A stretch of 39,906 nucleotides of DNA from IMG/VR virus record IMGVR_UViG_2737471844_000008, positions 1 through 39,906 of that record; one strand, written 5' to 3'. The translations under genes and the position numbers were made by a program. The number at the start of each line of letters is the position of its first letter. Position 1 is the first letter of the stretch. The notes under the pieces were generated by a model. The model saw nothing but the letters and a program-made list of their open reading frames with translations. It was not told where the DNA came from and made no database searches. This document shows, piece by piece, positions 1 to 39,906 of the stretch. Source of the stretch: a virus (taxonomy: Duplodnaviria > Heunggongvirae > Uroviricota > Caudoviricetes).

Positions 1-1173
1 TCAGGCCTTATGGTGGAAATAATCACTCAGGCGGGAAAACATGCCGCCTTCCCCGACAGATTCCAGGGTAACCAGCGGCCAGTGCGCCACCTGTTTATCA
101 CGGTCGTAAAGTTCAATTTCCCCTACCCGCTGATGGGCGCTAATTGGCGCGGTGAGCTCTTTACCATCAAGGGTATATTTGGCTTTGATATGTGGAATTT
201 CGGCTTTCGGTAGCACCATCCAGAACTCTTGTTCCGTTCCCAGGTCGATATTTTCTTTATCGCCATACCAGATGCGTTCCGTTCCGACCTTTTTCCCACG
301 GAGCAAAATTTGCACCGTAGTAAAGTTTTGTTGCCCCCAACGCAGTAATTTTCTTGCCTCTTCCTCACGACCTTTTGCACTGTCAGCCCCCATTACCACT
401 GCAATGAGACGACGCTGCCCATCTACAGCCGAAGCAATGAGATTAAACCCGGCACCAGAAGTATGACCCGTTTTCAGGCCGTCAACATTCATGGTTTTAT
501 CCCACAACAACCCGTTACGGTTTTGCTGGGTGATACCGTTCCAGGTGAGACTTTTCTCACTGTACATATGATAAAACTCGGGCTCGCCGTGGATGATAGC
601 GCGAGAAAGCACAGCTAAATCATAAGCCGAGCTATGCTGGCCAGGTGCATCCAGACCATGCACTGTTTCAAAATGCGTATCCTTGAGATGCAGCTTCTCG
701 GCATAGTTGTTCATCATTTCAACAAACTGCCGTTGCCCACCGGCAATATAGTCAGCCAGAGCAACACAAGCGTCATTTCCGGAATCCACAATTAAACCAC
801 GGCTTAAATCACGTACCGATACGCGATCGCCCTCTTTCAAAAACATCAGTGAAGAACCGACAAACACCGGATTATCTTTCGCCCACGCATCGCGCCCCAC
901 GGTGACAATATCATCTGGCGTAATGCGATGGCTATCGATAGCGCGATCCACGACATAACCCGTCATCAGCTTTGTCAGGCTGGCGGGATTGCGCTGTTGA
1001 TGCTCATTACCCGCGGTGAGGATCTGACCGGTGGTGTAATCCATCAGTACCCAGGACCCGGCATGAATCTGTGGAGGCTGAGGTGAAAAAGGAATGTTTT
1101 CCGCCGCAAAACCAGACGATAAGTTAAAAACGAACAAAGAAGCAGCAATAATAAGACGGCGTTTCAACAGCAA
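1..1173 (-). CDS. dacD: D-alanyl-D-alanine carboxypeptidase DacD (PBP6b), host gene
   Basis: 390-aa ORF matches remembered E. coli DacD along its whole length (N-terminal signal peptide MLLKRRLIIAASLFVF, SLTK active-site serine motif, SGN and KTG motifs). Stop codon sits at window positions 1..3. Confidence 0.95.
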   Translation of the reverse strand: MLLKRRLIIAASLFVFNLSSGFAAENIPFSPQPPQIHAGSWVLMDYTTGQILTAGNEHQQRNPASLTKLMTGYVVDRAIDSHRITPDDIVTVGRDAWAKDNPVFVGSSLMFLKEGDRVSVRDLSRGLIVDSGNDACVALADYIAGGQRQFVEMMNNYAEKLHLKDTHFETVHGLDAPGQHSSAYDLAVLSRAIIHGEPEFYHMYSEKSLTWNGITQQNRNGLLWDKTMNVDGLKTGHTSGAGFNLIASAVDGQRRLIAVVMGADSAKGREEEARKLLRWGQQNFTTVQILLRGKKVGTERIWYGDKENIDLGTEQEFWMVLPKAEIPHIKAKYTLDGKELTAPISAHQRVGEIELYDRDKQVAHWPLVTLESVGEGGMFSRLSDYFHHKA

Positions 1174-1961
1174 ACCCTCAGGAGTTTCAAATAGCTGTTC
1201 TTTTTACGGAAATACTTATGAACTGGCTGGAATAAAGTGCAAGAAAATGTGACTACTCTCTCATTTTTATCTGACATGATCTGTTGCCACTCGCTGTCAA
1301 ATTGTTGCGCTAAAGCTGATTAGCACGGTGATATTTGATACTCTGGCAGACAGCAGAAATAACGGATTTAACCTAATGATGAATGACGGTAAGCAACAAT
1401 CTACCTTTTTGTTTCACGATTACGCGCAATACCCATGAGAACCGCCATGAACAAGGGTTTCATGATTTGTGATTTTAGTTTGGTACGCAATTTGGTACAC
1501 AACACTATTTTCACTTCAGCGGGTAGTCATCAAACTCACCATAACGAGCATCGTTGATGATGTATGTGATCACCACAAATATCACATCTGGACTAGTTCC
1601 GTCTTCATGCGCAGGTATCTGTTCACGCCTCCCTTTCTGCAAATCCTAAAGATGAGATTTTGGGGTTTTGGGATATCTTTTATCCTCAGTTCTCTATCCA
1701 TTATGCAAACCAGTAATGAACCATCACCGTGTGATAGTGAGGCATCTGCCACGATAAGCGCAGAGAAATGATGCAGTGGTGGGCGGACTGGATTGATGAA
1801 AAAGTTGAGTGATCCACCTTAGCTATCGAATGACACAAAGCCTTGTAATCCAGTGCAAAGCTTTGTTTGTCTCAGTTTTGTCTCAGCGGTTACAGCAAGT
1901 ATCGATCGATTGAGACTTGGATGATAGACTTCATCCCTTTGATTATTAGCTGATAGAAGAA

Positions 1962-2324
1962 ATGTTAAAGCTATTTGCAAAGTACACCTCGATTGGTGTG
2001 CTGAACACACTTATACATTGGGTGGTTTTTGGTGTATGTATCTATGCCGCGCACACCAATCAGGCTCTTGCAAACTTCGCAGGTTTCGTTGTGGCTGTGA
2101 GCTTTAGCTTCTTCGCGAATGCAAAATTCACATTCAAAGCTTCGACTACAACGATGCGCTACATGTTATATGTAGGATTCATGGGAACACTGAGTGCTAC
2201 TGTTGGATGGGCTGCCGATAAATGTGCACTTCCTCCAATTGTCACTCTTGTCACCTTCTCCGCCATCAGCCTAGTGTGCGGTTTCGTCTATTCAAAGTTC
2301 ATTGTCTTTAGGGATGCGAAATGA
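1962..2324 (+). CDS. gtrA: GtrA, bactoprenol-linked glucose flippase (O-antigen conversion)
   Basis: 120-aa hydrophobic four-helix protein. ATG start; stop overlaps the gtrB start (ATGA), as in phage gtr operons. Confidence 0.9.
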
Positions 2325-3241
2325 AGATATCTCTGGTCGTTCCTGTCTTCAATGAAGAGGAAGCGATACCAATTTTTTATAAAACGGTACGTGAATTCGA
2401 AGAGTTGAAGCCATATGAAGTGGAAATTGTTTTTATAAATGATGGTAGCAAAGACGCTACGGAGTCAATCATTAACGCTCTGTCCGTTTCAGATCCCCTA
2501 GTTGTTCCGCTGTCATTTACACGAAACTTTGGTAAAGAACCAGCATTGTTTGCAGGGTTAGACCATGCAACCGGAGATGCTGTAATTCCAATTGATGTTG
2601 ACCTGCAAGACCCGATTGAGGTTATTCCTCATCTTATTGAAAAGTGGCAGGCAGGTGCTGATATAGTGCTTGCTAAACGTTCAGACCGTTCTACTGATAG
2701 CCGGCTTAAACGTAAATCTGCTGAATTGTTTTATAAGCTGCATAACAAAATAAGCACCCCTAAGATCGAGGAAAACGTAGGTGACTTCCGTCTGATGTCG
2801 CGAGAGGTCGTGGAGAACATCAAACTCATGCCGGAACGCAATCTTTTCATGAAGGGTGTGCTTAGTTGGGTTGGCGGTCGTACAGATGTCGTTGAATATG
2901 CCCGTGCAGAACGCGTTGCAGGAAGAACAAAATTCAACGGATGGAAACTATGGAACTTGGCGCTTGAGGGGATAACGAGCTTTTCAACCTTCCCTCTGCG
3001 CATGTGGACTTACATTGGTCTGTTCGTTGCAGGTGCAGCGTTACTTTACGGGGCATGGATGATTTTTGACACTCTCGTTTTTGGGAATGCTGTTAGAGGG
3101 TACCCATCACTTCTCGTCTCAATTCTATTTTTAGGCGGCATCCAACTTATCGGCATTGGCGTTCTTGGAGAGTACATTGGAAGGATTTACGTCGAGGTTA
3201 AACAAAGACCTAAATATATATTGAAAGGAATTAAAAAATGA
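2321..3241 (+). CDS. gtrB: GtrB, bactoprenol glucosyltransferase (GT2 family)
   Basis: 306-aa ORF with GT2 signatures ([16 protein letters not shown]) and two C-terminal transmembrane segments; high similarity to remembered phage GtrB proteins. Confidence 0.92.
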
Positions 3242-4689
3242 TAAACATTAAAATAAAATTATTAATTTTGTCCATCATTACTTCCGTTATTGTGTATGGT
3301 TATTGCTTATTTAACTTTAGTCTTTCTATAGATGGAGAGTTTTTTGATAATACCATTCACACAATATCACTTGGCAGGTGGGGTCATGCCCTGCTTCATC
3401 AGTTTATATTACCAGAGCCATACACGCCTTTCTTTTCAGTATTATTATCTTTAGTTATTATTGCCATTGCCGCATGGATGGCATCTATTTTTATAACAGA
3501 AAATACTCACGAGAGATTGGTTGTTATATTTGGTTTTTTTGCCACGCCGCAACTTGCTTATCAATTGCAGTTTACTAACCAGGCAGACACCACAGCTATT
3601 GGTATTCTGTTGGTTGTTATATCCGCGATAACATCATTTAAAGCGATGGATGGTGACAAATCATTACTTAATGCAACCATATCTATTGTATGTCTTTGCT
3701 GTGCTATATCAATATACCAGTCATTTCTTGTTGTAGCGTTTAGTGTATATGTTGGATTCTTTATCCTGAGAACAAGAAATAAAGAAAACAATAAATATAA
3801 AACATCAATAATTAAATTCTCGTTATATAGCACAGTAATATTCATACTTTCACTTGCATTGTATTTTATGTTTTTCAAAATAATATTAATTTCGTATGGA
3901 GTTGATGATAAGACTGCGGAATATTCAAGATCACAAATGGCGTGGGGTTACAGACAAAATAGTTATATAATTAATTATCTGTATAACTACACAAAAAACT
4001 TTTTGCTTGGAGATACGTTTTTTGGGTTTAGGACGTATATTGTTGGAGTGATTGCTGTAGTGGTGGTTTTTTTTAACTTAGTATTCAAACGAAACCTAAA
4101 TAATGCAACGTCATGTTTAATGTCACTTGCTTTGGTGTTATCTCCTTTAGTTCTTGTTTTTTATTTCGGCAATAACCAGATGCCACGCACTTACATTTCA
4201 ATGAGCTTTGTAGTGGCATTTTCAGTTCTGATTATATTCAGAGGCTTGAGTTTAAAGAAAGAGTTTATTATTATCCCGGTCTTCATGTGCCTTTACTCTA
4301 CTTATGCAGCATCGGCATTATTTTATTCTGATGATATTGCAAGATCTAGAGATGAGTTTATATCACGAAAGATAGTTTCTGATGCGCAGTCATTAATTAA
4401 GCATGGTGAGTCTAGTATTATAACACTTTACTTTCATGGACATATAAATAATGAAAACAGATGGAAGTTACGAAACAGTGACACATTTGGAGTGTCTTTC
4501 TTTTCTTGGGATAATGGTGACCCTAGAAGAATATGTGCATATATTTCATATTACTCACTAGCAAAAGTTAGGTGTGAAAAGATATCATCTGGATATGACG
4601 CCAACATAGCAATGAAATTGCCGCCATACCCTTACATAGGATATATAAAAAACGAAAACGGAAAACTAATAATCAATCTTGGTGGGTAA
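3238..4689 (+). CDS. GtrC-like serotype-specific O-antigen glucosyltransferase (polytopic membrane protein)
   Basis: 483-aa highly hydrophobic ORF overlapping the gtrB stop. Markedly AT-rich compared with its neighbours. Third-gene position of a gtr cluster. Confidence 0.75.
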
Positions 4690-4691
4690 AA

Positions 4692-6725
4692 TTACATAGT
4701 TGTACCATCAGCGTATTTCCAAGCTTGAGCCAGTTGATCAAAAAAAACTGGCTTTTTAGTGTCTATGTTATAGATACTGTGACCGTACCCAAGAAGGTTC
4801 TTATTTATAGCGTTTATCTGTGAGGACGTTGCAGCAGTTGGAATGCCAGACCATGCAACAGTAATTAATATCCAGTTGCTTCCAGTCCAGCGGATGTATG
4901 TTCCTGTATCTGTCTGATAAAAAATATGACCAACAGGAACACCAACTGGCCTGGCAGAAGAAAGCCCAACAACCTGGAAGCCTCTGTCGTCAATCCAAAT
5001 TCCAGCCCCTGCGTTGGTGATGAACCTTCCAAATGCCACGTCATAGTAACTGAAACCAGCAATCGCAGACGTAGTGAAGCCAGATTTCCAGGCGGCAGAG
5101 TTATCAATTGATCTAACTCGAATTTCGCGTCTTGTTGCTTCCGTTGCACTCGATGGTGACGCGTTAGATACAGTGTGAATGGAAACGATATCAACCAGCG
5201 TGCTTACAGGTTCTTCACCACGATAGATGTACTGGAAGCCATCATAGTGGGCACTCTGAGAGTCAATGAATGTCGCCCGCACACGATCTGGTCGACCATA
5301 GTAAACAGATAGCGCATTGGCTGATGCGTATGCTTCATTATAATAGCGCGAACTCTTATCCTGAATTCTCAGAACGTTTTTGTAATCCACGCCAACAGCA
5401 ATGCCAGCGGTAGTGGTGGTGAACCTGAACTCGTTATCCGAAAGAATCAGATCTCCCATTTGCCACGTTGGACTATTAATGTCGTCCTCCGCTCCTTGTG
5501 CACCAATCAAAATTCCCGTTGCGAATGTGCGGCAGCGGTTATCACTGACTTTGAATACATCTGATTTCTGGTCGTGTCTGTGCGTGAATAGAGCAAAACC
5601 ATAACCGCCAACTAGGTCATTGTTGTGCAGGTTAACGCGGTGTGTGCCAATGAATTTAAACGCGCGTTCAAACGTTGTTTCTGGTGTTTCAGTATTGTAA
5701 TTGCGCATCACAACACTGTTGTTTTGTACGAATGCGGCGCGGCTGGTTCCTGTTCCATCGGCAAAACTTGATGCGTAGACCGCATGGCGATCAAGCGGTG
5801 CGCCGGCTACACCAAAAATACAGTTGTCGACAGAGATAATCTCACAATCGATAGGGACAGTACCATAGCCATAAACACCTGCGCTCCAGTCCTGTGAAGC
5901 GAGTTGCTGGAATACGTTGGAGTAACGAACGCCATAGCACAAGTGAATCTGTGCAGTCACAGTGTTAACACCAGCACTGATGTTGCGCATTTCTGATCCT
6001 TCATAATGCGCATAAACGTTGTTCACAGTAATGCCAACTACAGCACGCCCAACACCACGAACTTTTCCGCCGTCAATTTTTACTTTAGTGGTGACGCTTT
6101 CGACGCCTGTTCCGTCAAACGTCAGGATCTGGTAGTAGGTGTTTACGTCTGTAGGCGTGAAGTTAACCCAACCGTCAGCCGTAGATTTGATTGTAATGTC
6201 TCTACCATTTAACGATCTGCGAATTGGTGTGTTTATATTCTGTACGTTATCAATGAGAACATCAGCACTGTTCTCAAGAGCGGTATCAATAGCCTGTTCA
6301 AGGCTTCCAGCCTCTGATGTTTTTACAAGACCGCGAACGCCTCCAATGTATGAAAAACCAATAGAAGATGAAAGCCTTCCCTCCAGCTGATCAGGATCAT
6401 ACTTCAGCACATTAGGAAAATAGAACTGCTTCGCCCCATACGCATCGTACACAGCCATAGAATGACCTTGCACAGTTACGAACTTGGCAATCTGTCCGTT
6501 ATATACCGGGTAACCAGCAGCGTTAATGATGATTGGTTGCGAAACAGGAACGTGAGCGCCATCTTCGTTCTCCACATAAACCTGAATCTGGTTTTCAGGA
6601 TTTACAGGGTCAGTGTCAATTTTACCGATATAAATTTTGCCATTGGCTACAGCTTTAAAAGAACGAGCCATAGTGAAAAGTTGCGAAGGCATGCTTACCA
6701 CAACATTTGCGGTGATATCTGACAT
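4692..6725 (-). CDS. Tailspike protein: P22 gp9-type head-binding domain fused to a divergent receptor-binding domain
   Basis: From [13 protein letters not shown] the first ~110 aa closely match the P22/HK620 tailspike head-binding domain; the rest is divergent. The ORF-track start at 6773 is a 16-aa upstream extension; an ATG at 6723..6725 is preceded by a GGAG Shine-Dalgarno. Confidence 0.9.
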
Positions 6726-6846
6726 TTCATTGCTCCAGACGAATGATATGATGCAACCATGATGTGATTGCATACCGAAATGGTACTATTGAGTATTTAT
6801 CCAGTAGGTTACGATGCCATTCCACCCAACTGGTGAGGCATCAAGG

Positions 6847-7107
6847 ATGTACAGCAAATACGACGAGGCGCAGTTTCACTTGAGACTTCCGCATGAACTC
6901 CACGCGAAAATTAAACAGCGCGCGAAGATGAATAACAGGTCGCTGAACTCAGAGATAATTGCAGCGATTGAAGAATCATTGGCTAAACAAAGCTCTGCAT
7001 CAGTTTACATTGACGATGCAGAGCGTATGGCAGAACAACAATCTGATATTGTTAAGAAAATTGTCTTTGATACGCTCAAGGAGCTATATAAAAAAGACAG
7101 CAGCTAA
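6847..7107 (+). CDS. mnt: Mnt-like ribbon-helix-helix repressor (immI-type), orphan
   Basis: C-terminal segment NDAERMAEQQSDIVKKIVFDTLKELYKK closely matches P22 Mnt; N-terminal RHH motif (FHLRLPHELHAKIKQRA...NGRSLNSEI). Start taken at the internal ATG (MYSKYDE). Confidence 0.8.
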   Translation: MYSKYDEAQFHLRLPHELHAKIKQRAKMNNRSLNSEIIAAIEESLAKQSSASVYIDDAERMAEQQSDIVKKIVFDTLKELYKKDSS

Positions 7108-7127
7108 CCATCAGTTACGGAGGATTT

Positions 7128-7205
7128 ATGCAAAGAGATATGCTGAATATTGCGTTCTACATATTTGGTTTTTGCACGTTCCTGGTGTTTGCGAAGCTAT
7201 TCTGA
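7128..7205 (+). CDS. Hypothetical 25-aa hydrophobic peptide downstream of mnt
   Basis: ATG at 7128 with a GGAGG Shine-Dalgarno 4 nt upstream; encodes MQRDMLNIAFYIFGFCTFLVFAKLF; its 3' end overlaps the convergent gp16-like gene. No homology evidence. Confidence 0.3.
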   Translation: MQRDMLNIAFYIFGFCTFLVFAKLF

Positions 7206-9194
7206 CAACGCATCAGACTTGGCACCCTGAGTCAGGGCGTTAATGGCCTTTTGCGCCTGCTGCATGGCTTTCTCAAACGCTGTTGATCCGCGTTTGGTGT
7301 TTGCCATTCGGAGCATTGCATTTCTGAATGGCTCGCTCTCATAGGCGCGAGTAAGAAGTCCGTAGCTTACTGCTGCGCCAGTTGTTGCAGGGTTCATTGC
7401 CGCCCCATATCCGATAATGAACGGGATGGTTTGCTGCCCTGTGGGGGTTGTTACTGCCGCTTTTGCAGCCTGCTGCGTGGATTGAAGGTAGTTTTTCAAT
7501 CCTTTCAGATAAGCAGCATCCTGCCCCTTAAATGTTATTCCAGTCTGGTTTTGCAGGATGTTAAGCTGCCGAAGGAACTGGTCAGGGGATCCGCCAGATT
7601 TCTCCATCGCCTTTCCAATGATGCCATTGCGCATTTGCGCCCTGCCAACACGACCAACTGAGTTATACAGCGTCTTAATTTCCGATTTGTTCTTGCTGAA
7701 TAGCATGTTGTTGACAACTTCCGGCGTCAGGTCTCCTTTCATGAGAACATTCTTCAGCCTGGTATTCTTTAGTTTCGCCGCTTCGTCAGCGTAGACGGCA
7801 TTGGCCTGCTGATATTTACGGAGAGTATCGTTGCCAAGATTCTGACCAATGGCACCATTGATATCGTCGGTCATCGCCTTGTAAACACGTTGAATGGCGG
7901 CATCAGAACGGTTTGGTAACACTGTCCGCTCCCCCTTCACGTCCATTCTGAACTGGCTGCGCAGATCGCTTAATTGCTTCAAATCCAGATTAACCGGACC
8001 ATCAGGGCCAGCATTGCGAACAAGCTCATCACGATATGACTGAAGTTTTGAAATTGTCTCGTTATCAGCTACCTTACCAAGCTTCTGCAGATTAGATATT
8101 TCTGTATCAATCTGCTGAATTGCTCGCGCAGGCTGAATGTTTACTCCAGCCATAGCATTCTGAACCTGCTCCAGTCGATTACCGGCGGCACGACGAATTC
8201 CTGATGTTTTCGCTTTAAGGCTGTCAATAACAACCGCTGGATCATACTCCCCGAATTTATCGGCAAATCTCTGCACCAACTGACTTCTCGCTTCCTGTTG
8301 CGTTGCTCTCATTCCGCTTGTGCCAGCCAGAGGGATATTTTCTGCTGTAGTCTGAGCCATTTTTCCGACGCGGGAAGTAGGTTGTAACAGGTCTGTGGTG
8401 TGCAGAGGCACTCCTTCACGCTCTGCAAATCTGATAGCCTGCTGCGCTTCTGGCGCAATAGCACCACGAACGCCACGATAAGCAGCGCCTAATCCACGTC
8501 CGGCAGCGTTAATAGCGCCTCCAGCCAGAACGCCAACGCCTAAATCGGTAGCGAGTTCTTCCGCATCATCTTTCGCACTATTTGCAGCAAGTGACCCTAC
8601 TGCGTTTTCTGCGAGAAGGCGAGTTGCCCCCTGAGCAATTCGACCAGCAAGTGTTGGTGCCTGTGCCGCCGCTCTCTCAATGCCAGCAGGAGTGAGGTAA
8701 GGCAATGCTTCAGCAAATACCCTTCCCTCTGTAGTTTGTGGAGTCAGCGCACCTTGCTGAAGTCCAAAGTCATGCTCTAATCCCTGCGTTGTTACTCGTG
8801 GTGCTGGTTGATATGTACCATCGCCAATGCCGAGTTTACCGCCAGCCCAAGCCGCCGCGCTTGTTACAGCATCGGCAACTGATGCAGGTATGTTTGCCAC
8901 GTTCACGCCAGCCTGCACCAGTCCACGACCAGTCTCTTTTACTGCTTCACCAAGATCAGACATAAATCCACTTTGCTGTGGTTGTTGCTGTGCTACTGGT
9001 TGTTGTGTCTCCACTGGCTGCACAGATGGCAATGGATAGGCAGCATAGAAAGCTTGCTTAGCCTGCTCTGCATTTTCTCCGGCTTGCGGGACCACAACTT
9101 CATTGAAGTATTGCTCCTGAGCCTGCGCTTTTTGTTCTGGTGCTAACGCCTGATACTGTGGAGAGGCGATAACATCTTTCCATGCTTTAGCCAT
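7197..9194 (-). CDS. Ejection (DNA-transfer) protein, P22 gp16 / Sf6 gp13-like
   Basis: 665-aa ORF in the gp16 position of the P22 gene order; Gln/Ala-rich N-terminus typical of ejection proteins. TAATG overlap with the upstream gp20-like gene. Confidence 0.8.
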   Translation of the reverse strand: MAKAWKDVIASPQYQALAPEQKAQAQEQYFNEVVVPQAGENAEQAKQAFYAAYPLPSVQPVETQQPVAQQQPQQSGFMSDLGEAVKETGRGLVQAGVNVANIPASVADAVTSAAAWAGGKLGIGDGTYQPAPRVTTQGLEHDFGLQQGALTPQTTEGRVFAEALPYLTPAGIERAAAQAPTLAGRIAQGATRLLAENAVGSLAANSAKDDAEELATDLGVGVLAGGAINAAGRGLGAAYRGVRGAIAPEAQQAIRFAEREGVPLHTTDLLQPTSRVGKMAQTTAENIPLAGTSGMRATQQEARSQLVQRFADKFGEYDPAVVIDSLKAKTSGIRRAAGNRLEQVQNAMAGVNIQPARAIQQIDTEISNLQKLGKVADNETISKLQSYRDELVRNAGPDGPVNLDLKQLSDLRSQFRMDVKGERTVLPNRSDAAIQRVYKAMTDDINGAIGQNLGNDTLRKYQQANAVYADEAAKLKNTRLKNVLMKGDLTPEVVNNMLFSKNKSEIKTLYNSVGRVGRAQMRNGIIGKAMEKSGGSPDQFLRQLNILQNQTGITFKGQDAAYLKGLKNYLQSTQQAAKAAVTTPTGQQTIPFIIGYGAAMNPATTGAAVSYGLLTRAYESEPFRNAMLRMANTKRGSTAFEKAMQQAQKAINALTQGAKSDALSE

Positions 9195-10489
9195 TAATCA
9201 CCCCATAGTGAAGAAAAGTTACTGCCAGTAGTAGATTGTTGCCCTGACATATTCTGCACCGGCTCCTGATAATCAAACTGTTTTTTAACAGTGCTCAACT
9301 TGCTTTCAAGCTGATTTCTAATCTTTCCGATAGAGTCACGAAAAGCCTTTTCACTCATTTTGGGGCTTAGGGCACCAACCGCATCGGATAATTTTTTACC
9401 CTCAGCATCTGAAAGAGCACCCATACCCTTCAGGGACTGCACCATAGGAAGGAATGTTTGAGCTTTAAAGGTGTCGAGCCTTGCTTCAAAGTTAGCCGCA
9501 TCAGAGCCAGGAACTGTCGGAAACGCTGAGCGAATTCCTACTGCTTTTGAAAGGCCGGGGCTTTGCTCTATCTCGTTGAGAGAATCAAGCGCGGTGCTGA
9601 ACGTATCAACTGCACCCTGAGCGGCGGCCTGCCTGTCAGCGCGGGCTATGTCAGCCTTTTGCCGAACATCTGCCTGTTTCTGTTTTAGCTCTTCAAGCTT
9701 TAACTGATTGCTTTCTCTGGCTATCTGTCTGTCAAGAGCCTTTTCTTGTAATTCTGCTCTTTGTATTTCGCGGGAAAGAGCAGCATTCTGTGCGCTGATG
9801 TTCTGTCCACGTATCTGGATGTCCTGACCACGCGCTGTTAGTGCTTCTCCAGCCTGATTGCTGCGGATTGTCTCTGCAAGTTTTCCGCGATCAATCTCAC
9901 GACCAGCCATCTTGTCCTGAACATTGAAGTAATCAATTGGACCAAGAGCAGCCATTCCAAGGTGATCAACAAACTCACCAAATCCTGAAGGATTCTGCTG
10001 ATACATCTGAGCAACGTTATTAGGGTCAACACCGACGCGAGTCAGTTCCTTGGCGTTGTTTTGCAGCCATGATTGCATTGCTTCTGGAGACGATGACGCA
10101 AGGCGTGCGCCAGCCGCTAAGGTGCCGATAGAATTACGCTGGTCTTCATCAATGAATCCCATGCCTTTACGAACGGATTCAATCTGGTCTGGATATTGAG
10201 TAGCCAACTGACGCAAAGCACCGCGATCACCAGACGCATAAGCATTAGCGTATGCCTGCTGAAATTCTTTCTGCCGCTGAGCCTGCTTTTCCTGCTGAAA
10301 CACCCCCGCAATACCTGAAAGGCCTTGCAAAGCAGTCAGCCCAACATTGTTAGCGCCTGAACGCTCAATATCATTGTTCCGCCTGATAAGCTGAAGCGTA
10401 TTGCCGATGTCATTTACGCTCGGAGCGTTTGAGTTGACGCCGCCGATACCAGCCAACAATCCGCCGTTTGTTCCTTGCCAAGTAGCCAT
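9194..10489 (-). CDS. Ejection protein, P22 gp20-like
   Basis: 431-aa ORF in the gp20 position; coiled-coil central region; ATG start. Confidence 0.8.
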   Translation of the reverse strand: MATWQGTNGGLLAGIGGVNSNAPSVNDIGNTLQLIRRNNDIERSGANNVGLTALQGLSGIAGVFQQEKQAQRQKEFQQAYANAYASGDRGALRQLATQYPDQIESVRKGMGFIDEDQRNSIGTLAAGARLASSSPEAMQSWLQNNAKELTRVGVDPNNVAQMYQQNPSGFGEFVDHLGMAALGPIDYFNVQDKMAGREIDRGKLAETIRSNQAGEALTARGQDIQIRGQNISAQNAALSREIQRAELQEKALDRQIARESNQLKLEELKQKQADVRQKADIARADRQAAAQGAVDTFSTALDSLNEIEQSPGLSKAVGIRSAFPTVPGSDAANFEARLDTFKAQTFLPMVQSLKGMGALSDAEGKKLSDAVGALSPKMSEKAFRDSIGKIRNQLESKLSTVKKQFDYQEPVQNMSGQQSTTGSNFSSLWGD

Positions 10490-10498
10490 GATTACCCC

Positions 10499-11191
10499 TT
10501 AAAACAACGAGCCAAGCAATCCGATACCAGCACCAATGCCAGCGCCCCAAGGCGTTGATGTTCCCAAAAGGCTGGCAAGACCTGCACCGGCAATCGCACC
10601 AGACGTGCCACCGCTAATTGCAGTCTGAAGACTTGATGGTTTATTGGCATTAGCAGCGGCAAGTGCTGCGCTTTGCTGTGCAATGCTGCTCATGTTGTTG
10701 GCGTACGTCTGCCCGGCGTTTGCCTGACCTTGCAGCGCACCAAGCCCAACGTTTGCCAGATTGTTGTAATTGCTCATCTGGTTTGATAACCAAGACTGAC
10801 CGAGTGTCGGCGCGATCGTAGCCAGTTGATTGCTTGTGGCTGTCGAACCAAGTCCACCCGTCGCCTCCGCAGCAGCAAGACTCTGGTAACGCGCCTGACC
10901 TGCAAGGTCTTTATACTGCTGAGAGTTGTAATACTGATTAAGTGCCTGCCCCTGACCTTCTAAACTGGAAAGATTCTGCAACTGGTTAACATACTGCTCC
11001 GCAAGAGGCGTGAACGGAGCAAGGTTTTTCATGATCGTCTGCCACTGCTGATTTTGCAGGTCTGCTGCATACTTCTGAGCTTCTGCGGCATACTTTGCGC
11101 TTTTATCAGAACTGCCACCTTTCCCACCCTTTTCAGGGCAATAAGGTTCCTCGCCGCGCAGTTTTCTGCCCAGCTTAAATGCATATAACAT
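10499..11191 (-). CDS. Ejection protein, P22 gp7-like
   Basis: 230-aa ORF in the gp7 position, size matching P22 gp7 (229 aa); Gly/Ala-rich C-terminus. Confidence 0.75.
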   Translation of the reverse strand: MLYAFKLGRKLRGEEPYCPEKGGKGGSSDKSAKYAAEAQKYAADLQNQQWQTIMKNLAPFTPLAEQYVNQLQNLSSLEGQGQALNQYYNSQQYKDLAGQARYQSLAAAEATGGLGSTATSNQLATIAPTLGQSWLSNQMSNYNNLANVGLGALQGQANAGQTYANNMSSIAQQSAALAAANANKPSSLQTAISGGTSGAIAGAGLASLLGTSTPWGAGIGAGIGLLGSLF

Positions 11192-11193
11192 GG

Positions 11194-11649
11194 CTATCTC
11201 CCGTGATTCAGGAAGTCGATTAGTTCTTCGCGTGTGGCGCTGTAAAACGTCACGTCATCCACGCCTTTGAAGTATTTCTTGATGGTTCCTACACGCTTAA
11301 GGCCAATCATTGCGCAGTACATCTGCCCGTGGCGGAATTTGCGTGCAGCGAACGATGTGACGCACTGAACGGTGGTGTTAGTCAGAATGTATCGCCAGAA
11401 CGCCAGCCCGATTTCCTTGCTGAATCCGCGAATCTCTGGCAGGTACATGGCGTGGCAATCGAATGTAAGCGGCTGAATCTCCTGATAGTAAACAATGCCG
11501 CCGAACTGCCCGTGCACGTTCACCTCAAAGTAACGGCAATCAGGTTTGTAGTCGTATCCATCACCGTTGTTGCTCCCGGCAATAATGTCAGGGTGATTTC
11601 CGACTGCTTCGATCAGGTCGATGTTTCGCGTTGGTTTGAACTGAATCAT
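11194..11649 (-). CDS. Tail accessory protein, P22 gp14-like
   Basis: 151-aa ORF between the tail needle and gp7-like genes, matching the P22 order gp26-gp14-gp7. Confidence 0.65.
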   Translation of the reverse strand: MIQFKPTRNIDLIEAVGNHPDIIAGSNNGDGYDYKPDCRYFEVNVHGQFGGIVYYQEIQPLTFDCHAMYLPEIRGFSKEIGLAFWRYILTNTTVQCVTSFAARKFRHGQMYCAMIGLKRVGTIKKYFKGVDDVTFYSATREELIDFLNHGR

Positions 11650-12497
11650 TACTGCTCCGCGATTATCTTGATGGTTGTGGCAGTAAACGCCGCACCATTT
11701 GACTGAATGGTTAACGTACTGCCATTTGTGGCAAGAAAGCCGTCTTTATCCACGCTGAAGAACGTAGCTAACAGGATGTTGTCGGTTGTTGTCGCCGCAT
11801 TACGACTGCTGACCAACGTGTCAGGAACAGAGCCGGAAAAGGTTAGCTGCATTGACCTGTTGGCGGTTCCGCTGGGCCACGTCCCGACGATCGACAGCTT
11901 GAAGAACAAGGTTTTGTTCTCGTTGAACACAACCATCTTGTTGTTAACAGTGTCGAAGAATGGTGCCAACGTCCCGGATGACGGCGTGAGCGTTTTCAGC
12001 AGGCTAACAAGGTTGGTCGGCGCTGTCGGGATGGTTACAGATATGCCAGAGTAAACAACCTCTGACTTTTTGCGAGTAGTGGCATACTCCAGAGCATCAA
12101 TGCGCGTTTCATGGTCTGAAAGCGTGTTTTGAATGGCGATAACTTCATCAGTCAGATAATCAATATCGTTTTCTGCTGTCGTTAATCGGGAATCAAGGCC
12201 GACTATCGCCGATTCTGCGTTAGTGATCCTTGTTTCGTGGTCCTGAATCTTCGCTTCAGCTGATGCCAGTCGAATTTCGTGATCGACCAGAATCACATCC
12301 TGCTCATCGTTCCTGACTTGTGCGTCATAAGCGCCCTGTCCGGCCTCGTTGGCCTTGTTCGCCACGTTACCAACATCAGTACCCTGTGCGATAACGTACA
12401 GCAGATATGACTGCGAGAAGATATTGCGTGGAAGGACTGATGTGTCGAGCCGCGTAGCCTGGATGATTACCGGCACATTGAGATTCGAATCCGCCAT
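11649..12497 (-). CDS. Tail needle protein (P22 gp26-like) with C-terminal knob extension
   Basis: N-terminus [43 protein letters not shown] is near-identical to P22 gp26; 282 aa is the Sf6-type length with a C-terminal knob. Confidence 0.9.
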
Positions 12498-13915
12498 TAC
12501 TCAATCCTTATCTGGCAGCCAGACAGAGTGACAGGTGACTTCGTGATAACGCGCAATTTGAAGCCGACATTTTTCCTGATGCGCCCTACTCGCTTCCACA
12601 AAACGCGTTTGTCGTAAACGAACGGTTCATTCTGCTCAATCATCTGCTCACGCCCGTAATTGATGCCGTCAGTGGTTGCAGAGAGAAAAAGGCGGTCAGC
12701 ATACTGCGCAACGCCAGTTGACGATTCAACCTCAAGGTCGAACACTCTGGCGTTATCCGCTTTGAACAGTGGAGTAAACAGCAGGTGTTCCTGTTGCTTG
12801 TCGTACTGGCTGCTGATGTCGAATTGCAATTTCCCGGTCACGGACTCCAGCTTATCGCCGCACGTTATCTGATTGCCTTCGTAAATGAAGTCGATAGCGC
12901 GGTACACATCGTCATACAGGCCTGTTTTCAACACACACCATTGCGGACCATTGGCGCTTGAAGATGCGTCGTACACCAGAACATGGCGCGGAAGATGGAT
13001 AATCAGCAGCTCATGCGCATCAAATCGCAGAGACTCCATCACGCCATCAGCCAGTTCATCAGCAGTGTAGGAGCGTAGTATTTTCTCAATGCTCGCGCTG
13101 GCGATTGGTGATACCTGACCGGAGCCGATGATGTATACAGACGGCGCACCCGTTGCCGGATTGCTGATGAACGCATAAGAATCAGCGAATGGCGTTTTGC
13201 AGTAAGTCCCGGCAATACCTTTCTGCACCATCAGCGATGGTTGTGCAACATACAAAGCGGCACCAACGGTGGTTGCACCAGTCAGGGAGAAATATTCAAT
13301 CGTCGATGAACCAAAGCAGACGATGAAATCTCGCCATGTTCCGATGCCGATGATTCCGTCAGGCTGAGACTCGGCACGATATTGTGCGCTGTAACGGTCA
13401 GGATGAGATTCGTCTTCAGGGTCAGTGATAAACCATGAATCAGTTCCGTCTTTTGACCACGCATAACGCCCACGTAAGCGCGTAATGTCGCGAACTGAAC
13501 CTAACTCATACTGAGTGAATCCACTGTCTGTAGGCCAGTTTGAGACGGTTTTAACCGTACCATCATAGCGATACTCGACCAGTTGACCATTAACGCCTAC
13601 CGCCTGTGATGTCCGACCATGCGCCATTGATACGCGACCACTTCCGGCAACATCACCGACTTCGCTTTCGCCTTTGTAGAGCTTGCCGCCACACACACGA
13701 TAGACAGCATTCTGCGCCATGTTGTACTCGACGCCTCGAGATACACCGTTCACATCAGAACGTTTGGCAATGCCCGGGAATGAGCGAAGATATCCGCTGC
13801 TGTTGAGGATTTCTTTGGGGGTTGCCAGCATATTCACTGGCAGATAGTCGATATAGTCGGCGTTTCGAAAGTCTTTGCCGACACCTTTCATAAGCGGAAG
13901 TTGCTGAATCGGCAT
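12497..13915 (-). CDS. Tail hub protein, P22 gp10-like
   Basis: 472-aa ORF, the same length as P22 gp10, in the correct position. Confidence 0.85.
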
Positions 13916-13924
13916 TTATTCACC

Positions 13925-14386
13925 TCACGTACTCGGATCATCTTTCTCGATGTAAAACCGATTCCACGTAAACGCGCTTTTGTTACCACTACCGCGAGGC
14001 ATGTCATTTCGCCGCTCAAGTGGTGGTATTTTGGTTAAAGCGATACAGATTGTCTGATATGCACTGTCAGCAGCGGTAAGGAGAGCGTCTGACGGCTGAA
14101 TGACGTTATCCATGCACACTTGCACAGCGAGTTTCAAAGCGACGCCATCATTTGCCCATGCAGGGATACCTGAATCATCGTCAGGTAACGGCATGATGCC
14201 GTTTTCTGTATCAGCAAACTGATATCCAAGCTCGATACCTTTAGCCTGCCATGCTGCCATCATGTCTTCGAGGTCATTAATGGCATCTTCAATTGCCTGA
14301 GGGTCAGCATCTGTCAACGTGGCATTGGAATACAGCCCGGCTTTTCGTAAAGCCTTAAGAACGAGATCACCCTTCGTTTTCGCCAT
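13925..14386 (-). CDS. Head-to-tail adaptor, P22 gp4-like
   Basis: N-terminus KTKGDLVLKALRKAGLYSNATLTDADPQAIEDAINDLEDMMAAW matches P22 gp4. Confidence 0.9.
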   Translation of the reverse strand: MAKTKGDLVLKALRKAGLYSNATLTDADPQAIEDAINDLEDMMAAWQAKGIELGYQFADTENGIMPLPDDDSGIPAWANDGVALKLAVQVCMDNVIQPSDALLTAADSAYQTICIALTKIPPLERRNDMPRGSGNKSAFTWNRFYIEKDDPST

Positions 14387-14555
14387 CTTCTTCCGCCTTA
14401 GCCACTTTATGCTTCGTTGCGGTTTCTTCAGGAGTTTTTACCCAGCCTTTTTTCAGGTGAGATTTAACTTCTTCGTCATCAACAATGATGTAATCGACAG
14501 CAAACTGACCACAGGTGATCATGTTGCCAGGCTTATAGAGCATTGTTCGTGCCAT
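14367..14555 (-). CDS. Hypothetical small protein between coat and gp4 genes
   Basis: 62-aa ORF from an internal ATG preceded by a GGGAG Shine-Dalgarno at 6-nt spacing; acidic C-terminus; overlaps the gp4 start by 20 nt in another frame. Confidence 0.45.
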   Translation of the reverse strand: MARTMLYKPGNMITCGQFAVDYIIVDDEEVKSHLKKGWVKTPEETATKHKVAKAEEDGENEG

Positions 14556-14596
14556 TGTCTTCTCCCAATAAAAATGGGGCCGAAGCCCCACCAAAA

Positions 14597-15850
14597 TTAC
14601 TGCCCGGCAATAACGATGCCCGTATATTCAGGAACAAGTACAGAGCAACCGTACAGGGTGGTGAAACGCGCAGTGGTTACACCTTTGATGTGGTCGAAGG
14701 CGTAAGACATGATCAGCGTAGCGCCCTGCTCGGTGGTTGCTGTCATTACCTGTGGACCCTGACCAGTCGGGAACGCCAGTTTGCCGTACATCAGCTCAAC
14801 AGAACCATCAGCCCAGAATAGGTTAGCCGGTGCTGCATTTTTGTTGAGAATGGTAATTGCTGCACCATTTGCCGCGTTAGCATCAACGTTTGCATATGGT
14901 CGGCTGGCGACATCCGCGTTGTCAGGCGGCAGAATTTTCGGGGAGATAGTTACTGTCGTTCCGCTTACTGCCAGAACGCGGAATACCTGCGGCTGCCCGG
15001 TGGTATCTTTGGTGATCTGGTGTACGGAATTCACCCCTGCGATGGTAAACGCATCGCCAACCTGCAAACCAGATGCAGATACCGTAATGGTCCCCTGTCG
15101 GTTATCCACTGGCATATCGTTGGCATCTTTCGCTTCAACCTTGTGCGCAGGTTCAGCCGCCAGCGTCAGGGAAGTTGCTGTACCCTTCGGAACACGACCA
15201 GAAATATCGGTCTTGTAGCTATCGAAGGACGCAACCGGAGGGATCTGCGCTTTTTCGTATGCTGTCAGGGTTGCGCCCTGAGCATAGGCACGGTGACCAA
15301 GCTCGCCAGCAAGGTCTTTGTAGTTGAAGGGGTTCCAGAAAGAGCGGCGGTTGATACCCTGTGGTACACCAATCGCCGTCATGGTGGCATCAATACCTGC
15401 CGCACAGTTCCACAAATCACGGCCCTGTGAACCAGTGGTTGAGTCAGCCATCGTGATCACGTTAGTAGCACGCTGCGTAACCATGGAAATCAGGTCAGAG
15501 TCAATCTGTGCAGCAAGGCGCATACCTGCGGCGCGACCAGCTTCAGTTTTATGCTCAGGGTCACGCATTTCACGCGCATCCAGAGTGTACAGAATGTTTT
15601 TCGGCTCCTTGAACACAGAAGGAACAAGGCGCTGAACCAGTGCTGTTGGCGTTTTGCTGCTGAGATCTAGGCCTTCTTCAATGTTCATGTGGTAATGCTG
15701 CGGACGATACAGAACATCACCTGCTCGCTGCATTGCTGTATCACCGGGACGGAATTTTTTAGCGTTACGGGAAACTACGCAGGCGGCCTCAAAGCCTTCA
15801 ACGTAGTTTTCGAACATGATTTCAAGGTCTTTTGCTAATTGGTTAGCCAT
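14597..15850 (-). CDS. Major capsid (coat) protein, P22 gp5-like (HK97 fold with insertion domain)
   Basis: 417-aa ORF; C-terminal half aligns with P22 coat (YANVDANAANGAAITILNKNAAPANLFWADGSVEL versus the P22 YANVNTSLADAMAVNILNV...FWADDAIRIV region). Confidence 0.9.
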   Translation of the reverse strand: MANQLAKDLEIMFENYVEGFEAACVVSRNAKKFRPGDTAMQRAGDVLYRPQHYHMNIEEGLDLSSKTPTALVQRLVPSVFKEPKNILYTLDAREMRDPEHKTEAGRAAGMRLAAQIDSDLISMVTQRATNVITMADSTTGSQGRDLWNCAAGIDATMTAIGVPQGINRRSFWNPFNYKDLAGELGHRAYAQGATLTAYEKAQIPPVASFDSYKTDISGRVPKGTATSLTLAAEPAHKVEAKDANDMPVDNRQGTITVSASGLQVGDAFTIAGVNSVHQITKDTTGQPQVFRVLAVSGTTVTISPKILPPDNADVASRPYANVDANAANGAAITILNKNAAPANLFWADGSVELMYGKLAFPTGQGPQVMTATTEQGATLIMSYAFDHIKGVTTARFTTLYGCSVLVPEYTGIVIAGQ

Positions 15851-15868
15851 GCTTAATGCTCCGATAGG

Positions 15869-16762
15869 TTATTTTTTTGCCTTTTTAGCGGCGAAATACG
15901 GCGTCCAGTCACCAGTTTCCAGCGCCTTGGCTTTCAGTTTGTCGAGGTTATTGATTACTGCGCCGTTGCTCCCCTTAACTGTCGGGGTTGTGGCTGCCGT
16001 GGTTTTTGCTTTTGGCATGATTCTGGCCTTAGATTCGATACGTTCCAGCAGACGACCAATTGCTACGGGGTTGGTAGCTTCTGCCAGTTGCTTGCGCAGT
16101 TCAGCGTTGCGACCAAGCGCCAGAACAACGATTTCCGGCTTCTCTGACTCAAACAGGATCGCGTTTTGTGTCTCGATGGGGATTTCCTCGAGTACGGCCT
16201 GTTCTGCTTCCTGATAGCCAGGAACTTTGAGAGCCTTAACACGTTGCTGATATTTGGATAATCGCTCTTGATAAGCAGCCTGAAGCTCCTGCTCCTTCTG
16301 CTTGCGAGCCATCTCCTGTTGCTGGTACTTGCCGTTATCCTCTGCCCACTTAGCCATGCGTTGCTGGTAGATTTCTTCATCGAAACCGATGTCCTCATCA
16401 TCCAGTTTTGGCATTCGCGGTGGTTGAGTGATTACCGGCTGCTGCTCGACGGGTTTCTGAGACTGACGCATCAGCTCTTTCAGCTCGCGGTCTTTCTCTT
16501 TAATCGTCTTGCGCAGGTGTTTTACCAGTCCATGCTCTGCGCCATCTTCGCTGGTTGGCGAATCCAGCTTTTCGTCACCAAAGTAGAATTCCTGTTCTGA
16601 TTCGTCGTCATCAGTTTCAGTAGCTTCCTCTGCATCATTGCCGGAGGACTCACTGCCATCTTCTGTTTCGACTTCTTCAGCCAGTTCGACATCATCAGGA
16701 ATCTGCTCTGACGCGTCGGTTTCGATTTCAACTTCTGGTGTGTTTTCTGCCATCTGGTCCAT
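15869..16762 (-). CDS. Scaffolding protein, P22 gp8-like
   Basis: 297-aa ORF with a highly acidic N-terminus and a basic helical C-terminus, between the portal and coat genes. Confidence 0.85.
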   Translation of the reverse strand: MDQMAENTPEVEIETDASEQIPDDVELAEEVETEDGSESSGNDAEEATETDDDESEQEFYFGDEKLDSPTSEDGAEHGLVKHLRKTIKEKDRELKELMRQSQKPVEQQPVITQPPRMPKLDDEDIGFDEEIYQQRMAKWAEDNGKYQQQEMARKQKEQELQAAYQERLSKYQQRVKALKVPGYQEAEQAVLEEIPIETQNAILFESEKPEIVVLALGRNAELRKQLAEATNPVAIGRLLERIESKARIMPKAKTTAATTPTVKGSNGAVINNLDKLKAKALETGDWTPYFAAKKAKK

Positions 16763-16852
16763 TTGTTACCCCTGTTTACTCGATGTTCAGCCCATCGGAA
16801 GGCAATAGGGTGCCAGGCCTCATAAAGACAGCCATTGCACGTTATGGGTTAA

Positions 16853-19051
16853 TTACTGCTGTGGTTGTTGCTGAGTTGATTTTTGCAGGTTGCTGCTGAT
16901 GTCCATGCGCTGCGCATGACCCTGTGCCTGACTTTTCAGGACAAGCTCTGCATCAGCACGGGCATTGTCTCCTTGCTGTTGCTGGAACTGTCCGAGCAGT
17001 TTCAGAGCCTCGCGGATATCAGATTTCTGCTGGCTATCGGCAGATGCGAGGATTTTCACAACGTTTGCCGCTGCAACCTGAGCATCAGTCTGTGCCTGGA
17101 ATGCTTTAACCTGAATGGCTGCCTGTTCGTTCTGCGCTTTCTGCAATTCAGCCTGACCTGCAAGAAGCTGACCTTGCGCAGCAACCATAGCCGGATCCGG
17201 CTGACTGGCCTGTTGTTGTTTCGCCTGCTCAACCATTTGCTGCTCTTCTGGCGTTCTCGGCTTTATAACTCCAGACAGAAGCAACTGATTGCGGTTGTAT
17301 TCTTTAAGGTCGTCCATCCCTTCGCCGTCCATATTGTCGAGAATCATCGACGATACAAGGTCGTGCTTCGGCGTTCCTGGTGGGATAAGTGCCAGCATGG
17401 AAAGTAACGACTTAACCGTTGCATCACGGCGAGTAGCGAACGACTGACCGACATCGACAGTCACTTCATAGTTGCCCTGCGAAAGGTCATTAAGCGCGAT
17501 AACCTGCCCTGTCTGACGGTCAACCACTTCACCAGTCATCAGCGCCACGTCATCGCTGCCGTCCTCATTAACGATACGCATCGGCGTATCACTGCCATAG
17601 ACCTCACGCGCCATAGAAAGCCACACAACGCCAGCGCGACGCATGGATTTAGCCATGTTGTCCATGTAGATATAGGACTGCGTATCCATCCGGTTAAAGA
17701 TGCTATCAACGGTATCGGTGGCGACGTTGCTCGGCATGTTCTCAAGCTGCGACGCACCTGTAATTTGCTGAATAGCCGTTCCGGTGTACTGCAATAGCCC
17801 GGCAAGAGCTGGAGGCATTTGTGTTGGAGGAGTCCAGCCAGCAACCTGAGCCTCTGAAATGACCGTTCCGTTTTTGTCCTTCTTGCTGGTCATGGGAAGA
17901 ACTGCTGGTCTTTTCTTATTCCTCTCTGCCCAGTGATTCATTAATGGGCCGGGAATGAAATCAACATCCACGATAGGAATGCCATCACCGCCAGCCTGAG
18001 TGGCGTTATCTGCAATCATGGAAACCATCAGGTTCTCAAGACGCTGTGCATCCATCGCTTTTGCTGCGTGGCCTTCGATTCGCTCCTGATTATCAACAAA
18101 TGAACGACGCCCATATACCGGGATGAGAGGAATATGTTCGCCCGGAATACGCTTAGGTTCTTCCAGCCATTCAGCGCCAGACAGAAGACCGCAATAAACT
18201 CTGCGTTTCTTCACCGTCCGCTCACCGATCAGTTCGAATGCACCATCGGTCAGTTCGTCGACAATATCTTTGATTTGCTCTTCATCATAGATTGCCGTTT
18301 CTCCGCTAACAGGGTTGCGCCACGCCGTGAGCTTCACCTTCTCTATGCGAACTTCGTAGTAGCGTCCAACATAGATGGCATCGGGCGTTGACCAGTCATA
18401 CTGAGTGCCAGTGCCATCACGAGAAAGGCTTGCCGCGATGGAATCAGGGTATTCAGCCTCGAACGCTTTGGGCGTCATGGAGAACATTTCCATAGCCCAC
18501 ATAGCATCAGAGCGGTCATATTGCTTGCTGTCCTGATCAAAGAAGACGCATGTCGCTGGGTCGTAAACAGGGAGAAGGCTGATGCGTCGCTGATCGTTAC
18601 TCGGATCCATTTCATCTTCGTAATCGGCACACATGCGGAAACAACCGAATCCGCCCGTTACAGCATCATCAAATGCGTTATCACACGCTTCACCACCGGA
18701 TGTTTCCTGATAGTCAGCGCGGAATTTGCCGTTCATCTTTTCGGCTAACGCTTCCGATGCCTTATCGTCCTTCGGCCTGAATTTAACGCTGATGCGATTC
18801 TGTCGATACTCGCCAATGATGCGATCACATTCACGGGCAATCTTATTCAGTTCAAAGCGCGGGTAATGCTCAAACCTGCCTTCATCAAATGAGTAACCAG
18901 CGTTTGTGCTGCCTTCCCACTGTGCGCCGGACACCCGGACGAAACGTTGAGCCTCAATAATCTGCTCACGCATATCCTGCGTTGCTGACCAGGCATTATC
19001 AAAGTTGCACAGCACCTTGCGATGCCAGTCAGTCATCTTTTTTTCTGCCAT
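16853..19051 (-). CDS. Portal protein, P22 gp1-like
   Basis: 732-aa ORF (P22 portal is 725 aa) with a long C-terminal Gln-rich helical barrel region; between the TerL and scaffold genes. Confidence 0.9.
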   Translation of the reverse strand: MAEKKMTDWHRKVLCNFDNAWSATQDMREQIIEAQRFVRVSGAQWEGSTNAGYSFDEGRFEHYPRFELNKIARECDRIIGEYRQNRISVKFRPKDDKASEALAEKMNGKFRADYQETSGGEACDNAFDDAVTGGFGCFRMCADYEDEMDPSNDQRRISLLPVYDPATCVFFDQDSKQYDRSDAMWAMEMFSMTPKAFEAEYPDSIAASLSRDGTGTQYDWSTPDAIYVGRYYEVRIEKVKLTAWRNPVSGETAIYDEEQIKDIVDELTDGAFELIGERTVKKRRVYCGLLSGAEWLEEPKRIPGEHIPLIPVYGRRSFVDNQERIEGHAAKAMDAQRLENLMVSMIADNATQAGGDGIPIVDVDFIPGPLMNHWAERNKKRPAVLPMTSKKDKNGTVISEAQVAGWTPPTQMPPALAGLLQYTGTAIQQITGASQLENMPSNVATDTVDSIFNRMDTQSYIYMDNMAKSMRRAGVVWLSMAREVYGSDTPMRIVNEDGSDDVALMTGEVVDRQTGQVIALNDLSQGNYEVTVDVGQSFATRRDATVKSLLSMLALIPPGTPKHDLVSSMILDNMDGEGMDDLKEYNRNQLLLSGVIKPRTPEEQQMVEQAKQQQASQPDPAMVAAQGQLLAGQAELQKAQNEQAAIQVKAFQAQTDAQVAAANVVKILASADSQQKSDIREALKLLGQFQQQQGDNARADAELVLKSQAQGHAQRMDISSNLQKSTQQQPQQ

Positions 19052-19052
19052 A

Positions 19053-20468
19053 TCAACCTACACCACAAGGAATTGAGTAACTGGAATAGTCGGGTTGCGC
19101 AGCCGACTCCGGGCAATGCATACACATCATCAGCGCATCAGCCAGGTTAGGAGATGGAATACCGAGCTTCTGCTTCATTTCGACCTTAGTCATAAGCTCC
19201 AGCTTCCCGTTATTATTGAATTTGCGCTGAATCTGCGTAAGTTCTGCAAACAGCTTCTCCAGCATCTTCTCGCCTATCGCTTCTTTGTCGAAACTCAGCA
19301 TGTCGTCGGGGTCTGCATACTCCCCATAGACAACCGCCCGATATGTCAGATACAGCCTGTCAGCCAGCACGTAATAGAATTGCGCTCGCTTATTGCGGAA
19401 TACATCGCCAATAGTGCGAACGTTGTCGCCCTGTACGACTTCATCAGCCCAAGCTCCGGACTGATACGGCGCATCTTCATCGAATGGCGATTCACTGCCC
19501 TTGAACATCGTGGCGGTGATTTTCTTGCCGGAGAACGCTTCCGTTGTCTGTCTGCGTAGCCCTGCACCGACACCATCACCATCCCACAAGTAGTGGTCAG
19601 CACCGTCTTCAATCGCCAGCGAAGTAGCCCAGTCAGCCCCCTCGTTGATGTCCATCAGCAGACCTTCGGCAATGCGCTTAACTACCGAACCGTGACGCGA
19701 TGCATAACCTTTAGCATCTGGCCCTGTATCTGATGGATCATGCGCAGAGACAACAGCGCCTTTCGCTTTCCATCCGAGTTTCTTGTGCGCATCGGTTGCG
19801 GCTTCAAGCCATTCACGTTTGATGATTGCCATATCACTTGCGCTTACTGGCTCACCAAGCCAGATGTGACGATACAGTGTCGGATTTCTGCGTTTACACT
19901 CTTCCATCTCCAGACGGAGAACTTCAGGAAAGTGCGGATTGTCGGTGTAGTTCACCGTCAGCAGACAAATATCATCGGGAGGATTTACAACGAATCGCTG
20001 ATAGGTATCGTCGAGAATGTTCTTAGGGTTGAAGCTCACCCATATTTCGGAAAACGGCTTACGGATGGTTGGAATCAGGATATCCCATGATTCCTTCGTT
20101 ACCGCTTCCGCTTCTTCCACCCAGCAGATATCAATGCCTTCGAGCGATTTAATCTTCGTCGGGTTGTTTTTGATGCCGTAGAACATGAATTCAGCATTCG
20201 TTCCGAGATGACGAATCATTGAACGCTGAATTTCAAACTCAGCCGAATACCCTTCACGCTCGATGGTATCTTCAAGCAACCGGATTACCGAATCGCTGAT
20301 ACTGTTTTGCAGTTCACGAGCGCAGAGAATACGCACAGGCTGCCGACGCGCCGCTTCAACAAGCAGCCTCGCAATTGCCCATGACTTACCGCTACCTCGA
20401 CCGCCTTTGGCAACTTTGTAGCGATGCGCCTCAATGAACGGTTCAAAGATAGGATTAATCGAGGTCAT
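19053..20468 (-). CDS. Terminase large subunit (TerL)
   Basis: 471-aa ORF; Walker A GGRGSGKS near the N-terminus; C-terminal nuclease region; overlaps the terS stop. Confidence 0.93.
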   Translation of the reverse strand: MTSINPIFEPFIEAHRYKVAKGGRGSGKSWAIARLLVEAARRQPVRILCARELQNSISDSVIRLLEDTIEREGYSAEFEIQRSMIRHLGTNAEFMFYGIKNNPTKIKSLEGIDICWVEEAEAVTKESWDILIPTIRKPFSEIWVSFNPKNILDDTYQRFVVNPPDDICLLTVNYTDNPHFPEVLRLEMEECKRRNPTLYRHIWLGEPVSASDMAIIKREWLEAATDAHKKLGWKAKGAVVSAHDPSDTGPDAKGYASRHGSVVKRIAEGLLMDINEGADWATSLAIEDGADHYLWDGDGVGAGLRRQTTEAFSGKKITATMFKGSESPFDEDAPYQSGAWADEVVQGDNVRTIGDVFRNKRAQFYYVLADRLYLTYRAVVYGEYADPDDMLSFDKEAIGEKMLEKLFAELTQIQRKFNNNGKLELMTKVEMKQKLGIPSPNLADALMMCMHCPESAAQPDYSSYSIPCGVG

Positions 20469-20890
20469 TTTCCGAATAGAGTACTCATCGGTGATGTTTC
20501 AATCTGGATTGCGCCGCCGTCTTTGCCGACAAGCTCGTTAGTTACCTTGTCGCCATACTTACGGGGATTCATTCGGGCCAGCGCCCATTTGCGGGTATCA
20601 ACGCGAAGTCTTGCCTTTGCCACCTCGGCGGCATCAGGGATTACGTCGTCAGCAATTTCGAATATCTCTTCGAAAATAGAGTCGGCCCGAGTCTCTGTTG
20701 CCTTCGCGTACTGGTCACGAAACTCCTGATGTTCAGCCAGCCAGCGAAAAACTGATGTTTTGCTCGGCATTCCTGGGCGTTCGCAAACTTTGCGCAGACT
20801 CTCACCGGAGGAAAGCAATGCGCAAATGTCATTAGCCACCTCCGGCATATAATCAGAGGGGCGACCACCTTTCTTTTTCTCAGTCGCCAT
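20465..20890 (-). CDS. Terminase small subunit (TerS), Sf6 gp1-type
   Basis: 141-aa ORF nearly identical, from memory, to the Sf6 small terminase (GRPSDYMPEVA...ARLRVDTRKWALARMNPRKYGDK...IQIETSPMSTLFGK). The pac site is expected within this gene. Confidence 0.9.
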   Translation of the reverse strand: MATEKKKGGRPSDYMPEVANDICALLSSGESLRKVCERPGMPSKTSVFRWLAEHQEFRDQYAKATETRADSIFEEIFEIADDVIPDAAEVAKARLRVDTRKWALARMNPRKYGDKVTNELVGKDGGAIQIETSPMSTLFGK

Positions 20891-20969
20891 ATTGATTATT
20901 TCCCTTCTGCTTGCTTATCCCATTCATCGCGGAATTTGGATGGGTTGTCGAAACCTTGAGTTGCCATGT

Positions 20970-21212
20970 TTATGCTCCGGTGGTGAACAGGTCTAACGCT
21001 TCCTTCGATTTACGCACCGCTTCGAATGTGCGGATCGTGATATCCGAATTAGCGCCGCCTGACTGGAAGTGAATTTTGAATAGCTCAAGCTTCAGCTCGT
21101 CAGTGCCAATGAACTGAAACGCTTCCTCTGCGGCTGCGTTCTGGTTCATGACCAGTTTATAAATCTCTAACTGGAATTTCTGTTCTTCAGTCATGGGAAT
21201 AATCTCTGCCAT
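20970..21212 (-). CDS. Hypothetical protein (late region, upstream of terS)
   Basis: 80-aa ORF with ATG start, co-oriented with the late operon; no recognised motif. Confidence 0.5.
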   Translation of the reverse strand: MAEIIPMTEEQKFQLEIYKLVMNQNAAAEEAFQFIGTDELKLELFKIHFQSGGANSDITIRTFEAVRKSKEALDLFTTGA

Positions 21213-21565
21213 TGTTGGCTCCGTTTATCCGTTAAAAGGGATATCAGTTAAGTTATCCCGTGCAGGGTATAAGCCATTGTCGAGACCACTCATTGAATGG
21301 TCTCTGCAATAACCGATGTCTTTCCATCAGTCCGCCACCACAAAGAATCTTTTTTGCCATAAGGCAGGAGGTTCATCTTTCAGTGGCTGCCAGTGTTATT
21401 TCCCCACTTACTGGCTTGGGTTGTTTCGCTGTACTGCCGTAACTGGTGGTGCACAGATTTAGTTAAATCCGTTCTCGCATGATCCAGCTTTTACATACCT
21501 GGATTGTGAGGGATGTAAATCACGGTTTCATTATCAAGCCCACCCGTAGATGGGCTTTGGAATGG

Positions 21566-22084
21566 TCACTTTGGCAGTCCGGGGATCGATATTTGCTCCT
21601 GCTGCTCAAGCCTTTCGATTCTTGCTATGAGTTGCGGTTTTTTGATCCTGCCCCAGCGGTTCAGCAAGCGTCCTGACATACTGGCAACATCCTTTTCCTT
21701 CATGAACTCCAGCATTAACTCGTTGTGCTCTCTTTGGTATGAGTGAGCCATCTCCATCAGCCTGTCACGCATCCAATTAAATGCTTTGATAAACGCCTCT
21801 TTGATGGCGGCAGCTTTTTTGCCGGTAAACGACATGATGATGTACATCGCGCCGTCTTTGGAAATTTCATATTCAACATACTGATTACCCTTGTGTTCAT
21901 AGGTAACCCGCGAAAAGTTGCTGGTTAGAAATTCATCCGAACAGTCTAGCTTTTCGATTTTCTGAATGATGTGGTGATACTGCTTGTCGAAGTAAGCTGC
22001 TACCTTGCGGGAGGTTGTGATCACGCGATCACCAGAAACAACCACCATGTCCCGGAAATCGAGATTAGCCAATTGATGATTCAT
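21566..22084 (-). CDS. rha: Rha-family phage regulatory protein
   Basis: N-terminal domain (VVVSGDRVITTSRKVAAYFDKQYHHIIQKIEKL...VEYEISKDGAMYIIMSFTGKKA) is Rha-like. Start set at the internal ATG; the ORF-track start at 22120 is a GTG and possible but less likely. Confidence 0.75.
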   Translation of the reverse strand: MNHQLANLDFRDMVVVSGDRVITTSRKVAAYFDKQYHHIIQKIEKLDCSDEFLTSNFSRVTYEHKGNQYVEYEISKDGAMYIIMSFTGKKAAAIKEAFIKAFNWMRDRLMEMAHSYQREHNELMLEFMKEKDVASMSGRLLNRWGRIKKPQLIARIERLEQQEQISIPGLPK

Positions 22085-22233
22085 AGCGTCTTTACCTTTT
22101 AGAAAGTGAGCCTGTCTCACAGAAAAGCCGCCCCGAGATGGTCGCCACCATATACGGCAGTTCTCAGGCTCAACTTTCTGAAAGGCTCGGGTGATGTAAT
22201 ATGCGCGTGAGATGCGCTGTGAAATTCAGATGT

Positions 22234-22257
22234 AAAAAAGCCCCGCATCGCGAGGCT
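22234..22257 (-). terminator. Intrinsic-terminator-like hairpin downstream of the lysis cassette
   Basis: Minus-strand RNA GCCUCGC-GAU-GCGGGGC (7-bp stem with one G-U pair) followed by UUUUUU, about 30 nt after the Rz stop. Confidence 0.5.
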
Positions 22258-22288
22258 CATTAAATGGACTTTGTGATTTGCAAAAAAA

Positions 22289-22726
22289 TTATTTCAGGCA
22301 CTGAGTCCTGATGTATTCCTGCAGGTAGTTAACCTGCGCGGTTATCCTATCGATTCCACTTCTGAGACGGTAATAATTGAGTTCAGCATCTGCTGTAAGT
22401 CTTGGGCTTTCTCCATCGCCCATGCTGCTGGCTCCGGTCGTTGGCTTTGCACAGGTGGCGGCGACTTGCAGGCGCTTACGACCAGCAGAAACATCAGCAC
22501 GGAGGCTTTCGATAGTCGCGTTAGCATCAGCAAGCTCCTTTGTGTATCTGGCGTCGAGTTCTGCTACATCATGTTGCCGCTTCTGCATATCAGCGATGAT
22601 GGATGTGGCTTTATCGCGCTGCTCTTTGTAGGCGATTGCATTATCACGGTAATGATTAACAGCCCATGACAGGCAGACGACGATGCAGATAACCAGAGCG
22701 GAAATAATCGCGGTGACTCTGCTCAT
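22289..22726 (-). CDS. Rz: Rz i-spanin
   Basis: 145-aa ORF with an N-terminal transmembrane helix and coiled-coil periplasmic domain; overlaps the endolysin stop. Confidence 0.85.
22342..22533 (-). CDS. Rz1: Rz1 o-spanin lipoprotein, embedded in Rz in the +1 frame
   Basis: ORF entirely inside Rz; signal peptide with lipobox VSAC followed by a Pro-rich mature segment. Confidence 0.75.
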
Positions 22727-23199
22727 ACCTCAATCTCTCTGACCGTTCCGCCAGCTTCTTTGAATTTTGCAATCAGGTTGTCAGCCTTATGCTCGAACTG
22801 ACCATAACCAGCGCCCGGCAGTGAAGCCCAGATATTGCTGCAACGGTCGATTGCCTGACGGATATCACCGCGATCAATCATCGGTAAAGCGCCACGCTCT
22901 TTAATCTGCTGCAATGCCACAGCGTCCTGACTTTTGGGAGAGAAGTCTTTCAGGCCAAGCTGCTTACGATAGGCATCCCACCAACGGGAAAGAAGCTGGT
23001 AGCGTCCGGCGGCTGTTGATTTGAGTTTGGGGTTTAGCGTGACAAGTTTGCGAGGGTGATCTGAGTAATCAGTGAATAGCTCTCCGCCTACAATGACGTC
23101 ATAACCATGATTTCTGGTTTTCTGACGTCCGTTATCAGTTCCCTCTGACCACGCCAGCATATCGAGGAACGCCTTACGTTGATTATTGATTTCCACCAT
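22723..23199 (-). CDS. R: Endolysin, lambda R-type lytic transglycosylase
   Basis: 158-aa ORF essentially identical, from memory, to lambda R ([45 protein letters not shown]...). Confidence 0.95.
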
Positions 23200-23506
23200 C
23201 TTCTACTCCGGCTTTTTTAGCAGCGAAGCGTTTGATAAGCGAACCAATCGAGTCAGTACCAATGTAGCCGATGAACACGCTCGTTATATAAGCGAGATTG
23301 CTACTTAGTCCTGCGAAGTCGAGAAGGTCACGAATGAACCAGGCGATAATGGCGCACATCGTTGCGTCGATTACTGTTTTTGTAAACGCACCGCCATTAT
23401 ATCTGCCGCGAAGGTACGCCATTGCAAACGCAAGGATTGCCCCGATGCCTTGTTCCTTTGCCGCGAGAATGGCGGCTAACAGGTCATGTTTTTCTGGCAT
23501 CTTCAT
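23183..23506 (-). CDS. S: Holin, lambda S-type (S107/S105 dual start)
   Basis: 107-aa ORF essentially identical to lambda S; MKMPEK dual-start motif (Met1 and Met3); three transmembrane segments. Confidence 0.95.
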
Positions 23507-24296
23507 GTCTTACCCCCAATAAGGGGATTTGCTCTATTTAATTAGGAATAAGGTCGATTTCTGATAGAACAAATCCAGGCTACTGTGTTTAGTAATCAGA
23601 TTTGTTCGTGACCGATATGCACGGGCAAAACGGCAGGAGGTTGTTAGCGCGACCTCCTGCCACCCGCTTTCACGAAGATCATGTGTAGAAGGCCGCAGCG
23701 TAACTATCACTGATGAATTCAGGATAGTCAGTGGCTACGGCTCAGTTTGGGTTGCGGTGGTTGGTGCTGAACTCCAACTTGAGGCTACCCATCCTAGCCC
23801 GAAGCTAGGTGCTCACCTCTGAGCGTTAGCGCATCAGCCTGCGCATTCACCACACCGGAAAGAGCACTCAGTTGTACCGGCCAGTTGTGCCACTAAGAAA
23901 TGCTTTCGCAGACCGTTAAGCTCTTTGCCAGTTCTTTAATGCTCTTACCTGTTGTGTGCCCATTATTAATCACACCGGGCCAGTGCGCCAGATTCGTTGA
24001 TGAGGAACTGGAATACCTCACTGGTGTTTAGCGGTTAAGCTACGGCCAGATACATTTCTTCGTTTGCATTTATCTTTGTGATCAGTTTCTAAAAAACCGC
24101 AAAGTCGCTTACGAAAACCATCGGAAAGAACACATCTGTCTGCCGGGTCTCTGAATGATCTTCCAATCCAGCCCTATCAGTGCGTCGATATGCTCTTACC
24201 TGATAGCCTTCAATCTGGCTCAGGACTCTCGCGTATGAGTGTCAACGTGTCGTGCAGCACGCATTAACTCGAAATTCCTGACCGGATTGCAGAAAT

Positions 24297-24330
24297 GAAA
24301 AAGCCCCGAGCTATTAACTCAGGGCTTTAT
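24297..24330 (-). terminator. Intrinsic terminator about 25-60 nt downstream of the pR' start (tR'-like)
   Basis: Minus-strand RNA AGCCCUGAG-UUAAUAG-CUCGGGGCU (9-bp stem with one G-U pair) followed by UUUUUCAUUUCU. Confidence 0.6.
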
Positions 24331-24349
24331 TTAACGAGTGCATTTATCC

Positions 24350-24395
24350 ATCGTTGGGTCAAATTTACCCAACTTTATTCAAAAAGTCAATATCA
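24350..24395 (-). promoter_or_regulatory. Late promoter pR' with Q-utilisation (qut) region
   Basis: Minus strand has -35 TTGACT (plus 24385..24390) and -10 TAAATT (plus 24362..24367) with a 17-nt spacer, about 80 nt downstream of the Q stop; matches the remembered lambda pR' sequence. Confidence 0.65.
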
Positions 24396-24432
24396 TGCCG
24401 TTAATATGTTGCCATCCGTGGCAATCATGCTG

Positions 24433-25056
24433 CTAACGTGTGACCGCATTCAAAATGTTGTCTGCGATTGACTCTTCCTTGTGGCATTGCACCACCAGAG
24501 CGTCATACAGCGGCTTAACAGTGCGTGACCAGGTGGGTTGAGTAAGGTTGGGGATTAGCATCGTTACAGCGCGATATGCGGCGCTTGCAGGCATTCTTGA
24601 ATAGCCGACGCCTTTGCATCTTCCGCACTCTTTCTCAACAACTCTCCCCCACTGCTCCGTTTTGGCTATATCAGCCGCACGGCCTGTACCGTGGCAATCT
24701 CTGCATCTTGCACCCGGCGTCGCGGCACTACGGCAATAATCCGCATAAGCGAATGTTGCGAGCACTTGCAGTACCTTTGCCTTAGTATTTCCTTCAAGCT
24801 TTGCCACACCACGGTATTTCCCCGATACCTTGTGTGCAAATTGCATAAGATAGTTGATAGCCTTTTGTTTGTCGTTCTGGCTGAGTTCGTGCTTACCGCA
24901 GAATGCAGCCATACCGAATCCGGCTTGTGATTGCGCCATCCCCATAGCAGCCATCACATCAGTACCGGAAAGAGAGTCAGAAGCCGTGGCCCGTGGTGAG
25001 TCGCTCATCATCGGGCTTTTTGGCGAATGAAATTTAGCTACGCTTTCGAGTCTCAT
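24433..25056 (-). CDS. Q: Late antiterminator Q (lambda-type)
   Basis: 207-aa ORF near-identical, from memory, to lambda Q, including the zinc-binding CRDCHGTGR...CGRCKGVGY motifs. Confidence 0.95.
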
Positions 25057-25718
25057 GCGCCTTCTCCCTGTACCTGAATCAATGTGAGGTTTCCGCAGAA
25101 CACTGCGCCGGTATCGATATACATCTGGTTGGCAAACTTGAGTGGTTTCACTGTTGGCGTATGACCAAAGATGAACATGTCCGCGCCTTTGATTTCTTTC
25201 ACGATCCCGTCTTGTGAGTTGCTGATTCGTTCGCGGTTCCAGATTACCTGCTGATGATCAACTGGCTTTCCAAACTCGTATTCGTCACAAGGATAATCGG
25301 CGTGGCAGATGACATATTTTTTATCTTTGCTCACCAGTTCGATGATTAACGGAAGTTCATCTGCTTTATGGGCAAGAGCTTTAGCCAGAATTTCTTTGTC
25401 GTAATCGAGATTAAAGAACCATCCACCGCCATTAAGCAGCCAGTGATTAACGTTTCCACGCCCTGATAAGCCATCAATCATCATTTGCTCATGGTTTCCA
25501 CGTACAGCTCTGAACCAGGGGAATGTGATTAATTCCAGGCATTCGACGTTCTCTGTACCGCGATCAACCAAATCGCCAACCGAGATAAGCAGGTCTTTTT
25601 TGGTGTCGAATCCAATCGTATCCAGTTTGTTCATCAGGTTCGTGTAGCATCCGTGCAGGTCGCCAACTACCCAAATATTTCGGTATTTGCTGCCATCAAT
25701 TCTTTCGTAATAGCGCAT
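25053..25718 (-). CDS. ninI: Ser/Thr protein phosphatase (lambda PPase, NinI / ORF221)
   Basis: From [25 protein letters not shown] the ORF matches lambda phosphatase (GDLHG, GDLVDRG, GNHE metallophosphatase motifs). The ORF-track start is an upstream extension. Confidence 0.93.
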
Positions 25719-25902
25719 CTCTTTCACTCCATCCGCGATGAACCATAAGAACGTCGTTGACGATGGCGTGCATTTTCCCGTCTTTATCATCAACGTATTT
25801 TCTGACCGTACCGCGACTACATTTCAGTCTGCGTGCTACTTCTGTCTGGTTTCCGTATGCTTCAACGAGCATGTCTGGAATGGTTTTTACTGAGAACGTC
25901 AT
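25696..25902 (-). CDS. ninH: NinH
   Basis: 68-aa ORF matching lambda NinH from memory ([37 protein letters not shown]...). Confidence 0.9.
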
Positions 25903-26513
25903 GCGGCCTCACTTCTGCTATTTCGCAGGTCTTTGAGTTTCTGTTGGTACTCTGCCTTGATCGCCTTGCACTCTTCGATAGTCCAGCGATGGCGGTTATG
26001 GTTTGATTCGATTTCATCTACTGCTTCCTGCCCGATGCGGCTAATCAGTTCGACGCGATACGGAACGAGATTTCCGCTTTTGTGCTGGTTGCACACCACG
26101 CATTGCTTGTGAATATTGCGTTCATCAAATCGGAGTTGAGGTGCCGCAGCAGTTGTCCGGTAATGCCCGGCATCCCACTGAGCAGACGTGAGCGTTCCGC
26201 ACGAGATACATGGTAAGTCGCGGTCTCTTTCTCTGATGAAGGCGTTTACGGCTTGTTGGGCTTGTTTAATCCAGTAACTGCGGTGCTTTAAGGCGAGTTT
26301 TCGAATCTTAAGTTTATCTTTCTGTTTCTGCTCCTCTCGTCGTCGTTTCTTCTCTGCTGCTTTTTCCGCTTTTTCGCGTTCTTTGCTTCGTCGTTCGAGT
26401 GCTATCTTGGTTCCACACTCTGGAGAGCACCACCACTGATTAGCGAATGCAGGGTGAAACCATTCCCGGCATTCATCGTTTTTACATCGTCTTCGCGCTG
26501 GTTTAGCCATCAT
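25899..26513 (-). CDS. ninG: NinG (Rap) recombination-promoting structure-specific endonuclease
   Basis: 204-aa ORF matching lambda NinG; Cys-rich N-terminus and HNH-like region ([11 protein letters not shown]). Confidence 0.9.
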
Positions 26514-26679
26514 CTTCTTCCTCGTACATTGAGCTATTCGGATCGCTCATCAGTTCTGTGCAGCAGTGCTCACACACGTGAACTTCCAGCACATGCAGCT
26601 TCTGACCGCAGTTAGCGCACGTTAAAGCCCGCTCGACGCTTTCTTTCTGGTATTGAATGGATTGGGATGGGCTAAGCAT
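26503..26679 (-). CDS. ninF: NinF (58 aa; below the ORF-track cutoff)
   Basis: Manual translation gives [58 protein letters not shown], matching lambda NinF from memory; overlaps the ninG start. Confidence 0.7.
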
Positions 26680-27043
26680 TATTGGCGTCCTGCATCATGA
26701 GAAATACAATCATGGCGGCGCGGAGTGGAGATTCACCGCAGAAGCAGTAGCCAGGAATATTTTCCCATTCCCAACAACCTTCCTCTAAATCACCTCCTGA
26801 CCATGCGCACCATTCTTTTTCCGCTGTCATCCACATAGTGCTGATTTTGCTTTCAGTGATAATTGGCCATGCGTCTTCAGGATTATTGCAGTAGTCGTAC
26901 CATCGATAATTACCATTTGATTCATTGCCGACAGACCGTCCATCTGCGTTGTGCGGATAACCTAATGGTATTGCCCCCACTATCGCTTTAAATACTCGCT
27001 TGTTAATTTCAAAATCACTTAACTGTGAATAATCCATTATCAT
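26672..27043 (-). CDS. NinX-like protein (nin-region protein of unknown function)
   Basis: 123-aa ORF starting [23 protein letters not shown]; its ATG overlaps the NinE stop (ATGA). Family assignment is from memory only. Confidence 0.55.
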
Positions 27044-27216
27044 TTCCTCGCACGATGTCTTAGCCACCGGATATCCCACAGGTGAGCCGTGTAGTTGAAG
27101 GTTTTTACGTCAGATTCTTTTGGGATTGGCTTGCGTTTGTTTCTGGAGCGTTTCGTTGGAAGGTATTTGCAGTTTTCGCAGATTATGTCGGTGATACTTC
27201 GTCGCTGTCTCGCCAC
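27040..27216 (-). CDS. ninE: NinE (58 aa; GTG start)
   Basis: Manual translation gives (M)[57 protein letters not shown], matching lambda NinE from memory. No in-frame ATG; GTG at 27214..27216 is preceded by AAAGGAGGA. Confidence 0.65.
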
Positions 27217-27352
27217 ACGTCCTCCTTTTCCTGCGGTAGTGGTAACACCCCTGTTGGTGTTCTTTCACACCGGAGACACCATCGATTCCAGTAAGGCTGT
27301 CCTGGTCGAAAGCGATCGTCTTCCTTTCGCTCTCCACATCGATAACAGTGCT

Positions 27353-27943
27353 TCATGCGATCACCATTTTGCATGGTTTAATCGCCATGCCGGGAGCCAG
27401 TTCAAAATCGGAGTCGCACTGATTTCCCCACATATCCCACCCGGTCACTTTGTCGCGGCTAAATAACTCACAGCGCGGCACGTCGCCAAGCAACTTAGCT
27501 AACATGTCTCTTACGATCGGTGGTTTTGCACTGTGCTCCATTCTCGGTGCGGTAAAGTGCTGGCATATTGAAGCGTCCATTCTCTCAGGCAACCGCCCTC
27601 GAACGGCAAACAAGCAATCCTCGCTATTTGCCCGGGTCATATGCCCCATTCCGATCGCACTGTTGCCTTTGTGCTTATTGGTTTTGTGCCAAGTAAAGCC
27701 TTTCATAGTCATCAACCTGAATCCCCACGCCTCAATTACCTTTAGCGCTTCGGCTGGCTGTGTCGGCACCCACCACATCGCTAACAAGCAAGATTCTGGA
27801 TCCGCTAAATCCCATACTGGCAGTCGGCAAATGTCCTGAACATTCATAACATCGTATTTATGTCCAGCACCGCGATTGCCATCGTTGGCTTTGTCGCGAT
27901 ATTGCCAAGGTGGATCTGCGTAAATAAGTCGGTATTTGTTCAT
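27353..27943 (-). CDS. DNA N6-adenine methyltransferase, MT-A70 family (orphan, no adjacent nuclease)
   Basis: 196-aa ORF with the catalytic DPPW motif ([10 protein letters not shown]) near the N-terminus; sits between ninB and ninE. Confidence 0.85.
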
Positions 27944-28380
27944 GCAGCTTTATCTCCCCATCTCGCTTTCCACTCCAGAGCCAGTCGCGATTCGTCTGAC
28001 CATTTAACGCCACGTTCTGTACCGAATGCCTGTATAAGCTCTAATAACTCCGCAAATTCGCTTACACGCATCCTGCTGGTTGACTGGCCTATTACCACAA
28101 AGCCATTCCCGGCAAGGTTAGGAACAACGTCCTGCTGCTTTAATGCTGCGGTAAACACACACTTCCAGCTTTCTGCATCCAGCCAGCGACCATGCCATTC
28201 AACCTGACGAGAGACGTCACCAAGGCAAGCCCAAAGCTTTCGGTTTTGGTCTAAGCTGCGGTTGCGTTCCTGAATGGTTACTACGATTGGTTTGGTTGGG
28301 TCTGGAAGGATTTGCTGTACTGCGTGAATAGCGTTTTGCTGATGTGCTGGAGATCGAATTTCAAAGGTTAGTTTTTTCAT
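27940..28380 (-). CDS. ninB: NinB (Orf-family recombination mediator)
   Basis: 146-aa ORF matching lambda NinB from memory. Confidence 0.9.
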   Translation of the reverse strand: MKKLTFEIRSPAHQQNAIHAVQQILPDPTKPIVVTIQERNRSLDQNRKLWACLGDVSRQVEWHGRWLDAESWKCVFTAALKQQDVVPNLAGNGFVVIGQSTSRMRVSEFAELLELIQAFGTERGVKWSDESRLALEWKARWGDKAA

Positions 28381-28390
28381 GACTTCCCTC

Positions 28391-28430
28391 TCCCCAAAAT
28401 AAAAAGGCCTGCGATTACCAGCAGGCCTGT
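28391..28430 (-). terminator. tR2-like intrinsic terminator between the replication and nin modules
   Basis: Minus-strand RNA AGGCCUGC-UGGUAAUC-GCAGGCCU (8-bp perfect stem) followed by UUUUUAUUUUGG; same position as lambda tR2. Confidence 0.65.
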
Positions 28431-28457
28431 TATTAGCTCAGTGATGTAGATGGTCAT

Positions 28458-30338
28458 TTAATACTCCGTCACGTTTTCCTGTCGCCACGCCTCGTCATAT
28501 TCCGATTTCGGCATATTGGCGATGTAGCTATATGGCGATCCTGATTCAAGTTGCAGGAACTGGTGCGATTGCTCGTCAAGGAACAACGGGACACCACCTT
28601 CCCAACCTTCGCCGTTACGTTGTTTTTCAAGCATCAAAACAGATGCCGGAGATGCCAGTAGCTGTTCGTCCTTCTCTGACATCTTTTCACCACTCTGAAC
28701 TCTCTGTAACGCTCTCTCGCGAGCCTTGTTACGCCAGATGATGAAAAGGTTGTCTGTCAGGTCTGTTATCGCTCCAGAGCCTTTTACGTCCATTTTCCCG
28801 GTTGGTTTTTCTTCGCTGTCACCTTTTCGCGAGTGAGTAACGAGAATGACGTGGGAGTTTGTTTTGTTTTTGAAATCGCAAATCGAGTCAACAAACGCCT
28901 TCTGCCCGTTATAGTCATCGTCGCCTATGCCACATTTCATCAGGCTGTCGATGATGAATAACTGGATGCCGTATCGGCGGCGAGCGTAGTCGAATATTTC
29001 GATCAGCCTGTCGGCTTTCGCCGTTCCGGTCAGGCCAAACACCCAAAGTCTTTCGTCATAAAATTTAAATGCAGAGTCAATTTCCAGCACTGGCGGCATC
29101 TTGCAGCACGTCGCCTGACGGGTAAGTCGCTTAAGGAGAATGCCTGGCTTCAGCTCAAGTGACGCGATGCACGTCTTCACACCCTGACGCATTGCCTCAA
29201 GTGCCATATGCCCGACAACCTCCGTTTTCCCGTGACCGTTCACACCATTGACCAGCGTCAACTCGGCCTCACGGAACTGGAATTTATCTGCCAGAGATTC
29301 CCACGGTGGATTAAACAGATACTGCTGCTTGCCGTAGAAAGCGTTGATAGTGTCCTGGTAAAACTCTCGCGCGCTGTAGAGTTCTTCAGGATCGAAGTAA
29401 GATGCCGTGCCGATGTACTGCCAGATTTCATCCTCGGTAACACCGTTCATCAGGCATTCGTTGATGTCTTTGTACGGCAGAGTAACAAGACGGCAACGAT
29501 GTTCACCGAGTCGGCTTGCGATTTCCCTTGCGGCTTCACGACCAACATCATCAACATCCATCGAGATGAATATTTCCTCAAACCTGTCGAGGTTGTGATA
29601 CTCAAACTCAATCCACTGTTGCTTAGCGCCTTTCCCGCCACCAAACGGCACGGATAACGCCGAGATGCCGTATTGCGCATAGCTCATACAATCAATTTCG
29701 CCTTCGCAAAGCACAACCGCCCTCACGCCAGCGTCCAGAGCCTGCCATCCGAACAGACAAGGTTCACAATCACCTTCTGCCATAATGACTTTCTTCCCGT
29801 CCGGGCGCTCAGTGCTGATTCGCTTGACCTGCAACAACTCACCATCGCGTTTGTACGGAAGCACCAGTGCATCAAGTTCTCGTTCTCCATTCCACACCTT
29901 GCCGCTGACAACCTCGTAGCGCTTTACGACTTCTGGCGATATGCCACGCGATTGCAGGTACTCAAGATGGGATTCTGTTCTGGTAACGTAGCGGGCTATT
30001 TTCTTGCGATCAGGTCTGGAGAATTTCTTCTCACGTTTGGCATCGAAATGGTGATCGTCATCCTTGATACCGAGAAATGCTTTCGCTTCCTGCATAGCCT
30101 GATGCAGGTTAATTCCACGACATGCCATCCACAAATCAAGCATGTCACCGCCGTCTCCCTCAGCGAAATCAGCCCATTTTTTCTTGCCGCTAAGATTGAC
30201 CTTAAGGCTGTTTCCCTTGTCACCGTTGACGTTACCGGCAACCCACTCATGCCCCTCTTTCTTGCCGTTTGGCAACAGGTGCGGAGCCACCCTGTCAACC
30301 TGCGCCCAAAGCAGGTCGCTAAGTTCACTTGGCGTCAT
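28458..30338 (-). CDS. Bifunctional replicative primase-helicase (TOPRIM primase plus SF4 DnaB/Twinkle-like RecA-fold ATPase)
   Basis: 626-aa ORF. TOPRIM signature (VLCEGEIDCMS, then DVDDVGREAA) followed by Walker A (NGVNGHGKTE) and Walker B (LFIIDSL). Confidence 0.8.
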   Translation of the reverse strand: MTPSELSDLLWAQVDRVAPHLLPNGKKEGHEWVAGNVNGDKGNSLKVNLSGKKKWADFAEGDGGDMLDLWMACRGINLHQAMQEAKAFLGIKDDDHHFDAKREKKFSRPDRKKIARYVTRTESHLEYLQSRGISPEVVKRYEVVSGKVWNGERELDALVLPYKRDGELLQVKRISTERPDGKKVIMAEGDCEPCLFGWQALDAGVRAVVLCEGEIDCMSYAQYGISALSVPFGGGKGAKQQWIEFEYHNLDRFEEIFISMDVDDVGREAAREIASRLGEHRCRLVTLPYKDINECLMNGVTEDEIWQYIGTASYFDPEELYSAREFYQDTINAFYGKQQYLFNPPWESLADKFQFREAELTLVNGVNGHGKTEVVGHMALEAMRQGVKTCIASLELKPGILLKRLTRQATCCKMPPVLEIDSAFKFYDERLWVFGLTGTAKADRLIEIFDYARRRYGIQLFIIDSLMKCGIGDDDYNGQKAFVDSICDFKNKTNSHVILVTHSRKGDSEEKPTGKMDVKGSGAITDLTDNLFIIWRNKARERALQRVQSGEKMSEKDEQLLASPASVLMLEKQRNGEGWEGGVPLFLDEQSHQFLQLESGSPYSYIANMPKSEYDEAWRQENVTEY

Positions 30339-30442
30339 GATTCCCTCAGATTGAGATTTTTAAACCAGAAATCGACAAACGAAATACTTAACCAGCCGTG
30401 GTTATAACCAGCGACCAGTAGCGATTTGATTTTTGATTTCAT
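30335..30442 (-). CDS. Hypothetical 35-aa ORF coupled between the O-like gene and the primase-helicase
   Basis: ATG 3 nt after the O-like stop; its TGA overlaps the primase-helicase ATG (ATGA); encodes MKSKIKSLLVAGYNHGWLSISFVDFWFKNLNLRES. Confidence 0.3.
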   Translation of the reverse strand: MKSKIKSLLVAGYNHGWLSISFVDFWFKNLNLRES

Positions 30443-30445
30443 GGT

Positions 30446-31306
30446 TCACCTGTCGAAAAACACGTAGCCAGTTTTCGATACGGTGATTGCGGATGATGGT
30501 TTGGATTGTGGTTGAATAGTTTCTGGCTTCTCGTCGTTCCAGCGTTGACCGTTCAGGTAGCTCGATGGTAACAACCTGTCGAATCCGAACTGCTTACCAT
30601 TCCTGCATGCGATGTCTTCTGCCAGCATCGTGGCAAACTCGCTTGCCGTACCCCTGGTAGTTTTACGCCATTCCCTGAACTGTGTTCTGAATGCCGAAGC
30701 TGCGTTTTTCTTCCCGGCTTTCCGCATGCCTGCACACCAGAATATTTCCTCGAATGCCTTGTCGGTTTCTTCGTGACGGTCATGTGATTTTTCACACTCC
30801 GTCCGAACACTTTCGGACATAGTGTTTTTATTATTTCTTTTTTCTTTTGTAATAGTTTCTTTTGTGTGTCCCTGTTTTGGTGACAGCGCTGTCACCGTTT
30901 TGGTGACACTTTTTGTCACCAATGCAGTGACATTATCACCAGAGTAGTGACACCCTTCTATTTGCCATTCCTCGATGTTCTTGTTAGGCCCGATTTGCTG
31001 GCCTTCGCGAAGGATAACCTTCATCGCGATAAGCTCATTCTTGGCCTTGTTTACCTTCTGTCTTGGCAGCCTGGTAATTTGAGCTAACTGACTATCAGAG
31101 ATGCGATCCATCTTTTTACCGTAGCCGTATGTTTTACGGCATATGGCGTGGGCAACCTTGCTCTGATTTTTCGTTAAATCTGCGCCGATAAGCTCTTCAT
31201 ACAGGGCATTTGCAAGACGGGTATAACCATCTTCAACTTCTGACACACGACGCTCCACAGGCCGTTGTGAAGGCCTTAAATGTGTTACGGTTGCAAGATT
31301 ACTCAT
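30446..31306 (-). CDS. Replication initiator (lambda O-like replisome organiser) containing the origin
   Basis: N-terminal phage replication-initiator DNA-binding domain ([51 protein letters not shown]); iterons and AT-rich tract lie mid-gene as in lambda O. Confidence 0.8.
30826..30955 (-). repeat. Origin of replication: four iterons plus adjacent AT-rich tract inside the O-like gene
   Basis: (G/A)GTGACA...TGTCACC palindromic units at 30879..30896, 30902..30920, 30926..30940 and 30946..30955 (period about 20-24 bp), flanked by a T-rich tract at 30826..30875. Confidence 0.7.
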
Positions 31307-31445
31307 GACCTTTCTCCTTCTGCATCAGCTTCACTTTTTCCAACTCAGCCCGGAATCGACCAGGCTGCTTGAAGCTGGACAGGAAGCGATCACGTAGTAT
31401 GTGTTTGTGAATTTTGTCCTGGTAAGGACTGAGTTGTTTTGTCAT
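31299..31445 (-). CDS. Hypothetical 48-aa ORF between cII and the O-like gene
   Basis: ATG at 31445; its stop overlaps the first codons of the O-like gene; encodes [48 protein letters not shown]. Confidence 0.3.
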
Positions 31446-31477
31446 AATGACTCCTGTGGATTGATCCAGTAATGACC

Positions 31478-31771
31478 TCAGAATTCCATCTGGATTTGTT
31501 CAGAACGCTCGGTTGCCGCCGGGCGTTTTTTATTGGTGAGAATCGAAGCAACTTGTCGTGCCAATCGAGCCATATCGTCGTCAACGACGCCCCATTCAAG
31601 AACAGCAAGCAGCATTGAGAACTTTGGAATCCAGTCCCTCTTCCACCTGCTGATCTGCGACTTATCAACTCCCACAGCTTCCGCTGTCTTCTCAGTTCCA
31701 AGCATTGCGATTTTGTTAAGCAACGCACTCTCGATTCGTAGAGCCTCGTTGCGTTTGTTTGCACGAACCAT
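31478..31771 (-). CDS. cII: CII transcriptional activator (lambda CII-type)
   Basis: From [47 protein letters not shown] the ORF is near-identical to lambda CII. The ORF-track N-terminal extension is translated nutR/tR1 leader. Confidence 0.9.
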
Positions 31772-31804
31772 ATGTAAGTATTTCCTTAACAAATAAGAAG
31801 TTAT

Positions 31805-31822
31805 GCGCATCAACTTATGCGC
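31805..31822 (-). terminator. tR1-like hairpin between nutR and cII
   Basis: Minus-strand RNA GCGCAU-AAGUUG-AUGCGC followed by a U-rich tract (AUAACUUCUUAUUUGUU). Confidence 0.3.
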
Positions 31823-31828
31823 GTTGTA

Positions 31829-31872
31829 TTCCCGCATTTCGGCGGGAATGAGGACCATGACTGTTAAAGAGC
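31829..31872 (-). promoter_or_regulatory. nutR (boxA plus boxB)
   Basis: Minus-strand boxA GCTCTTTAACA starts 8 nt after the cro stop, followed by boxB hairpin UUCCCGC-CGAAAU-GCGGGAA. The same boxB recurs at nutL. Confidence 0.65.
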
Positions 31873-31879
31873 AATTTGC

Positions 31880-32065
31880 TTATGCCGCTTTGCGGTAAGC
31901 GCTTTCTTGATACTTCAGGGCGCCAGCTGTAACGACTTCCAGTCGATAGGCGTCTTTCTCTGGGATGACTTCCTTCCACTGAGAGACTGCTGCGTCGCTA
32001 ATGCCTAACGCTTTAGCTACAGCACGCTGGGTTCCGAAGTGGTCGATAACATCTTTCTTGTACAT
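31880..32065 (-). CDS. cro: Cro repressor, P22-type
   Basis: 61-aa ORF near-identical, from memory, to P22 Cro (MYKKDVIDHFGTQRAVAKALGISDAAVSQWKEVIPEKDAYRLE...). Confidence 0.93.
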   Translation of the reverse strand: MYKKDVIDHFGTQRAVAKALGISDAAVSQWKEVIPEKDAYRLEVVTAGALKYQESAYRKAA

Positions 32066-32079
32066 AGACTCGCTCCGAA

Positions 32080-32145
32080 ATTAAAGAACACTTAAATTAT
32101 CCACTAAAGGAATCTTAAGTCAAGTTTATTTAAGATGTCTTAACT
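32080..32145. promoter_or_regulatory. Right operator OR1-OR2-OR3 with divergent PR (to cro) and PRM (to c2)
   Basis: Three 18-bp P22-type operators: ATTAAAGAACACTTAAAT (32080..32097), ACTAAAGGAATCTTAAGT (32103..32120), ATTTAAGATGTCTTAACT (32128..32145). PR on the minus strand: -35 TTGACT (32118..32123), 17-nt spacer, -10 ATAATT (32095..32100). The c2 ATG directly follows OR3. Confidence 0.75.
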
Positions 32146-32796
32146 ATGAAAACTCAATTGATGGGAGAGCGCATTCGCGCTCGGAGAAAAGAACTCAAGA
32201 TCAGGCAGGCCGCACTTGGAAAGATGGTCGGCGTGTCTAATGTTGCCATATCTCAGTGGGAACGCTCTGAGACAGAGCCAAATGGAGAGAATCTTCTCGC
32301 CCTGGCTAATGCGTTGAAGTGTTCCCCTGACTATCTGATGAAAGGAGAGGAAAGTCTTTCAAACATTGCCTATCACAGTAGGCATGATCCAAGAGGGTCA
32401 TACCCTCTGATTAGCTGGGTGAGCGCAGGATGCTGGATGGAAGCTGTAGAACCATATCATAAGCGTGCAATAGATAACTGGTACGATACAACCGTAGACT
32501 GTTCAGAAGATTCGTTTTGGTTGGACGTGAAGGGAGACTCAATGACGGCTCCGGCCGGTCTCAGTATCCCTGAAGGAATGATAATACTCGTCGATCCTGA
32601 AGTAGAGCCGCGTAACGGGAAACTGGTAGTTGCAAAGCTCGAAGGAGAAAACGAGGCAACTTTCAAGAAGTTAGTTATTGATGCAGGCAGGAAGTTTCTA
32701 AAACCACTTAACCCACAATATCCGATGATCGAGATCAACGGAAACTGCAAAATCATCGGCGTAGTTGTCGATGCAAAACTAGCAAACCTTCCATAA
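32146..32796 (+). CDS. c2: C2 repressor (P22 c2; CI-type HTH plus S24 LexA-like autopeptidase)
   Basis: 216-aa ORF near-identical, from memory, to P22 C2 (QLMGERIRARRKELKIRQAALGKMVGVSNVAISQWERSETEPNGENLLAL...). Confidence 0.95.
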   Translation: MKTQLMGERIRARRKELKIRQAALGKMVGVSNVAISQWERSETEPNGENLLALANALKCSPDYLMKGEESLSNIAYHSRHDPRGSYPLISWVSAGCWMEAVEPYHKRAIDNWYDTTVDCSEDSFWLDVKGDSMTAPAGLSIPEGMIILVDPEVEPRNGKLVVAKLEGENEATFKKLVIDAGRKFLKPLNPQYPMIEINGNCKIIGVVVDAKLANLP

Positions 32797-32819
32797 GGGG
32801 GCATTCGCCCCTTTTTTTT
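32797..32819 (+). terminator. Intrinsic terminator downstream of c2
   Basis: GGGGGC-ATTC-GCCCC hairpin immediately after the c2 stop, followed by eight T residues. Confidence 0.7.
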
Positions 32820-32842
32820 ATTTCCTTTAAAAATCAAAGCAA

Positions 32843-32916
32843 AACTTAAGTTACGAAAGAAAATTTAAGTTTTCTTCAAAAATATTCTTGACCATTAATT
32901 AAAGAGATCTTAAATT
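32843..32916 (+). promoter_or_regulatory. Left operator region OL with PL promoter
   Basis: PL: -35 TTGACC (32888..32893), 17-nt spacer, -10 TAAATT (32911..32916). P22-type operator ATTAAAGAGATCTTAAAT (32898..32915) overlaps the promoter; two further TTAAG-containing operator-like sites lie at about 32843..32879. Confidence 0.6.
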
Positions 32917-32962
32917 TAAGCCATCAGCAGGACGCTGGAAGCCAAACGGAACAGATTGGCAG

Positions 32963-33003
32963 GCTCTTTAACATTGATGGGATTGTCCCGCCGAAATGCG
33001 GGA
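32963..33003 (+). promoter_or_regulatory. nutL (boxA plus boxB)
   Basis: boxA GCTCTTTAACA (32963..32973), then boxB hairpin UCCCGC-CGAAAU-GCGGGA (32986..33003), about 40-80 nt downstream of the predicted PL start; same boxB as nutR. Confidence 0.65.
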
Positions 33004-33314
33004 ACCAAAGAGTAGTTGGCTTTGGGGTGACGTGAAGTGCAGCTGCACGACGGCAACCGGAAGATAAGCACCCGGCGCGTCACCGCCAAAGTCAATTCCA
33101 TAGGCGAAATGCAGCCGCCAAACACAGCCAATGCTGCACATGCAACAGGAGGATTTATGTGAATGCATAACTTCAAAACCGAGGTTAATTAAATCTCTCG
33201 ATCCGAGCATCGACCTATTAGGTGGCGAGATGCTCTTTCTGCCCCTCATGTCGAGGGGACAGAAACCACTTTGCAATCACTATCAATTCCAAAGTTGTTT
33301 CATCGGAGGTCAAC

Positions 33315-33620
33315 ATGACAGTAGTCATTACATATCTGGCTGACGATAACGCCAGAAATCGCCGCAGAGCACGCAGACAGGCTCAACGTGAACAGGCAAT
33401 GCAAGAACAGCGACTGGCGCGAAAGATTGCGCTAAAGCTCTCTGGTTGCGTCAGAGCAGATAAAGCAGCATCAATCGGAAGCCTTCGCTGCAAGAAGGCA
33501 GAAGAAGTCGAGCGTAAACAGAACCGTATTTACTACCGCAAGCCACGCAGTGAAATGGGTGTGACTTGTGTTGGTCGCCAGAAAATGAAATTAGGCAGCA
33601 AACCACTGTATGAGGGGTGA
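33315..33620 (+). CDS. N: N antiterminator, phage-21-type
   Basis: ATG preceded by GGAGG; N-terminal arginine-rich motif (NARNRRRARRQAQREQAMQEQRLARK); C-terminal ~65 aa match phage 21 N from memory (ARKIALKLSGCVRADKAAS.GSLRCKKAEEVERKQNRIYY...). Confidence 0.85.
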   Translation: MTVVITYLADDNARNRRRARRQAQREQAMQEQRLARKIALKLSGCVRADKAASIGSLRCKKAEEVERKQNRIYYRKPRSEMGVTCVGRQKMKLGSKPLYEG

Positions 33621-33623
33621 GAT

Positions 33624-33755
33624 ATGAGCTACCAAATTCAATACAGAAGTTGCGGTAGATGGGTTTGCGGAAACTCTTTCAAAACAAAAGAACAGGCTGA
33701 GCAATACGCAAAACAAACAGGTCAGGATTATCAAATTGTAAAGACAAGGAGATAA
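33624..33755 (+). CDS. Hypothetical 43-aa protein immediately downstream of N
   Basis: ATG 3 nt after the N stop with a GAGGGG Shine-Dalgarno; encodes MSYQIQYRSCGRWVCGNSFKTKEQAEQYAKQTGQDYQIVKTRR; its stop is 1 nt before the PAPS-reductase-like ATG. Confidence 0.4.
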   Translation: MSYQIQYRSCGRWVCGNSFKTKEQAEQYAKQTGQDYQIVKTRR

Positions 33756-33756
33756 C

Positions 33757-34614
33757 ATGCCAGGATTTACAAGTAAATTCATACCAAGAAGAGAATTCAA
33801 GCATAATCCAGAAAGACTAAATGTTATTTCTTCCGGTGGTGGTACTCAAAGTAACGCAATAATCTGCTTAGTACATGCTGGCGTTCTTCCAAAGCCTGAC
33901 ATTATCGTTATGTCAGATACAGAACGTGAGGCAAGTAATGTATTTGAATATCAGAAAAAATATATAGCTCCTATTTGTGAAGATATGGGTGTTGATTACC
34001 TGATTGTTCCTAAAAGTAGATTTGCTACCTACGACATTGATGGGCCTGATCCAGACGTTCCTCTACCTGGATATTTCACAGAATACGAGGGAAGGGATTC
34101 AAAAGGAATGTGCGCTGGAAAGCAACCAGCATTTTGTTCTATAAAGTGGAAAACTGAAGTTATTCAGAGATTTTTAAATGAAAGATATGGAGAGAAGTAT
34201 CTTACAACAAGAGGAGTGGATAGTTGGATTGGGATAAGCATTGAAGAGGCTAAACGAAGAGCGAAATACCCAACTGGCAAGTGGCAGAGGCGCTATCCAC
34301 TTATTGAAATGCTAATGACTAAACAGATGGCAATTCAATGTGTAGAGGATTATGGTCTTCCTACACCACCTGCCTCGCTTTGCTGGATGTGCCCTAACAG
34401 AGATGATGATCTGTGGCTTTATATGAAAAATAACGTCCCATCTGATTTTGAAAGAGCATGTCAGCATGAAAAAGAGATACAAATGAAGTGGCCTCATTTG
34501 TGGCTTACTAAATATGGTGTTCCACTATCTGAGGCACCACTAACACCTAGTGGTGGTAAAAATGCACAAATGGATCTTATACAATTCTGCGATTCTGGAC
34601 TGTGCTTCGTTTAA
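33757..34614 (+). CDS. PAPS reductase-like PP-loop ATP pyrophosphatase family protein with C-terminal Cys cluster (accessory gene)
   Basis: 285-aa ORF; N-terminal PP-loop-like motif (VISSGGGTQSNAI) typical of the PAPS reductase/DndC/BrxP/IbrA superfamily; C-terminal cysteines (CWMC...C...CDSGLC); AT-rich coding sequence; two terminator-like hairpins follow. Confidence 0.8.
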   Translation: MPGFTSKFIPRREFKHNPERLNVISSGGGTQSNAIICLVHAGVLPKPDIIVMSDTEREASNVFEYQKKYIAPICEDMGVDYLIVPKSRFATYDIDGPDPDVPLPGYFTEYEGRDSKGMCAGKQPAFCSIKWKTEVIQRFLNERYGEKYLTTRGVDSWIGISIEEAKRRAKYPTGKWQRRYPLIEMLMTKQMAIQCVEDYGLPTPPASLCWMCPNRDDDLWLYMKNNVPSDFERACQHEKEIQMKWPHLWLTKYGVPLSEAPLTPSGGKNAQMDLIQFCDSGLCFV

Positions 34615-34751
34615 GCCGCATAACCCATTAGAGCAGAAATATTCGCTAATTAAAATTGAAAGAATAATTTCATTTATAAACCAGTTCCCTGAATCTTACC
34701 TGTTTTGCGATGGTGACCGGGAAATAGCAGAGATTAAGTTTGAGGAATGAA

Positions 34752-34776
34752 GCCGAATATTCGGCCTTTACTTTTG
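34752..34776 (+). terminator. Terminator-like palindrome downstream of the PAPS-reductase-like gene
   Basis: Perfect palindrome GCCGAATATTCGGC followed by CTTTACTTTTGG. Confidence 0.35.
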
Positions 34777-34894
34777 GCACTAACAACAGAATAAACACTG
34801 CACTGTGTATTCATTCCAACGAGTGAATACACGGAGCAATGTCGCTCGTAACTAAACAGGAGCCGACTTGTTCTGATTATTGGAAATCTTCTTT

Positions 34895-34921
34895 GCCCTC
34901 CAGTGTGAGGGCAATTTTTTT
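34895..34921 (+). terminator. Terminator-like hairpin immediately upstream of the coiled-coil gene
   Basis: GCCCTC-CAGTGT-GAGGGC stem followed by AATTTTTTT, ending 13 nt before the downstream ATG. Confidence 0.45.
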
Positions 34922-34933
34922 GATGGAGGATAT

Positions 34934-35902
34934 ATGAGTGAAGTAACAGATTTAGTTGTTATTGAAAAAGCAAATGCAATGACTGTATTTCAGTCTGCCG
35001 ACCAGATTGAAGAAATCCTTCAAAAGGTTGAACGTGAAGTTATGTCCTTTGTGCCTGATATCACAACGGCAAAGGGCAGAAAGGAGATCGCTTCTCTGGC
35101 GTATAAAGTTGCGCAGACGAAAACATATCTCGATGGTCTTGGAAAAGACCTTGTTGCTGAACTGAAGGAAATTCCAAAGCTAATTGATGCCAACCGCAAG
35201 ACAGTGCGTGATCGCCTTGATGAGCTGAAATCCAAGGCACGCCAGCCTCTTACTGATTATGAGGAGGAACAGGCACGGATTAAAGCCGAAGAAGAAGCTA
35301 AGGCAGCAGCTGAAGCTCTCGCAAAGCAAATTGAGTCTGACCATGAAATAGCTATTTTGATGGATCGCGAATTTGACCGCCAAAGAGAAGAGGCAAGACT
35401 CAAAGCGGAGCAGGAAAAGCGAGAGCATGAAGAACGCTTAAAAAGAGAAGCTGAAGAGAAAGCCAGAGCAGAAGCCGAAGCAAAGGCAAAAGCCGAAATT
35501 GAAGCAGCAGCAAGGCGAGAAGCAGAAGCTAAGGCCGCAGCGGAACGTGCAGAGCGTGAACGCATTGAAGCCGAGCAACGAGCACAGCGCGAAGCAAAAG
35601 AGGCAGCAGAACGAGCTGAAAGAGAAAAGCAGGCGGCAATTGAAGCAGAACGCCGAAAAGCACAGGAGGAGGCTGAACGAATCCGGCGCGAGGCTGAAGC
35701 AAAAGAGCAAGCCAGAATAGCAGAAGAAAAAAGAATCAAGGACGAAGAAGAGCGTAGAGCAAAGGATAAAGCTCACCGGAAAGAAGTAAATAACAAAATA
35801 CTTGCTGACCTTATCAAGGTTGGCGCATCAGAAGATGTTGCTAAAAATATCATAACAGCCATCGTAAAAGGCAAAGTATTCGCAACAAAAATAACCTACT
35901 AA
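34934..35902 (+). CDS. Coiled-coil protein with long Ala/Glu/Lys/Arg-rich TolA-like helix (unknown function)
   Basis: ATG at 34934 preceded by GGAGGA; the ORF-track start at 34880 is a TTG that would translate the terminator hairpin. About 120-aa N-terminal domain, about 180 aa of EAKA/AERA-type repeats, short C-terminal domain. Confidence 0.7.
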   Translation: MSEVTDLVVIEKANAMTVFQSADQIEEILQKVEREVMSFVPDITTAKGRKEIASLAYKVAQTKTYLDGLGKDLVAELKEIPKLIDANRKTVRDRLDELKSKARQPLTDYEEEQARIKAEEEAKAAAEALAKQIESDHEIAILMDREFDRQREEARLKAEQEKREHEERLKREAEEKARAEAEAKAKAEIEAAARREAEAKAAAERAERERIEAEQRAQREAKEAAERAEREKQAAIEAERRKAQEEAERIRREAEAKEQARIAEEKRIKDEEERRAKDKAHRKEVNNKILADLIKVGASEDVAKNIITAIVKGKVFATKITY

Positions 35903-35926
35903 TAAAACCAACATAAGGAACCACCC

Positions 35927-36058
35927 ATGATTTACGCAATCGCGGGAGGCGCTCGCATGGGTGCCTTCCAACTAAATGAATCTTTACTTGAACGAATCAC
36001 CCGTAAATTACGTGACGGATGGAAAAGAGTTGAGGTCTTATTATGCGCAATGAAATAG
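35927..36058 (+). CDS. cIII: CIII-like protein (FtsH/HflB inhibitor), 43 aa
   Basis: Manual translation gives MIYAIAGGARMGAFQLNESLLERITRKLRDGWKRVEVLLCAMK; the central ESLLERITRKLRDGWKR matches the lambda CIII core helix. AGGA Shine-Dalgarno 8 nt upstream. Confidence 0.75.
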   Translation: MIYAIAGGARMGAFQLNESLLERITRKLRDGWKRVEVLLCAMK

Positions 36059-36195
36059 CCATCAATCACCAGATGCTTCGTGCTGCACAGAACAAAGCAG
36101 TAATAGCCAGATTTATTGGTGATTCCAAAATGTGGCTTGAAGCAAATAAAGCGATGAAATCAGCTATCAACCTTCCGTGGTATCGCAGGAAATGA
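36043..36195 (+). CDS. Kil-like small protein (candidate host cell-division inhibitor), 50 aa
   Basis: Overlaps the cIII 3' end in another frame; ARFIGDSKMWLEA resembles the remembered lambda Kil motif (ATFIGDEKMFREA). Weak Shine-Dalgarno. Memory-based assignment. Confidence 0.4.
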   Translation: MRNEIAINHQMLRAAQNKAVIARFIGDSKMWLEANKAMKSAINLPWYRRK

Positions 36196-36270
36196 GTTTT
36201 ACAGATAACTGGTCAGACGAAGAATTCATTCGTCAGATGAAAGAATTAATCGGTAACGAAGGAGATATTC

Positions 36271-36441
36271 ATGTCACTTGCAACCACAGTGAAGGAGAGC
36301 AAGTTACAGAGACGCATGTACACGCAGAAAGCTCTCTGGTATCGCCATAATGGCGACCGCGAAGGAATGCGGGTATGCCTTAATTTGTCCCGAGTCGAAG
36401 TATTAAATCAGCGTTATTTCCTTGGGCCATGTCCATTCTGA
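36271..36441 (+). CDS. Hypothetical 56-aa protein upstream of the annealing-protein gene
   Basis: ATG preceded by a strong AGGAG Shine-Dalgarno at 6-nt spacing; ends 8 nt before the Erf-family gene. Confidence 0.35.
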   Translation: MSLATTVKESKLQRRMYTQKALWYRHNGDREGMRVCLNLSRVEVLNQRYFLGPCPF

Positions 36442-36449
36442 GGTGATTT

Positions 36450-37157
36450 ATGGATTTGAATAAATTCGATGAGCCATTCAGCCCTGAAGATATCGAATGG
36501 CGAATACAGCAAAGCGGTAAAACACGCGATGGCAAAGTGTGGGCTATGGTGCTGGCTTATGTCACGAACCGGGCAATCATGAAACGCCTGGACGATGTTT
36601 GCGGCAAAGCAGGATGGCGCAATGAATACCGCGATATTCCCAACAACGGCGGAGTTGAATGCGGCATATCAATCAAGATTGATTCCGAATGGGTAACCAA
36701 ATGGGATGCTGCTGAAAACACGCAGGTAGAAGCCGTCAAAGGCGGTCGTTCCGGTGCAATGAAGCGCGCTGCCGTTCAGTGGGGAATCGGTCGGTATCTG
36801 TATAACCTTGAGGAAGGTTTTGCACAAACATCTCTCGATAAAAAGCAGGGATGGCACAGGGCAAAACTGAAGGATGGAACAGGATTTTACTGGCTCCCTC
36901 CATCGCTGCCGGGATGGGCAATCCCAGCATCAGATAACAAACCATCACCAGAAAATACCAACCAGAAATCTCCATCGGTTAACTGCGAACAAATCCTGAA
37001 AGACTTCAGCGATTATGCGTCAACAGAAACTGACAAGAAAAAACTCATCGAGCGTTATCAGCGTGACTGGCAATTAATGGCTGGCAACGAGGAGGCGCAG
37101 GCTAAATGCGTTCAGGTAATGAACATCAGAGTTAACGAACTAAAACAGGCGGCATAA
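36450..37157 (+). CDS. erf: Single-strand annealing protein: Erf C-terminal domain joined to a divergent Rad52/Sak-like N-terminal domain
   Basis: C-terminal ~55 aa (EQILKDFSDYASTETDKKKLIERYQRDWQLMAGNEEAQAKCVQVMNIRVNELKQAA) match the P22 Erf C-terminus; the N-terminal domain (KGGRSGAMKRAAVQWGIGRYLYN) does not match the P22 Erf N-terminus. Confidence 0.85.
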   Translation: MDLNKFDEPFSPEDIEWRIQQSGKTRDGKVWAMVLAYVTNRAIMKRLDDVCGKAGWRNEYRDIPNNGGVECGISIKIDSEWVTKWDAAENTQVEAVKGGRSGAMKRAAVQWGIGRYLYNLEEGFAQTSLDKKQGWHRAKLKDGTGFYWLPPSLPGWAIPASDNKPSPENTNQKSPSVNCEQILKDFSDYASTETDKKKLIERYQRDWQLMAGNEEAQAKCVQVMNIRVNELKQAA

Positions 37158-37664
37158 ATGGCAAGCAGAGGCGTAAATAAGGTGATTATCCTTGGTCGGG
37201 TAGGACAAGACCCGGAAGTTCGATACTCACCATCAGGAACAGCGTTCGCTAACCTGACAATAGCCACGTCAGAACAATGGCGAGATAAAAATACTGGCGA
37301 GCAAAAGGAATTGACTGAATGGCATCGTGTTGCTGTATCCGGGAAACTGGCTGAGGTCGTGGGGCAGTATGTGAAAAAAGGTGATCAGATTTATTTCGAG
37401 GGAATGCTGAGAACCAGAAAGTGGAAAGACCAGTCAGGGCAAGACCGTTACACAACCGAGGTTCATGTCGGAATTAATGGCGTGATGCAAATGCTTGGCG
37501 GCATTGGCGACAGCAAACAACAAGCAGCCAGCAGGCAATCACAGAAGCCACAGCAGCAATCATCACCAGCACAACACAACGAACCTCCGATGGATTTTGA
37601 CGACGATATACCCTTTGCACCAGTAACTCTCCCCTTCCCTCGTCACGCTATTCACGCAATTTAA
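37158..37664 (+). CDS. ssb: Single-stranded DNA-binding protein (SSB)
   Basis: 168-aa ORF with an OB-fold N-terminus ([38 protein letters not shown]), Gln/Pro-rich linker and acidic C-terminal tail (DFDDDIPF); start abuts the erf stop. Confidence 0.93.
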
Positions 37665-37677
37665 TCAGGAGAAAATC

Positions 37678-37971
37678 ATGCCAGCGCCTCAGTATGGTGC
37701 GGATGACCCACGCCGCTGTTCCGGCAATTCCGTATCGGAGGTGCTGGATAAATTCAGGAAAAACTACGACCGGATAATGTCGCTACCGCAGGAAACGAAA
37801 GAGGAAAAGGAATTTCGCCACTGTATATGGCTTGCAGAGAAAGAAGAACGCGAGCGAATTTACCAGACATCAATCCGACCATTCCGCAAAGCCACATATA
37901 CCCACTTCCCTGAAATTGACCCGCGCCTGCGTAATTACCGCTCACGCTATGGCGCTATCAGTAATGACTGA
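37678..37971 (+). CDS. Hypothetical protein (97 aa)
   Basis: ATG preceded by an AGGAGA Shine-Dalgarno; no recognised motif. Confidence 0.5.
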
Positions 37972-37981
37972 GGAATTTACC

Positions 37982-38146
37982 ATGAGAGGACTTGCATACA
38001 ATCCCGGCATTCTTCCGGCAGAAATGATTATTCGCCAACGCGTAAAGCCAATGCCATCGAGAGAGGAATTGCTTAAGAGAAATTCTTTTCCATCAGTAAA
38101 TCAAAACAAATATCTGAATGCGATGTTGCGGAGTGGGAAGAAATGA
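37982..38146 (+). CDS. Hypothetical small protein (54 aa)
   Basis: ATG at 37982 with a GAGGAA Shine-Dalgarno; stop overlaps the next gene's ATG (ATGA). The ORF-track start at 37832 overlaps the preceding gene. Confidence 0.4.
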
Positions 38147-38850
38147 AACAAATGTCACTAATTGAGATGGATGGATTCCTGAAAGGTAAATGCTTCCCAC
38201 GAGATTTAAAGGTTAACGAAACAAACGCTGAATATCTTGTCCGTAAGTTCGGTGAACTTGAATCAAAACTCAACGAGCAGCGTGAGTATTACGAGGGCGT
38301 TATCTCGGATGGGAGTAAGCGCATAGCAGAACTGGAAAAACAATGCGCCGAATGGGAGCGAAAAGAATTAAGCAACTTTGAAGAGTGTGCTGCTATGGCT
38401 GAACGTATCGAAGAGTTGCAGACAAACTCTGCACCAGATTCGTTTGGCATCATCGGTGAAAATATTCGAACACAGGATAATCGAATAACGTCAGACCCTA
38501 TGTTTTGTGTGTATCAAAAGCGCGAAATCGTTGTTGATGCTGATTATGACTATGACCGGATTGTCTGGGTTGATGAAGATGGCAATGAAGCCAATAAACG
38601 CCAAAGTCGTCGTCTCGAACTACTTCACGAAAACTTTCGAGAGCCACCAGAAAAATGGCGGCGCGTTGCTGTGAAAGATATTGATGAATTCGTTACCTGC
38701 TGTTTCACCGAACAGGGTTGTAAAGACTACCTGGCAGTCAATGGTCACAATCTTCGCTTGCCATTTATATATGTAAAAAGCGGTTTCAGGAACGCTGAAT
38801 ATATCGGCATAAGAAACTGGCTTGCTGGCATTCGCATCAAAGGAGAGTGA
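38143..38850 (+). CDS. Hypothetical protein (235 aa), early-left accessory region
   Basis: ORF with an N-terminal coiled-coil segment and a Cys-containing C-terminal domain (CCFTEQGC); coupled to flanking genes by overlapping stop and start codons. Confidence 0.55.
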
Positions 38851-38851
38851 T

Positions 38852-39334
38852 ATGACCACTTTTACCGACAAAGAACTGATTAAAGAAATCAAAGAGCGCA
38901 TAGGCAGCTTGGACGTTCGAGACAATATTGAGCGTCGGGCTTATGAAATCGCACTGGCATCGCTGGAAGCAGAGCCGGTGGCGTGGAAGGTAACATTCAC
39001 GCAAATTGACCGTGAATATAACACGTTCACTGGTATGTATTCTGACAAAGCAGAAGTCGAACGGTGGGTGCGGCTGCATAAAGCATGTAATTTTCGGGCA
39101 GATATAACACCGCTTTATACCGCCAAGCCAGTGCCGGTAACTCCGGATGATTGGATAAGCTGTAGTGAGCGAATGCCGAAAGGGTATGCTGATGTGTTAG
39201 TGACCGATGGCGAGCATGTCGAGGTTAAATGGTGGGATGAATCTGGGTATTGGAATAGTTGGACGGAACTTAACTCAGATATCTTTGCCGATGAAATAAC
39301 TCACTGGATGCCGCTACCAGAGCCTCCACTTTGA
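38852..39334 (+). CDS. Phage protein with C-terminal DUF551-like domain
   Basis: ATG at 38852 after an AGGAGAG Shine-Dalgarno; C-terminal ~60 aa (WISCSERMPKGYADVLVTDGEHVEVKWWDESGYWNSW...THWMPLPEPP) resemble the DUF551 module of Ea22-like proteins (memory-based). Confidence 0.6.
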   Translation: MTTFTDKELIKEIKERIGSLDVRDNIERRAYEIALASLEAEPVAWKVTFTQIDREYNTFTGMYSDKAEVERWVRLHKACNFRADITPLYTAKPVPVTPDDWISCSERMPKGYADVLVTDGEHVEVKWWDESGYWNSWTELNSDIFADEITHWMPLPEPPL

Positions 39335-39430
39335 AAGCGAAGCTTATACATATCTTTTACATCAGCAATCTATTGTTAATCTCCAATCAATGTTACGTTG
39401 TCATCTCACTCATGCTTTGGAGGTAGTGAT

Positions 39431-39610
39431 ATGTCTTGTCCAAAATGCGGTTCTGGAAATATTGCAAAAGAAAAAACAATGCGTGGATGGTCTGGTGATT
39501 ATGTGTGCTGCGATTGTGGATACAACGACTCTAAAGACGCATTTGGAGAGCGTGGTAAAAACAAGTTTGTCAAAATTAATAAAGAACGCGAAGGCAACGA
39601 AAAAAGCTAA
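39431..39610 (+). CDS. Small zinc-ribbon protein (CxxC...CxxC)
   Basis: 59-aa ORF from an ATG preceded by GGAGG; encodes MSCPKCGSGNIAKEKTMRGWSGDYVCCDCGYNDSKD... with two Cys pairs. Confidence 0.45.
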   Translation: MSCPKCGSGNIAKEKTMRGWSGDYVCCDCGYNDSKDAFGERGKNKFVKINKEREGNEKS

Positions 39611-39675
39611 TTTATTTATTCATATATGAAAACAATGTAACCAATATTCGAATTGAAGAACTGAAAGAACACCAA

Positions 39676-39699
39676 GCCGCCTGATGGCGGTTTCTTTTT
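39676..39699 (+). terminator. Intrinsic terminator upstream of xis
   Basis: GCCGCC-TGAT-GGCGG hairpin followed by TTTCTTTTT. Confidence 0.6.
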
Positions 39700-39714
39700 G
39701 CCTGGAGAATTAAG

Positions 39715-39906
39715 ATGACCGATACCAGCCTGATTCCTGAGAAAGAAGTGATGAACAAGCTCGGTGTTTCATCACGTCAGACAATCTGGAACTATACCAA
39801 ACGGCACGGATTTCCGAAGCCAGTCAGAACCCACCCCAAATCATACCTTCGTGAAGCTGTTGAAGGGTGGATTCTTAACGGTGGCGTTAATCAGAAATGC
39901 TCCTGA
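39715..39906 (+). CDS. xis: AlpA/Xis-family excisionase or small HTH regulator
   Basis: 63-aa ORF with the AlpA-family pattern (LIPEKEVMNKLGVSSRQTIWNYTKRHGFPKPVRTHPKSYLREAVEGWI); last early-left gene before the window edge, where an integrase would be expected next. Confidence 0.7.
   Translation: MTDTSLIPEKEVMNKLGVSSRQTIWNYTKRHGFPKPVRTHPKSYLREAVEGWILNGGVNQKCS

Follow-up and report, generated by a model that had tools for sequence, protein, structure and literature searches.

A P22-like receptor module with rare gtrC and tailspike alleles in an Escherichia coli prophage inserted in sbcB

Introduction

At one end of an E. coli prophage, a gtrA-gtrB-gtrC operon, putatively for serotype conversion, converges on a tailspike gene. 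The locus raises the question of which polysaccharide is recognised by the tailspike, and of whether this polysaccharide is also the one modified by the operon. All coordinates are positions in the window, i.e. the whole stretch of 39,906 nt that was analysed (IMGVR_UViG_2737471844_000008:1-39906); the cassette and the tailspike gene span 1962-6725. Gene content, modelled folds, homology breakpoints, distribution and selective constraint were determined. The locus is very probably a standard P22-like receptor module, in which an O-antigen glucosylation cassette lies beside an O-antigen-recognising tailspike.

Position of the prophage and comparison with known modules

As judged by homology, window 1425-39906 is a P22-like (Lederbergvirus) E. 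coli prophage that lies beside dacD and is integrated within the 5′ end of sbcB. Its boundary and the flanks of the cassette are defined by the following features.

1376..1424, + strand: 5′ remnant of sbcB at the prophage/chromosome junction (attR), from the K-12 match
1752..1812, + strand: 3′ remnant of an argW-type phage integrase gene, last 19 codons and stop (tblastn, 100% identity to amino acids 367-385 of the L003 integrase)
6814..7107, + strand: repressor gene of the Mnt/Arc family (immI region), which forms the conserved right flank (Pfam Arc and Repressor_Mnt)

Window 1-1424 is 99.2% identical to K-12 (dacD, the intergenic region and the initial 49 nt of sbcB, through codon 16), which places attR at about 1424. 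The core sequence common to the junction, TTTCACGATTACG, is found at 1412-1424; in strain LR-28, a replacement sbcB N-terminus is supplied by the other junction. The integrase remnant can be aligned to the 3′ ends of the int genes in L003, L006 and HF4s. The Gtr system is therefore carried by a temperate phage, beside an attachment site and an integrase remnant. The location at a prophage end, given by the first-pass annotation, holds: chromosomal DNA extends up to 1424 and intact P22-type virion genes lie downstream in the same prophage. The counterpart of the 6814-7107 gene in relatives is annotated 'Arc family DNA-binding protein'.

The tailspike/gtrABC arrangement is canonical for Lederbergvirus (P22, HF4s), a textbook feature of P22-like phages, and is less unusual than had been suggested. 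Many E. coli have the same layout at the same insertion site, four other prophages compared being examples. Because it is both canonical and recurrent at the site, it is of an already known kind; by sequence comparison, only the alleles are rare.

P22 has the same order and orientation: immI (mnt/arc), tailspike gene 9 convergent with gtrC-gtrB-gtrA, promoter, att/int side. It shares with the window cassette the head-binding domain and an AT-rich gtrC (GC 0.318). In P22, however, the tailspike gene and gtrC are separated by 58 bp with an annotated terminator (2 nt in the window), the receptor-binding domain (RBD) and GtrC have at most a distant sequence relationship to those of the window, and gtrA lies beside an attP of the phage itself and an intact int, whereas the window prophage is integrated in sbcB. 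HF4s and other E. coli P22-like prophages (sbcB/dacD and argW sites) have an identical architecture, gtrAB genes with 84-92% nucleotide identity and a conserved head-binding domain, but carry unrelated alleles of gtrC and of the RBD.

The gtrABC operon

1962..2324, + strand: gtrA, 120 aa, small membrane protein, proposed UndP-glucose flippase (Pfam GtrA_DPMS_TM, residues 7-116, E 2e-13)
2321..3241, + strand: gtrB, 306 aa, bactoprenol-phosphate glucosyltransferase, GT2 (Pfam Glycos_transf_2, E 2e-31)
3238..4689, + strand: gtrC, 483 aa, type-specific glycosyltransferase (Pfam Glucos_trans_II, E 1.5e-25; modelled GT-C fold)

The operon is complete, as previously proposed: the three ORFs are intact, lie on the + strand, overlap at consecutive start/stop codons (ATGA) and each match a Pfam family. 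A GtrA-family protein is encoded first, a GT2 GtrB second and a divergent, type-specific polytopic glycosyltransferase third. gtrA has about 84-90% nucleotide identity to gtrA of SfI, SfII, SfV and HF4s, and GtrB matches the Synechocystis GtrB structure (5EKP) over its full length (E 5e-90). NCBIfam gives no family name for GtrA, GtrC or the tailspike.

GtrC models as a GT-C-fold glycosyltransferase; its profile has no match among PDB sequences. All family-invariant residues are present, and the acidic IDGEF motif of the first loop (D32, E34) is conserved. SfII GtrII belongs to the same Pfam family and is 28% identical to GtrC over 95% of the length; its profile of about nine hydrophobic segments and a hydrophilic C-terminal tail of about 120 aa is also found here. 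The critical residues of GtrII reportedly are Glu40, Phe414, Cys435 and Lys478 (attributed to Lehane et al. 2005). E34 of GtrC aligns with Glu40 and F421 with Phe414, whereas Cys435 and Lys478 are not conserved. SfII is a different type of phage, without a P22 tailspike beside its cassette. The acceptor sugar position cannot be transferred from SfII by homology, nor can it be read from the sequence of GtrC.

The tailspike

4692..6725, − strand: tailspike ORF, 677 aa, with a start at 6725 matching P22 gp9 (MSDITANVV)
6385..6725, − strand: head-binding (virion anchor) domain, aa 1-113 (Pfam Head_binding, E 2e-66)
4692..6384, − strand: receptor-binding part (RBD), aa 114-677, predicted beta-helix and C-terminal domain
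4890..5399, − strand: mosaic patch within the RBD, codons 443-612 (nucleotide alignment with six other alleles)

The tailspike is chimeric, a P22-type anchor being joined to a divergent RBD, and both parts of the initial description stand. The first ~110 aa are the conserved head-binding domain, homologous to that of P22 gp9 and Sf6 gp14. The match with PDB sequences covers only aa 1-126 (Sf6 gp14, 7sg7, E 1e-63; P22 gp9, 8tvr, E 6e-50); beyond aa 126, the RBD has no PDB sequence match, and the closest phage record is 61% identical. The remaining ~570 aa are thus divergent and are not identical to any characterised tailspike.

The structure prediction proposed for the C-terminus gave a right-handed parallel beta-helix, followed by a C-terminal domain. 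The same organisation is found in the HK620, Sf6 and P22 tailspikes and in CBA120 TSP3, but with only ~10% identity and Foldseek TM scores of 0.27-0.44. The Foldseek neighbours of the modelled RBD include lyases, hydrolases, epimerases and adhesins, and no superposition on a known active site is possible. Acidic residues D50, E100, D203, E237, E244 and D453 (RBD numbering; add 109 for the full-length protein) are invariant across 26 homologues.

Two lytic phages, Escherichia phage KKP 3715 (Gamaleyavirus) and Phagiculus (Rogunavirinae), encode homologues with 50-61% amino acid identity over the whole RBD. These keep the C-terminal KKPxFFDQLAQxWKYADG motif but have other N-terminal anchors and no adjoining O-antigen modification gene. 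Within the RBD, the patch at 4890-5399 has 82-84% nucleotide identity to all six other alleles; in this region, five of these are 97-100% alike and L005 is only 76-77% identical to all. The same patch allele as in the window is carried by P0004.

Putative transcription signals

1886..1961, + strand: putative gtr promoter-proximal region (alignment with the P22 gtr regulatory region)
4727..4757, + strand: candidate intrinsic terminator of the gtr operon, within the last tailspike codons (RNA fold −12 kcal/mol)

In the P22 gtr promoter, phase variation depends on four GATC in two pairs, overlapped by three OxyR half-sites, all within the ~115 bp that precede the start (PMC2909390). Only GATC4 and the −10 region align with the window, where a −10-like TAGACT (1925-1930) corresponds to P22 TACACT. 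The 210 bp upstream of gtrA contain only single GATCs, at 1811 and 1904 (1904-1907), and lack the four GATC and three OxyR half-sites of the P22-type Dam/OxyR signature; phase variation of this type was rejected. Expression from the putative promoter is probably constitutive and not phase-variable.

The gtrC stop codon (TAA, 4687-4689) is followed by 'aa' (4690-4691), then by the complement of the tailspike stop (4692-4694). The genes are convergent and separated by 2 bp, exactly as first described. The candidate terminator begins 37 nt after the gtrC stop and includes a 9-bp stem, a 10-nt loop and T5. It has the structure that defines an intrinsic (Rho-independent) terminator, i.e. a stem-loop then a U-run downstream of the last gene. 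It was missed by an automated terminator scan because its 10-nt loop exceeds the limit of the scan. The gtr transcript probably ends at this hairpin and U-run, embedded in the 3′ coding end of the tailspike gene.

The hairpin is intact, with compensatory changes, in 6/6 relatives with an abutting convergent gene and degraded in 5/6 relatives without one, these loci being few and phylogenetically non-independent. A counter-example is STEC383, which lacks gtr genes and has an intact hairpin. Wider scans for RBD relatives found none in genome contigs, one in metagenome contigs and five in IMG/VR, so that the comparison rests on few loci. In KKP 3715 and Phagiculus, an intergenic spacer contains canonical terminators, and the embedded hairpin is degraded. 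Such a hairpin is produced by 4-10% of synonymous recodings of the peptide. For the tailspike gene itself, the minus-strand fold just past the stop codon gave no convincing terminator structure.

Proposed function

According to the established family model, GtrB would make undecaprenyl-phosphate-glucose at the cytoplasmic face, GtrA would carry it across the membrane, and GtrC would attach the glucose, on the periplasmic side, at a single position of the host O-antigen repeat. The N-terminal 113 aa of the tailspike would plug into a P22-type tail, and the beta-helix body would bind the O-antigen and probably cleave or otherwise process it. This tailspike is expected to act poorly on the glucosylated O-antigen of the lysogen, which would block superinfection and protect the O-antigen of the cell itself.

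The functional model adopted here is the pair described in the Salmonella prophage BTP1. There, gtrC adjoins a P22-like tailspike gene, its expression is not phase-variable, and its product shields the O-antigen of the lysogen from the tailspike of BTP1 itself, blocks superinfection and acts independently of GtrA and GtrB (PMC4413052). BTP1 GtrC belongs to a different protein family, whereas the window encodes a full three-gene glucosylation system.

Candidate receptor

Among 5426 complete E. coli genomes surveyed for alleles and O loci, two carry this RBD, in prophages at different integration sites. Both have the same rare O-antigen locus, found in six of the 5426 genomes; the hypergeometric chance of this coincidence is ~1e-6 with the two genomes treated as independent. 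The shared locus points to the receptor of the tailspike, most likely the rhamnose-containing O-antigen encoded by this rare galF-gnd locus. According to the initial description, the sequence reveals neither specificity. This applies to the sugar position modified by GtrC, but not entirely to the tailspike, whose receptor can be partly inferred.

The same O locus is reported as O102:H18 in STEC299 and as Onovel26:H30 in STEC383. A single serogroup name was set aside, the names in the literature being in conflict. According to a review, O102 has a two-residue side branch, an uneasy fit for a locus that encodes just two or three transferases.

Exchange of gtrC and of the receptor-binding domain

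Homology with other E. coli prophages (including HF4s) ends at 3241 and resumes at 6385-6387. In these alignments, the variable segment is exactly 3242-6384, one 3.1-kb block bounded by gtrB and the head-binding domain. The sharp break at 3241 bears out the earlier view that the third gene is type-specific and exchangeable. gtrC is also far more AT-rich than its surroundings, as had been noted: GC is 0.329 for gtrC, 0.446 for gtrA, 0.433 for gtrB, 0.46 for the RBD and 0.484 for the remaining prophage. This AT-richness had been taken as a sign of module exchange. Exchangeability is retained from the breakpoints at 3241 and ~6385; AT-richness was discarded as a signal of recent transfer because GC is 0.32-0.38 in all gtrC alleles examined, P22 included.

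The alignments also indicate that gtrC and the RBD recombine independently of each other. In L005, the tailspike (90% aa identity) is adjoined by an unrelated gene, with a breakpoint at the 2-nt spacer. In L012 and L013, GtrC is 88.6% identical (aa) and the adjoining RBD only 55%, the L012 breakpoint being within the tailspike 3′ end. STEC383 has a tailspike with 95% aa identity and no gtr gene at all; overall, the gtr cassette behaves as an indel with clean edges, and it is cleanly deleted in L007 and L027. Obligate co-inheritance of gtrC and the RBD is ruled out by L005, L012/L013, L007 and STEC383. The gtrABC genes of the window and LR-28 are 99.9% identical, yet part of the tailspike is 17% divergent.

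Since they recombine independently, the two genes need not act on the same epitope. GtrC and the tailspike could even act on different polysaccharides (e.g. a capsule or another O-type), their adjacency reflecting only a shared gene position. The breakpoints, the deletions and the divergence from LR-28 would agree with this reading, which is nevertheless unlikely: both complete genomes with the RBD carry one rare O locus, and wherever the gene abutting an RBD relative is identifiable (gtrC, a DUF6056-type third gene or, in L022, an Acyl_transf_3 gene), its family has a known or suspected role in O-antigen modification. Functional coupling has also been published for the P22 system (PMC2909390) and for that of BTP1 (PMC4413052).

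Tentatively, a joint reading can be proposed. The last ~45 tailspike codons would be dual-coded, their opposite strand being the Rho-independent terminator of the convergent operon, with a spacer collapsed to 2 nt. The same conserved joint would be a recombination anchor for the independent swapping of modification genes and RBDs among P22-like, Uetakevirus-like and other prophages, and the rare Onovel26/'O102' locus may encode the O-antigen that serves as receptor. If so, the tailspike would be directly usable as a reagent for this O-type, for which there is none at present.

Probable activity of the cassette

The cassette could be a decaying, non-functional remnant, with an inactive or unexpressed gtrC and an unchanged O-antigen in the lysogen. 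Of the 5426 complete genomes, LR-28 alone has this gtrC allele and the same cassette; its prophage is heavily degraded, with several pseudogenes. In the window, no sigma-70 consensus promoter is predicted upstream of gtrA. This reading is quite improbable given the three intact ORFs with coupled ATGA overlaps, the family-invariant residues of GtrC, the intact virion genes of the window prophage and the conservation of the −10/start region aligned with the mapped P22 promoter (PMC2909390). Moreover, dN/dS is 0.07-0.20, and 0.17-0.20 for gtrC.

It is very improbable that the third gene encodes an O-antigen acyltransferase or another non-glycosyl modifier working without GtrA and GtrB, as does BTP1 GtrC (PMC4413052) and as the Acyl_transf_3 neighbour of the L022 RBD might suggest, since the Pfam match is Glucos_trans_II and not Acyl_transf_3, identity to SfII GtrII extends over 95% of the length, the model is a GT-C glycosyltransferase and translational coupling links the gene to intact gtrA and gtrB.

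Significance of the alleles

The P22-like receptor module, with predicted glucosylation by GtrABC beside the tailspike, is a well-resolved example and not a new mechanism; the understanding of the system is unchanged. The comparison shows P22-like phages re-assorting receptor and receptor-masking functions. Tailspikes of P22-like prophages are already used for the prediction of host O-types and as O-type-specific reagents, e.g. engineered tailocins and diagnostics (PMC10408124). With this rare allele pair, a rare E. coli O locus gains a candidate tailspike as well as a candidate glucosylation. This locus is also found in Stx2h and Stx2e strains (STEC299, STEC383).

Gene content and expression

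The first-pass annotation had described a gtrABC operon with an AT-rich gtrC, convergent with a chimeric tailspike (1962-6725). All elements of this observation are real, as judged from the ORF map, Pfam, the raw sequence and the GC content, and its coordinates agree exactly with the ORF map.

Features of the cassette and its surroundings (coordinates of the window; strand in brackets where relevant)
1752-1812: argW-type integrase 3'-end remnant, 61 bp (last 19 codons and stop), between attR and gtrA, just upstream of the gtr promoter
1962-2324 (+): gtrA; ORF map, Pfam GtrA_DPMS_TM
2321-3241 (+): gtrB; ORF map, Pfam Glycos_transf_2
3238-4689 (+): gtrC; ORF map, Pfam Glucos_trans_II
4692-6725 (-): tailspike, 677 aa; P22-like start MSDITANVV at 6725, Pfam Head_binding on residues 1-113
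4727-4757 (gtr-sense, +): candidate gtr terminator hairpin, GAGCCAGTT-N10-AACTGGCTT, then further Ts; -12 kcal/mol, inside tailspike codons
11649-12497 (-): tail needle with Sf6-type knob domain (Phage_tail_NK)

The start/stop overlaps of gtrA/gtrB and gtrB/gtrC are ATGA (ORF map). In the raw sequence, the gtrC stop codon TAA (4687-4689) is followed by 'aa' and then by the reverse complement of the tailspike stop codon, giving a 2-nt spacer. On every testable criterion, the operon belongs to the Gtr three-component family, and its partner is a tailspike of the P22 family. The dN/dS of gtrC and of the tailspike gene (0.07-0.20) indicates purifying selection on both. The function of the operon would most likely be receptor masking, i.e. 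superinfection exclusion and self-protection, as demonstrated for BTP1 (PMC4413052).

Phase variation of the P22 gtr operon depends on two pairs of GATCs (four in all) that overlap with three OxyR half-sites (PMC2909390). The window lacks this signature, only single GATCs being present, at 1811 and 1904. Only the GATC4 and -10 part can be aligned with the P22 promoter (TAGACT at 1925-1930); because this minimal part gives uniform expression on its own in P22 (PMC2909390), we infer by analogy that gtr expression would be constitutive.

Architecture and frequency of the alleles

The architecture is already known, since its layout recurs in P22 (mnt/arc/ant, then gene 9, convergent with gtrC-gtrB-gtrA, then gtr promoter, attP and int), in coliphage HF4s (int-gtrA-gtrB-gtrC convergent with its tailspike) and at the sbcB/dacD site of at least four other complete E. 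coli genomes (dacD, about 790 bp, gtrA, gtrB, variable third gene, convergent variable tailspike, Arc-family gene). The rare part is the allele pair. Among 5426 complete E. coli genomes, the whole stretch 1100-7200 is found in one (LR-28, 97.5%), gtrC in one and the tailspike receptor-binding domain (RBD, aa 114-677) alone in two; at the DNA level, neither RBD nor gtrC was found in any deposited phage genome. The kind of system is thus known and the allele combination is new; what it offers is a receptor prediction that can be tested for a rare O-type, together with a tidy view of module recombination.

Predicted receptor

The only two complete genomes carrying the RBD are those of strains LR-28 and STEC383 (2/5426), with prophages at different sites (sbcB and ybhB-bioA, respectively). 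The galF-gnd locus of LR-28 (rmlBDA, hypothetical gene, wzy, GT2 gene, wzx, rmlC, GT2 gene) is found in only 6 of the 5426 genomes, STEC383 included; the hypergeometric probability that both RBD genomes belong to this class is about 1e-6, kinship of the two strains being ignored. The STEC383 tailspike has 95% protein identity to that of the window, and RBD residues 114-442 of the window are essentially identical to those of both strains. The sharing of the RBD and of a rare O locus points to the rhamnose-containing O-antigen of this locus as the most likely receptor. The name of the locus is unsettled, STEC383 being typed Onovel26:H30 (PMC8705337) and STEC299, which has the same O locus, O102:H18 (PMC5928088).

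Module boundaries and recombination

Boundaries were drawn by comparison with four unrelated alleles at the sbcB/dacD site. On the left, homology extends from the chromosome to 3241-3249, essentially the gtrB stop; on the right, it restarts near tailspike codon 113 (6385-6387). These limits define a variable block of 3242-6384, with gtrC and RBD back to back between conserved gtrB and head-binding-domain DNA. The AT-richness of gtrC had been taken as a sign of module exchange; exchange is borne out by these sharp limits, but base composition is not evidence for it. GC is 0.446 for gtrA, 0.433 for gtrB, 0.329 for gtrC, 0.46 for the RBD and 0.484 for the remaining prophage; it is 0.32-0.38 for every gtrC allele examined, P22 gtrC (0.318) included.

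One gtrC-RBD pair occupies both the sbcB site (in the window and in LR-28) and the argW site (prophage L003), and it is also found in the relative loci L002 and L020. The two genes also move separately. In L005, a tailspike with 90% protein identity is adjoined by an unrelated gene, and DNA homology runs from 4686 on. In L012 and L013, GtrC is 88.6% identical and the RBD only 55%, homology spanning 2981-4820 and reaching the last 43 tailspike codons. L007 and STEC383 have no gtr cassette, and 1885 is joined to 4691 in both (17 nt between them in STEC383), the RBD being 54% identical in one and 95% in the other; the gtr promoter and gtrABC (1886-4690) therefore behave as one clean, discrete indel. 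LR-28 nearly matches the window over 1401-4800 and 5401-6200 but diverges from it by 17% over 4801-5400. In a patch at tailspike codons 443-612, the window has only 82-84% identity to each of the six other alleles; five of the six are 97-100% alike there, L005 having only 76-77% identity to those five. The patch of the window is also present in one ENA protein.

The RBD is a mobile module. Its homologues (39-88% identity) bear other N-terminal anchors (PF18668, PF26208 or none), which justifies the term 'chimeric', and no characterised tailspike proved identical to that of the window. They are found in Gamaleyavirus KKP 3715 (61%), the Rogunavirinae siphovirus Phagiculus (50%), an Enterobacter cloacae genome (88%) and a 116-kb viral contig. 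In some relatives of the RBD on other phage backbones, different convergent membrane-protein genes abut the tailspike, all 1-2 nt from its stop: an Acyl_transf_3 gene (acetylase type) and DUF6056/GT_STM0557-type third genes (relative loci L022, 5685-6803; L006, 8028-9224; L021, 5698-6894).

Candidate terminator in the tailspike gene

P22 has a 58-bp spacer with a terminator, whereas the 2-nt spacer of the window has no room for one. An embedded gtr terminator at 4727-4757, predicted from sequence, is plausible but unproven. The hairpin lies 37 nt past the gtrC stop. Among the loci compared, which share ancestry, the stem is intact (-10 to -14 kcal/mol) in all six distinct relatives with a convergent gene at most 3 nt from the tailspike (GtrC, DUF6056-type genes, one Acyl_transf_3 gene, one unknown); five relatives without an abutting gene, or with a canonical terminator in a spacer, have a degraded stem (-0.5 to -7.5 kcal/mol). 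The stems carry a compensatory T-A to C-G change and a G-C to G-U change. Retention of the hairpin in gtr-less STEC383 counts against this function, and recoding the peptide with synonymous codons yields a comparable hairpin in 4-10% of cases.

Integration site and prophage context

Positions 1-1424 correspond, at 99.2% identity, to E. coli K-12 DNA running from dacD through the dacD-sbcB spacer into the first 49 nt of sbcB, which places the prophage within the sbcB 5' end. No tRNA gene is present in the window, integration being in the sbcB 5' coding end (1376-1424) instead. At the opposite junction in LR-28 (locus L004, about 38480-38700), the phage attP side provides a substitute sbcB N-terminus (shared core TTTCACGATTACG), MTDTDKQPTFLFHDYE replacing MMNDGKQQSTFLFHDYE in exonuclease I, so that the LR-28 lysogen keeps an intact sbcB.

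The functional integrase of this prophage type lies at the other end, adjoining sbcB; together with the integrase remnant at 1752-1812, this suggests that an argW-integrating phage was the source of the receptor module. The 3' side of the cassette encodes P22-type ejection proteins, an Sf6-type needle knob, a gp10-like protein, coat, portal, terminase and a CI-like repressor; given the knob, the virion module is Sf6/HK620-like rather than strictly P22-like. No Pfam family matches the 665-aa ORF at 7197-9194 (-), in the P22 gp16 position, with an E-value of 1e-4 or lower; in relatives, the ORFs at this position carry the annotation Phage_P22_gp16 or lytic transglycosylase domain protein.

In LR-28 (L004), only about 17 kb separate the sbcB site (37077-39861) from the galF-gnd O-antigen locus (12986-21320). 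Tailspike and modification cassette are thus physically linked to the predicted receptor locus, with which such a prophage could be co-transferred. The LR-28 prophage (L001, 9585-11557) is badly degraded, its DNA-transfer, antitermination and phosphoesterase genes being fused pseudogene fragments. Despite this, gtrABC of LR-28, which alone among the complete genomes shares the cassette, is 99.9% identical to that of the window. LR-28 hints that the gtr cassette is kept after the phage dies.

Follow-up and report, generated by a model that had tools for sequence, protein, structure and literature searches.

The 39,906-nt stretch of DNA analyzed here (the window) very probably carries a Lederbergvirus prophage that is a patchwork of modules circulating among the lambdoid phages of E. 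coli, Shigella and Salmonella, is inserted in the 5′ end of sbcB and has HK620-type N/nut RNA recognition. Judging from its sequence, it is apparently an ordinary P22-like temperate E. coli prophage of at least ~38.5 kb with all expected genes intact. The modular mosaic that an earlier note on this DNA had described was real and extended across essentially the whole element, and per-gene identity to any single reference was bimodal.

Integration site, extent and mosaic structure

The integration site was the 5′ end of E. coli sbcB, adjoining dacD. Window positions 1–1411 were 100% identical to the E. coli dacD-sbcB region; this host flank outside the prophage includes a gene (1–1173, minus strand) annotated as dacD in the matching E. 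coli chromosomes and a truncated 5′ stub of sbcB (1376–1438, plus strand), in which 16 native codons are followed by phage DNA (translation MMNDGKQQSTFLFHDY and a stop). The 13-bp att core known from Sf101 and phage 2851 (PMC4159516) had one exact match in the window, the attR core TTTCACGATTACG at 1412–1424 within sbcB codons 13–17, and similarity to Sf101 set in at ~1395–1444. The element starts at this core rather than at position 1962, where the earlier note had placed its start, and its integrase end lies past 39906, outside the window. Gene order was fully syntenic with Sf6, Sf101 and CUS-3.

When coverage of the prophage was calculated at ≥90% nucleotide identity, Sf101 was the best single reference (0.58), followed by CUS-3 (0.40), Sf6 (0.38), HK620 (0.17), lambda (0.14), P22 (0.08) and phage 21 (0.05), and the seven references pooled covered 0.77. 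The ~23% of the element without such a match in the seven references comprised gtrC, the tailspike body, rha, the methylase, orf285 and part of the ea region. A single phage uniformly similar throughout, which would speak against a mosaic, was not found: no phage record covered ≥80% of either half of the window, the best single records reaching 58% and 56%, and no complete E. coli genome covered ≥80%. The bimodality is exemplified by the comparison with Sf6, in which gp10 was 99% identical, the adjacent gp4-like protein 42% identical and the coat protein without a match.

A minimum-switch tiling required 38 switches (39 segments), with ~16 blocks of ≥300 bp including unmatched stretches. Long collinear stretches were shared with Sf101 (12534–20752 and 27952–31470), CUS-3 (31482–33120) and Sf6 (7127–12121 and 34764–37186). 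The main joints were at 6387, 7120, 13925, 20900, 24300, 31470, 33620 and 34760, and break points recurred in several references at 6387, 13925, 20972, 22296, 22614, 25057, 26645, 27043, 27209, 27952, 28457, 31470, 34763, 37678 and 39302. The general reading of lambdoid module shuffling with joints at recurrent places held, and joints strongly favored gene boundaries: of the 87 clusters of alignment ends, 52 were intergenic or had a gene end no more than 30 bp away, against a background of 19% (binomial p = 7e-17), where the p-value is indicative only because the clusters are non-independent and alignment ends are an imperfect stand-in for recombination joints, as local divergence also stops alignments. 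Similar mosaicism has been reported for Sf101 (PMC4159516) and epsilon34 (PMC2629481), and a comparison of phage L with P22 found 'at least 25 sections' in common (PMC8022706).

Two readings of this pattern dispense with recombination among phages. A chimeric contig could have been assembled by merging reads of several related prophages, and a median of three places per E. coli genome were similar to the window, providing repeats able to mislead short-read assemblers. We nevertheless regard such an artefact as extremely unlikely, since gene order was perfectly syntenic, each function was present in a single copy and all ORFs were intact; moreover, the joints matched gene boundaries and the break points of independently sequenced phages, big multi-module stretches were collinear with real phages (Sf101, CUS-3 and Sf6), and the host flank met the phage at the exact known att core. 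The other reading is vertical descent from an ancestor shared with Sf101 or CUS-3, the patches being fast-evolving genes. Rapid variation is known for tailspike bodies, ejection proteins and ea genes, and 58% of the element is covered by Sf101 by itself, but this reading has next to no probability in our assessment: identity was bimodal rather than graded, with 95–100% blocks abutting DNA without detectable similarity, and the unmatched blocks were 95–99% identical to other phages, namely Sf6 (ejection), lambda (cII) and CUS-3 (immunity region and N). Non-homologous swaps, such as a primase-helicase for DnaB-type P proteins and MT-A70 for NinC, also argue against descent alone.

Recombination between modules is the reading that we favor. 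By analogy with the established lambdoid model, co-infecting phages and resident prophages would recombine at short conserved linkers or randomly, and subsequent selection for function would leave joints between genes or domains and keep interacting partners together. These comparisons show that parts which have to recognize one another move jointly: the two boxB hairpins accompany the arginine-rich motif of N, the operators accompany the repressor and Cro, the Q-binding site accompanies Q, and the genes for coat, scaffold, portal and gp4 stay together as a set.

Virion, host-range and late modules

The description of the virion as P22/Sf6-type in the earlier note proved too coarse, because the procapsid block is of a third, CUS-3 type, while TerS (88% to Sf6), the tail needle and the ejection proteins are Sf6-type. 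The ejection proteins (7197–10489, minus strand), homologues of P22 gp16/gp20, were 98%/97% identical to Sf6 gp13/gp12 but just 34–50% identical to those of P22, CUS-3 and HK620. The gene between the ejection block and the needle (10499–11649, minus strand) was 83–99% identical to every P22-like reference. The tail needle (11649–12497, minus strand), previously likened to that of P22, was of the Sf6 type with the C-terminal knob: its match to Sf6 gp9 (86%) ran the full 282 aa, whereas identity to P22 gp26 was 61% and confined to N-terminal residues 1–137. It is followed by a gp10-like head completion protein (12497–13915, minus strand; 93–100% to all P22-like references), and DNA similarity to both Sf6 and HK620 stopped exactly at 13925, the gp10/gp4 boundary.

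Beyond this joint, the procapsid block of gp4-like, orf75, coat, scaffold and portal genes (13925–19051, minus strand) was 95–100% identical to CUS-3 and 97–100% identical to Sf101, whereas similarity to P22 and Sf6 was 25–56% or undetectable. The coat, scaffold, portal and gp4-like genes are evidently of the CUS-3/Sf101 type. The gp4 homologue, also assigned to P22 before, was only 41% identical to that of P22 and 100% identical to that of CUS-3. In the terminase genes (19053–20890, minus strand), TerL was common to all E. coli/Shigella members (98–99% to Sf6, Sf101, CUS-3 and HK620), and TerS was of the Sf6/HK620/Sf101 type, as its reported resemblance to Sf6 had indicated, with 88% identity to these three phages and 30% to CUS-3. 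No P22 counterpart was matched in the terminase comparison.

The left end of the element carries an O-antigen glucosylation operon (1962–4689, plus strand) with gtrA and gtrB, whose products were 78% and 88% identical to those of P22, and a rare gtrC (Pfam Glucos_trans_II). In the adjacent tailspike gene (4692–6773, minus strand), a conserved P22-type head-binding domain (~6387–6773; Pfam Head_binding at residues 17–129) is fused to a rare receptor-binding domain. All references lost similarity at 6387 within this gene, and the tailspike beyond the head-binding domain had no match in phage records. The DNA at 3226–6400 was likewise absent from phage records and was present in 1–2 of 5426 E. 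coli genomes. gtrABC and the tailspike form a rare host-range pair. At the 'ant moron' position lies a Mnt/Arc-like repressor gene (6814–7107, plus strand; 98% to Sf101 gp14, with Arc-like PHROG matches), and no ant or arc gene is present.

Beyond the terminase genes lies a divergent allele of a Rha-family regulator (21566–22120, minus strand; Pfam Phage_pRha and ORF11CD3), 44–49% identical to the Rha proteins of P22, Sf101 and CUS-3. On per-protein identity, the lysis cassette (22289–23506, minus strand) combines Sf6/P22-type Rz/Rz1 with lambda-type R and S. The proposed lambda type was borne out for S (99%) and R (98%) but not for Rz/Rz1 (Rz1, 22345–22527, minus strand), since Rz was 98% identical to Sf6, 89% to P22 and only 57% to lambda; similarity to lambda, phage 21 and HK620 began inside Rz, at 22614. 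The late regulator Q (24433–25056, minus strand) was lambda-like as described, with 99% identity to lambda and HK620 and 97% to P22. The PR′ promoter and Q-binding region (~24348–24432) were conserved with lambda, P22 and HK620, and the early terminator just downstream was of the P22/HK620 type, unlike that of lambda.

Many short joints were found in the nin region (25053–28457, minus strand), which encodes NinI, H, G, F, X, E, D, MT-A70, NinB and NinA (NinA, 28380–28457, minus strand). Per-protein identities confirmed near-identity to lambda for NinB (98%), NinG (99%), NinH (100%) and NinI (96%), but NinE (100% to P22, 93% to lambda) and NinF (95% to P22, 87% to lambda), for which the same had been claimed, resembled P22 more. 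The NinC position is occupied by an MT-A70 DNA methyltransferase (Pfam and PADLOC MTase_II).

Immunity core and N/nut specificity

The cII gene (31478–31771, minus strand) was lambda-type as proposed, its product sharing 96% identity with lambda CII and 99% with the CUS-3 protein; the lambda DNA match around it spanned 31438–31788 (97.7%). The immunity core (31880–32916) consists of cro, OR/PR/PRM, c2, the tIMM terminator and OL/PL (~32840–32916). For Cro (31880–32065, minus strand) and the C2 repressor (32146–32796, plus strand), identity was complete with CUS-3 (100%) and 97% with phage 21; with P22 it was 95% for Cro and 92% for C2. The likeness to P22 noted before thus stands, although the type is more exactly the one common to P22 and phage 21, with proteins identical to those of CUS-3. 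C2 residues 27–53 (MVGVSNVAISQWERSETEPNGENLLAL), which probably hold the helix-turn-helix, were identical in the window, CUS-3, phage 21 and P22; OR showed zero mismatches to CUS-3, one to phage 21 and three to P22, and promoter consensus matches were present at PR and PL. The whole cII-cro-c2-nutL-N block was 96–99% identical to CUS-3, so this combination, having been sequenced before, is no new joint.

The boxB string given in the earlier note was exact at both nut sites. Two copies of boxB TCCCGCCGAAATGCGGGA (chance expectation 0.02) were located 14 or 12 nt downstream of boxA GCTCTTTAACA, in nutR (31830–31872, minus strand; boxA 31862–31872, boxB 31830–31847) and nutL (32963–33003, plus strand; boxA 32963–32973, boxB 32986–33003). 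This boxB was that of HK620 and CUS-3 and differed from those of phage 21, lambda, P22 and Sf6. At nutR, 104 bp (31769–31872) were 100% identical to HK620, and similarity to phage 21 and P22 started only from boxA (31860–31865). nutL was identical to the HK620 and CUS-3 sites, and phage 21 similarity ended at 32974, the end of boxA. On both flanks of the immunity core, boxA coincides with the joint between 21/P22-like and HK620-like DNA.

The N gene (33315–33620, plus strand; 101 aa) encodes a protein 97% identical to CUS-3 N. Residues 1–35, with the arginine-rich motif DDNARNRRRARRQAQREQ, were identical to HK620 N, and only residues ~36–99 matched phage 21; phage 21 DNA matched N only from 33413 on, and the crossover zone (33413–33506) was common to both parents. 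N is evidently an intragenic hybrid in which an HK620-type N-terminus is joined through a shared middle to a phage-21/lambda-type C-terminus.

According to the earlier note, N and both nut sites form a phage-21-type specificity unit beside P22 immC. Of the three classical N types, that of phage 21 did match best (69% overall, nearly identical at residues ~36–99), and phage 21 also shares the DNA at 33413–33607 (97.9%), boxA, the upstream leader, and c2 and cro (97%). We consider this assignment very unlikely nonetheless, because the mismatch falls in the specificity-determining parts: phage 21 has boxB CTCAACCTAACCGTTGAG/CACCTCTAACCGGGTG instead of TCCCGCCGAAATGCGGGA and the motif GTAKSRYKARRAELIAERR instead of DDNARNRRRARRQAQREQ, while HK620 and CUS-3 bear exactly the boxB and motif of the window. 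The comparison of boxB with N specificity, proposed in the note itself as a check, thus refutes a phage-21-type unit at the sequence level and points to HK620/CUS-3-type recognition. The suggested co-variation of N and nut was upheld, motif and boxB being matched in every related locus examined: the HK620-type motif occurred with this boxB in 52 of 52 IMG/VR loci, and the P22-type motif with P22 boxB in 4 of 4, despite a common intervening leader.

With HK620-type recognition, N residues ~10–30 would, by analogy with lambda N, bind PL and PR transcripts at their boxB hairpin (UCCCGC-CGAAAU-GCGGGA). The predicted N-recognized hairpin (UCCCGCCGAAAUGCGGGA) has a hexaloop, or a GAAA tetraloop closed by a C-U mismatch, unlike the loops of lambda, P22 and phage 21; its mode of recognition is one that we infer. 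Together with host Nus factors at boxA, N would drive RNA polymerase through early terminators, a read-through that would use its phage 21/lambda-like C-terminal part.

N leader, replication and accessory genes

The structured N leader (33004–33314, plus strand) contains a long hairpin (~33015–33096) and a 203-bp insert (33097–33299) that is missing from HK620 and phage 21. Its folding z-score was −4.8 (−5.05 for the CUS-3 copy), compensatory changes were found at five base pairs, and the leader had no match in Rfam. The insert was present in 64 IMG/VR contigs with an invariant 18-mer in all. Within the insert, AGGAGGATTTATGTGA places an invariant ATG-TGA start-stop mini-ORF behind a Shine-Dalgarno sequence.

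The replication module (28458–31445, minus strand) is Sf101-type and comprises a Toprim/DnaB-like primase-helicase (Pfam Toprim_2 and DnaB_C), an O-like initiator and a small orf48-like gene. It was 100% identical to Sf101 gp45, gp44 and gp43, compared with 45–48% or less to the lambda and P22 O proteins.

After N lies a rare accessory gene, orf285 (33757–34614, plus strand), which encodes a PP-loop (SGGGTQS) PAPS-reductase-like protein distantly similar to NinC (22% identity to lambda NinC, E = 1e-4). It matched PHROG 424 (4e-36) and PADLOC SspD (1e-7) but nothing in Pfam, and its DNA was absent from phage records and present in 2 of 5426 E. coli genomes. The early-left genes (34752–37971, plus strand) are gp33-like, cIII (35927–36058, plus strand), kil, two small genes, erf, ssb and abc2. 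They are mostly Sf6-type, with proteins 98–100% identical to Sf6 except for ssb (67%) and a DNA match of 98.6% at 34764–37186. The variable ea region (37982–39906, plus strand) encodes DUF2737, Ea22-like, DUF551 and eaG proteins and ends in an AlpA-family excisionase-like gene; positions 39715–39903 were 100% identical to Sf101 gp19, the neighbor of int in Sf101.

Extent of the mosaic and position of its joints

That lambdoid and P22-like phages are modular mosaics has stood in textbooks for decades, and a mosaic of this kind had been claimed for the element in the earlier note, a first reading of the sequence. Comparison gene by gene and as DNA with seven references, namely lambda (NC_001416), P22 (NC_002371), Sf6 (AF547987), Sf101 (NC_027398), phage 21 (OL657228), CUS-3 (CP000711) and HK620 (AF335538), showed that the mosaic is real. 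At ≥90% nucleotide identity, Sf101 accounted for 0.58 of the prophage, CUS-3 for 0.40, Sf6 for 0.38, HK620 for 0.17, lambda for 0.14, P22 for 0.08 and phage 21 for 0.05, and all seven together for 0.77. A minimum-switch tiling required 38 switches (39 segments), with about 16 blocks of ≥300 bp when unmatched stretches were included.

Uniform similarity to a single described phage was looked for and not found. None of 50,697 phage records covered 80% of either half of the window, the best coverage of the two halves being 58% (vB_EcoP-720R6) and 56% (Sf101), and the same threshold was reached by 0 of 5,426 complete E. coli genomes. Among 67 IMG/VR loci there was no relative collinear with the entire element; each was a different mosaic. 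The exact combination of modules is thus absent from the phage, E. coli and sampled IMG/VR collections, and the prophage is a new member of a kind that is thoroughly known. Its discovery value is small because mosaicism is textbook matter and the regulatory block highlighted below is already present, nearly unchanged, in CUS-3.

Identity to the references was bimodal and not graded. Against Sf6, gp10 was 99% identical, the adjacent gp4 homologue 42% and the coat protein undetectable; against lambda, Q was 99% identical and the virion genes gave 0 matches. Uniform divergence is therefore ruled out as the source of the pattern. Vertical descent with fast-evolving patches is likewise excluded, because the 'patches' are 95–100% identical to other phages and some of the replacements are non-homologous. 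That the mosaic is an assembly chimera is unlikely, given the perfect synteny, the single copy of each function, the intact ORFs, the collinearity of multi-gene stretches with real phages and the exact att junction. The established model, in which phages and resident prophages recombine and selection follows, would account for the mosaic; under this model, joints would be expected at gene or domain borders, and recognition partners would be expected to stay linked.

Joints were taken as clustered ends of high-identity alignments. Fifty-two of 87 such clusters were intergenic or lay ≤30 bp from a gene end, against a background of 19% (binomial p ~7e-17, which is indicative only because the clusters are non-independent and joints are only imperfectly represented by alignment ends). 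Break points recurrent in several references were located at 6387, where the tailspike passes from its head-binding to its receptor-binding domain; at 13925, between gp10 and gp4; at 20972 and 22296; at 22614, inside Rz; at 25057, between Q and ninI; at the ends of ninF and ninE (26645, 27043 and 27209) and of ninB and ninA (27952 and 28457); and at 31470, 34763, 37678 and 39302. A pattern of joints at gene boundaries has long been described for lambdoid phages.

The best single match was Sf101, a Shigella flexneri serotype-converting phage that has been termed 'highly mosaic' (PMC4159516) and that matched 58% of the prophage at ≥90% nucleotide identity. The two have in common the sbcB integration core, the procapsid block, the terminase, the replication module (a Toprim/DnaB-like primase-helicase and an O-like protein, 100% identical), most of the nin region, Q and the lysis genes. 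Sf101 differs in immunity (C2 53% identical, Cro without a match), in its lambda-type N motif and nut sites, in the ejection genes (no match to the gp16 homologue, gp20 63%), in a P22-type needle and in the body of the tailspike, and it carries an oacB acetylase in place of gtrABC.

Virion, lysis, late control and immunity modules

Judged by its genes, the prophage is a P22-like temperate podophage of the genus Lederbergvirus. The late operon is syntenic with that genus (TerS, TerL, portal, scaffold, coat, gp4, gp10, needle (gp26), gp14, gp7, gp20, gp16), and each position is filled in order by an intact homologue over 7197-20890, followed by an mnt-like gene in the 'ant moron' slot and by the tailspike, the N-terminus of which is a P22-type head-binding domain (Pfam PF09008 Head_binding, residues 17-129, E 2e-66). 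Read from the left, the order is gtrABC (+), tailspike (-) and the mnt-like gene (+); then, on the - strand, the complete set of P22-type virion genes, terminase, rha, lysis genes, Q, nin region, replication genes, cII and cro; and rightmost, on the + strand, c2, N and the early-left genes. The expected genes are intact throughout.

The description of the virion as P22/Sf6-type is imprecise: TerS and the needle are Sf6-type, but gp4, coat, scaffold and portal represent a third, CUS-3 type of P22-like procapsid genes. TerS was 88% identical to that of Sf6, as had been proposed. The tail needle, likened to P22 in the earlier note, was 86% identical to the Sf6 protein over all 282 aa including the knob, whereas its identity to P22 was 61% and confined to the N-terminal 137 aa. 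The gp4 homologue, also thought to be P22-like, was 41% identical to P22 and 100% to CUS-3. The other procapsid proteins were similarly close to CUS-3 (coat 95%, portal 97%, scaffold 100%, giving 95–100% for the group); coat was 29% identical to P22 without a match to Sf6, and portal 35% to P22 and 56% to Sf6.

CUS-3, a K1-specific P22-like prophage of E. coli RS218, is unlike the window in TerS (30%), in the ejection proteins (34–47%) and in the needle, which matched over its N-terminal half only (60%). Its tailspike is an endosialidase, its Q phage-21-type, its replication genes DnaB-type and its integrase site argW-type, and it lacks a gtr operon. The Shigella phage Sf6 resembles the window in overall architecture, in the ejection proteins gp12 and gp13 (97–98%), in Rz/Rz1 (98%) and in early-left genes including erf (98–100%), but differs in scaffold, portal and gp4 (33–56%) as well as in coat. 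Its N and boxB are of the lambda type, its immunity is 434-type and its Q, accompanied by tRNAs, phage-21-type; it carries an oac gene and integrates at argW. The Salmonella phage P22 is similar in virion gene order, the tailspike head-binding domain, GtrA (78%) and GtrB (88%), although only 8% of the DNA is shared at ≥90% nucleotide identity and TerS and TerL have no match.

The proposed closeness to lambda was borne out at 96–100% identity for CII (96%), Q (99%), NinB (98%), NinG (99%), NinH (100%), NinI (96%), S (99%) and R (98%), although only 14% of the DNA and no virion genes are shared with lambda. NinE and NinF, placed in the same list, were closer to P22 (100% and 95%, respectively). 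A lambda-type lysis module was confirmed for S and R but not for Rz/Rz1, which are of the Sf6/P22 type and 57% identical to lambda. NinB, NinE and NinG were 98–99% identical to those of phage 21, whose siphovirus virion is lambda-like and whose Q and lysis genes differ from those of the window. In the nin region, a gene for an MT-A70-family DNA methyltransferase (27353-27943, -) stands in the NinC slot; tblastn detected no homologue of it at this slot in the seven references.

Q could equally be called P22-type, since P22 gp23 is 97% identical, and the Q proteins of lambda and P22 have been reported to be interchangeable (PMC8022706). HK620 Q was 99% identical, and the window was almost the same as lambda, P22 and HK620 in the PR' promoter, the Q-binding element and the pause region. 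With this Q protein and the matching PR' and Q-binding element, the late-control module is of the lambda type (type 1). A lambda-like 194-nt leader ('6S RNA') ending at tR' was absent, the window departing from lambda past the pause region. The early terminator after PR' is a short hairpin, AAAGCCCTGAG...CTCGGGGCTTTTT, of the type found in P22 and HK620 and not that of lambda; it lies in 24230-24300 (-), soon after the Q pause region, despite the 99% identity of Q to lambda. A tRNA scan found no tRNA genes in the window, and the prophage therefore lacks tRNA genes of the phage 21/Sf6 type after Q. No Rfam match was obtained anywhere in the window at gathering thresholds.

The immunity region had been named P22 immC. 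This name fits the repressor, Cro and operators, which are of a type common to P22 and phage 21, but not the c1/cII activator, which is lambda-type: CII was only 51% identical to P22 C1, and immC in the strict sense includes c1. The predicted resemblance of Cro and C2 to P22 was found (95% and 92%), but both proteins were closer to phage 21 (97% each) and identical to CUS-3 (100% each). Residues 27-53 of C2, the putative helix-turn-helix, are identical in the window, CUS-3, phage 21 and P22, and the OR region (about 90 positions) differs at one position from phage 21 and at three from P22. Lambda immP22 hybrids have classically been reported to share immunity with phage 21.

Pairing of N with its nut sites

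The boxB string given in the earlier note was exact: TCCCGCCGAAATGCGGGA occurs at 32986-33003 (+) in nutL and at 31830-31847 (-) in nutR, two matches where 0.02 would be expected. Each copy is preceded by boxA, GCTCTTTAACA, and folds into a stem of 6–8 bp with a 6-nt loop. The nut sites had been assigned to the phage 21 type, yet boxB of phage 21 reads CTCAACCTAACCGTTGAG in nutL and CACCTCTAACCGGGTG in nutR. In HK620 and CUS-3, boxB at both nut sites is exactly that of the window.

N (101 aa, 33315-33620) proved to be a composite. Residues 1-35, including the arginine-rich motif DDNARNRRRARRQAQREQ that is the predicted RNA-binding part, are identical to N of HK620 and of CUS-3, whereas the motif of phage 21 is GTAKSRYKARRAELIAERR. 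The stretch from ~36 to 68 is shared with both HK620 and phage 21, and that from ~69 to 99 with phage 21 (and also Sf101 and lambda) but not with HK620, the C-terminus of which is P22-like. At the DNA level, similarity to HK620 extended over 33300-33506 and similarity to phage 21 over 33413-33607, and the 94-bp overlap is likely to mark a crossover zone within N. The earlier naming of N as phage-21-type thus holds for the middle and C-terminus, which are nearly identical to phage 21, but not for the arginine-rich motif; phage 21 DNA similarity begins only at 33413, about one third into the gene. The same three parts make up CUS-3 N, which is 97% identical. DNA of the whole cII-cro-c2-nutL-N block was 99.1% identical to CUS-3 over 31482-33120 and 98.1% over 33285-33607. 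HK620, which is like the window in the nutL and nutR boxB with their flanks, is unlike it in the immunity region, the procapsid (Sf6-like) and the replication genes.

A phage-21-type N/nut system is accordingly refuted at the determinants predicted to set specificity, the motif and both boxB sequences. The expectation that boxB and N would co-vary was upheld in that the two form a matched pair, the type being that of HK620 and CUS-3. Among loci fetched from IMG/VR via a leader motif, the HK620-type motif occurred with this boxB in 52 of 52 and the P22-type motif with P22 boxB in 4 of 4. This pairing was kept even though the leader between boxB and N is common to the HK620-type and P22-type groups. 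One locus (L041) was considered as an exception and rejected, as its N carries the same motif and is separated from the leader by an inserted 66-aa gene. N C-termini of three kinds, phage 21-like, HK620/P22-like and Sf6-like, stood behind one HK620-type motif in these loci (L010-L076).

To either side of the immunity core, phage 21 and P22 similarity ends at boxA (31860-31865 and 32974), giving way to HK620 identity that extends through boxB (100% over 31769-31872 and 99.4% over 32919-33096), so that the conserved boxA coincides with a joint. By the lambda paradigm, nutL and nutR would be carried on the PL and PR transcripts, boxA would be bound by NusB and S10 and the boxB hairpin by the N-terminal motif of N, and the middle and C-terminus of N would contact NusA and RNA polymerase to allow read-through of early terminators. 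Binding of this boxB by N and antitermination at these nut sites are proposed by analogy with lambda; a literature search for binding or structural data on this boxB and motif found none. The experimentally studied H-19B N was rejected as the same type because its motif, RSRRRER, differs (PMC3526286).

The prophage provides a worked example of specificity partners staying linked while their surroundings are exchanged: the arginine-rich motif with both boxB sequences, repressor with operators, Q with its binding site, and the procapsid proteins with one another. N, only 101 aa long, is itself built from exchangeable parts. Naming a module by overall protein similarity, as in 'N resembles phage 21', can thus misassign the type of functional specificity.

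N leader, rare genes and integration site

The leader from nutL to N (33004-33314, +) is strongly structured, with folding z-scores of -4.8 in the window and -5.05 in CUS-3, and has no Rfam family. In both prophages it contains a 203-bp insert (33097-33299, +) that HK620 and phage 21 lack. About 64 IMG/VR contigs carried the insert, as two strongly diverged alleles and as recombinants. Each copy keeps an exact AGGAGGATTTATGTGAAT (AGGAGGAUUUAUGUGA, AGGAGGATTTATGTGA), in which an ATG-TGA start-stop comes immediately after a strong ribosome-binding site, and this sequence was invariant in 60/60 loci recovered via an independent anchor 150 nt off. Hairpin stems are conserved within the otherwise diverged insert, with compensatory changes at five predicted base pairs. 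The insert was joined to both HK620-type and P22-type boxB and N, indicating that it moves as a module of its own between N/nut types.

One tentative reading, which we regard as possible though rather doubtful, is that the insert is an undescribed cis-regulatory RNA module controlling N synthesis or shielding the leader, which is long. With a ribosome resting on the start-stop, access of Rho or RNase might be blocked, or the N ribosome-binding site might be gated. The lambda N leader is RNase III-sensitive, and the role proposed for the insert would be analogous to, yet different from, that of the lambda leader. Directly downstream of the nutL boxB, a long hairpin of ~20 bp (33015-33096, +) is shared with HK620 and phage 21 and may correspond to the RNase III-sensitive structure of the lambda N leader. 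As we read the alignment, the phage 21 hairpin differs at three stem positions with pairing kept (U-A to G-C, G-U to G-C and C-G to U-G). Opposite-strand ORFs in the c2-N intergenic region (32916-33276, -) were treated as spurious, conserved DNA being their sole support.

Directly after N lies orf285 (33757-34614, +), encoding a 285-aa protein with conserved cysteines and the PP-loop motif SGGGTQS. Weak similarity was seen to PAPS reductase, to SspD and, distantly, to lambda NinC, but the protein had no Pfam or NCBIfam match; a profile search against the PDB gave a marginal match only (PptA, E 0.0055). Its family consists of 'hypothetical proteins' of Enterobacterales and Vibrio, with unnamed homologues in Yersinia, Serratia and Vibrio. 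The segment 33621-34760 had no megablast match in the 50,697 phage records, and orf285 DNA was present in 2 of the 5,426 E. coli genomes. Similarly, 3226-6400, which holds gtrC (3238-4689, +; the GtrC glucosyltransferase) and the tailspike body (4692-6386, -; the receptor-binding part), had no megablast match in the phage records and was matched by 1–2 of the E. coli genomes. GtrC and the tailspike body are probably a matched pair for an uncommon, new O-antigen specificity. This rare pair and the rare PP-loop gene may be of interest for work on host range and phage accessory genes.

Bases 1-1411 of the window, with the host gene dacD at 1-1173 (-), are 100% identical to the E. coli chromosomal dacD-sbcB region. 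Sf101 and phage 2851 integrate at the 5' end of sbcB with a defined 13-bp core (PMC4159516). This att core, TTTCACGATTACG, has one exact match in the window, at 1412-1424, and the prophage therefore starts at ~1412 and not at 1962, as had been supposed. The 13-bp core at the prophage/sbcB junction, CGTAATCGTGAAA, lies inside sbcB codons 13-17, and the prophage is of the sbcB-integrating lambdoid type of Sf101 and phage 2851. Its right end, together with the integrase, is outside the window; the last ORF (39715-39906) is an AlpA-type excisionase-like gene 100% identical to the Sf101 gene beside int.

The sbcB 5' stub (1376-1438, +) has a frame that opens with MMNDGKQQSTFLFHDY and contains 16 native codons followed by foreign DNA and a stop. 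Integration has thus interrupted sbcB behind codon 16, and a stub of 20 codons remains here. Sf101 attP reads as an alternative sbcB N-terminus (…KQPTFLFHDY), and the phage may provide a new sbcB 5' end at the other junction, outside the window.

Follow-up and report, generated by a model that had tools for sequence, protein, structure and literature searches.

A conserved 25-codon gene convergent with gene 16 of P22-like phages encodes a predicted membrane peptide and candidate superinfection exclusion factor

Introduction

Small inner-membrane proteins that stop the DNA entry of related phages, such as HK97 gp15 and T4 Imm, are encoded by morons or by early genes. In P22, this type of function is represented by SieA, an inner-membrane, prophage-expressed exclusion protein from which escape maps to the C-terminal regions of gp16 and gp20 (Leavitt et al. 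2024, PMC10883804). SieA also excludes hybrid phages that carry the ejection proteins of Sf6 or L (PMC10883804). The exclusion of phage BTP1 in Salmonella has been explained differently, through a non-coding antisense RNA called STnc6030 (Owen et al. 2020, PMC7067206), and a 2025 review keeps this view (PMC12197685). STnc6030 expressed from a plasmid confers total immunity to BTP1 and leaves prophage induction unaffected, and P22 plates normally on the expressing cells (PMC7067206). All four SNPs that permit escape from STnc6030 are non-synonymous and are located in gp16 codons 583-595 (PMC7067206).

P22-like phages carry a variable 'ant moron' between genes 16 and 9, which in ST64T, ST104 and Para1 consists only of mnt and one unknown gene (Villafane et al. 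2008, PMC2629481). Phage L is likewise mnt-only (phage L genome paper, PMC8022706). The spacer between gene 16 and the tailspike gene has earlier been regarded as empty (PMC2629481) or as non-coding (PMC7067206). Here we examine this region in a 39.9-kb stretch of DNA (hereafter 'the window'), which is an E. coli prophage of the P22-like (Lederbergvirus) type, and we describe a small open reading frame (ORF) within it that is conserved in phages and prophages of several genera.

Results

A lone mnt gene between gene 16 and the tailspike gene

The tailspike gene of the window occupies positions 4692-6725 of the minus strand in the ORF list, where its true start is the ATG at 6725 with GGAG located 8 nt upstream, and the N-terminal head-binding domain of its product is homologous to those of the Sf6, HK620 and BTP1 tailspikes. 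A homologue of gene 16 of the Sf6 type is located at 7197-9194, also on the minus strand, and encodes a DNA-ejection protein of 665 aa whose C-terminus aligns with gp16 of BTP1, ST64T, Sf6 and P22. The Mnt-like gene that a preliminary description of this DNA had placed between these two genes is indeed flanked by them. A region of this kind between gene 16 and the tailspike gene is present in 420 of 5,426 complete E. coli genomes.

The preliminary assignment of the gene product as a ribbon-helix-helix repressor of the Mnt type also holds. The gene (6847-7107, plus strand) encodes 86 aa from its best start, the ATG at 6847, to a stop codon at 7105-7107; an alternative in-frame ATG upstream at 6814 would yield 97 aa. 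An N-terminal Arc-like ribbon-helix-helix domain (Pfam Arc PF03869, E 7.5e-15, residues 7-49) is followed by a C-terminal tetramerisation helix (Pfam Repressor_Mnt PF11423, E 2.1e-13, residues 57-82), which is the two-domain composition of P22 Mnt. The product matches PHROG 795 at 1.5e-35 and shares 49% identity over 80 aa with P22 Mnt (tblastn, E 1e-25), and its C-terminus (VFDTLKELYKK) is close to that of the P22 protein (VFDTLKDLYKK). The window gene also shares its orientation, and its place on the map between genes 16 and 9, with mnt of P22 immI.

Unlike P22 immI, the window has no arc, ant, sar or usable Pant. Searches by tblastn with the P22 proteins Arc, Ant, SieA and Orf59a gave no match across the full 39.9-kb window, in agreement with the earlier claim that arc and ant are absent. 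However, the lone mnt is not the noteworthy orphan it was first taken for, because mnt without arc or ant beside the tailspike gene is an ordinary and previously described arrangement of P22-like phages. As in the window, the morons of ST64T, ST104, Para1 and L carry mnt alone, divergent from the tailspike gene and ~120-150 bp away from it, and this distance recurs in nearly all examined loci that carry both genes. Ten loci exhibit mnt-tailspike gaps of 650-720 bp, which proved to be insertions of HNH/AP2 endonuclease genes rather than arc and ant. The ST64T, ST104, Para1 and L morons differ from the window by a Mnt of another specificity class (operator AGACCACnGTGGTCT), by a terminator after mnt and by an extra lipoprotein-like gene (orf62) ahead of the small ORF described below. 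We also sought an intact immI region with the Mnt class of the window, and none was found. The mnt gene itself is intact in at least 54 loci and is widespread among E. coli genomes.

A candidate operator beside the mnt promoter region

The β-strand residues of the window protein (AQFHLRLP) differ from those of P22 Mnt (PHFNFRMP), and thus a different operator is predicted. A candidate is the sequence CATACCGAAATGGTACT at 6771-6787, which abuts a promoter-like -35 element and contains a dyad core, TACC-N5-GGTA (6773-6785), with no second copy in the window. The core is conserved in VSe13 (TACCTAAATGGTA) and JEP4 (TACCGAAACGGTA) despite differing flanks, and in both cases it adjoins an mnt gene encoding the same N-terminal DNA-reading strand as that of the window. 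Three Mnt classes each have a dyad of their own in a common register, directly upstream of (T/G)ATTG: AGGTCCACCGTGGACCT, the annotated operator, in P22; the Gally and ST64T dyad, which is the ST64T-class operator given above; and TACC-N5-GGTA in the window, VSe13 and JEP4. The register of the window dyad relative to TATTGAG is that of the annotated P22 mnt operator, and in both phages the dyad is positioned directly upstream of a TTGAG-type -35 element. The arms of the window dyad comprise only 4 bp and are asymmetric at inner positions. From these positional and sequence relationships, Mnt most likely binds the putative site at 6773-6785, beside its own promoter. When viral contigs were scanned for CATACCNAAANGGTAC as the operator pattern, the matches were mostly due to chance. 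A Mnt homologue was present in only 24 of 80 loci, and loci in which two sites were spaced by 515 bp carried no Mnt.

Two other inverted repeats were considered as operators and rejected. The preliminary description had favored GATGCC...GGCATC, placed at about 6786-6815. This repeat exists, with perfect 6-nt arms 18 nt apart, but it is located at 6813-6842 (GATGCC 6813-6818, GGCATC 6837-6842), with its arms on either side of the mnt Shine-Dalgarno sequence, GGTGAGG (6831-6837). It overlaps the -10-like TACGAT as well as the nucleotides that separate the Shine-Dalgarno sequence from the start codon of mnt. Since the same scan, covering 561 nt, yields 17 inverted repeats of 6 nt or longer, this repeat alone is not above chance. 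It is kept in the Gally and ST64T leaders with another loop, and JEP4 has GGCATT; a role as the specificity operator is therefore unlikely, as the repeat is common to Mnt classes with differing DNA-reading β-strands and differing upstream dyads. The other repeat (ATGCAACCA/TGATTGCAT, 6751-6773) is present without mnt, as evident by the similar ATGCAA...TTGCAY of the mnt-less phages Sf6 and 683R2, and it is absent from VSe13 and JEP4, which share the Mnt N-terminus. It is the remnant of the Sf6-type spacer between gene 16 and the tailspike gene into which the mnt cassette was inserted.

Transcription of mnt would start from a Pmnt-like promoter at 6789-6815 of the plus strand (-35 TTGAGT at 6789-6794, 15-nt spacer, -10 TACGAT at 6810-6815). 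This site is positionally homologous to the annotated P22 Pmnt (TTGAGA-17-TATCAT), and its spacer is 2 nt shorter than those of VSe13 and JEP4. The spacer length is poor, and a consensus scan did not call the site. The only plus-strand promoter-like site that the scan found upstream of mnt is CTGACA-17-AATGAT, and sites of this type are no more frequent than in shuffled sequence; indeed, the consensus promoter and terminator scans as a whole were no more informative than shuffled sequence. CTGACA-17-AATGAT overlaps an extended -10-like element, TGaTATGAT (6744-6752, plus strand), which faces mnt, is specific to the moron type of the window and is an alternative candidate promoter. Compared with TATATT in P22, the Pant-equivalent -10 is degenerate in Gally (TGCATC), ST64T (TATATC) and the window (ATAAAT/TAAATA). 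A TATCAT motif resembling a -10 element (6750-6745) points toward the tailspike gene and adjoins the operator region.

A conserved gene for a 25-residue hydrophobic peptide

Downstream of mnt, the preliminary description had noted a GGAGG-preceded ORF of 25 codons for a hydrophobic peptide that overlaps the convergent end of gene 16, and our analysis confirms each of these features. The ORF (7128-7205, plus strand) begins behind a Shine-Dalgarno sequence, GGAGG, at 7119-7123 and overlaps the gene 16 stop by 9 nt. Its product, MQRDMLNIAFYIFGFCTFLVFAKLF, has one hydrophobic stretch and a GRAVY value of 1.20, within the range of 1.2-1.5 for the 23- to 25-aa peptides of the family.

Homologues of this ORF are encoded by phages of Escherichia, Shigella, Salmonella and Klebsiella and by prophages of Kluyvera, Citrobacter and Erwinia. 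Two forms exist. A search by tblastn with the 25-aa form against the phage collection matched only the close set of records, and the 23-aa form was recognised only by reading the ST64T sequence. The 23-aa homologues are present in ST64T, L, ST104, BTP1, HF4s and Klebsiella phiKp_30, and in prophages of Kluyvera, Citrobacter, Pseudescherichia and Ca. Erwinia; they share 30-48% identity with the window peptide. Across the family, M1 and N7 are invariant and R3, D4, F10, I12 and G14 nearly so, and GGAGG(A/G)TTT-ATG or a close variant is conserved throughout. In the VSe13 variant, the hydrophobic core (FYIFRFF) is interrupted by a central Arg, an unusual residue for a membrane helix.

Every one of the 119 family-bearing loci has an intact ORF, and the same start and stop are retained in 85 of 85 loci with a gene 16 end of the Sf6 type, which comprise 28 peptide variants and 36 nucleotide variants. 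Of 47 variant alleles, 19 are synonymous when 12.6 are expected (P=0.002). None of them gains a stop or loses the start (P=0.009; joint P with the synonymous excess, 0.00025). In the 23-aa clade, pS is 0.73, with synonymous sites near saturation, compared with a pN of 0.18. For example, the ORFs of HF4s and the Pseudescherichia prophage differ at 13 synonymous and 2 non-synonymous positions. A cis-antisense RNA would put no constraint on intergenic codons, and thus selection acts on the peptide. From these comparative sequence data, we conclude that the 25-codon ORF is a real, conserved gene under purifying selection for a predicted membrane peptide. Conservation of the amino acid sequence itself rules out a role as a leader peptide or regulatory upstream ORF.

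The gene has escaped existing resources. The peptide matched no family in Pfam, PHROGs, NCBIfam or PADLOC, an exact look-up of seven common variants among ~15 billion predicted proteins returned none of them, and the ORF is not annotated in any of the related loci examined.

Three unrelated sequence contexts are found upstream of the ORF, with homology breaking at or just before the ATG. The ORF occurs both beside mnt and where mnt is missing, the latter in the moron-less phages Sf6 and BTP1 among others. It constitutes an independent module linked to the gene 16 3′ end, and not an appendage of mnt.

Probable expression from a bicistronic message

In the window, mnt and the small ORF are both on the plus strand, opposite to the late operon and running into gene 16. 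Only 20 nt separate the mnt stop from the ATG of the ORF, and no terminator-like site is located between them. Unlike mnt of P22, the window gene therefore runs directly into the small ORF without a downstream terminator; mnt of ST64T and Gally is followed by a hairpin plus a T-run. In phages that lack the moron, a conserved TATAAT is positioned ~25 nt upstream of the ORF. This element is absent from the window, where the promoter of the ORF appears to have been replaced by the operator-Pmnt-mnt cassette. Because of this replacement and the absence of a terminator between the two genes, synthesis of the peptide in the lysogen probably relies on a bicistronic mnt-ORF message, judging from the arrangement of the sequence. 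The region as a whole is best explained by the insertion of two accessory ('moron') functions of the prophage into the late operon, after gene 16 and before the tailspike gene on the map, with each transcribed in the direction opposite to the late transcript.

The BTP1 homologue is located within STnc6030

STnc6030 corresponds to positions 403942-404727 of D23580 and to positions 2095-2880 of the BTP1 locus in our set (L092), with the published cloning primers mapping to both ends. The BTP1 homologue of the small ORF, MERDLLNFVFLIFGLVVGKLLFA (L092 2501-2572), lies within this cloned fragment. Its 23 codons constitute the only ORF in the fragment that combines an ATG with GGAGG. The publication on STnc6030 considered only ORFs above 60 aa and did not note this one. 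STnc6030 is a plus-sense transcript of the locus that corresponds to the one in the window, located between the tailspike gene and gene 16, and it extends antisense into the gene 16 3′ end. The transcript that covers the homologous ORF is abundant in BTP1 lysogens, with a mean TPM of 90 (PMC7067206). Expression of the peptide, which had been left open, is no longer fully so, given this transcript and the selection on the protein.

The two loci also differ. BTP1 lacks mnt, and its STnc6030 promoter is located ~310 nt inside the tailspike gene (-35 TTGAAT, -10 TTCAAT), where ST64T is identical. The window carries TTCAGC in place of the -10 and a diverged -35 at this site, and the promoter is also not conserved in Sf6. 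Expression of the ORF in the window must therefore be inferred.

A shared escape segment in gp16

The BTP1 gp16 segment 583-595 that holds the STnc6030-escape changes aligns with P22 gp16 540-552, which contains the SieA-escape change P546S; another SieA-escape change, G532W, is located 8 residues upstream of this segment. The corresponding residues of the window are gp16 codons 593-605 (IIGYGAAMNPATT, 7380-7418, minus strand). At position 598, the window has A where 107 other loci of the 25-aa type have T. That all the BTP1 escape SNPs are non-synonymous is weak evidence for a protein target, as a random SNP has a ~70-75% chance of being non-synonymous. Each of the two peptide classes goes with one of the two classes of gp16 C-terminus, a match that linkage alone explains given the adjacency of the ORF and gene 16. 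No ORF-bearing locus carries a SieA homologue and no SieA-bearing locus carries the ORF, with only four SieA-bearing loci available for this comparison.

Discussion

The conservation of the small ORF and the coincidence of the escape segments suggest a role in superinfection exclusion. We propose that the peptide is a miniature blocker of DNA injection resembling SieA in function, which in the window would be co-transcribed with mnt, and we place the probability of this reading at roughly 50%. Both its membrane insertion and its mode of exclusion are inferred. The peptide would insert in the inner membrane as a single helix and block DNA delivery by superinfecting P22-like phages that carry a cognate gp16, with the C-terminal segment of that protein (residues ~593-605 in the window) as the target. 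It would thus act as a 25-residue functional analogue of P22 SieA and may be the real effector of the exclusion attributed to STnc6030. Slightly more tentative, and a little short of even odds in our judgment, is the full proposition that STnc6030 exclusion is carried out by a conserved inner-membrane peptide of 23-25 residues, which numerous P22-like phages of Enterobacterales encode convergently with gene 16, acting as a minimal, SieA-independent injection blocker that recognises the cognate gp16 C-terminal segment and that stands, in the window, under the control of a stand-alone Mnt.

The comparison with SieA is informative in both directions. Like the small ORF, the P22 sieA gene belongs to the 16-9 moron, where it is the immediate downstream neighbor of gene 16 in convergent orientation, and its escape segment in the gp16 C-terminus aligns with that of STnc6030. 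However, P22 SieA comprises 162-164 aa with three predicted membrane helices, compared with 23-25 aa and one helix for the small peptide, and the two share no sequence similarity. SieA types A-C as a group comprise ~160-200 aa with three or four membrane helices. Escape from SieA also requires changes in gp20, and the specificity of SieA is broader than that reported for STnc6030. HK97 gp15 and T4 Imm are likewise unrelated to the peptide in sequence and several times larger, and the link to an ejection-protein gene through overlap is particular to the small-peptide family.

For Mnt, our interpretation is that a genuine family repressor has lost its cis target; the prophage retains neither a Pant-like promoter nor arc or ant in cis. 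Bound to the dyad, it would autoregulate its own transcript, and it could repress in trans the ant promoter of an incoming phage with the same operator.

The published interpretation of STnc6030 assigns its activity to the RNA (PMC7067206). By extension, the transcript that runs from mnt through the ORF into the 3′ end of gene 16 would be a long cis-antisense RNA that pairs with incoming late mRNA and destabilises it, leaving the peptide with some other role. STnc6030 is indeed antisense to gene 16, its escape SNPs fall in the complementary region, P22 escapes exclusion and has no nucleotide similarity there, and a plus-strand transcript of the window would also extend antisense into gene 16. 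Yet a single mismatch in ~320 nt of perfect complementarity is not expected to abolish control, and over-expression of STnc6030 leaves induced BTP1 unaffected, a paradox noted by the authors themselves (PMC7067206). The main species in Northern analysis is ~500 nt (PMC7067206) and, if it begins at the mapped transcription start site, would end ~20 nt past the ORF and short of the SNPs (L092 2744-2781), although this observation is ambiguous. An RNA effector would also leave unexplained both the amino acid-level selection on the ORF and the coincidence of its escape sites with the P22 SieA-escape position, and we consider it unlikely, with perhaps one chance in four of being correct. A product of 23-25 aa (<60 aa), strongly hydrophobic (GRAVY 1.2-1.5) and encoded in a convergent, overlapping transcription unit of a prophage accessory region also brings to mind a type I toxin-like or membrane-depolarising peptide for addiction or abortive infection, which would be held in check by the convergent late mRNA or another antisense RNA. 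The strong Shine-Dalgarno sequence is apparently unobstructed, however, and no Rfam family matches 6400-7600 at E up to 1, so no small antitoxin RNA family is represented there. Moreover, the abundant BTP1 transcript is carried by healthy lysogens and constitutive plasmid expression is tolerated (PMC7067206), and the normal plating of P22 shows a specificity that argues against a general toxic or abortive effect (PMC7067206). A toxin is accordingly improbable.

In two other explanations, the small ORF plays no part. Bound between mnt and the tailspike gene, Mnt might act in cis on the late operon by modulating the amount of late or locally initiated transcription that reaches the tailspike gene, with the ORF being incidental. 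There is precedent in P22, where late read-through into the tailspike gene is affected by the ant moron, possibly with the participation of Mnt and Arc (Villafane et al., PMC2629481), and the TATCAT motif at the operator faces the tailspike gene of the window. On the other hand, all mnt-only types examined have a degenerate -10 at the Pant position, and Sf6, BTP1 and HF4s express their tailspikes with no mnt at all, which leaves us doubting this role about as much as that of a toxin. It is also conceivable that nothing here is functional, with Mnt as a decaying immI remnant, a possibility that the phage L authors raise for mnt (PMC8022706), and the ORF as a chance frame in a conserved spacer. 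The apparently weak mnt promoter would fit such decay, but the many intact and widespread copies of mnt and the strong coding signature of the ORF across genera make it very improbable.

These findings would add a widespread micropeptide gene to the P22-like phages, including the models Sf6, L, ST64T and BTP1, and they provide a concrete example of the genes that gene callers miss. Of lesser weight is the part played by Mnt, a target-less repressor that may have been re-used as a promoter and regulator cassette for a neighboring accessory gene. If the peptide is the effector of exclusion, a phage antisense RNA listed in textbooks would be reassigned to a small-protein mechanism, and a block at injection would resolve the paradox that exclusion is harmless to the induced prophage. 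The peptide would then also offer a 25-residue tool to probe how gp16 assembles the DNA-delivery channel.

Gene arrangement and the Mnt homologue

The window is a Lederbergvirus (P22-like) prophage of E. coli, in an orientation opposite to that of the P22 map. Positions 6500-7500 match phage IME10 with 96% identity, and 6726-7230 match the chromosome of E. coli H1 with 99.6% identity. Of 5,426 complete genomes of E. coli, 420 contain the query region in part and 141 in its entirety. The tailspike gene (4692-6725, minus strand, start assigned at the 6725 end) is separated by a 121-bp spacer from mnt (86 codons, 6847-7107, plus strand), which is followed by a 20-nt gap containing GGAGG and then by a small ORF of 25 codons (7128-7205, plus strand). 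This ORF overlaps by 9 nt an Sf6-type gene 16 (7197-9194, minus strand), whose stop codon lies within the overlap, in agreement with the preliminary description of a GGAGG-preceded, hydrophobic ORF at this position. Past the tailspike gene (positions 1-4689) there are a polytopic membrane ORF of 483 aa (3238-4689), two plus-strand ORFs upstream of it (1962-3241) and an integrase-sized minus-strand ORF (1-1173) that runs off the window start. P22-like prophages usually carry O-antigen modification genes and int beyond the tailspike gene.

Family matches establish the 86-aa product as a genuine homologue of Mnt: it hits Pfam Arc (7.5e-15), the Mnt C-terminal helix family (2.1e-13) and PHROG 795 (1.5e-35), and shares 49% identity with P22 Mnt across 80 residues. 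In tblastn searches of the entire window, no match was seen for Arc, Ant, SieA or Orf59a of P22. The earlier claim of an orphan Mnt between the gp16-like and tailspike genes therefore stands. However, this arrangement is not new. Ten types of moron, the variable accessory insert that separates gene 16 from the tailspike gene, were described among sixteen genomes, and those of ST64T, ST104 and Para1 consist only of mnt and one unknown gene (Villafane et al., PMC2629481). In nearly all fetched loci with both genes, mnt diverges from the tailspike gene at a distance of 120-150 bp.

RefSeq phage records (NC_027398, NC_004348, NC_005841 and others) and the description of PHROG 795 widely mislabel Mnt homologues as 'partition protein ATPase'. 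In phage JEP4 (L090 3270-5930), whose Mnt has the window-class N-terminus, the moron also contains, in the interval from mnt to gene 16, KilA-like and Rha-like (antirepressor-type) genes and a second repressor gene that is C2-like, and so forms another kind of secondary immunity region. At locus L010 (~1950-2450, mnt orientation), L064 and eight similar loci, an HNH/AP2 endonuclease gene is inserted between mnt and the tailspike gene. The insertion supplies the tailspike with a new start and keeps only a remnant of its original initial codons, and two unrelated versions occupy this same site.

Operator and promoter of mnt

The palindrome GATGCC/GGCATC proposed earlier as a possible operator is real, although it lies at 6813-6818/6837-6842 rather than at about 6786-6815. 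Inverted repeats of 6 nt are common around mnt (17 in 561 nt). Because the palindrome is kept in the leaders of Gally and ST64T, whose Mnt beta-strand and upstream dyad differ, it cannot set operator specificity and was rejected in this role. A comparison of Mnt classes is more informative, since each carries a distinct dyad in a shared register, directly upstream of a TTGAG-type -35: AGGTCCACCGTGGACCT then TATTGAGA in P22 (the annotated operator and Pmnt), AGACCACnGTGGTCT then TATTG in Gally and ST64T, and the candidate CATACCGAAATGGTAC then TATTGAG in the window, where it occurs once. VSe13 and JEP4, which share the Mnt N-terminus of the window (MYSKYDEAQFHLRL...) with a different C-terminus and flanks, retain TACCTAAATGGTA and TACCGAAACGGTA, respectively, at the dyad position. 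In four unrelated viral contigs that lack an Mnt homologue (L103, L110, L148, L164), CATACCNAAANGGTAC is present twice at a spacing of exactly 515 bp, presumably as a repeated gene segment.

The mnt promoter is uncertain, with two candidates: TTGAGT-15-TACGAT, homologous to Pmnt with a short spacer, and an extended -10, TGaTATGAT (6744-6752). Since the P22 Pant -10 position (TATATT in P22) is degenerate in all mnt-only types examined, we see no promoter in the window that Mnt would be predicted to repress in cis. Autoregulation and trans-repression of incoming ant promoters would be the roles left for Mnt.

The small ORF as a gene

The comparative data show the small ORF to be a genuine gene separate from mnt and a member of an unannotated family. 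Sf6 carries it (MQRDLLNIAFYIVGFCTFLVFAKLF) and lacks mnt when aligned with IME10 and Sf101, whereas Sf101 has a window-type mnt beside a different gene 16 type and lacks the ORF. Among 85 loci (phage records plus 80 viral contigs fetched by the gp16 C-terminus), the 25-codon ORF is intact in all 85, with start and stop unchanged, in 28 peptide and 36 nucleotide variants. Upstream lie three unrelated classes of sequence (the mnt 3' end, a lipoprotein-like gene or an Sf6-type spacer), and homology across classes ends at or just before the ATG, as fits a module boundary. When only variant alleles outside the gene 16 overlap were scored (47 distinct), 19 were synonymous against 12.6 expected (P=0.002) and none was a stop gain or start loss (P=0.009; joint probability 0.00025).

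Reading of the ST64T sequence at the same place revealed a diverged 23-aa homologue, MNRDLLNFAFLIFGIVVGRLLFA. Further members occur in phages L, ST104, g341c, BTP1, MG40, HF4s and Klebsiella phiKp_30, and in prophages of Kluyvera, Citrobacter, Pseudescherichia, Escherichia spp. and Ca. Erwinia dacicola. Within this clade GGAGG(A/G)TTT-ATG is kept, and synonymous sites are near saturation with few replacements (mean pS 0.73, mean pN 0.18); HF4s and Pseudescherichia, for example, differ by 13 synonymous and 2 non-synonymous changes. The peptides share a short polar head (M-x-R-D), 16-18 hydrophobic residues and a tail that is basic or hydrophobic. An intact family member is present in 119 of 223 loci, with no annotation in any record examined, no Pfam, PHROG, NCBIfam or PADLOC match, and no occurrence of the seven common variants in a 15-billion-protein collection.

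Other moron types place lipoprotein-like ORFs (signal peptide plus Cys) directly upstream of the small ORF, at L004 1441-1860 (minus) and 1965-2480 (plus) and at L091 ~2450-2750 (minus); the Gally 171-aa ORF (MKKSLLIIPLLLAGC...) and orf62 of ST64T and L are examples. These may be further exclusion factors.

Phages and prophages without a moron have a perfectly conserved TATAAT ~25 nt upstream of the small ORF (within 2466-2500 of the BTP1 record, L092, and at the same position in L095 and L218-L222), probably a second promoter besides the mapped start of the BTP1 transcript STnc6030. A TTGCRT precedes it by 10 nt, too close to serve as a -35. Because an operator-Pmnt-mnt cassette (roughly 6774-7114) replaces this stretch in the window, no terminator is seen there between mnt and the small ORF, and the promoter from which STnc6030 starts within the BTP1 tailspike gene is not conserved, we consider the mnt transcript, with moderate confidence, the most likely source of small-ORF expression.

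Relation to STnc6030 and SieA

In BTP1, no moron separates gene 16 from the tailspike gene. Its STnc6030, annotated as 786 nt, abundant in lysogens and antisense to the gene 16 3' end and the tailspike 5' end, was taken to be non-coding, since none of its ORFs is longer than 60 aa; on a plasmid it made cells fully immune to BTP1, although not to P22, and left induced-prophage titre unchanged, and four escape SNPs within 36 bp were all non-synonymous in the gene 16 homologue (Owen et al. 2020, PMC7067206). From the published coordinates (D23580 403942-404727, gene 16 at 402294-404261; PMC7067206 supplementary table), the cloned fragment corresponds to L092 2095-2880, with both cloning primers at its ends. 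It includes the 23-codon ORF with its GGAGG (L092 2501-2572), which is the sole ORF in the transcript with an ATG and a Shine-Dalgarno sequence.

The escape region spans gp16 codons 583-595 (ILGIGTVTNPALV) and aligns, by gp16 C-termini, with P22 gp16 540-552, including P546. SieA-escape mutants of P22 are altered at two gp16 positions, P546 and G532, the latter of which aligns ~7-8 residues before this segment; SieA itself blocks injection and leaves phage growth otherwise unaffected (PMC10883804). BTP1 and STnc6030 go unmentioned in that paper. None of the loci examined, of which only four bear SieA, has both the small ORF and a SieA homologue. At codon 598 (7401-7403) the window gp16 reads IIGYGAAMNPATT, versus IIGYGTAMNPATT in each of the other 107 loci with the 25-aa form of the ORF; this unique T598A, inside the escape-aligned segment and beside the residue aligned with P546, may represent either an escape-type variant or neutral variation.

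Proposed function

We infer, with a probability of roughly 0.45-0.5, that the peptide is a minimal injection blocker that would act in the inner membrane, with the C-terminal segment of its cognate gp16 as the target. Such a mechanism would account for selection on the small ORF at the amino-acid level, the lack of effect on induced prophage, gp16-type-specific exclusion and the position of the escape mutations. The published antisense mechanism is a possible alternative of lower probability. STnc6030 is still presented as an antisense RNA in a review from 2025 (PMC12197685). A toxin-like peptide is less likely, as expression is tolerated and protection is phage-specific. Control of tailspike expression by Mnt in cis is possible but gains no support from promoter conservation, and absence of function is contradicted by the conservation data.

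The Mnt half of this finding is ordinary and already described. The peptide half represents a genuine gene family without annotation whose function is testable and potentially important.

Follow-up and report, generated by a model that had tools for sequence, protein, structure and literature searches.

The methyltransferase gene and its neighbours

The window considered here is the whole stretch of 39,906 nucleotides that was analysed (IMG/VR virus record IMGVR_UViG_2737471844_000008), and the element that it represents is a P22-like lambdoid prophage of E. coli. Positions 27353..27943 on the minus strand hold an intact open reading frame, stop codon included, encoding a protein of 196 amino acids that consists of one MT-A70 catalytic domain and, beyond it, a short variable tail of 20 residues. 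Residues 4-175 align with positions 1-172 of the 172-position Pfam MT-A70 profile (PF05063; E=4.8e-25), at a score of 88.9 bits against a curated cut-off of 23.9, and this is the only Pfam family matched. The protein also matches PHROG 359, 'DNA methyltransferase' (8e-107), and the PADLOC model MTase_II (4.9e-70); NCBIfam holds no model for it. The E-values from Pfam, PHROG and PADLOC place the family assignment far above chance. Sequence matches in the PDB are to MTA1, METTL4 and METTL3, with E-values of 9e-11 to 1e-6 for MTA1 and METTL3. A first-pass annotation, made from the letters of the DNA, had described an MT-A70 enzyme with a DPPW motif, and the Pfam, PHROG and PDB sequence matches bear this out, as does the Foldseek comparison described below. 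The gene probably encodes a stand-alone AdoMet-dependent N6-adenine methyltransferase of the beta class, with an MT-A70 fold and the catalytic domain only, its activity being predicted from that of its homologs.

The gene belongs to a common family, of which it is an allele already annotated though still uncharacterised. A RefSeq copy at 99.8% identity bears the name "MT-A70 family methyltransferase", the gene is present in 39 of 5426 complete E. coli genomes, and 12,539 cluster representatives match the protein at E<=0.001. On its own the gene matters little, being an intact but ordinary phage gene.

The neighbouring genes in the window are primase/helicase, ninB, ninD, ninE, ninX, ninF, ninG, a phosphatase and Q. 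Immediately upstream lies ninB (27940..28380, minus strand; Pfam NinB, 1.1e-54), which encodes an Orf-type recombination mediator. Its TGA overlaps the ATG of the methyltransferase gene in the sequence ATGA at 27940-27943, and a Shine-Dalgarno-like GGGGAG run lies 10 nt ahead of this ATG. The downstream gene is ninD (27183..27374, minus strand), in which the Pfam NinD match (9.7e-40) begins at residue 7 of the longest open reading frame. Translation of ninD probably begins at the ATG at 27356-27354, and this ATG and the methyltransferase TGA share bases in a second ATGA overlap (27353-27356); PGAP places ninD in the same way in NZ_CP015228. Beyond ninD is ninE (27040-27216, minus strand). The methyltransferase gene had been described as sitting between ninB and ninE, which is correct on the ninB side but not on the other, where the gene recognized by Pfam NinD intervenes.

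The gene is an orphan. It is flanked by ninB and ninD, with no restriction endonuclease gene next to it, and the adjacent cognate endonuclease that characterizes a type II restriction-modification system is thus missing. Among the function-unknown ORFs of the window, PADLOC found no match to a restriction enzyme or defence protein, and tblastn with phage Dam and phage Dcm found no second methyltransferase gene in the window. The orphan status proposed in the first-pass annotation therefore stands. The same arrangement is seen at the inspected E. coli, Cronobacter and Pantoea loci; in Cronobacter and Pantoea, too, NinB is followed by MT-A70 with a 4-bp overlap, and in Erwinia phage 59 the gene ahead of MT-A70 is a diverged NinB-like one (DUF1367), the two being 9 nt apart. 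A six-frame scan of the window gave other [DNS]PP[YWF] matches, such as an NPPW within the primase/helicase gene (29301-29312), but these are isolated tetrapeptides that were set aside as chance occurrences.

Catalytic motifs, fold and selection

The motifs of the protein were compared across 54 relatives extending down to 39% identity, in which D10, W57, W85, K87, G100, E108, K140 and E159 are invariant. Motif IV, the catalytic adenine-binding loop, is D10-P-P-W13 (27905..27916, minus strand, read as GAT CCA CCT TGG); in ciliate MTA1 the aligned residues are likewise DPPW, and W13 is nearly as constant as D10. The segment T84-W85-H86-K87 (27683..27694, minus strand), to which W85 and K87 belong, aligns with 'tWvKk' of MTA1, and S107-E108-D-C-L (27611..27625, minus strand), which contains E108, aligns with 'kEsCL' and presumably corresponds to KEHCL of human METTL3. 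The motif I equivalent, which binds the methionine part of AdoMet, is H137-S138-A-K140-P141 (27521..27535, minus strand). It aligns with 'qSqKPee' of MTA1, the residues H137, S138 and P141 around K140 show 90% conservation or more, and we take it to be the counterpart of METTL3 S511/K513. An AdoMet-binding strand, E159-L-F161-S-R163 (27455..27469, minus strand), has 'EiFaR' as its aligned counterpart in MTA1; conservation reaches 90% or more at F161 and R163, and the METTL3 equivalents are assumed to be E532/F534/R536. The catalytic core ends at W172-G173-N174-Q175 (27419..27430, minus strand), which was recognized by its conservation among close relatives, where W172 and G173 are invariant and N174 is at least 90% conserved; it is presumably the G548-N549-Q550 of METTL3. 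The order of the motifs is the permuted one of the beta class, with DPPW (10-13) preceding HSAKP (137-141), ELFSR (159-163) and WGNQ (172-175). The first-pass annotation had named loss of catalytic residues on careful alignment as grounds for abandoning its reading; the catalytic and AdoMet motifs are all conserved.

An AlphaFold2 model built on the alignment of 54 sequences is confident and compact (pLDDT 92.4, pTM 0.88). An earlier model, for which only 35 sequences of 68-92% identity had been aligned, reached a pLDDT of 52 and was discarded. In a Foldseek search of the PDB, the best 50 matches were all METTL3 or MTA1 (TM 0.70-0.76, E about 1e-14, 22-25% identity), and the model has the Rossmann-like fold of the MT-A70 family.

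The gene is under strong purifying selection, with a dN/dS of 0.065 at a dS of 0.85 in comparison with the Cronobacter ortholog. Prophage genes often decay, and the gene might accordingly be viewed as an inactive remnant carried in the prophage. This is scarcely credible, however, for a gene with an intact frame, conserved catalytic and AdoMet motifs, the dN/dS value just given, 95-100% conservation across the 39 complete E. coli genomes and a product with a confident compact model.

Expression and the slot after ninB

A PR-like promoter, TTGACT-16-GATAAT (10/12 matches), lies at 32096..32123 on the minus strand, just upstream of a cro-like ORF (31880-32065), and the transcript extending into the methyltransferase gene probably originates from it. 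Between the replication genes and ninB there is a tR2-like intrinsic terminator (28405..28428, minus strand), with an 8-bp stem containing 6 G-C pairs followed by TTTTATTTTG, at the position that tR2 occupies in lambda. From 28428 to 27943 the minus strand has no promoter-like site. From the gene order, it would be expected that the methyltransferase is transcribed from PR once repressor is lost, and that N-type antitermination carries RNA polymerase past the terminator. Translation may then be coupled to that of ninB upstream and ninD downstream through the two ATGA overlaps. In this arrangement the methyltransferase is probably a delayed-early lytic gene and not a lysogen gene. It had been suggested that the enzyme could alter host methylation and gene expression in lysogens, but such an effect is unlikely because the PR operon is repressor-controlled, a tR2-like terminator stands upstream and the gene has no promoter-like site of its own.

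Relative to Sf101, the closest sequenced phage, the methyltransferase gene and ninD form an exchangeable cassette at 27210..27939 on the minus strand. Identity to Sf101, which is about 97%, ends exactly at the ninB stop (27940) and restarts at 27209, inside ninE. In the interval, Sf101 carries a Dam of family PF05869 that is unrelated in sequence to the methyltransferase of the window. The slot was surveyed in evenly sampled E. coli genomes in which ninB and ninE are joined (n=34). A PF05869 'phage N-6-adenine-methyltransferase' occupied it in 24 of the 34, it was empty in five, three held a NinC-type PAPS reductase and two an MT-A70 gene. That the unrelated NinC can occupy the same position shows that the slot takes exchangeable cargo. 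One phage Dam of the PF05869 type, M.EcoVT2Dam, is listed as GATC-specific (PMC6602927). The presence of MT-A70 where PF05869 Dam is usually found is a case of replacement by a functional analogue and not of homology, and it can therefore be argued that what the phage needs at this point in the lytic cycle is GATC methylation.

Target specificity and relationship to known enzymes

The first-pass annotation held that the target sequence cannot be deduced from the protein. This was too pessimistic, as three characterised relatives, spread across the family, are GATC-specific and a phage Dam is the usual occupant of the slot in sister prophages; on both grounds the adenine of GATC in DNA is the likely target. 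The closest of these relatives is the Stx-phage enzyme. The window protein is about 62-64% identical to the enzyme of phage phi191 over residues 2-187 (E=5e-91), the phi191 gene (KF971864 30383-31009) serving as a stand-in for M.EcoGV / M.EcoPA8orf6770P through a link that rests on statements in the papers. Core residues 1-175 are very strongly conserved with this M.EcoGV-like protein. Two reports, at second hand, list M.EcoGV as GATC-specific and describe methylation of GATC in vivo when it is overproduced (PMC6602927, PMC10810198). The second relative is reached through the HK639 enzyme, which is 45-50% identical to the window protein and 75% identical to p32 of Serratia phage BZS1. In a dam- host, p32 rendered plasmid DNA resistant to MboI and sensitive to DpnI, while HinfI and Hin1II sites stayed cleavable (PMC7556043). 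The third is M.EfaBMDam of Tn1549, for which GATC methylation has been shown experimentally (PMC7556043). It is represented here by a homolog from E. faecium, which shares about 42% identity with the window protein and which we take to be this Tn1549-type enzyme. Homology to these small GATC-specific MT-A70 enzymes is full-length, and the window protein shares their single-domain, orphan character. In a neighbour-joining tree it falls in a clade with the M.EcoGV-like enzyme, the other GATC enzymes lying outside.

GATC is rarer than expected in the window, with 97 sites (2.4 per kb; observed/expected 0.48), but CTAG and GGCC are depleted to the same degree. Five GATC lie within the 591 bp of the methyltransferase gene itself (Poisson P about 0.016), a clustering that is uninformative since other segments also reach 5. 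The counts say nothing about the target and do not discriminate between models.

Taken overall, the gene is best explained as an orphan GATC adenine methyltransferase, a delayed-early lytic cargo gene of the nin region, and we regard this as reasonably probable. By analogy with its homologs, the enzyme would methylate the adenine of GATC in double-stranded DNA as host Dam does, so that fast-replicating phage DNA may be kept fully Dam-methylated. It can be speculated that progeny DNA would then resist enzymes cutting only unmethylated GATC, and that phage DNA would evade MutH and SeqA at unmethylated or hemimethylated sites. As E. coli already has Dam, another GATC enzyme seems superfluous unless Dam is limiting in lytic growth, as it may be. 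That the substrate is DNA is suggested by the characterised homologs and by the equivalence of the slot with that of phage Dam.

It is unlikely, although it carries some weight, that the enzyme is instead a DNA adenine methyltransferase of different or relaxed specificity, giving broad anti-restriction in the manner of M.EcoGII, Hia5 or the Serratia OS31 enzyme. Orphan adenine methyltransferases without sequence specificity are known from phages (PMC7544214, PMC7556043), the window protein is nearly all catalytic core without a separate target-recognition domain, and at 62-64% identity its specificity, which has to be deduced from that of the Stx-phage relative, could differ from it. Against this, all of the characterised small prokaryotic MT-A70 enzymes in the literature searched, at 42-64% identity to the window protein, are GATC-specific; BZS1 p32 spared the HinfI and Hin1II sites, and the core is strongly conserved with the M.EcoGV-like protein. 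This literature gave no evidence that the non-specific enzymes cited, Hia5-type ones among them, belong to Pfam MT-A70.

Within the Stx-like clade, the substrate is contested because M.EcoPA8orf6770P, purified alone, shows no GATC-specific DNA activity in vitro and, in a holoenzyme with the protein PNB-2, acts on RNA more than 13-fold better than on DNA, with 16S rRNA and 30S subunits preferred (PMC10810198). The window protein, a homolog of this catalytic subunit, could by the same token methylate chiefly RNA, with 16S rRNA as its target, and tune translation during induction, and the mRNA enzyme METTL3 is among the nearest solved structures. We consider this improbable. MTA1, an equally close solved relative, is a DNA enzyme, and the base modified in rRNA by M.EcoPA8orf6770P-PNB-2 was never identified (PMC10810198). 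Targeting to rRNA is reported to be conferred by PNB-2, and shorter non-STEC variants lacking PNB-2 have been noted (PMC10810198). No homolog of PNB-2 (phi191_00045) was found in the window by tblastn (best E=0.74), no PNB-2 partner gene lies upstream of the methyltransferase gene, and a search of the window for the upstream anti-repressor of phi191 also failed to find it. [quoted passage not shown] The tail implicated in PNB-2 binding is absent from the window protein, in which similarity ends at residue 187 of 196; the remaining tails are unrelated and the window protein is 12 amino acids shorter. The genomic position differs as well, the window gene lying inside the PR-nin operon, whereas in Stx phage the gene forms a unit of its own beside int under a stationary-phase promoter, the distance to int in phi191 being about 2 kb. 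NinB was considered as a cryptic equivalent of PNB-2, as both are about 145 amino acids and encoded upstream with a 4-bp overlap, but this is improbable, there being no sequence similarity (E=6) and the adjacency being positional according to the slot survey.

A related proposal is that the nin-operon enzyme, having no PNB-2, is no Dam mimic at all and methylates single-stranded DNA or an RNA such as rRNA, perhaps together with the ssDNA-binding NinB. This is rather less probable still, but if true, small phage MT-A70 enzymes would be general modifiers of host translation or recombination whose target is set by a coupled neighbour. Narrower again is a heteromer with NinB, or with the zinc-ribbon-like NinD, aimed at single-stranded DNA or at recombination or replication intermediates. 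The MT-A70 catalysts of solved structure all function in heteromers, the Stx homolog forms a complex with the protein encoded just upstream of it (PMC10810198), and the order NinB then MT-A70, with its overlap here, recurs in E. coli, Cronobacter, Pantoea and Erwinia phage 59. Yet tight spacing and ATGA overlaps are common in the nin operon of the window, and since the position behind NinB is elsewhere empty or taken by unrelated genes, the adjacency is to be ascribed to the slot and not to a partnership. Moreover, the epsilon15 and Salmonella relatives, 77-78% identical, adjoin int without NinB, NinD is absent beside the Cronobacter ortholog, and relatives expressed alone were active in vivo (PMC10810198, PMC7556043). 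Such a heteromer is therefore very improbable. Beta-class enzymes work as dimers (PMC7544214), and, judging from its homologs, the predicted GATC methyltransferase would most probably act as a homodimer. Since it is disputed whether the nearest homolog to have been studied acts on GATC DNA or on 16S rRNA, the present allele is a useful test case; lacking a partner, it offers a clean natural test of the catalytic subunit alone.

Several known systems resemble that of the window. M.EcoGV / M.EcoPA8orf6770P has the same fold and motifs and is likewise an orphan borne on a prophage, but at 208 amino acids it has a longer C-terminal tail, and its gene lies beside int and follows that of PNB-2, with which it is reported to form a 1:1 complex that prefers 16S rRNA (PMC10810198). 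BZS1 p32, the HK639 enzyme and M.EfaBMDam are also single-domain MT-A70 orphans of 180-220 amino acids on mobile elements. They are more distant in sequence from the window protein than the Stx-phage enzyme is, and their settings differ, the HK639 and BZS1 genes lying downstream of int and the Enterococcus gene inside a conjugation module, in contrast to the nin operon here. The PF05869 phage Dam, of the M.EcoVT2Dam and Sf101 gp48 type, occupies the same slot, is of similar size (195 amino acids) and is also an orphan, but belongs to a different Pfam family without sequence relationship (BLASTP of the window protein against Sf101 Dam, E=8.4). Lambda NinC, a PAPS-reductase-like protein of 290 amino acids, shares the ninB-ninD slot, with NinD likewise next, but is of an unrelated family and not a methyltransferase. 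Finally, ciliate MTA1, which forms 6mA in DNA, and human METTL3, which forms m6A in mRNA, have the same catalytic domain, DPPW and AdoMet-binding motifs as the phage protein. Whereas these are obligate heteromers with non-catalytic partners (MTA9/p1/p2 and METTL14, respectively) and carry extra domains, the phage protein is a bare core and probably a homodimer.

Identity and integrity of the methyltransferase gene

Positions 27353-27943 on the minus strand hold exactly one open reading frame, stop codon included, which encodes 196 amino acids. Residues 4-175 align with the complete 172-position Pfam MT-A70 profile (PF05063) at 88.9 bits (E=4.8e-25), where the cut-off is 23.9 bits, and the frame also matches PHROG 359 ‘DNA methyltransferase’ (8e-107) and the PADLOC type II methyltransferase model (4.9e-70); an NCBIfam search with the protein returned no model. 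Taken together, the frame and the profile matches make the observation of a methyltransferase real and far beyond chance. The protein is a bare MT-A70 core, whereas some family members carry N-terminal extensions.

The DPPW motif occupies residues 10-13 (codons GAT CCA CCT TGG, 27905-27916). Across 54 relatives, with identities down to 39%, D10, W57, W85, K87, G100, E108, K140 and E159 are invariant, while W13, H137, S138, P141, F161, R163 and G173 are at least 90% conserved; the loss of catalytic residues, a possibility raised in the first-pass annotation, has thus not occurred. In a phmmer alignment with ciliate MTA1, the DPPW, W-x-K, (K/S)E-x-CL, S-x-KP and E-(L/I)-F-x-R segments coincide, and these presumably correspond to the catalytic loop and AdoMet contacts of human METTL3 (D395-W398, E481, S511/K513, E532/F534/R536 and N549/Q550). 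AlphaFold reached a pLDDT of only 52 with a shallow alignment; a deeper alignment gave a pLDDT of 92.4 and a pTM of 0.88, and the top 50 Foldseek matches of the model in the PDB are all METTL3 or MTA1 catalytic subunits (E ~1e-14 to 1e-12, TM 0.70-0.76). Comparison with the Cronobacter ortholog gives a dN/dS of 0.065 at a dS of 0.85; for more distant orthologs silent sites are saturated, with dN only 0.15-0.32.

The prophage and its ninB-ninE slot

The window holds a nearly complete P22-like lambdoid prophage that borders at one end on a D-Ala-D-Ala carboxypeptidase gene of the host (1-1044, minus strand). A gtrA/gtrB/GtrII-type O-antigen glucosylation (serotype-conversion) cassette (1962-4689) adjoins the gene for a P22-type tailspike (4692-6773), with that for an Mnt repressor at 6814-7107. 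The phage is serotype-converting, like Sf101, which together with IME10, CUS-3 and the mEp/HK phages is among its closest sequenced relatives. The remaining content comprises P22-type structural genes, lysis genes, Q, the nin region, a Toprim/DnaB-like primase-helicase, O, cII, cro and cI, and a PL arm in which an SSB-like ORF lies between a Rad52-type recombinase and an anti-RecBCD gene.

On the minus strand, a PR-like promoter (32096-32123) is followed by cro, cII, O (a lambda-O-type initiator, 30446-31306), the primase/helicase gene (28458-30338), a strong terminator-like hairpin at the position expected for lambda tR2 (28405-28428), ninB (27940-28380), the methyltransferase gene, ninD (27183-27374), ninE (27040-27216), ninX, ninF, ninG, a NinI-type phosphatase gene and Q, after which a strong intrinsic-terminator-like hairpin stands where lambda tR' would be expected (24300-24328, minus strand). 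The placement of the gene between ninB and ninE in the first-pass annotation was therefore correct as to the nin region and the upstream neighbour, but ninD intervenes before ninE. The replication module combines the O-type initiator with a fused Toprim primase/DnaB-like helicase of 626 aa where a lambda P-type loader would stand, and overlapping hairpins inside O (30878-30908, plus strand) are possibly origin-related repeats. In the E. coli genome NZ_CP015228 the same methyltransferase cassette lies behind another replication module, with a DnaB-type helicase, which points to independent assortment.

The methyltransferase start shares an ATGA with the end of ninB (27940-27943), 10 nt downstream of a GGGGAG run, and the methyltransferase stop shares another with the probable ninD start (27353-27356). 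No promoter-like site was found on the minus strand between the 28405-28428 terminator and the gene. With no such site of its own and a position behind a tR2-like terminator, the gene is unlikely to be expressed in lysogens, where an effect had initially been envisaged; gene order, with the nin region behind tR2 as in the lambda paradigm, predicts that it should be silent there and delayed-early once N-type antitermination acts.

Judged by sequence, the methyltransferase is an orphan. The reported absence of an adjacent restriction endonuclease holds, as the flanks are all recognisable nin genes and no match to a restriction enzyme or defence system came from the window's function-unknown ORFs. 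No second methyltransferase gene was found in the window by tblastn with phage Dam and phage Dcm, and the orphan arrangement is repeated at every close-relative locus inspected. Profile matches, motifs, fold and neighbours all support the original identification of an orphan MT-A70 adenine methyltransferase of the nin region.

Sf101 is ~97% identical to the window in nucleotide sequence as far as the stop of ninB (27940), and identity resumes at 27209 within ninE. Between these points Sf101 encodes a 195-aa Dam of the PF05869 family without similarity to the methyltransferase of the window, so that the exchanged unit is MT-A70 plus ninD in one phage and PF05869 Dam in the other; one breakpoint coincides exactly with the ninB stop and the other falls shortly after the start of ninE. 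The annotated Dam CDS of Sf101, gp48 (1159-1746 of the compared locus, L004), begins 64 nt inside ninB, the Pfam Dam match starts only at residue 24, and its start codon has probably been annotated too far upstream. When 2187 E. coli genomes matching the ninB/ninE flanks were sampled evenly down their ranking, 34 rows had both flanks joined; the slot held a PF05869 ‘phage N-6-adenine-methyltransferase’ in 24 of these, a NinC-type PAPS reductase (the lambda content is NinC) in three and an MT-A70 gene in two, and was empty in five. The slot thus takes cargo, most often a GATC-type phage Dam, with the MT-A70 gene as an infrequent substitute that is not homologous to it. Where the sampled rows show MT-A70 or the NinC-type reductase, ninD is listed alongside; where they show PF05869 Dam or an empty slot it is not, and it seems to travel with some cargo types. 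At the Cronobacter locus MT-A70 is followed directly by ninE, without ninD.

Two further ORFs lie in the PL arm on the plus strand. One, just past an N-like gene (33757-34614, 285 aa), has an SGGxxS PP-loop-like motif and matches PHROG 424 ‘phosphoadenosine phosphosulfate reductase’ (4e-36) and, weakly, PADLOC SspD (1e-7), with no Pfam match at 1e-3. Lambda NinC, likewise annotated as a PAPS reductase, occupies the ninB-ninD slot in which the methyltransferase stands here, so this phage would carry both kinds of cargo at different positions. The other (34934-35902, 322 aa) strongly matches PHROGs of unknown function (phrog_1376, 9e-111) and gave no match in Pfam or PADLOC; the related NZ_CP015228 prophage has a hypothetical protein of equal length in the corresponding place.

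Relatives of the enzyme

This uncharacterised allele belongs to a known kind of gene that is already annotated. The gene occurs in 39 of 5426 complete E. coli genomes at 95-100% nucleotide identity, accompanied by ninB and ninD in every row listed, and RefSeq names these copies ‘MT-A70 family methyltransferase’ (WP_001046389.1 in NZ_CP015228). Among the isolated phages of the collection, none carries it at >75% nucleotide identity; protein-level relatives are present in 517 phage and 176 plasmid records, and the family numbers 12,539 representatives at E<=0.001 and 6,871 at E<=1e-10. In a neighbour-joining tree the protein groups with those of Erwinia phage 59 (81-82% identical), epsilon15 (77-78%) and the Stx2 phage phi191 (62-64%, M.EcoGV-like), with other GATC enzymes outside this clade. 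Relatives at least 81% identical lie behind NinB or a NinB-like gene, with a 4-bp overlap in Cronobacter and Pantoea and a 9-nt gap in Erwinia phage 59, while the 77-78% branch (epsilon15, Salmonella) and the ~64% Stx branch lie beside int. The HK639 enzyme is 45-50% identical, and an Enterococcus faecium homolog in a conjugation module, taken to be the Tn1549-type enzyme, 42%.

Several relatives have been characterised. M.EcoGV of the O104:H4 outbreak strain is described in one report as a ‘Dam homolog’ with GATC specificity (PMC6602927), and another records GATC methylation in vivo on its overproduction (PMC10810198). Serratia phage BZS1 p32, an MT-A70 enzyme 75% identical to the HK639 protein, rendered plasmid DNA from a dam- host MboI-resistant and DpnI-sensitive, with HinfI and Hin1II sites still cleavable, and M.EfaBMDam of Tn1549 is a GATC-specific member (PMC7556043). 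The Stx-phage enzyme M.EcoPA8orf6770P, studied by Gong, Chakraborty and Koudelka, showed no GATC-specific activity on DNA in vitro when alone. It binds PNB-2, the upstream gene product, at a ratio of 1:1, and in a SAM-consumption assay the complex preferred 16S rRNA and 30S subunits, the modified base not being identified (PMC10810198). Shorter non-STEC variants lack the last ~27 residues and also PNB-2 (PMC10810198).

Predicted target and role

It is highly probable that the gene is expressed as part of the nin operon and that its product is an active MT-A70 adenine methyltransferase of the orphan type; that its target is DNA, and GATC, is put less firmly. The target was at first thought not to be deducible, but GATC is reasonably predictable: the characterised small prokaryotic MT-A70 enzymes found inside and outside the clade are GATC-specific and, independently, the slot in other prophages usually houses a GATC-type methyltransferase that is not a homologue of this one. 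Beta-class enzymes are dimers with labour divided between subunits (PMC7544214), and the protein is most likely a stand-alone, probably homodimeric N6-adenine enzyme made in lytic growth. Its probable role would be to keep rapidly replicating phage DNA fully GATC-methylated, so that progeny DNA would be protected against MboI/DpnII-type restriction and the action of MutH and SeqA on under-methylated DNA avoided. Host Dam probably becomes limiting when a lambdoid phage grows lytically. As a whole, this account is moderately probable. GATC itself is under-represented in the window (97 sites, observed/expected 0.48). Two local peaks, each with 5 sites in 591 bp, fall in the methyltransferase gene, where one site is formed by the GAT-CC codons of DPPW, and in the cI region (32171-32970), but are not significant once the number of windows is allowed for.

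A different or relaxed DNA specificity is unlikely but deserves some weight, as the enzyme has no separate recognition domain and at 62-64% identity its specificity could differ; no characterised family member that behaves so was found. Methylation of rRNA, as by the Stx holoenzyme, is rather less probable, given that the specificity subunit PNB-2 and the C-terminal tail linked to it are both absent and the operon context differs. The adjacency of ninB and ninD might suggest that the enzyme joins NinB or NinD in a heteromer that works on single-stranded intermediates, but the slot accounts for this adjacency and partner-less relatives exist, making such a complex very improbable. An inactive remnant is scarcely credible in the face of the motif conservation and purifying selection.

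A stand-alone GATC methyltransferase remains the favoured reading, and the gene offers a natural partner-less test case for the DNA-versus-RNA substrate disputed for the nearest studied homolog of its clade. MT-A70 in the place where Sf101 has Dam clearly illustrates the replacement of a gene by an analogue in a cargo slot of lambdoid phages.

Follow-up and report, generated by a model that had tools for sequence, protein, structure and literature searches.

The replication region of phage ES18 (AY736146; Casjens et al. 2005) consists of the O-like gene 59, which has an internal origin, the 108-bp gene 60, and the 1881-bp gene 61, whose product is annotated as a "putative primase/helicase; similar to phage T7 gene 4". 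The module has previously been recognised in lambdoid phages (PMC2629481), and a 2023 paper (PMC10307801) treats it as the third type of replication module of P22-like phages, in which it and the P22 gene 18/gene 12 type are sister modules. Publications on the ES18 primase/helicase, on Eru typing of Stx phages, on the Min27 intein and on Phi24B replication plasmids were searched, and the searchable literature contains comparative annotation of this primase-helicase family and module, with no biochemical or genetic tests of either. The Eru replication types of Stx phages were also considered; in the part of that literature that was available, they are different proteins from those of the ES18-type module.

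The locus described in the present work lies in a window of 39,906 nucleotides (the whole stretch of DNA that was analysed) and is very probably an ES18-type replication module of a P22-like lambdoid prophage, in which a lambda-type origin and initiator are combined with a T7 gp4-like primase-helicase. It comprises an O-like gene with an origin, a 35-codon gene and a gene for a primase-helicase of about 626 aa, situated in the early-right operon upstream of ninB, and the arrangement is real and probably functional. As a discovery it carries little weight, since the module has been known since its annotation in ES18 in 2005, is one of three P22-like types, and is ordinary among enterobacterial prophages. 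It offers a clean natural case of modularity in a two-domain initiator.

Layout of the module and its operon

The three ORFs (Table 1) have exactly the positions and lengths given in the initial annotation, which had also proposed that a 35-aa ORF is translationally coupled between the two larger genes. Direct reading of the sequence bears this out: the ATG of the 35-codon ORF lies 3 nt past the TGA stop codon of the O-like gene and is preceded by AGGTGA, a plausible Shine-Dalgarno sequence, and its own stop codon overlaps the ATG of the primase-helicase gene in the tetranucleotide ATGA, upstream of which GAGGGA is again a plausible Shine-Dalgarno sequence. The product of the 35-codon ORF, MKSKIKSLLVAGYNHGWLSISFVDFWFKNLNLRES, is the equivalent of that of ES18 gene 60 and matches phrog_21848 with an E value of 4.4e-26. 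The ORF is unbroken and has exactly 35 codons in ES18, SEN22, Min27, phiXuzhou21 and phiKp_30 as well as in Proteus and Xenorhabdus prophages, and the order O, 35-aa ORF, primase-helicase is likewise kept in the prophages of these two genera. Relative to Min27, this short gene has 9 synonymous codon changes and 10 others, which are mostly conservative.

The PR-like promoter is found between a cI-type repressor gene (32146-32796, plus strand) and cro. At the other end of the module, a hairpin resembling an intrinsic terminator falls in the 77 nt that separate the primase-helicase gene from ninB, and by its position this putative terminator may close the replication segment of the early-right operon; its position presumably corresponds to that of lambda tR2. 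A search of the whole window against Rfam at gathering thresholds returned no match, and the oop-like element at cII is recognised solely through alignment to lambda. Both the early-right and the early-left operons around the module look complete.

Table 1. Features of the replication module and of the proteins it encodes
Feature	Position	Strand	Description	Basis
PR-like promoter	32096..32123	-	TTGACT-16-GATAAT	10/12 consensus matches
O-like initiator gene	30446-31306	-	286 aa	ORF list
Four iterons	30867..30952		19-bp palindromes, TGTCACC-N5-GGTGACA; predicted dimer sites of the O N-terminal domain	repeat search
Single iterons, in coding-direction order	30934-30952, 30914-30932, 30890-30908, 30867-30885			
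AT-rich tract	30817..30866		putative DNA-unwinding region; 20% GC	composition, lambda alignment
Inverted repeat	30794..30825		14 bp, 86% complementary, 4-nt loop; directly after the AT-rich tract	
35-codon ORF	30335-30442	-		ORF list; phrog_21848
Primase-helicase gene	28458-30338	-	626 aa	ORF list; domain matches
Intrinsic-terminator-like hairpin	28405..28428	-	8 pairs (6 GC), then TTTTATTTT	
O N-terminal domain	residues ~1-118		lambda O-type winged helix, predicted to bind the origin	Pfam, TIGR01610, PHROG
O linker	residues ~119-164		encoded by the ori DNA	
O C-terminal domain	residues ~165-286		unrelated to the P-binding domain of lambda O	phrog_33384 (residues 157-286)
Primase-helicase, N-terminal element	residues 1-~95		zinc-less, zinc-ribbon-like	DnaG alignment
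Primase-helicase, primase region	residues ~100-310		DnaG/T7-type RNA-polymerase domain and TOPRIM (E212, D261, D263, D291)	
Primase-helicase, helicase region	residues ~355-600		SF4 RecA-type: Walker A G365-T372, E395, D464, H502	
Primase-helicase, C-terminal tail	after the SF4 helicase domain		acidic/aromatic	

The initiator and its internal origin

The first gene of the module had been taken for an O-like initiator with an iteron origin inside its coding sequence, and both parts of that proposal hold. The N-terminal domain of the protein matches the Pfam family Phage_rep_O (PF04492) over residues 21-114 with 127 bits (cut-off 28.7) and TIGR01610 with 104.9 bits (cut-off 45.5), the profiles phrog_277 and phrog_2365 ("replication initiation O-like") match as well, and residues 1-157 are 48% identical to lambda O. 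The C-terminal domain is of another kind: it is 96.7% identical to that of ES18 gp59, its lambda O match amounts to merely 28% identity over 43 aa, and a Pfam scan of this domain alone (residues 157-286), with E values up to 1 admitted, found no family. A lambda-type module has a P-interacting C-terminal domain and, downstream, a P-type loader, and the module in the window has neither. The ORF list, Pfam and PHROG reveal no P homologue, and a P-type loader as the identity of the downstream gene is ruled out by the domain matches, which make that gene the primase-helicase.

The origin follows the lambda O-type plan, in which four dyad-symmetric iterons inside the initiator gene are followed by an AT-rich tract. 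Each of the four iterons has 0-2 mismatches to TGTCACCNNNNNGGTGACA, and when up to 3 mismatches are allowed the entire 39.9 kb contains 5 matches against an expectation of 1.47, four of them within 86 bp. In the coding direction the start-to-start distances of 20, 24 and 23 bp are those of the annotated lambda iterons 1-4, and the first iteron begins 354 nt into the gene, as compared with 348 nt in lambda. The first ~33 nt of the AT-rich tract are nearly identical to the AT-rich tract of the lambda ori, and the inverted repeat that adjoins it has a position that presumably matches that of the lambda palindrome on the right side of its AT-rich tract. The range of 30826-30955 originally given for the origin includes all four iterons and takes in most, though not all, of the AT-rich tract.

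The primase-helicase

The sequence matches of the 626-aa protein identify it as a fusion of a DnaG-type TOPRIM primase with an SF4 helicase, most similar to T7 gp4 and Twinkle, so that the single-chain enzyme envisaged in the initial annotation is upheld by domain annotation. The Pfam families Toprim_2 (47 bits, cut-off 22.1) and AAA_25 (28 bits, cut-off 27) match the protein, as does phrog_239, "DNA primase/helicase" (E 1.9e-171); the match of TIGR01391 (dnaG) to residues 26-143 (E 9e-10) supports homology to DnaG, and a search of PDB sequences retrieves T7 gp4 (E 2.7e-23) and also Twinkle. A DnaB-type helicase was rejected, because DnaB_C scores 23.8 bits, below its cut-off of 27, and the DnaB N-terminal family PF00772 does not match. 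A Foldseek search with an AF2 model ranks T7 gp4 first (E 1.9e-17), followed by Twinkle and Aquifex DnaG; the model, for which the input was an alignment of 20 sequences, has a mean pLDDT of 63, with values of 70-90 in the primase half and low confidence in the helicase half, and is left out of the residue-level claims made here.

An active primase-helicase requires its conserved catalytic residues, and these are retained in the alignments with T7 gp4. In BLASTP alignments E212, D261, D263 and D291 of the TOPRIM domain correspond to T7 gp4 E157, D207, D209 and D237, and in the helicase domain K371, E395, D464 and H502 correspond to K318, E343, D424 and H465, while T372 corresponds to S319. The catalytic residues are invariant across 20 close relatives (T372 nearly so, at 90% or more), and they are kept in at least 118 of 124 sequences, a set made up of the window protein and 123 relatives which are representatives of clusters at 50% identity and are 37-59% identical to it. 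An hhalign alignment spans residues 53-505 of T7 gp4, including the N-terminal subdomain of the RNA-polymerase domain. Alignments to T7 gp4 end at residue 538/539 of the window protein, short of the Arg-finger region; R574, in the invariant stretch EKQRNGEG, is a candidate for the Arg finger (T7 R522) picked by inspection only. Proteins of the T7 gp4/Twinkle type are expected to form a hexameric ring, to unwind DNA in the 5'-3' direction at the expense of NTP and to synthesise primers, and these are putative activities of the present protein.

The zinc-binding domain of T7 gp4 is needed for template recognition and template-directed priming, and it is in the corresponding region that the window protein departs from T7 gp4. 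The 626-aa protein has no Cys4 or CHC2 zinc-binding domain and no zf-CHC2 or Prim_Zn_Ribbon match in Pfam; A34, V37, D57 and E60 sit at the zinc-ligand positions of DnaG and T7, and C73 is the sole Cys within residues 1-100. A full set of Cys ligands is found in the zinc-finger segment of none of the 123 diverse relatives, and residues 25-70 contain 0-2 Cys in 123 of the 124 sequences and 3 Cys in one. A phmmer comparison of the N-terminal 200 aa with PDB sequences gives a marginal DnaG match, which at E 1.3 is not significant by itself; this alignment to Aquifex DnaG places D57 and E60 at two of the Cys ligand positions. The zinc-less segment is strongly conserved, with W55, D57, F58, G64 and D65 each present in at least 112 of the 124 sequences. 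Since the ligands are absent and T7 needs its zinc domain, primase activity cannot be taken as given, and the proposed independence from host DnaG stands on less firm ground than was originally implied.

Relatives and natural mosaics

The sequenced, named phages Sf101 and mEp043 are 98.7-98.9% identical in DNA sequence over the whole module; ES18 is 88.7% identical from the AT-rich tract through the helicase gene. Modules of the ES18 gene 59-60-61 type are carried by epsilon34, g341c, Sf101, mEp043 and SEN22, and the module is present in 286 of 5426 complete E. coli genomes (~5%).

The two halves of the initiator can be followed separately through these relatives. In PhiR12_4 the N-terminal domain is 99% identical and the iterons are the same, whereas the C-terminal domain is of the lambda type and the partner is lambda P. 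ES18 presents the converse combination of a lambda-type N-terminal domain and lambda iterons with the near-identical C-terminal domain and the primase-helicase, and in the Stx2a phage phiXuzhou21 an unrelated N-terminal half and different repeats accompany a C-terminal domain 96.7% identical to that of the window, again with the primase-helicase. These natural mosaics indicate that the C-terminal domain of O is inherited together with the primase-helicase, and the N-terminal domain together with the iterons. The two halves of the module, N-terminal domain with iterons and C-terminal domain with helicase, meet in the AT-rich tract: ES18 becomes homologous again near it, the homology to PhiR12_4 stops inside it, and the Stx2a phages rejoin only at its downstream edge (~30826). 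The pairing of the C-terminal domain with the primase-helicase is not strictly exclusive, for in Vibrio phage D173, which encodes a homologue of O residues 182-259, no primase-helicase is annotated within ~4 kb of it; the fold of this domain is therefore not restricted to a primase-helicase partner.

Iteron sequence co-varies with the type of the O N-terminal domain across 8 modules. The specificity type TGTCACC-N5-GGTGACA is shared by the window, Sf101, mEp043, SEN22 and PhiR12_4, and the Proteus and Xenorhabdus modules have an identical iteron layout with different iteron sequences.

The Stx2a alleles of the primase-helicase in Min27, Phi24B and phiXuzhou21 are interrupted in Walker A, after K371, by a 342-aa intein with a LAGLIDADG endonuclease. 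Inteins typically occupy conserved, functionally critical sites of this kind.

Proposed mechanism and alternative explanations

Upon induction, transcription from PR would cross cro, cII, the DUF2740 gene, O, the 35-codon ORF and the primase-helicase gene, and the overlapping stop and start codons would keep these last three genes coupled in expression. The O N-terminal domain would then bind the four iterons as dimers and, in the manner of lambda O at ori-lambda, distort the AT-rich tract; the C-terminal domain would bring the hexameric primase-helicase of the phage to the opened region, where the SF4 motor would unwind and the TOPRIM domain would prime. No polymerase gene is found among the annotated ORFs of the window, so the primase-helicase would have to cooperate with host DNA polymerase III, which would carry out the synthesis. 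Replication of this kind would be independent of DnaB, of the lambda P and DnaK/DnaJ/GrpE pathway and, with the reservation expressed above, of DnaG.

That reservation corresponds to an alternative in which the 626-aa protein acts as a replicative helicase only, its primase half being a remnant that serves for structure or recruitment, like that of metazoan Twinkle, while host DnaG primes, as it does in P22 with gp12. The loss of the zinc ligands in the window protein and its relatives (with D57 and E60 in place of two Cys residues of Aquifex DnaG, and with the zinc-finger families unmatched), the importance of the zinc-binding domain for template recognition in T7, and the presence of Twinkle among the closest structures all favour this alternative. 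It is nevertheless unlikely, because the TOPRIM acidic residues, which metazoan Twinkle has lost, are kept in 118-123 of the 124 sequences, the alignment to T7 gp4 extends over the N-terminal subdomain of the RNA-polymerase domain, and the strong conservation of the zinc-less segment suggests that it has retained a function. The family-wide loss of zinc ligands, taken together with the strict conservation of the 35-residue gene, also leads to a more speculative and rather doubtful proposal, namely that the enzyme works unlike T7 gp4, and either primes without zinc-finger recognition of the template or has the 35-residue peptide as an obligatory third component, which might, for example, be an adaptor or loader between the O C-terminal domain and the helicase ring.

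The assignment of the origin has its own alternative, since the repeats are coding and encode a low-complexity, repetitive linker, and might thus be a by-product of the linker peptide, with the true origin elsewhere. This is very improbable, given that every unit is a DNA palindrome, that the spacing of 20/24/23 bp is kept among lambda, Xenorhabdus and the window despite wholly different repeat sequences, that the repeats co-vary with the type of the N-terminal domain and not with the rest of the protein, and that the AT-rich DNA directly after them is nearly identical to that of lambda ori, an origin defined by experiment; the equivalent stretch of ES18 is, moreover, annotated as rep_origin, "similar to lambda ori" (AY736146). 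The chromosome-like context from which the window comes would also allow the module to be a non-functional relic in a decaying prophage, but this possibility is exceedingly remote in view of the three intact ORFs, the near-identity to the modules of Sf101 and mEp043, the intact catalytic residues and the apparent completeness of both early operons. A functional ES18-type module with a lambda-type origin is the preferred reading.

Relation to known replication systems

The label "non-canonical", which was attached to the module in contrast to lambda O/P and P22 gene 18/gene 12, goes too far, since what it describes is a common and recognised lambdoid module. The likeness to ES18 is close, with identical gene order, an internal ori and the primase/helicase; ES18 and epsilon34 differ in having an N-terminal domain of lambda specificity (56% identity) along with the lambda iterons, while the window has another specificity. 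With lambda the window shares the O N-terminal domain, the number and spacing of the iterons, the AT-rich tract and the adjacent inverted repeat, and its operon context is also that of lambda, in which cro and cII with an oop-like terminator precede O. Lambda uses its P loader to capture host DnaB, in contrast to the window, where P is absent and a primase-helicase is phage-encoded; in addition, the DUF2740 gene and the 35-aa gene which flank O in the window are not found in lambda. The P22 gene 18/gene 12 pair resembles the module in joining an O-family initiator to a phage replicative helicase that replaces host DnaB, but gp12 is of the DnaB type, whereas the helicase of the window is not and carries its own primase domain.

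T7 gp4 and Twinkle have the same order of domains as the window protein, to which gp4 is 26% identical over 371 residues; the window protein has its conserved zinc-less element in place of a Cys4 zinc finger. T7 relies on transcription-primed origins, while the present primase-helicase belongs to a temperate phage and would be brought to a defined origin by an initiator of the O type.

The practical use of the module lies in a warning: many "lambdoid" prophages, including the Stx2a-converting Min27 and Phi24B, would by this mechanism bypass the textbook lambda route from O and P to DnaB, and what has been concluded for lambda or 933W on the need for DnaB, DnaG, DnaA or chaperones should be tested afresh before it is applied to ES18-type phages. 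The Stx2a alleles share with the window the primase-helicase, the 35-aa ORF and the O C-terminal domain at ~97% DNA identity, and differ from it in the presence of the intein, in the unrelated N-terminal half of the initiator and in the repeats. In annotations of Stx2a phages the primase-helicase gene is often labelled "P".

A known replication module

The minus strand of the window includes an early-right operon of textbook lambdoid form, whose replication module, comprising an O-like initiator gene with an internal origin, a 35-codon open reading frame (ORF) and a primase-helicase gene, is already known and common, not new. This follows from its identity to the modules of Shigella phage Sf101 (98.9%), coliphage mEp043 (98.7%) and Salmonella phage SEN22 (91.7%; from the ori rightwards, 88.7% to ES18 and 88.5% to epsilon34 and g341c), from the annotation of ES18, and from its presence (at least 80% of the module at 90% identity or more; best match at least 95% in all but one) in 286 of 5426 complete E. 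coli genomes. In the ES18 record (AY736146) the entry for gp59 reads “similar to phage lambda gpO” and is accompanied by a “rep_origin similar to lambda ori”; gp60 is listed with “function unknown”, while gp61 is entered as a “putative primase/helicase; similar to phage T7 gene 4”. The epsilon34 paper covers the same region (PMC2629481). The 90%-identity protein cluster has 5632 member sequences, and 2311 of the 8000 candidate proteins examined score at E of 1e-10 or below; no experimental study of the family was found in the searchable literature. The initial annotation, which read the module as non-canonical, is confirmed in what it observed and largely right in its interpretation, but what it describes is a known, common module.

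Features of the replication module and its surroundings
Feature	Coordinates	Strand	Remarks
cI-type repressor gene	32146-32796	+	
PR-like promoter	32123-32096	-	adjoins cI-type repressor gene
cro	31880-32065	-	
cII	31478-31858	-	Phage_CII
Terminator-like hairpin	31502-31529	+	antisense to cII
DUF2740 gene, 48 aa	31299-31445	-	between cII and O-like gene
O-like gene, 286 aa	30446-31306	-	
Four iterons, 19 bp each	30934-30952, 30914-30932, 30890-30908, 30867-30885		inside O-like gene
50 nt after iterons	30817-30866		20% GC
35-codon ORF	30335-30442	-	
Primase-helicase ORF, 626 aa	28458-30338	-	C-terminus at 28458-28520
Intrinsic-terminator-like hairpin and T-run	28428-28405	-	77-nt gap, primase-helicase to ninB
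Integrase-like ORF	1-1173		at window edge
gtrA-gtrB-gtrC-like O-antigen glucosylation (serotype-conversion) cluster	1962-4689	+	
Tailspike, 693 aa, P22 head-binding domain	4692-6773	-	adjoins gtr cluster
PAPS-reductase-like protein, 285 aa	33757-34614	+	phrog_424; no Pfam match at E 1e-4
340-aa protein	34880-35902	+	phrog_1376
Early-left Erf-like annealing protein gene	36450-37157	+	
Early-left SSB gene	37158-37664	+	Pfam SSB, E 1.6e-36

The initiator and its origin

The O-like protein scores 127 bits against Phage_rep_O (cut-off 28.7) and 104.9 bits against TIGR01610, and the internal iterons and AT-rich tract assigned to its gene, like all other elements of the initial annotation, lie where they were placed. 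Each iteron is an inverted repeat, TGTCACC-N5-GGTGACA, with 0-2 mismatches; at up to three mismatches the whole 39.9-kb window holds five matches against 1.47 expected, four of them within 86 bp. A chance repeat is ruled out as their origin by the spacing and position of the array and by the AT-rich tract. In the coding direction the iteron starts are 20, 24 and 23 bp apart, exactly as in lambda, whose four iterons are annotated at 39034, 39054, 39078 and 39101 in J02459. The array starts 354 nt into the gene (348 nt in lambda), only one position in the first ~33 nt of the tract departs from lambda (read from both sequences), and a 14-bp inverted repeat directly follows the tract. The window thus has an ori of the lambda type whose iteron specificity is its own.

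Natural mosaics indicate how such an initiator may be assembled.

Initiator domains, iterons and replication partners in related phages and prophages (domains and iterons as compared with those of the window)
Element	O N-domain	Iterons	O C-domain (165-286)	Partner
PhiR12_4	99% identical	same	only 28% over 43 aa	lambda P
ES18	lambda-type (56%)	lambda	96.7% identical	primase-helicase
phiXuzhou21 (Stx2a)	unrelated	different repeats	96.7% identical	primase-helicase
Proteus prophage	72%	window-type	56%	primase-helicase
Xenorhabdus prophage	50%	own type, spacing still 20/24/23	52.5%	primase-helicase

For ES18 and PhiR12_4 the homology breakpoint lies within either the last iteron or the AT-rich tract, and for the Stx2a phages it lies at the downstream edge of the tract. 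These combinations and break positions argue that the O N-domain is inherited with the iterons and the C-domain with the helicase partner. In lambda, the O N-terminus serves ori and the C-terminus serves P; the window module would apply this division of labour to a different partner, and mainly from the mosaics we infer that the C-domain recruits the primase-helicase. An exclusive pairing of the two is ruled out by Vibrio phage D173, which has a homologue of O residues 182-259 and no annotated primase-helicase within about 4 kb.

The location of the AT-rich tract at several mosaic joints suggests that, besides serving in unwinding, it may be a hotspot of recombination. Lambda, the window and the Proteus and Xenorhabdus prophages have nearly the same tract (ACACAAAAGAxACTATTACAAAAGAAAAAAGAAA...) between iterons and C-domains that differ.

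The primase-helicase

Domain annotation bears out the fused TOPRIM primase-SF4 helicase proposed initially: the 626-aa protein matches Toprim_2 (residues 209-296) and AAA_25 in Pfam, with DnaB_C below its cut-off, and phrog_239 “DNA primase/helicase” in PHROGs (E 1.9e-171). Among solved structures, T7 gp4 (E 2.7e-23) and Twinkle are the closest to it in sequence; a family alignment of 20 sequences, compared with T7 gp4 by hhalign, places residues 100-538 on T7 gp4 53-505 with a probability of 99%, and the top folds for the AF2 model (mean pLDDT 63; primase half 70-90, helicase half poor) are T7 gp4, Twinkle and Aquifex DnaG. Loss of catalytic residues, which would have spoken against the proposal, is not seen. 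E212, D261, D263 and D291 of the TOPRIM domain align to T7 gp4 E157, D207, D209 and D237, and K371/T372, E395, D464 and H502 of the helicase to K318/S319, E343, D424 and H465. In 20 relatives (69-95% identity) every one of these residues is invariant or close to it, and the TOPRIM four occur in 118-123 of 124 sequences of a broad set (the window protein and 123 cluster representatives, clustered at 50% identity, that share 37-59% identity with it). R574, in the invariant EKQRNGEG, is a candidate Arg finger by inspection alone, the T7 Arg finger lying outside the alignment.

The DnaG/T7 zinc-binding element has its counterpart in the N-terminal ~95 residues (TIGR01391 dnaG at residues 26-143, E 9e-10; the alignment to Aquifex DnaG is marginal), with A34, V37, D57 and E60 at the zinc-ligand positions, no Cys/His ligands, and C73 as the sole Cys in the first 100 residues. 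The segment of residues 25-70 has 0-2 Cys in 123 of the 124 sequences and three in one, a full ligand set occurs there in none of the 123 diverse relatives, and a zinc-less motif, W55-x-D57-F58-A-x-G-x-G64-D65 (also written W-x-D-F-A-x-G-x-G-G-D), is nearly invariant in the 124; ligand loss is thus shared by the entire family. In T7, template-directed priming depends on the zinc-binding domain, and in metazoan Twinkle the zinc ligands and the primase activity have both been lost. Given the retained TOPRIM catalytic residues, the protein is judged more likely than not to be an active primase; replication may be independent of host DnaB and, less securely, of DnaG.

At its C-terminus the protein has a conserved acidic/aromatic tail (...SEYDEAWRQENVTEY). 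T7 gp4, gp2.5 and bacterial SSB have similar acidic tails with an aromatic end, with which they bind polymerase or partner proteins, and by analogy the tail of the window protein could conceivably contact host replisome proteins.

The 35-codon ORF and intein-bearing alleles

The coupling arrangement proposed for the 35-codon ORF is present in the sequence: it starts 3 nt past the O stop codon behind a Shine-Dalgarno-like AGGTGA, and its terminal ATGA overlaps the primase-helicase ATG. The ORF, the counterpart of ES18 gene 60, matches phrog_21848 (E 4.4e-26) and is intact at exactly 35 codons in ES18, SEN22, Min27, phiXuzhou21 and phiKp_30; prophages of Proteus mirabilis and Xenorhabdus, with primase-helicases of no more than 69-70% identity, have it too, though there it is not annotated. 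Its stop overlaps or abuts the helicase start (ATGA, TAATG, TGATG) in each relative except phiKp_30, which has extra DNA between the two genes. Nine synonymous and 10 mostly conservative codon changes separate it from that of Min27, with the core motif GY..G.[LI]S...V..WF kept. From this pattern we conclude that it is a real small gene.

In Stx2a-converting phages and Klebsiella phage phiKp_30 the same primase-helicase has 968 aa (phiXuzhou21-Stx2a, L006:1540-4446; phiKp_30, L007:1257-4163; Min27, L002), an in-frame 342-aa insertion splitting the Walker A motif (GHGK|T). Its Pfam matches (LAGLIDADG_3, Hom_end_hint), its first residue (Ala) and its HN end followed by Thr identify it as an intein with a homing endonuclease, resembling class 3 by inspection. 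The window carries the intein-free allele; its homing site, at about 29223-29228, falls between the codons for K371 and T372. The labelling of the gene as “P”, or its division into two ORFs, in Min27 and Phi24B looks like an annotation error.

Operon and prophage surroundings

The hairpin beyond the primase-helicase gene resembles in its position lambda tR2, where the nin region begins, and is followed by ninB, a DNA methyltransferase gene, ninG, a NinI-like phosphatase gene and Q. Upstream, positions 31440-31560 (the cII 3' end and antisense hairpin) differ from the lambda cII/oop region at 5 of 121 positions, so that an oop-like antisense RNA is probably made; Rfam gave no match for such an element. 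The DUF2740 gene overlaps the O start by 8 nt and opens with the ribosome-binding context and first two codons (ATGACA) of lambda gene O; its PHROGs family name, “tail protein”, is implausible at this position.

The remainder of the window is a P22-like prophage, with its tailspike, gtrABC, Erf and SSB genes. Since an SSB gene lies in the early-left operon, the prophage brings its own SSB besides initiator, helicase and primase. The genes for the PAPS-reductase-like and 340-aa proteins lie just past the repressor gene, on the strand opposite to the early-right genes.

Follow-up and report, generated by a model that had tools for sequence, protein, structure and literature searches.

The locus lies in a window of 39,906 nucleotides, the whole stretch of DNA that was analysed, belonging to a P22-like phage. 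Directly 3' of the antiterminator gene N this phage carries a three-gene cassette, the core of which is the gene of a 285-aa enzyme. The features of the region are the following.

33315..33620, + strand: N, antiterminator, 101 aa (phrog_271, E=1.1e-37; Pfam N_peptide, E=7e-4)
33624..33755, + strand: small ORF 1, 43 aa, pI 9.6, starting 3 nt past the N stop codon
33757..34614, + strand: stand-alone enzyme of the PAPS-reductase superfamily (SspD/DndC-like), 285 aa, core of the cassette
33829..33852, + strand: nucleotide-binding loop SSGGGTQS, residues 25-32 (family consensus S-x-G-[GA]-G-x-Q-S)
34135..34152, + strand: Cys127...Lys132 motif (FCSIKWK), invariant
34381..34392, + strand: Cys209-x-x-Cys212 (CWMC), putative metal or Fe-S ligand pair, invariant
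34562..34750, + strand: small ORF 2, probably 62 aa, with a conserved core at 34613-34750 (45 aa, acidic)
34588..34605, + strand: C-terminal tail motif Cys278-x2-Gly281-x-Cys283, in a stretch modelled with low confidence (flexible)
34748..34775, + strand: weak hairpin with a T-rich tail at the cassette/backbone junction (-8 kcal/mol, z=-1.95)
34893..34921, + strand: strong intrinsic terminator of the backbone (-13.2 kcal/mol, z=-3.3, then U7)

A first, sequence-only reading of this DNA had described the 43-aa and 285-aa ORFs as tightly coupled and directly downstream of N. The coordinates agree with this description, the phrog_271 match identifies N, and the gaps are 3 nt between N and the 43-aa ORF and 1 nt between the latter and the 285-aa ORF, which is preceded by the Shine-Dalgarno sequence AAGGAG. 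The AT-richness it had pointed out was also found: with a GC content of 0.388, the cassette lies below both the window as a whole (0.474) and N (0.50). The proposed two-gene unit has to be extended to three genes, as a further conserved ORF ends at 34750. An Rfam scan of the region returned a chance miRNA match and nothing else. The cassette is found in only two of the 5,426 complete Escherichia coli genomes.

N of CUS-3 and N of phage 21 are homologues of the N gene of the window, which lies next to the cassette on its 5' side, is co-transcribed with it from pL and defines the slot. In the curated map of phage 21 the order is pL-nutL-N-ral-terminator, and the cassette occupies exactly the position of ral. 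In the E308 prophage, as in other E. coli prophages, this position is taken by Nmad5, a 'putative nucleotide modification protein'. The cassette would be exchangeable cargo of the lambdoid N-proximal slot. Ral of lambda and phage 21 is encoded at the identical place, after N and ahead of the first strong pL terminator of the same backbone, but it is a modulator of type I restriction-modification, 66 aa long, that does not have this fold and is unrelated to the enzyme in sequence and size. An argument from the ral slot is one of guilt by association.

Both hairpins previously noticed 3' of the cassette were detected, the first weak and the second strong. They are part of a lambdoid backbone common to phage 21 and more than 2,000 E. 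coli prophages. Homology to phage 21, E308 and JNE082640 starts at the weak hairpin (alignment A3), the 3' arm of which (CGGCCTTTA...) is already shared backbone, and window and phage 21 are near-identical from about position 34758 through the annotated terminator of the latter. Reading downstream from pL/N, the strong hairpin is the first strong terminator, and it is nearly identical to the 'terminator' annotated downstream of ral in phage 21. No terminator was found between N and the cassette; the description of the cassette as bracketed by terminators does not hold, both hairpins lying downstream of it. A promoter proper to the cassette was considered and rejected, the candidates being not above chance (3 found, 5.1 expected). 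Since the cassette follows N and precedes the first strong pL terminator, its transcription, together with that of N, would begin as soon as the phage infects or is induced, and it would be silent in the lysogen.

This anatomy bears on the possibility that the cassette is a prophage defence or superinfection exclusion function expressed in the lysogen, similar to sieB or rex. Such a role would suit an AT-rich, moron-like insertion, and PAPS-reductase-fold proteins are present in the Dnd, Ssp and BREX-4 defence systems. However, tight coupling to N implies repression in lysogens, the cassette has neither a credible promoter nor a terminator in front of it, no restriction or effector partner accompanies the enzyme, and the family also occurs in virulent-type and plasmid leading contexts. 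We consider a lysogen-expressed function very improbable.

The two small ORFs flanking the enzyme gene are real genes, specific to one sub-lineage, and are not obligatory partners of the enzyme. Small ORF 1 shows a dN/dS of 0.015 in comparison with locus L016 and has a homologue of 56% identity in L006-L009 and L021, upstream of an enzyme of 80% identity; its database relatives are near-identical ones only. For small ORF 2, gene callers give a 62-aa product (P0252) from the ATG at 34562, a start that is uncertain; the ORF so read begins, in another frame, within the 3' end of the enzyme gene. Its dN/dS is 0.11 in the comparison with L016, the remaining two frames are closed, and in L006 a 46-aa ORF lying across the enzyme stop codon shares 69% identity with it. 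Small ORF 1 is confined to 13 loci, always alongside small ORF 2 (13/13), and both are missing next to the L005-type enzyme, which is 84% identical. The cysteines of the 43-aa product are present as had been noted, but they are not conserved, both being replaced by Asn in the L006 homologue. A function as a Cys or metal partner was rejected on these grounds and on the restriction of this ORF to a sub-clade of 80-100% identity.

The 285-aa protein is a single-domain, unfused member of a stand-alone, very large family borne by mobile elements (7,384 representatives). Pfam, NCBIfam and a single-sequence PDB search returned nothing for the window protein, including no match to NCBIfam CysH, whereas PHROG 424, named PAPS reductase, matched it with E=4e-36. 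The nearest profile is SspD of PADLOC, which matches 78 of 80 family members (best E=2.7e-24) and, partially, residues 120-252 of the window protein (E=1.1e-7). The label 'SspD' may be broad, since orphan prophage genes have matched this profile in other studies. The PADLOC profile of BrxP weakly matches three of the 80 members (E of at least 4e-4); that of DndC matches none, nor was there an NCBIfam DndC match. Pfam PAPS_reduct (PF01507) weakly matches 29 of 80 members (best E=3e-5), with two distant members above the gathering score; the window protein itself has no match at E<=1. A single member of the 80 reaches the CysH model PRK02090 (E=1.4e-3), and none matches DUF3440, the C-terminal domain of IbrA. 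No functionally informative domain fusion was found in the family, and a BFVD fold search gave only a single, distant Vibrio phage match.

The SSGGGTQS loop and the C-terminal cysteines on which the PAPS-reductase-like assignment had been based are present at the expected places and are conserved. The loop residues G27, G29 and Q31 are invariant in the family. Classical PP-loop ATP pyrophosphatases (TtuA, TilS, QueC, GMP synthase) carry the motif SGGxDS, to which the family consensus does not conform; the loop aligns instead with SSSFGIQA of E. coli CysH, and adenylation of the substrate is consequently not assured. The Cys127...Lys132 motif is invariant in 80 sequences down to 26% identity, as well as in plasmid homologues and in the phage protein PptA discussed below, and the Cys209/Cys212 pair is likewise invariant in these three groups. 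In the tail, C283 is invariant among the 80 sequences, in which C278 and G281 reach 90% conservation or more; plasmid homologues keep the motif at their extreme C-terminus, and the predicted model has a pLDDT of about 45 over residues 268-285. By their conservation, Cys127, Cys209, Cys212 and Cys283, together with Cys278, would be the candidates for a bound [4Fe-4S] cluster and sulfur transfer as in Fe-S dependent sulfurtransferases, a speculative assignment. The motifs DTG/DTE, C...K, WxG..E...R and PL point to the PAPS_reduct/SspD branch, and the predicted fold is that of the PAPS_reduct superfamily: Rossmann-like alpha/beta, with a nucleotide loop on the N-terminal side and a DTG motif.

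The same data speak to an enzyme modifying RNA or tRNA, a thiolase or PP-loop protein of the TtuA/NcsA/TilS type that would reprogramme host tRNAs or protect them, for example against anticodon nucleases. The TM-scores are only 0.35-0.43 and those of PAPS/APS reductases are nearly equal, while motifs and profile matches point to the PAPS_reduct/SspD branch. The tRNA-binding extension domains and zinc fingers are absent and the neighbouring genes are DNA-directed; a tRNA-directed activity thus appears quite improbable.

At all of the 91 phage loci analysed, the family gene lies in an early operon. No universal partner gene emerged across them; the genes that recur beside it serve counter-restriction or DNA modification (Lar-like, Dam, DpdA, ParB). 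A Lar-like restriction-alleviation gene is found immediately adjacent to the family gene (E=2e-65), and in L041 a Dam methylase gene overlaps it by 4 nt. In Serratia prophages the homologue directly adjoins a DpdA-like gene (phrog_887, E=6e-92) and a ParB-like gene lies upstream, and in L048 DpdA, 68% identical, is located two genes 3' of it. These DpdA neighbours would fit an accessory of 7-deazaguanine DNA modification acting with the DpdA transglycosylase in a QueC- or Cap9-like role. We regard this as highly unlikely for the family: a general link to DpdA was rejected, as it concerns 3 of 91 loci and the window contains no DpdA. ParB-like genes occur near the family gene in Serratia-type prophages and on several plasmids, not in the window or at most loci, and one of these ParB families is common among phages of Klebsiella and Burkholderia in which tblastn found no match to the enzyme. 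None of sspA, sspB, sspC and sspE was found beside the family gene at the 91 phage and seven plasmid loci, its neighbours include no dndD, dndE or BREX genes, and the window has no ORF for a large ATPase or a desulfurase.

True family members are carried by 185 plasmids (HMM E=1e-56 to 1e-97), with every invariant residue kept. In Agrobacterium, Mesorhizobium and Roseibium the family gene begins at the ardC stop codon, with traG/D/C nearby. This contiguous junction was found on at least 127 plasmids, which are largely related Rhizobiaceae replicons and do not represent 127 independent events. Other plasmid copies adjoin ParB-family or Dcm genes. No paper in the literature searched mentions ArdC and PAPS together. 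The adjacency to ardC on more than 100 conjugative plasmids makes counter-defence the most likely function, rather than sulfur metabolism.

A genuine sulfur AMG, that is, a PAPS/APS reductase producing sulfite and thereby more host cysteine, is the role assumed in papers on phage 'PAPS reductase' genes, although these papers give no experiments. It agrees with the name of PHROG 424, with the alignment of the P-loop and DTG motifs to CysH, and with the layout of Cys127...CxxC and a C-terminal Cys tail, which resembles the Cys arrangement of APS reductase. However, the window protein matches neither Pfam PAPS_reduct nor NCBIfam CysH, one member in 80 touches a CysH model at about 1e-3, the family stays below all curated thresholds for CysH/APS reductase, the catalytic motif ECGLH is absent, and the C-terminus reads C-x2-G-x-C-x2. 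Embedding in sulfate assimilation, which the sequence-only reading had weighed against its own proposal, was not seen: no cys gene adjoins the family gene at the 91 phage and seven plasmid loci, the neighbours being the ral slot, Lar, Dam, DpdA, ArdC and ParB genes instead. The hosts already possess cysH, and metabolic support accords poorly with an immediate-early gene under repression in the lysogen. Sulfur metabolism therefore seems an improbable function.

Modification of DNA or nucleotides, or counter-defence, had been thought plausible from the start, and the ral slot, the SspD profile and the counter-restriction neighbours support it. We infer, giving it roughly even chances, that the core of the cassette is a counter-defence or 'establishment' enzyme of mobile elements, which would protect its own element from host restriction by chemically modifying the incoming nucleic acid. 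The sulfur or phosphorothioate chemistry, like the Fe-S cluster, is more speculative than this role. The likeliest reaction would be sulfur transfer to DNA, like that of SspD/DndC in phosphorothioation, through an adenylated intermediate; Cys127, Cys209 and Cys212 could provide a metal or Fe-S site, and the mobile Cys278/Cys283 tail might act as a sulfur carrier fed by host IscS. Several observations stand against this proposal: DndC and SspD need partners (an ATPase; a DNA-binding/nicking subunit) that are absent here, the enzyme is not basic (pI 6.45) and its loop is CysH-like. It is conceivable, though rather unlikely, that the family is a self-sufficient, single-polypeptide nucleic-acid modifier, performing for example a minimal thiolation of the DNA backbone with host sulfur donors only and marking phage (ral slot) and plasmid (ArdC-coupled) DNA.

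Few viral AMGs are reported as often as phage 'PAPS reductase' genes, and ecological conclusions have been drawn from the label without experiments. The locus in the window argues against this label: the gene stands in for ral at the position expressed first in a lambdoid phage, and it belongs to a very large, stand-alone family with translational coupling to ardC on conjugative plasmids. If counter-defence is its true role, an enzymatic, possibly DNA-modifying class would be added to the anti-restriction repertoire of phages and plasmids. If the family were a self-sufficient modifier, it would represent a general, unrecognised anti-restriction strategy, and thousands of viral 'PAPS reductase AMG' annotations would be wrong. 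The E. coli/P22-like phage pair is a genetically tractable system for working out the mechanism.

SspD, the best profile match, has the superfamily fold in common with the enzyme, and the match covers the conserved Cys and CxxC. SspD works within SspABCD, a system for single-strand DNA phosphorothioation in which sspA, sspB and sspC encode a desulfurase, a nickase and an ATPase, whereas the family gene is stand-alone, borne by mobile elements and without ssp genes, and the match of the window protein is partial. DndC and BrxP belong likewise to the PAPS_reduct/PP-loop superfamily, with putative Fe-S/Cys sulfur chemistry, and the pairing of a ParB-like gene with the family gene echoes dndB-dndC; they differ in the scarcity of profile matches given above, in the DndD/E or BREX neighbours and in the SGGxDS loop, all missing here. 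BrxP of BREX type 4 has in addition a DUF4007 fusion and PglZ/BrxL/BrxC neighbours. IbrA combines PAPS_reduct with DUF3440 and is paired with the ParB-like IbrB.

Closer parallels are found in phages. Two phage-specific genes, including one for a PAPS-domain-Dam fusion, enable a Vibrio phage to infect a DndFGH host once transferred (10.1101/2021.05.05.442762). The fusion protein, p0018 of Vibrio phage 44E38.1 (Piel et al.), is likewise a phage protein of the PAPS-reductase superfamily, with genetic anti-Dnd evidence, and the Dam gene that overlaps the family gene in L041 is of the type seen in such fusions. It is a 479-aa protein that tblastn with the window protein does not detect, and this validated anti-Dnd protein may be of another clade. 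PAPS reductases have also been reported within Aca-regulated anti-defence operons (10.64898/2026.07.27.740549). Among proteins of solved structure, the one closest in sequence is PptA of Vibrio phage vB_VhaP_VH-5 (PDB 21fy; profile E=5.8e-7, hhalign probability 96.9%), the source organism of which was recovered by tblastn; no publication on it was found in the literature searched. PptA is the product of a stand-alone phage gene and has the same layout of C...K, CxxC and C-terminal Cys pair, but it represents a sister clade, with 250 aa and an FSCGAPS loop. Its gene is located 3' of the RNA polymerase gene in a virulent phage of the Autographiviridae.

The cassette downstream of the antiterminator gene N is real and somewhat larger than the sequence-only reading described. 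Its coordinates for a 43-aa and a 285-aa ORF were borne out, as was the tight coupling, N, the 43-aa ORF and the enzyme gene being spaced by gaps of 3 nt and 1 nt. A Shine–Dalgarno sequence (AAGGAG) lies upstream of the 285-aa ORF. The AT-richness that had been remarked upon is also genuine (GC 0.388 in the cassette vs 0.474 in the whole window and 0.50 in N), and both expected hairpins were found. However, the unit does not consist of two genes only, since a third ORF had been overlooked.

33315-33620: antiterminator N gene (phrog_271, E=1e-37)
33624-33755: 43-aa ORF
33757-34614, + strand: 285-aa ORF (the enzyme)
34550 (GTG) or 34562 (ATG), frame open to 34750: third ORF
34748-34770: first hairpin, weak (-8 kcal/mol, z=-1.95)
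34893-34914, then U7: second hairpin, a good intrinsic terminator (-13.2 kcal/mol, z=-3.3)

In loci carrying an 80%-identical enzyme (L006-L009, L021), a 46-aa ORF overlaps the enzyme stop codon; the third ORF of the window shows 69% identity to it. No start codon is present 3' of the enzyme stop in the window, both in-frame starts lying within the 3' end of the enzyme gene, and the product predicted by independent gene callers is 62 aa long (P0252). Low dN/dS values against the comparison locus L016 (43-aa ORF, 0.015; third ORF, 0.11; enzyme, 0.029), together with closed alternative frames, indicate that both small ORFs are under coding constraint. When stop-to-stop frames adjoining the enzyme gene were searched with HMMs in all 91 loci, the two turned up together in 13 and were absent elsewhere, and their database relatives are near-identical ones only. 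The L005-type enzyme (84% identical) occurs without either, and L006 has Asn in place of both Cys of the 43-aa ORF. Consequently, both small proteins, though real, are accessories confined to one sub-lineage and not obligatory partners. The third-ORF start differs between sister lineages: in L006 an ATG overlaps the enzyme stop (ATGA, 6855-6858), and in the window (34550-34614) and L016 the enzyme gene extends 50-65 nt past the sole in-frame starts. Translation of the third ORF may depend on coupling or begin at a non-canonical start.

The window phage is a P22-like mosaic. Megablast against phages and 5,426 complete Escherichia coli genomes, two of which carry the cassette, gave a match over N that resumes at about 34750. 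The curated map of phage 21 has the order pL, nutL, N, ral, terminator, ea10, cIII, kil, gam. Beyond about 34758, alignment A3 shows near-identity between the window and each of phage 21 (past ral), JNE082640 and the E308 prophage (past a gene for an ‘Nmad5 family putative nucleotide modification protein’), and the strong hairpin of the window is the feature annotated as terminator in phage 21. Since the near-identical backbone follows ral, the Nmad5 gene and the cassette alike, the cassette is, as judged from these alignments, an alternative cargo to ral and Nmad5, lying between N and the first strong pL terminator. The presence of all three makes the slot a hotspot for nucleotide/DNA-modification or anti-restriction cargo. 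No terminator was found between N and the cassette, and promoter-like sites were not above chance (3 found, 5.1 expected). As soon as infection or induction begins, the cassette should be transcribed together with N; in the lysogen, by analogy with lambda, it should be repressed.

Several observations concern this region more generally. The Nmad5-family gene fills the slot in many E. coli prophages (L093 2885-3508 in the E308 prophage, and several others), and the stretch from about 34750 to 34950 has matches of at least 90% identity in more than 2,000 E. coli genomes. The non-coding spacer between the two hairpins (34776-34892, roughly 130 nt) is almost invariant in the window, phage 21, E308 and JNE082640. 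It contains a very stable 14-bp hairpin without a U-tail (34803-34834, -18.8 kcal/mol, z=-6.4) and has no Rfam match; it may be a site of processing or of pausing, or a small RNA. The first gene past the terminator (34934-35902), where phage 21 has ea10, encodes a highly charged 322-aa coiled-coil protein (71 K+R, 77 D+E, no Cys), labelled ‘cell envelope biogenesis protein TolA’ by PGAP and matching PHROG 1376, 21365 and 17211 (no assigned function).

The enzyme has no match in Pfam, NCBIfam or a single-sequence PDB search, and matches PHROG 424 ‘PAPS reductase’ (E=4e-36). An alignment of 55 sequences yielded an AF2 model of high confidence (pLDDT 90.9), residues 268-285 excepted. An exhaustive profile search gave 7,384 family representatives at 50% identity with E<=1e-3, and 1,893 with E<=1e-30. 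Among the 150 best, almost every protein has a length of about 250-290 aa, and no informative domain fusions were found. Across 80 sequences, down to 26% identity, G27, G29, Q31, E58, P104, C127, K132, G159, E164, R168, P181, L182, S207, C209, C212 and C283 are invariant, and C278 and G281 are conserved in at least 90%. With PADLOC profiles, 78 of the 80 match SspD (best E=2.7e-24), three match BrxP and none matches DndC; Pfam PAPS_reduct gives weak matches in 29, and the CysH model touches one (E=1e-3). Phage ‘PAPS reductases’ are commonly taken as sulfur auxiliary metabolic genes, a label with no experiments behind it, and for the enzyme this reading is less well supported than a role in counter-defence.

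By sequence, the nearest protein of solved structure is ‘PptA’ (PDB 21fy_C, profile E=5.8e-7), annotated as a ‘hypothetical protein’ of 250 aa in Vibrio phage vB_VhaP_VH-5 and encoded directly downstream of the phage RNA polymerase gene (L094 4731-5483). It arranges C...K, CxxC and a C-terminal Cys pair as the enzyme family does (hhalign probability 96.9%). A literature search found no publication on PptA. In several other phages, some of which are marine (Verrucomicrobia phage P8625, Nitrincola, Pseudoalteromonas, Croceibacter), similar genes carry the annotation ‘PAPS reductase’.

For the 91 loci, which comprised 80 IMG/VR contigs as well as contigs from phages, prophages and metagenomes, the ORFs lying no more than 5 kb from the enzyme gene were all clustered. 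None is a universally conserved neighbour; the recurrent repressor, SSB and integrase genes place the enzyme gene in early-left operons of temperate phages. A Lar-like restriction-alleviation gene (phrog_3592, E=2e-65) adjoins it in Pseudomonas-type loci, and in L041 it is overlapped by 4 nt by a Dam methylase gene, which also matches a PHROG of PAPS-reductase–Dam fusions. DpdA (phrog_887, E=6e-92) lies nearby in Serratia prophages and L048, and two different ParB-like families occur in Serratia-type loci. In the Serratia prophages L010 and L011 (4202-6858), ParB-like, ParE-like, DpdA-like (phrog_887) and enzyme genes stand in a row. They may form a 7-deazaguanine DNA-modification module, one that lacks preQ0 synthesis genes in its vicinity; in L048 (7872-9808) a 68%-identical DpdA lies two genes 3' of the enzyme gene. 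The window has no DpdA or ParB homologue, and a deazaguanine role for the enzyme is among the less well supported readings.

By tblastn, 185 plasmids carry family members, and 79 of these plasmids are typed as conjugative. The seven homologues that were inspected proved to be true members (HMM E=1e-56 to 1e-97) that keep all invariant residues and the terminal C-x-G-x-C. On pTi-SAKURA, one Mesorhizobium and one Roseibium plasmid, the enzyme gene directly follows an ArdC-family anti-restriction gene, beginning at its stop codon, with traG/traD/traC near the enzyme gene in the latter two.

L096 8066-9930 (pTi-SAKURA): ardC–enzyme two-gene operon, start/stop overlap
L097 6072-7861: ardC–enzyme two-gene operon, start/stop overlap
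L100 2539-4334: ardC–enzyme two-gene operon, start/stop overlap

This operon is found on Ti-type and other alphaproteobacterial conjugative plasmids. With a junction-spanning query, the ardC/enzyme junction is contiguous in at least 127 plasmids, and about 500 further plasmids carry ardC without the enzyme gene. A literature search found no paper naming both ArdC and PAPS. On other plasmids the enzyme gene stands beside large ParB-family genes, an SSB–ParB pair or a Dcm methylase gene.

The immediate-early position in the ral slot, the stand-alone distribution on phages and plasmids, the Lar, Dam, DpdA, ArdC and ParB neighbours and the similarity to SspD all favour an enzyme of counter-defence or establishment that acts on nucleic acid, a reading to which we give about even weight. 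The cautious suggestion of a role in DNA or nucleotide modification, defence or counter-defence holds and can be sharpened. Roles in tRNA modification or lysogen defence are less well supported. Two reports bear on the subject: a sensitive Vibrio phage that received two phage-specific genes, one of them a PAPS-domain–Dam fusion, infected a DndFGH-bearing host (Piel et al., 10.1101/2021.05.05.442762), and PAPS reductases were reported in Aca-regulated anti-defence operons (Feussner et al., 10.64898/2026.07.27.740549). The Piel fusion protein was undetected by tblastn with the window enzyme.

The chemistry is less certain than the role. It may be, at a fairly low probability, sulfur transfer or phosphorothioation, which, by analogy, would use a putative metal or Fe-S site at Cys127, Cys209 and Cys212 and a mobile tail bearing Cys278 and Cys283. 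Such chemistry is weakened by the CysH-type loop in place of SGGxDS, the absence of DndD/E or SspB/C partners and the neutral pI of the enzyme; the window has no large ORF fit for a DndD/SspC-type ATPase or a desulfurase. The enzyme belongs to a known but barely characterised kind, the mobile-element-borne DndC/SspD-like ‘PAPS reductases’, to which the cassette adds a variant, and with this locus a family that is widely mis-annotated becomes open to a tractable test.

At the left end of the window, two overlapping + strand ORFs of 306 and 483 aa (2321-3241 and 3238-4689) lie between a putative integrase gene (1-1173, - strand) and a 693-aa - strand ORF. In P22-like phages, this position is often occupied by O-antigen modification genes.
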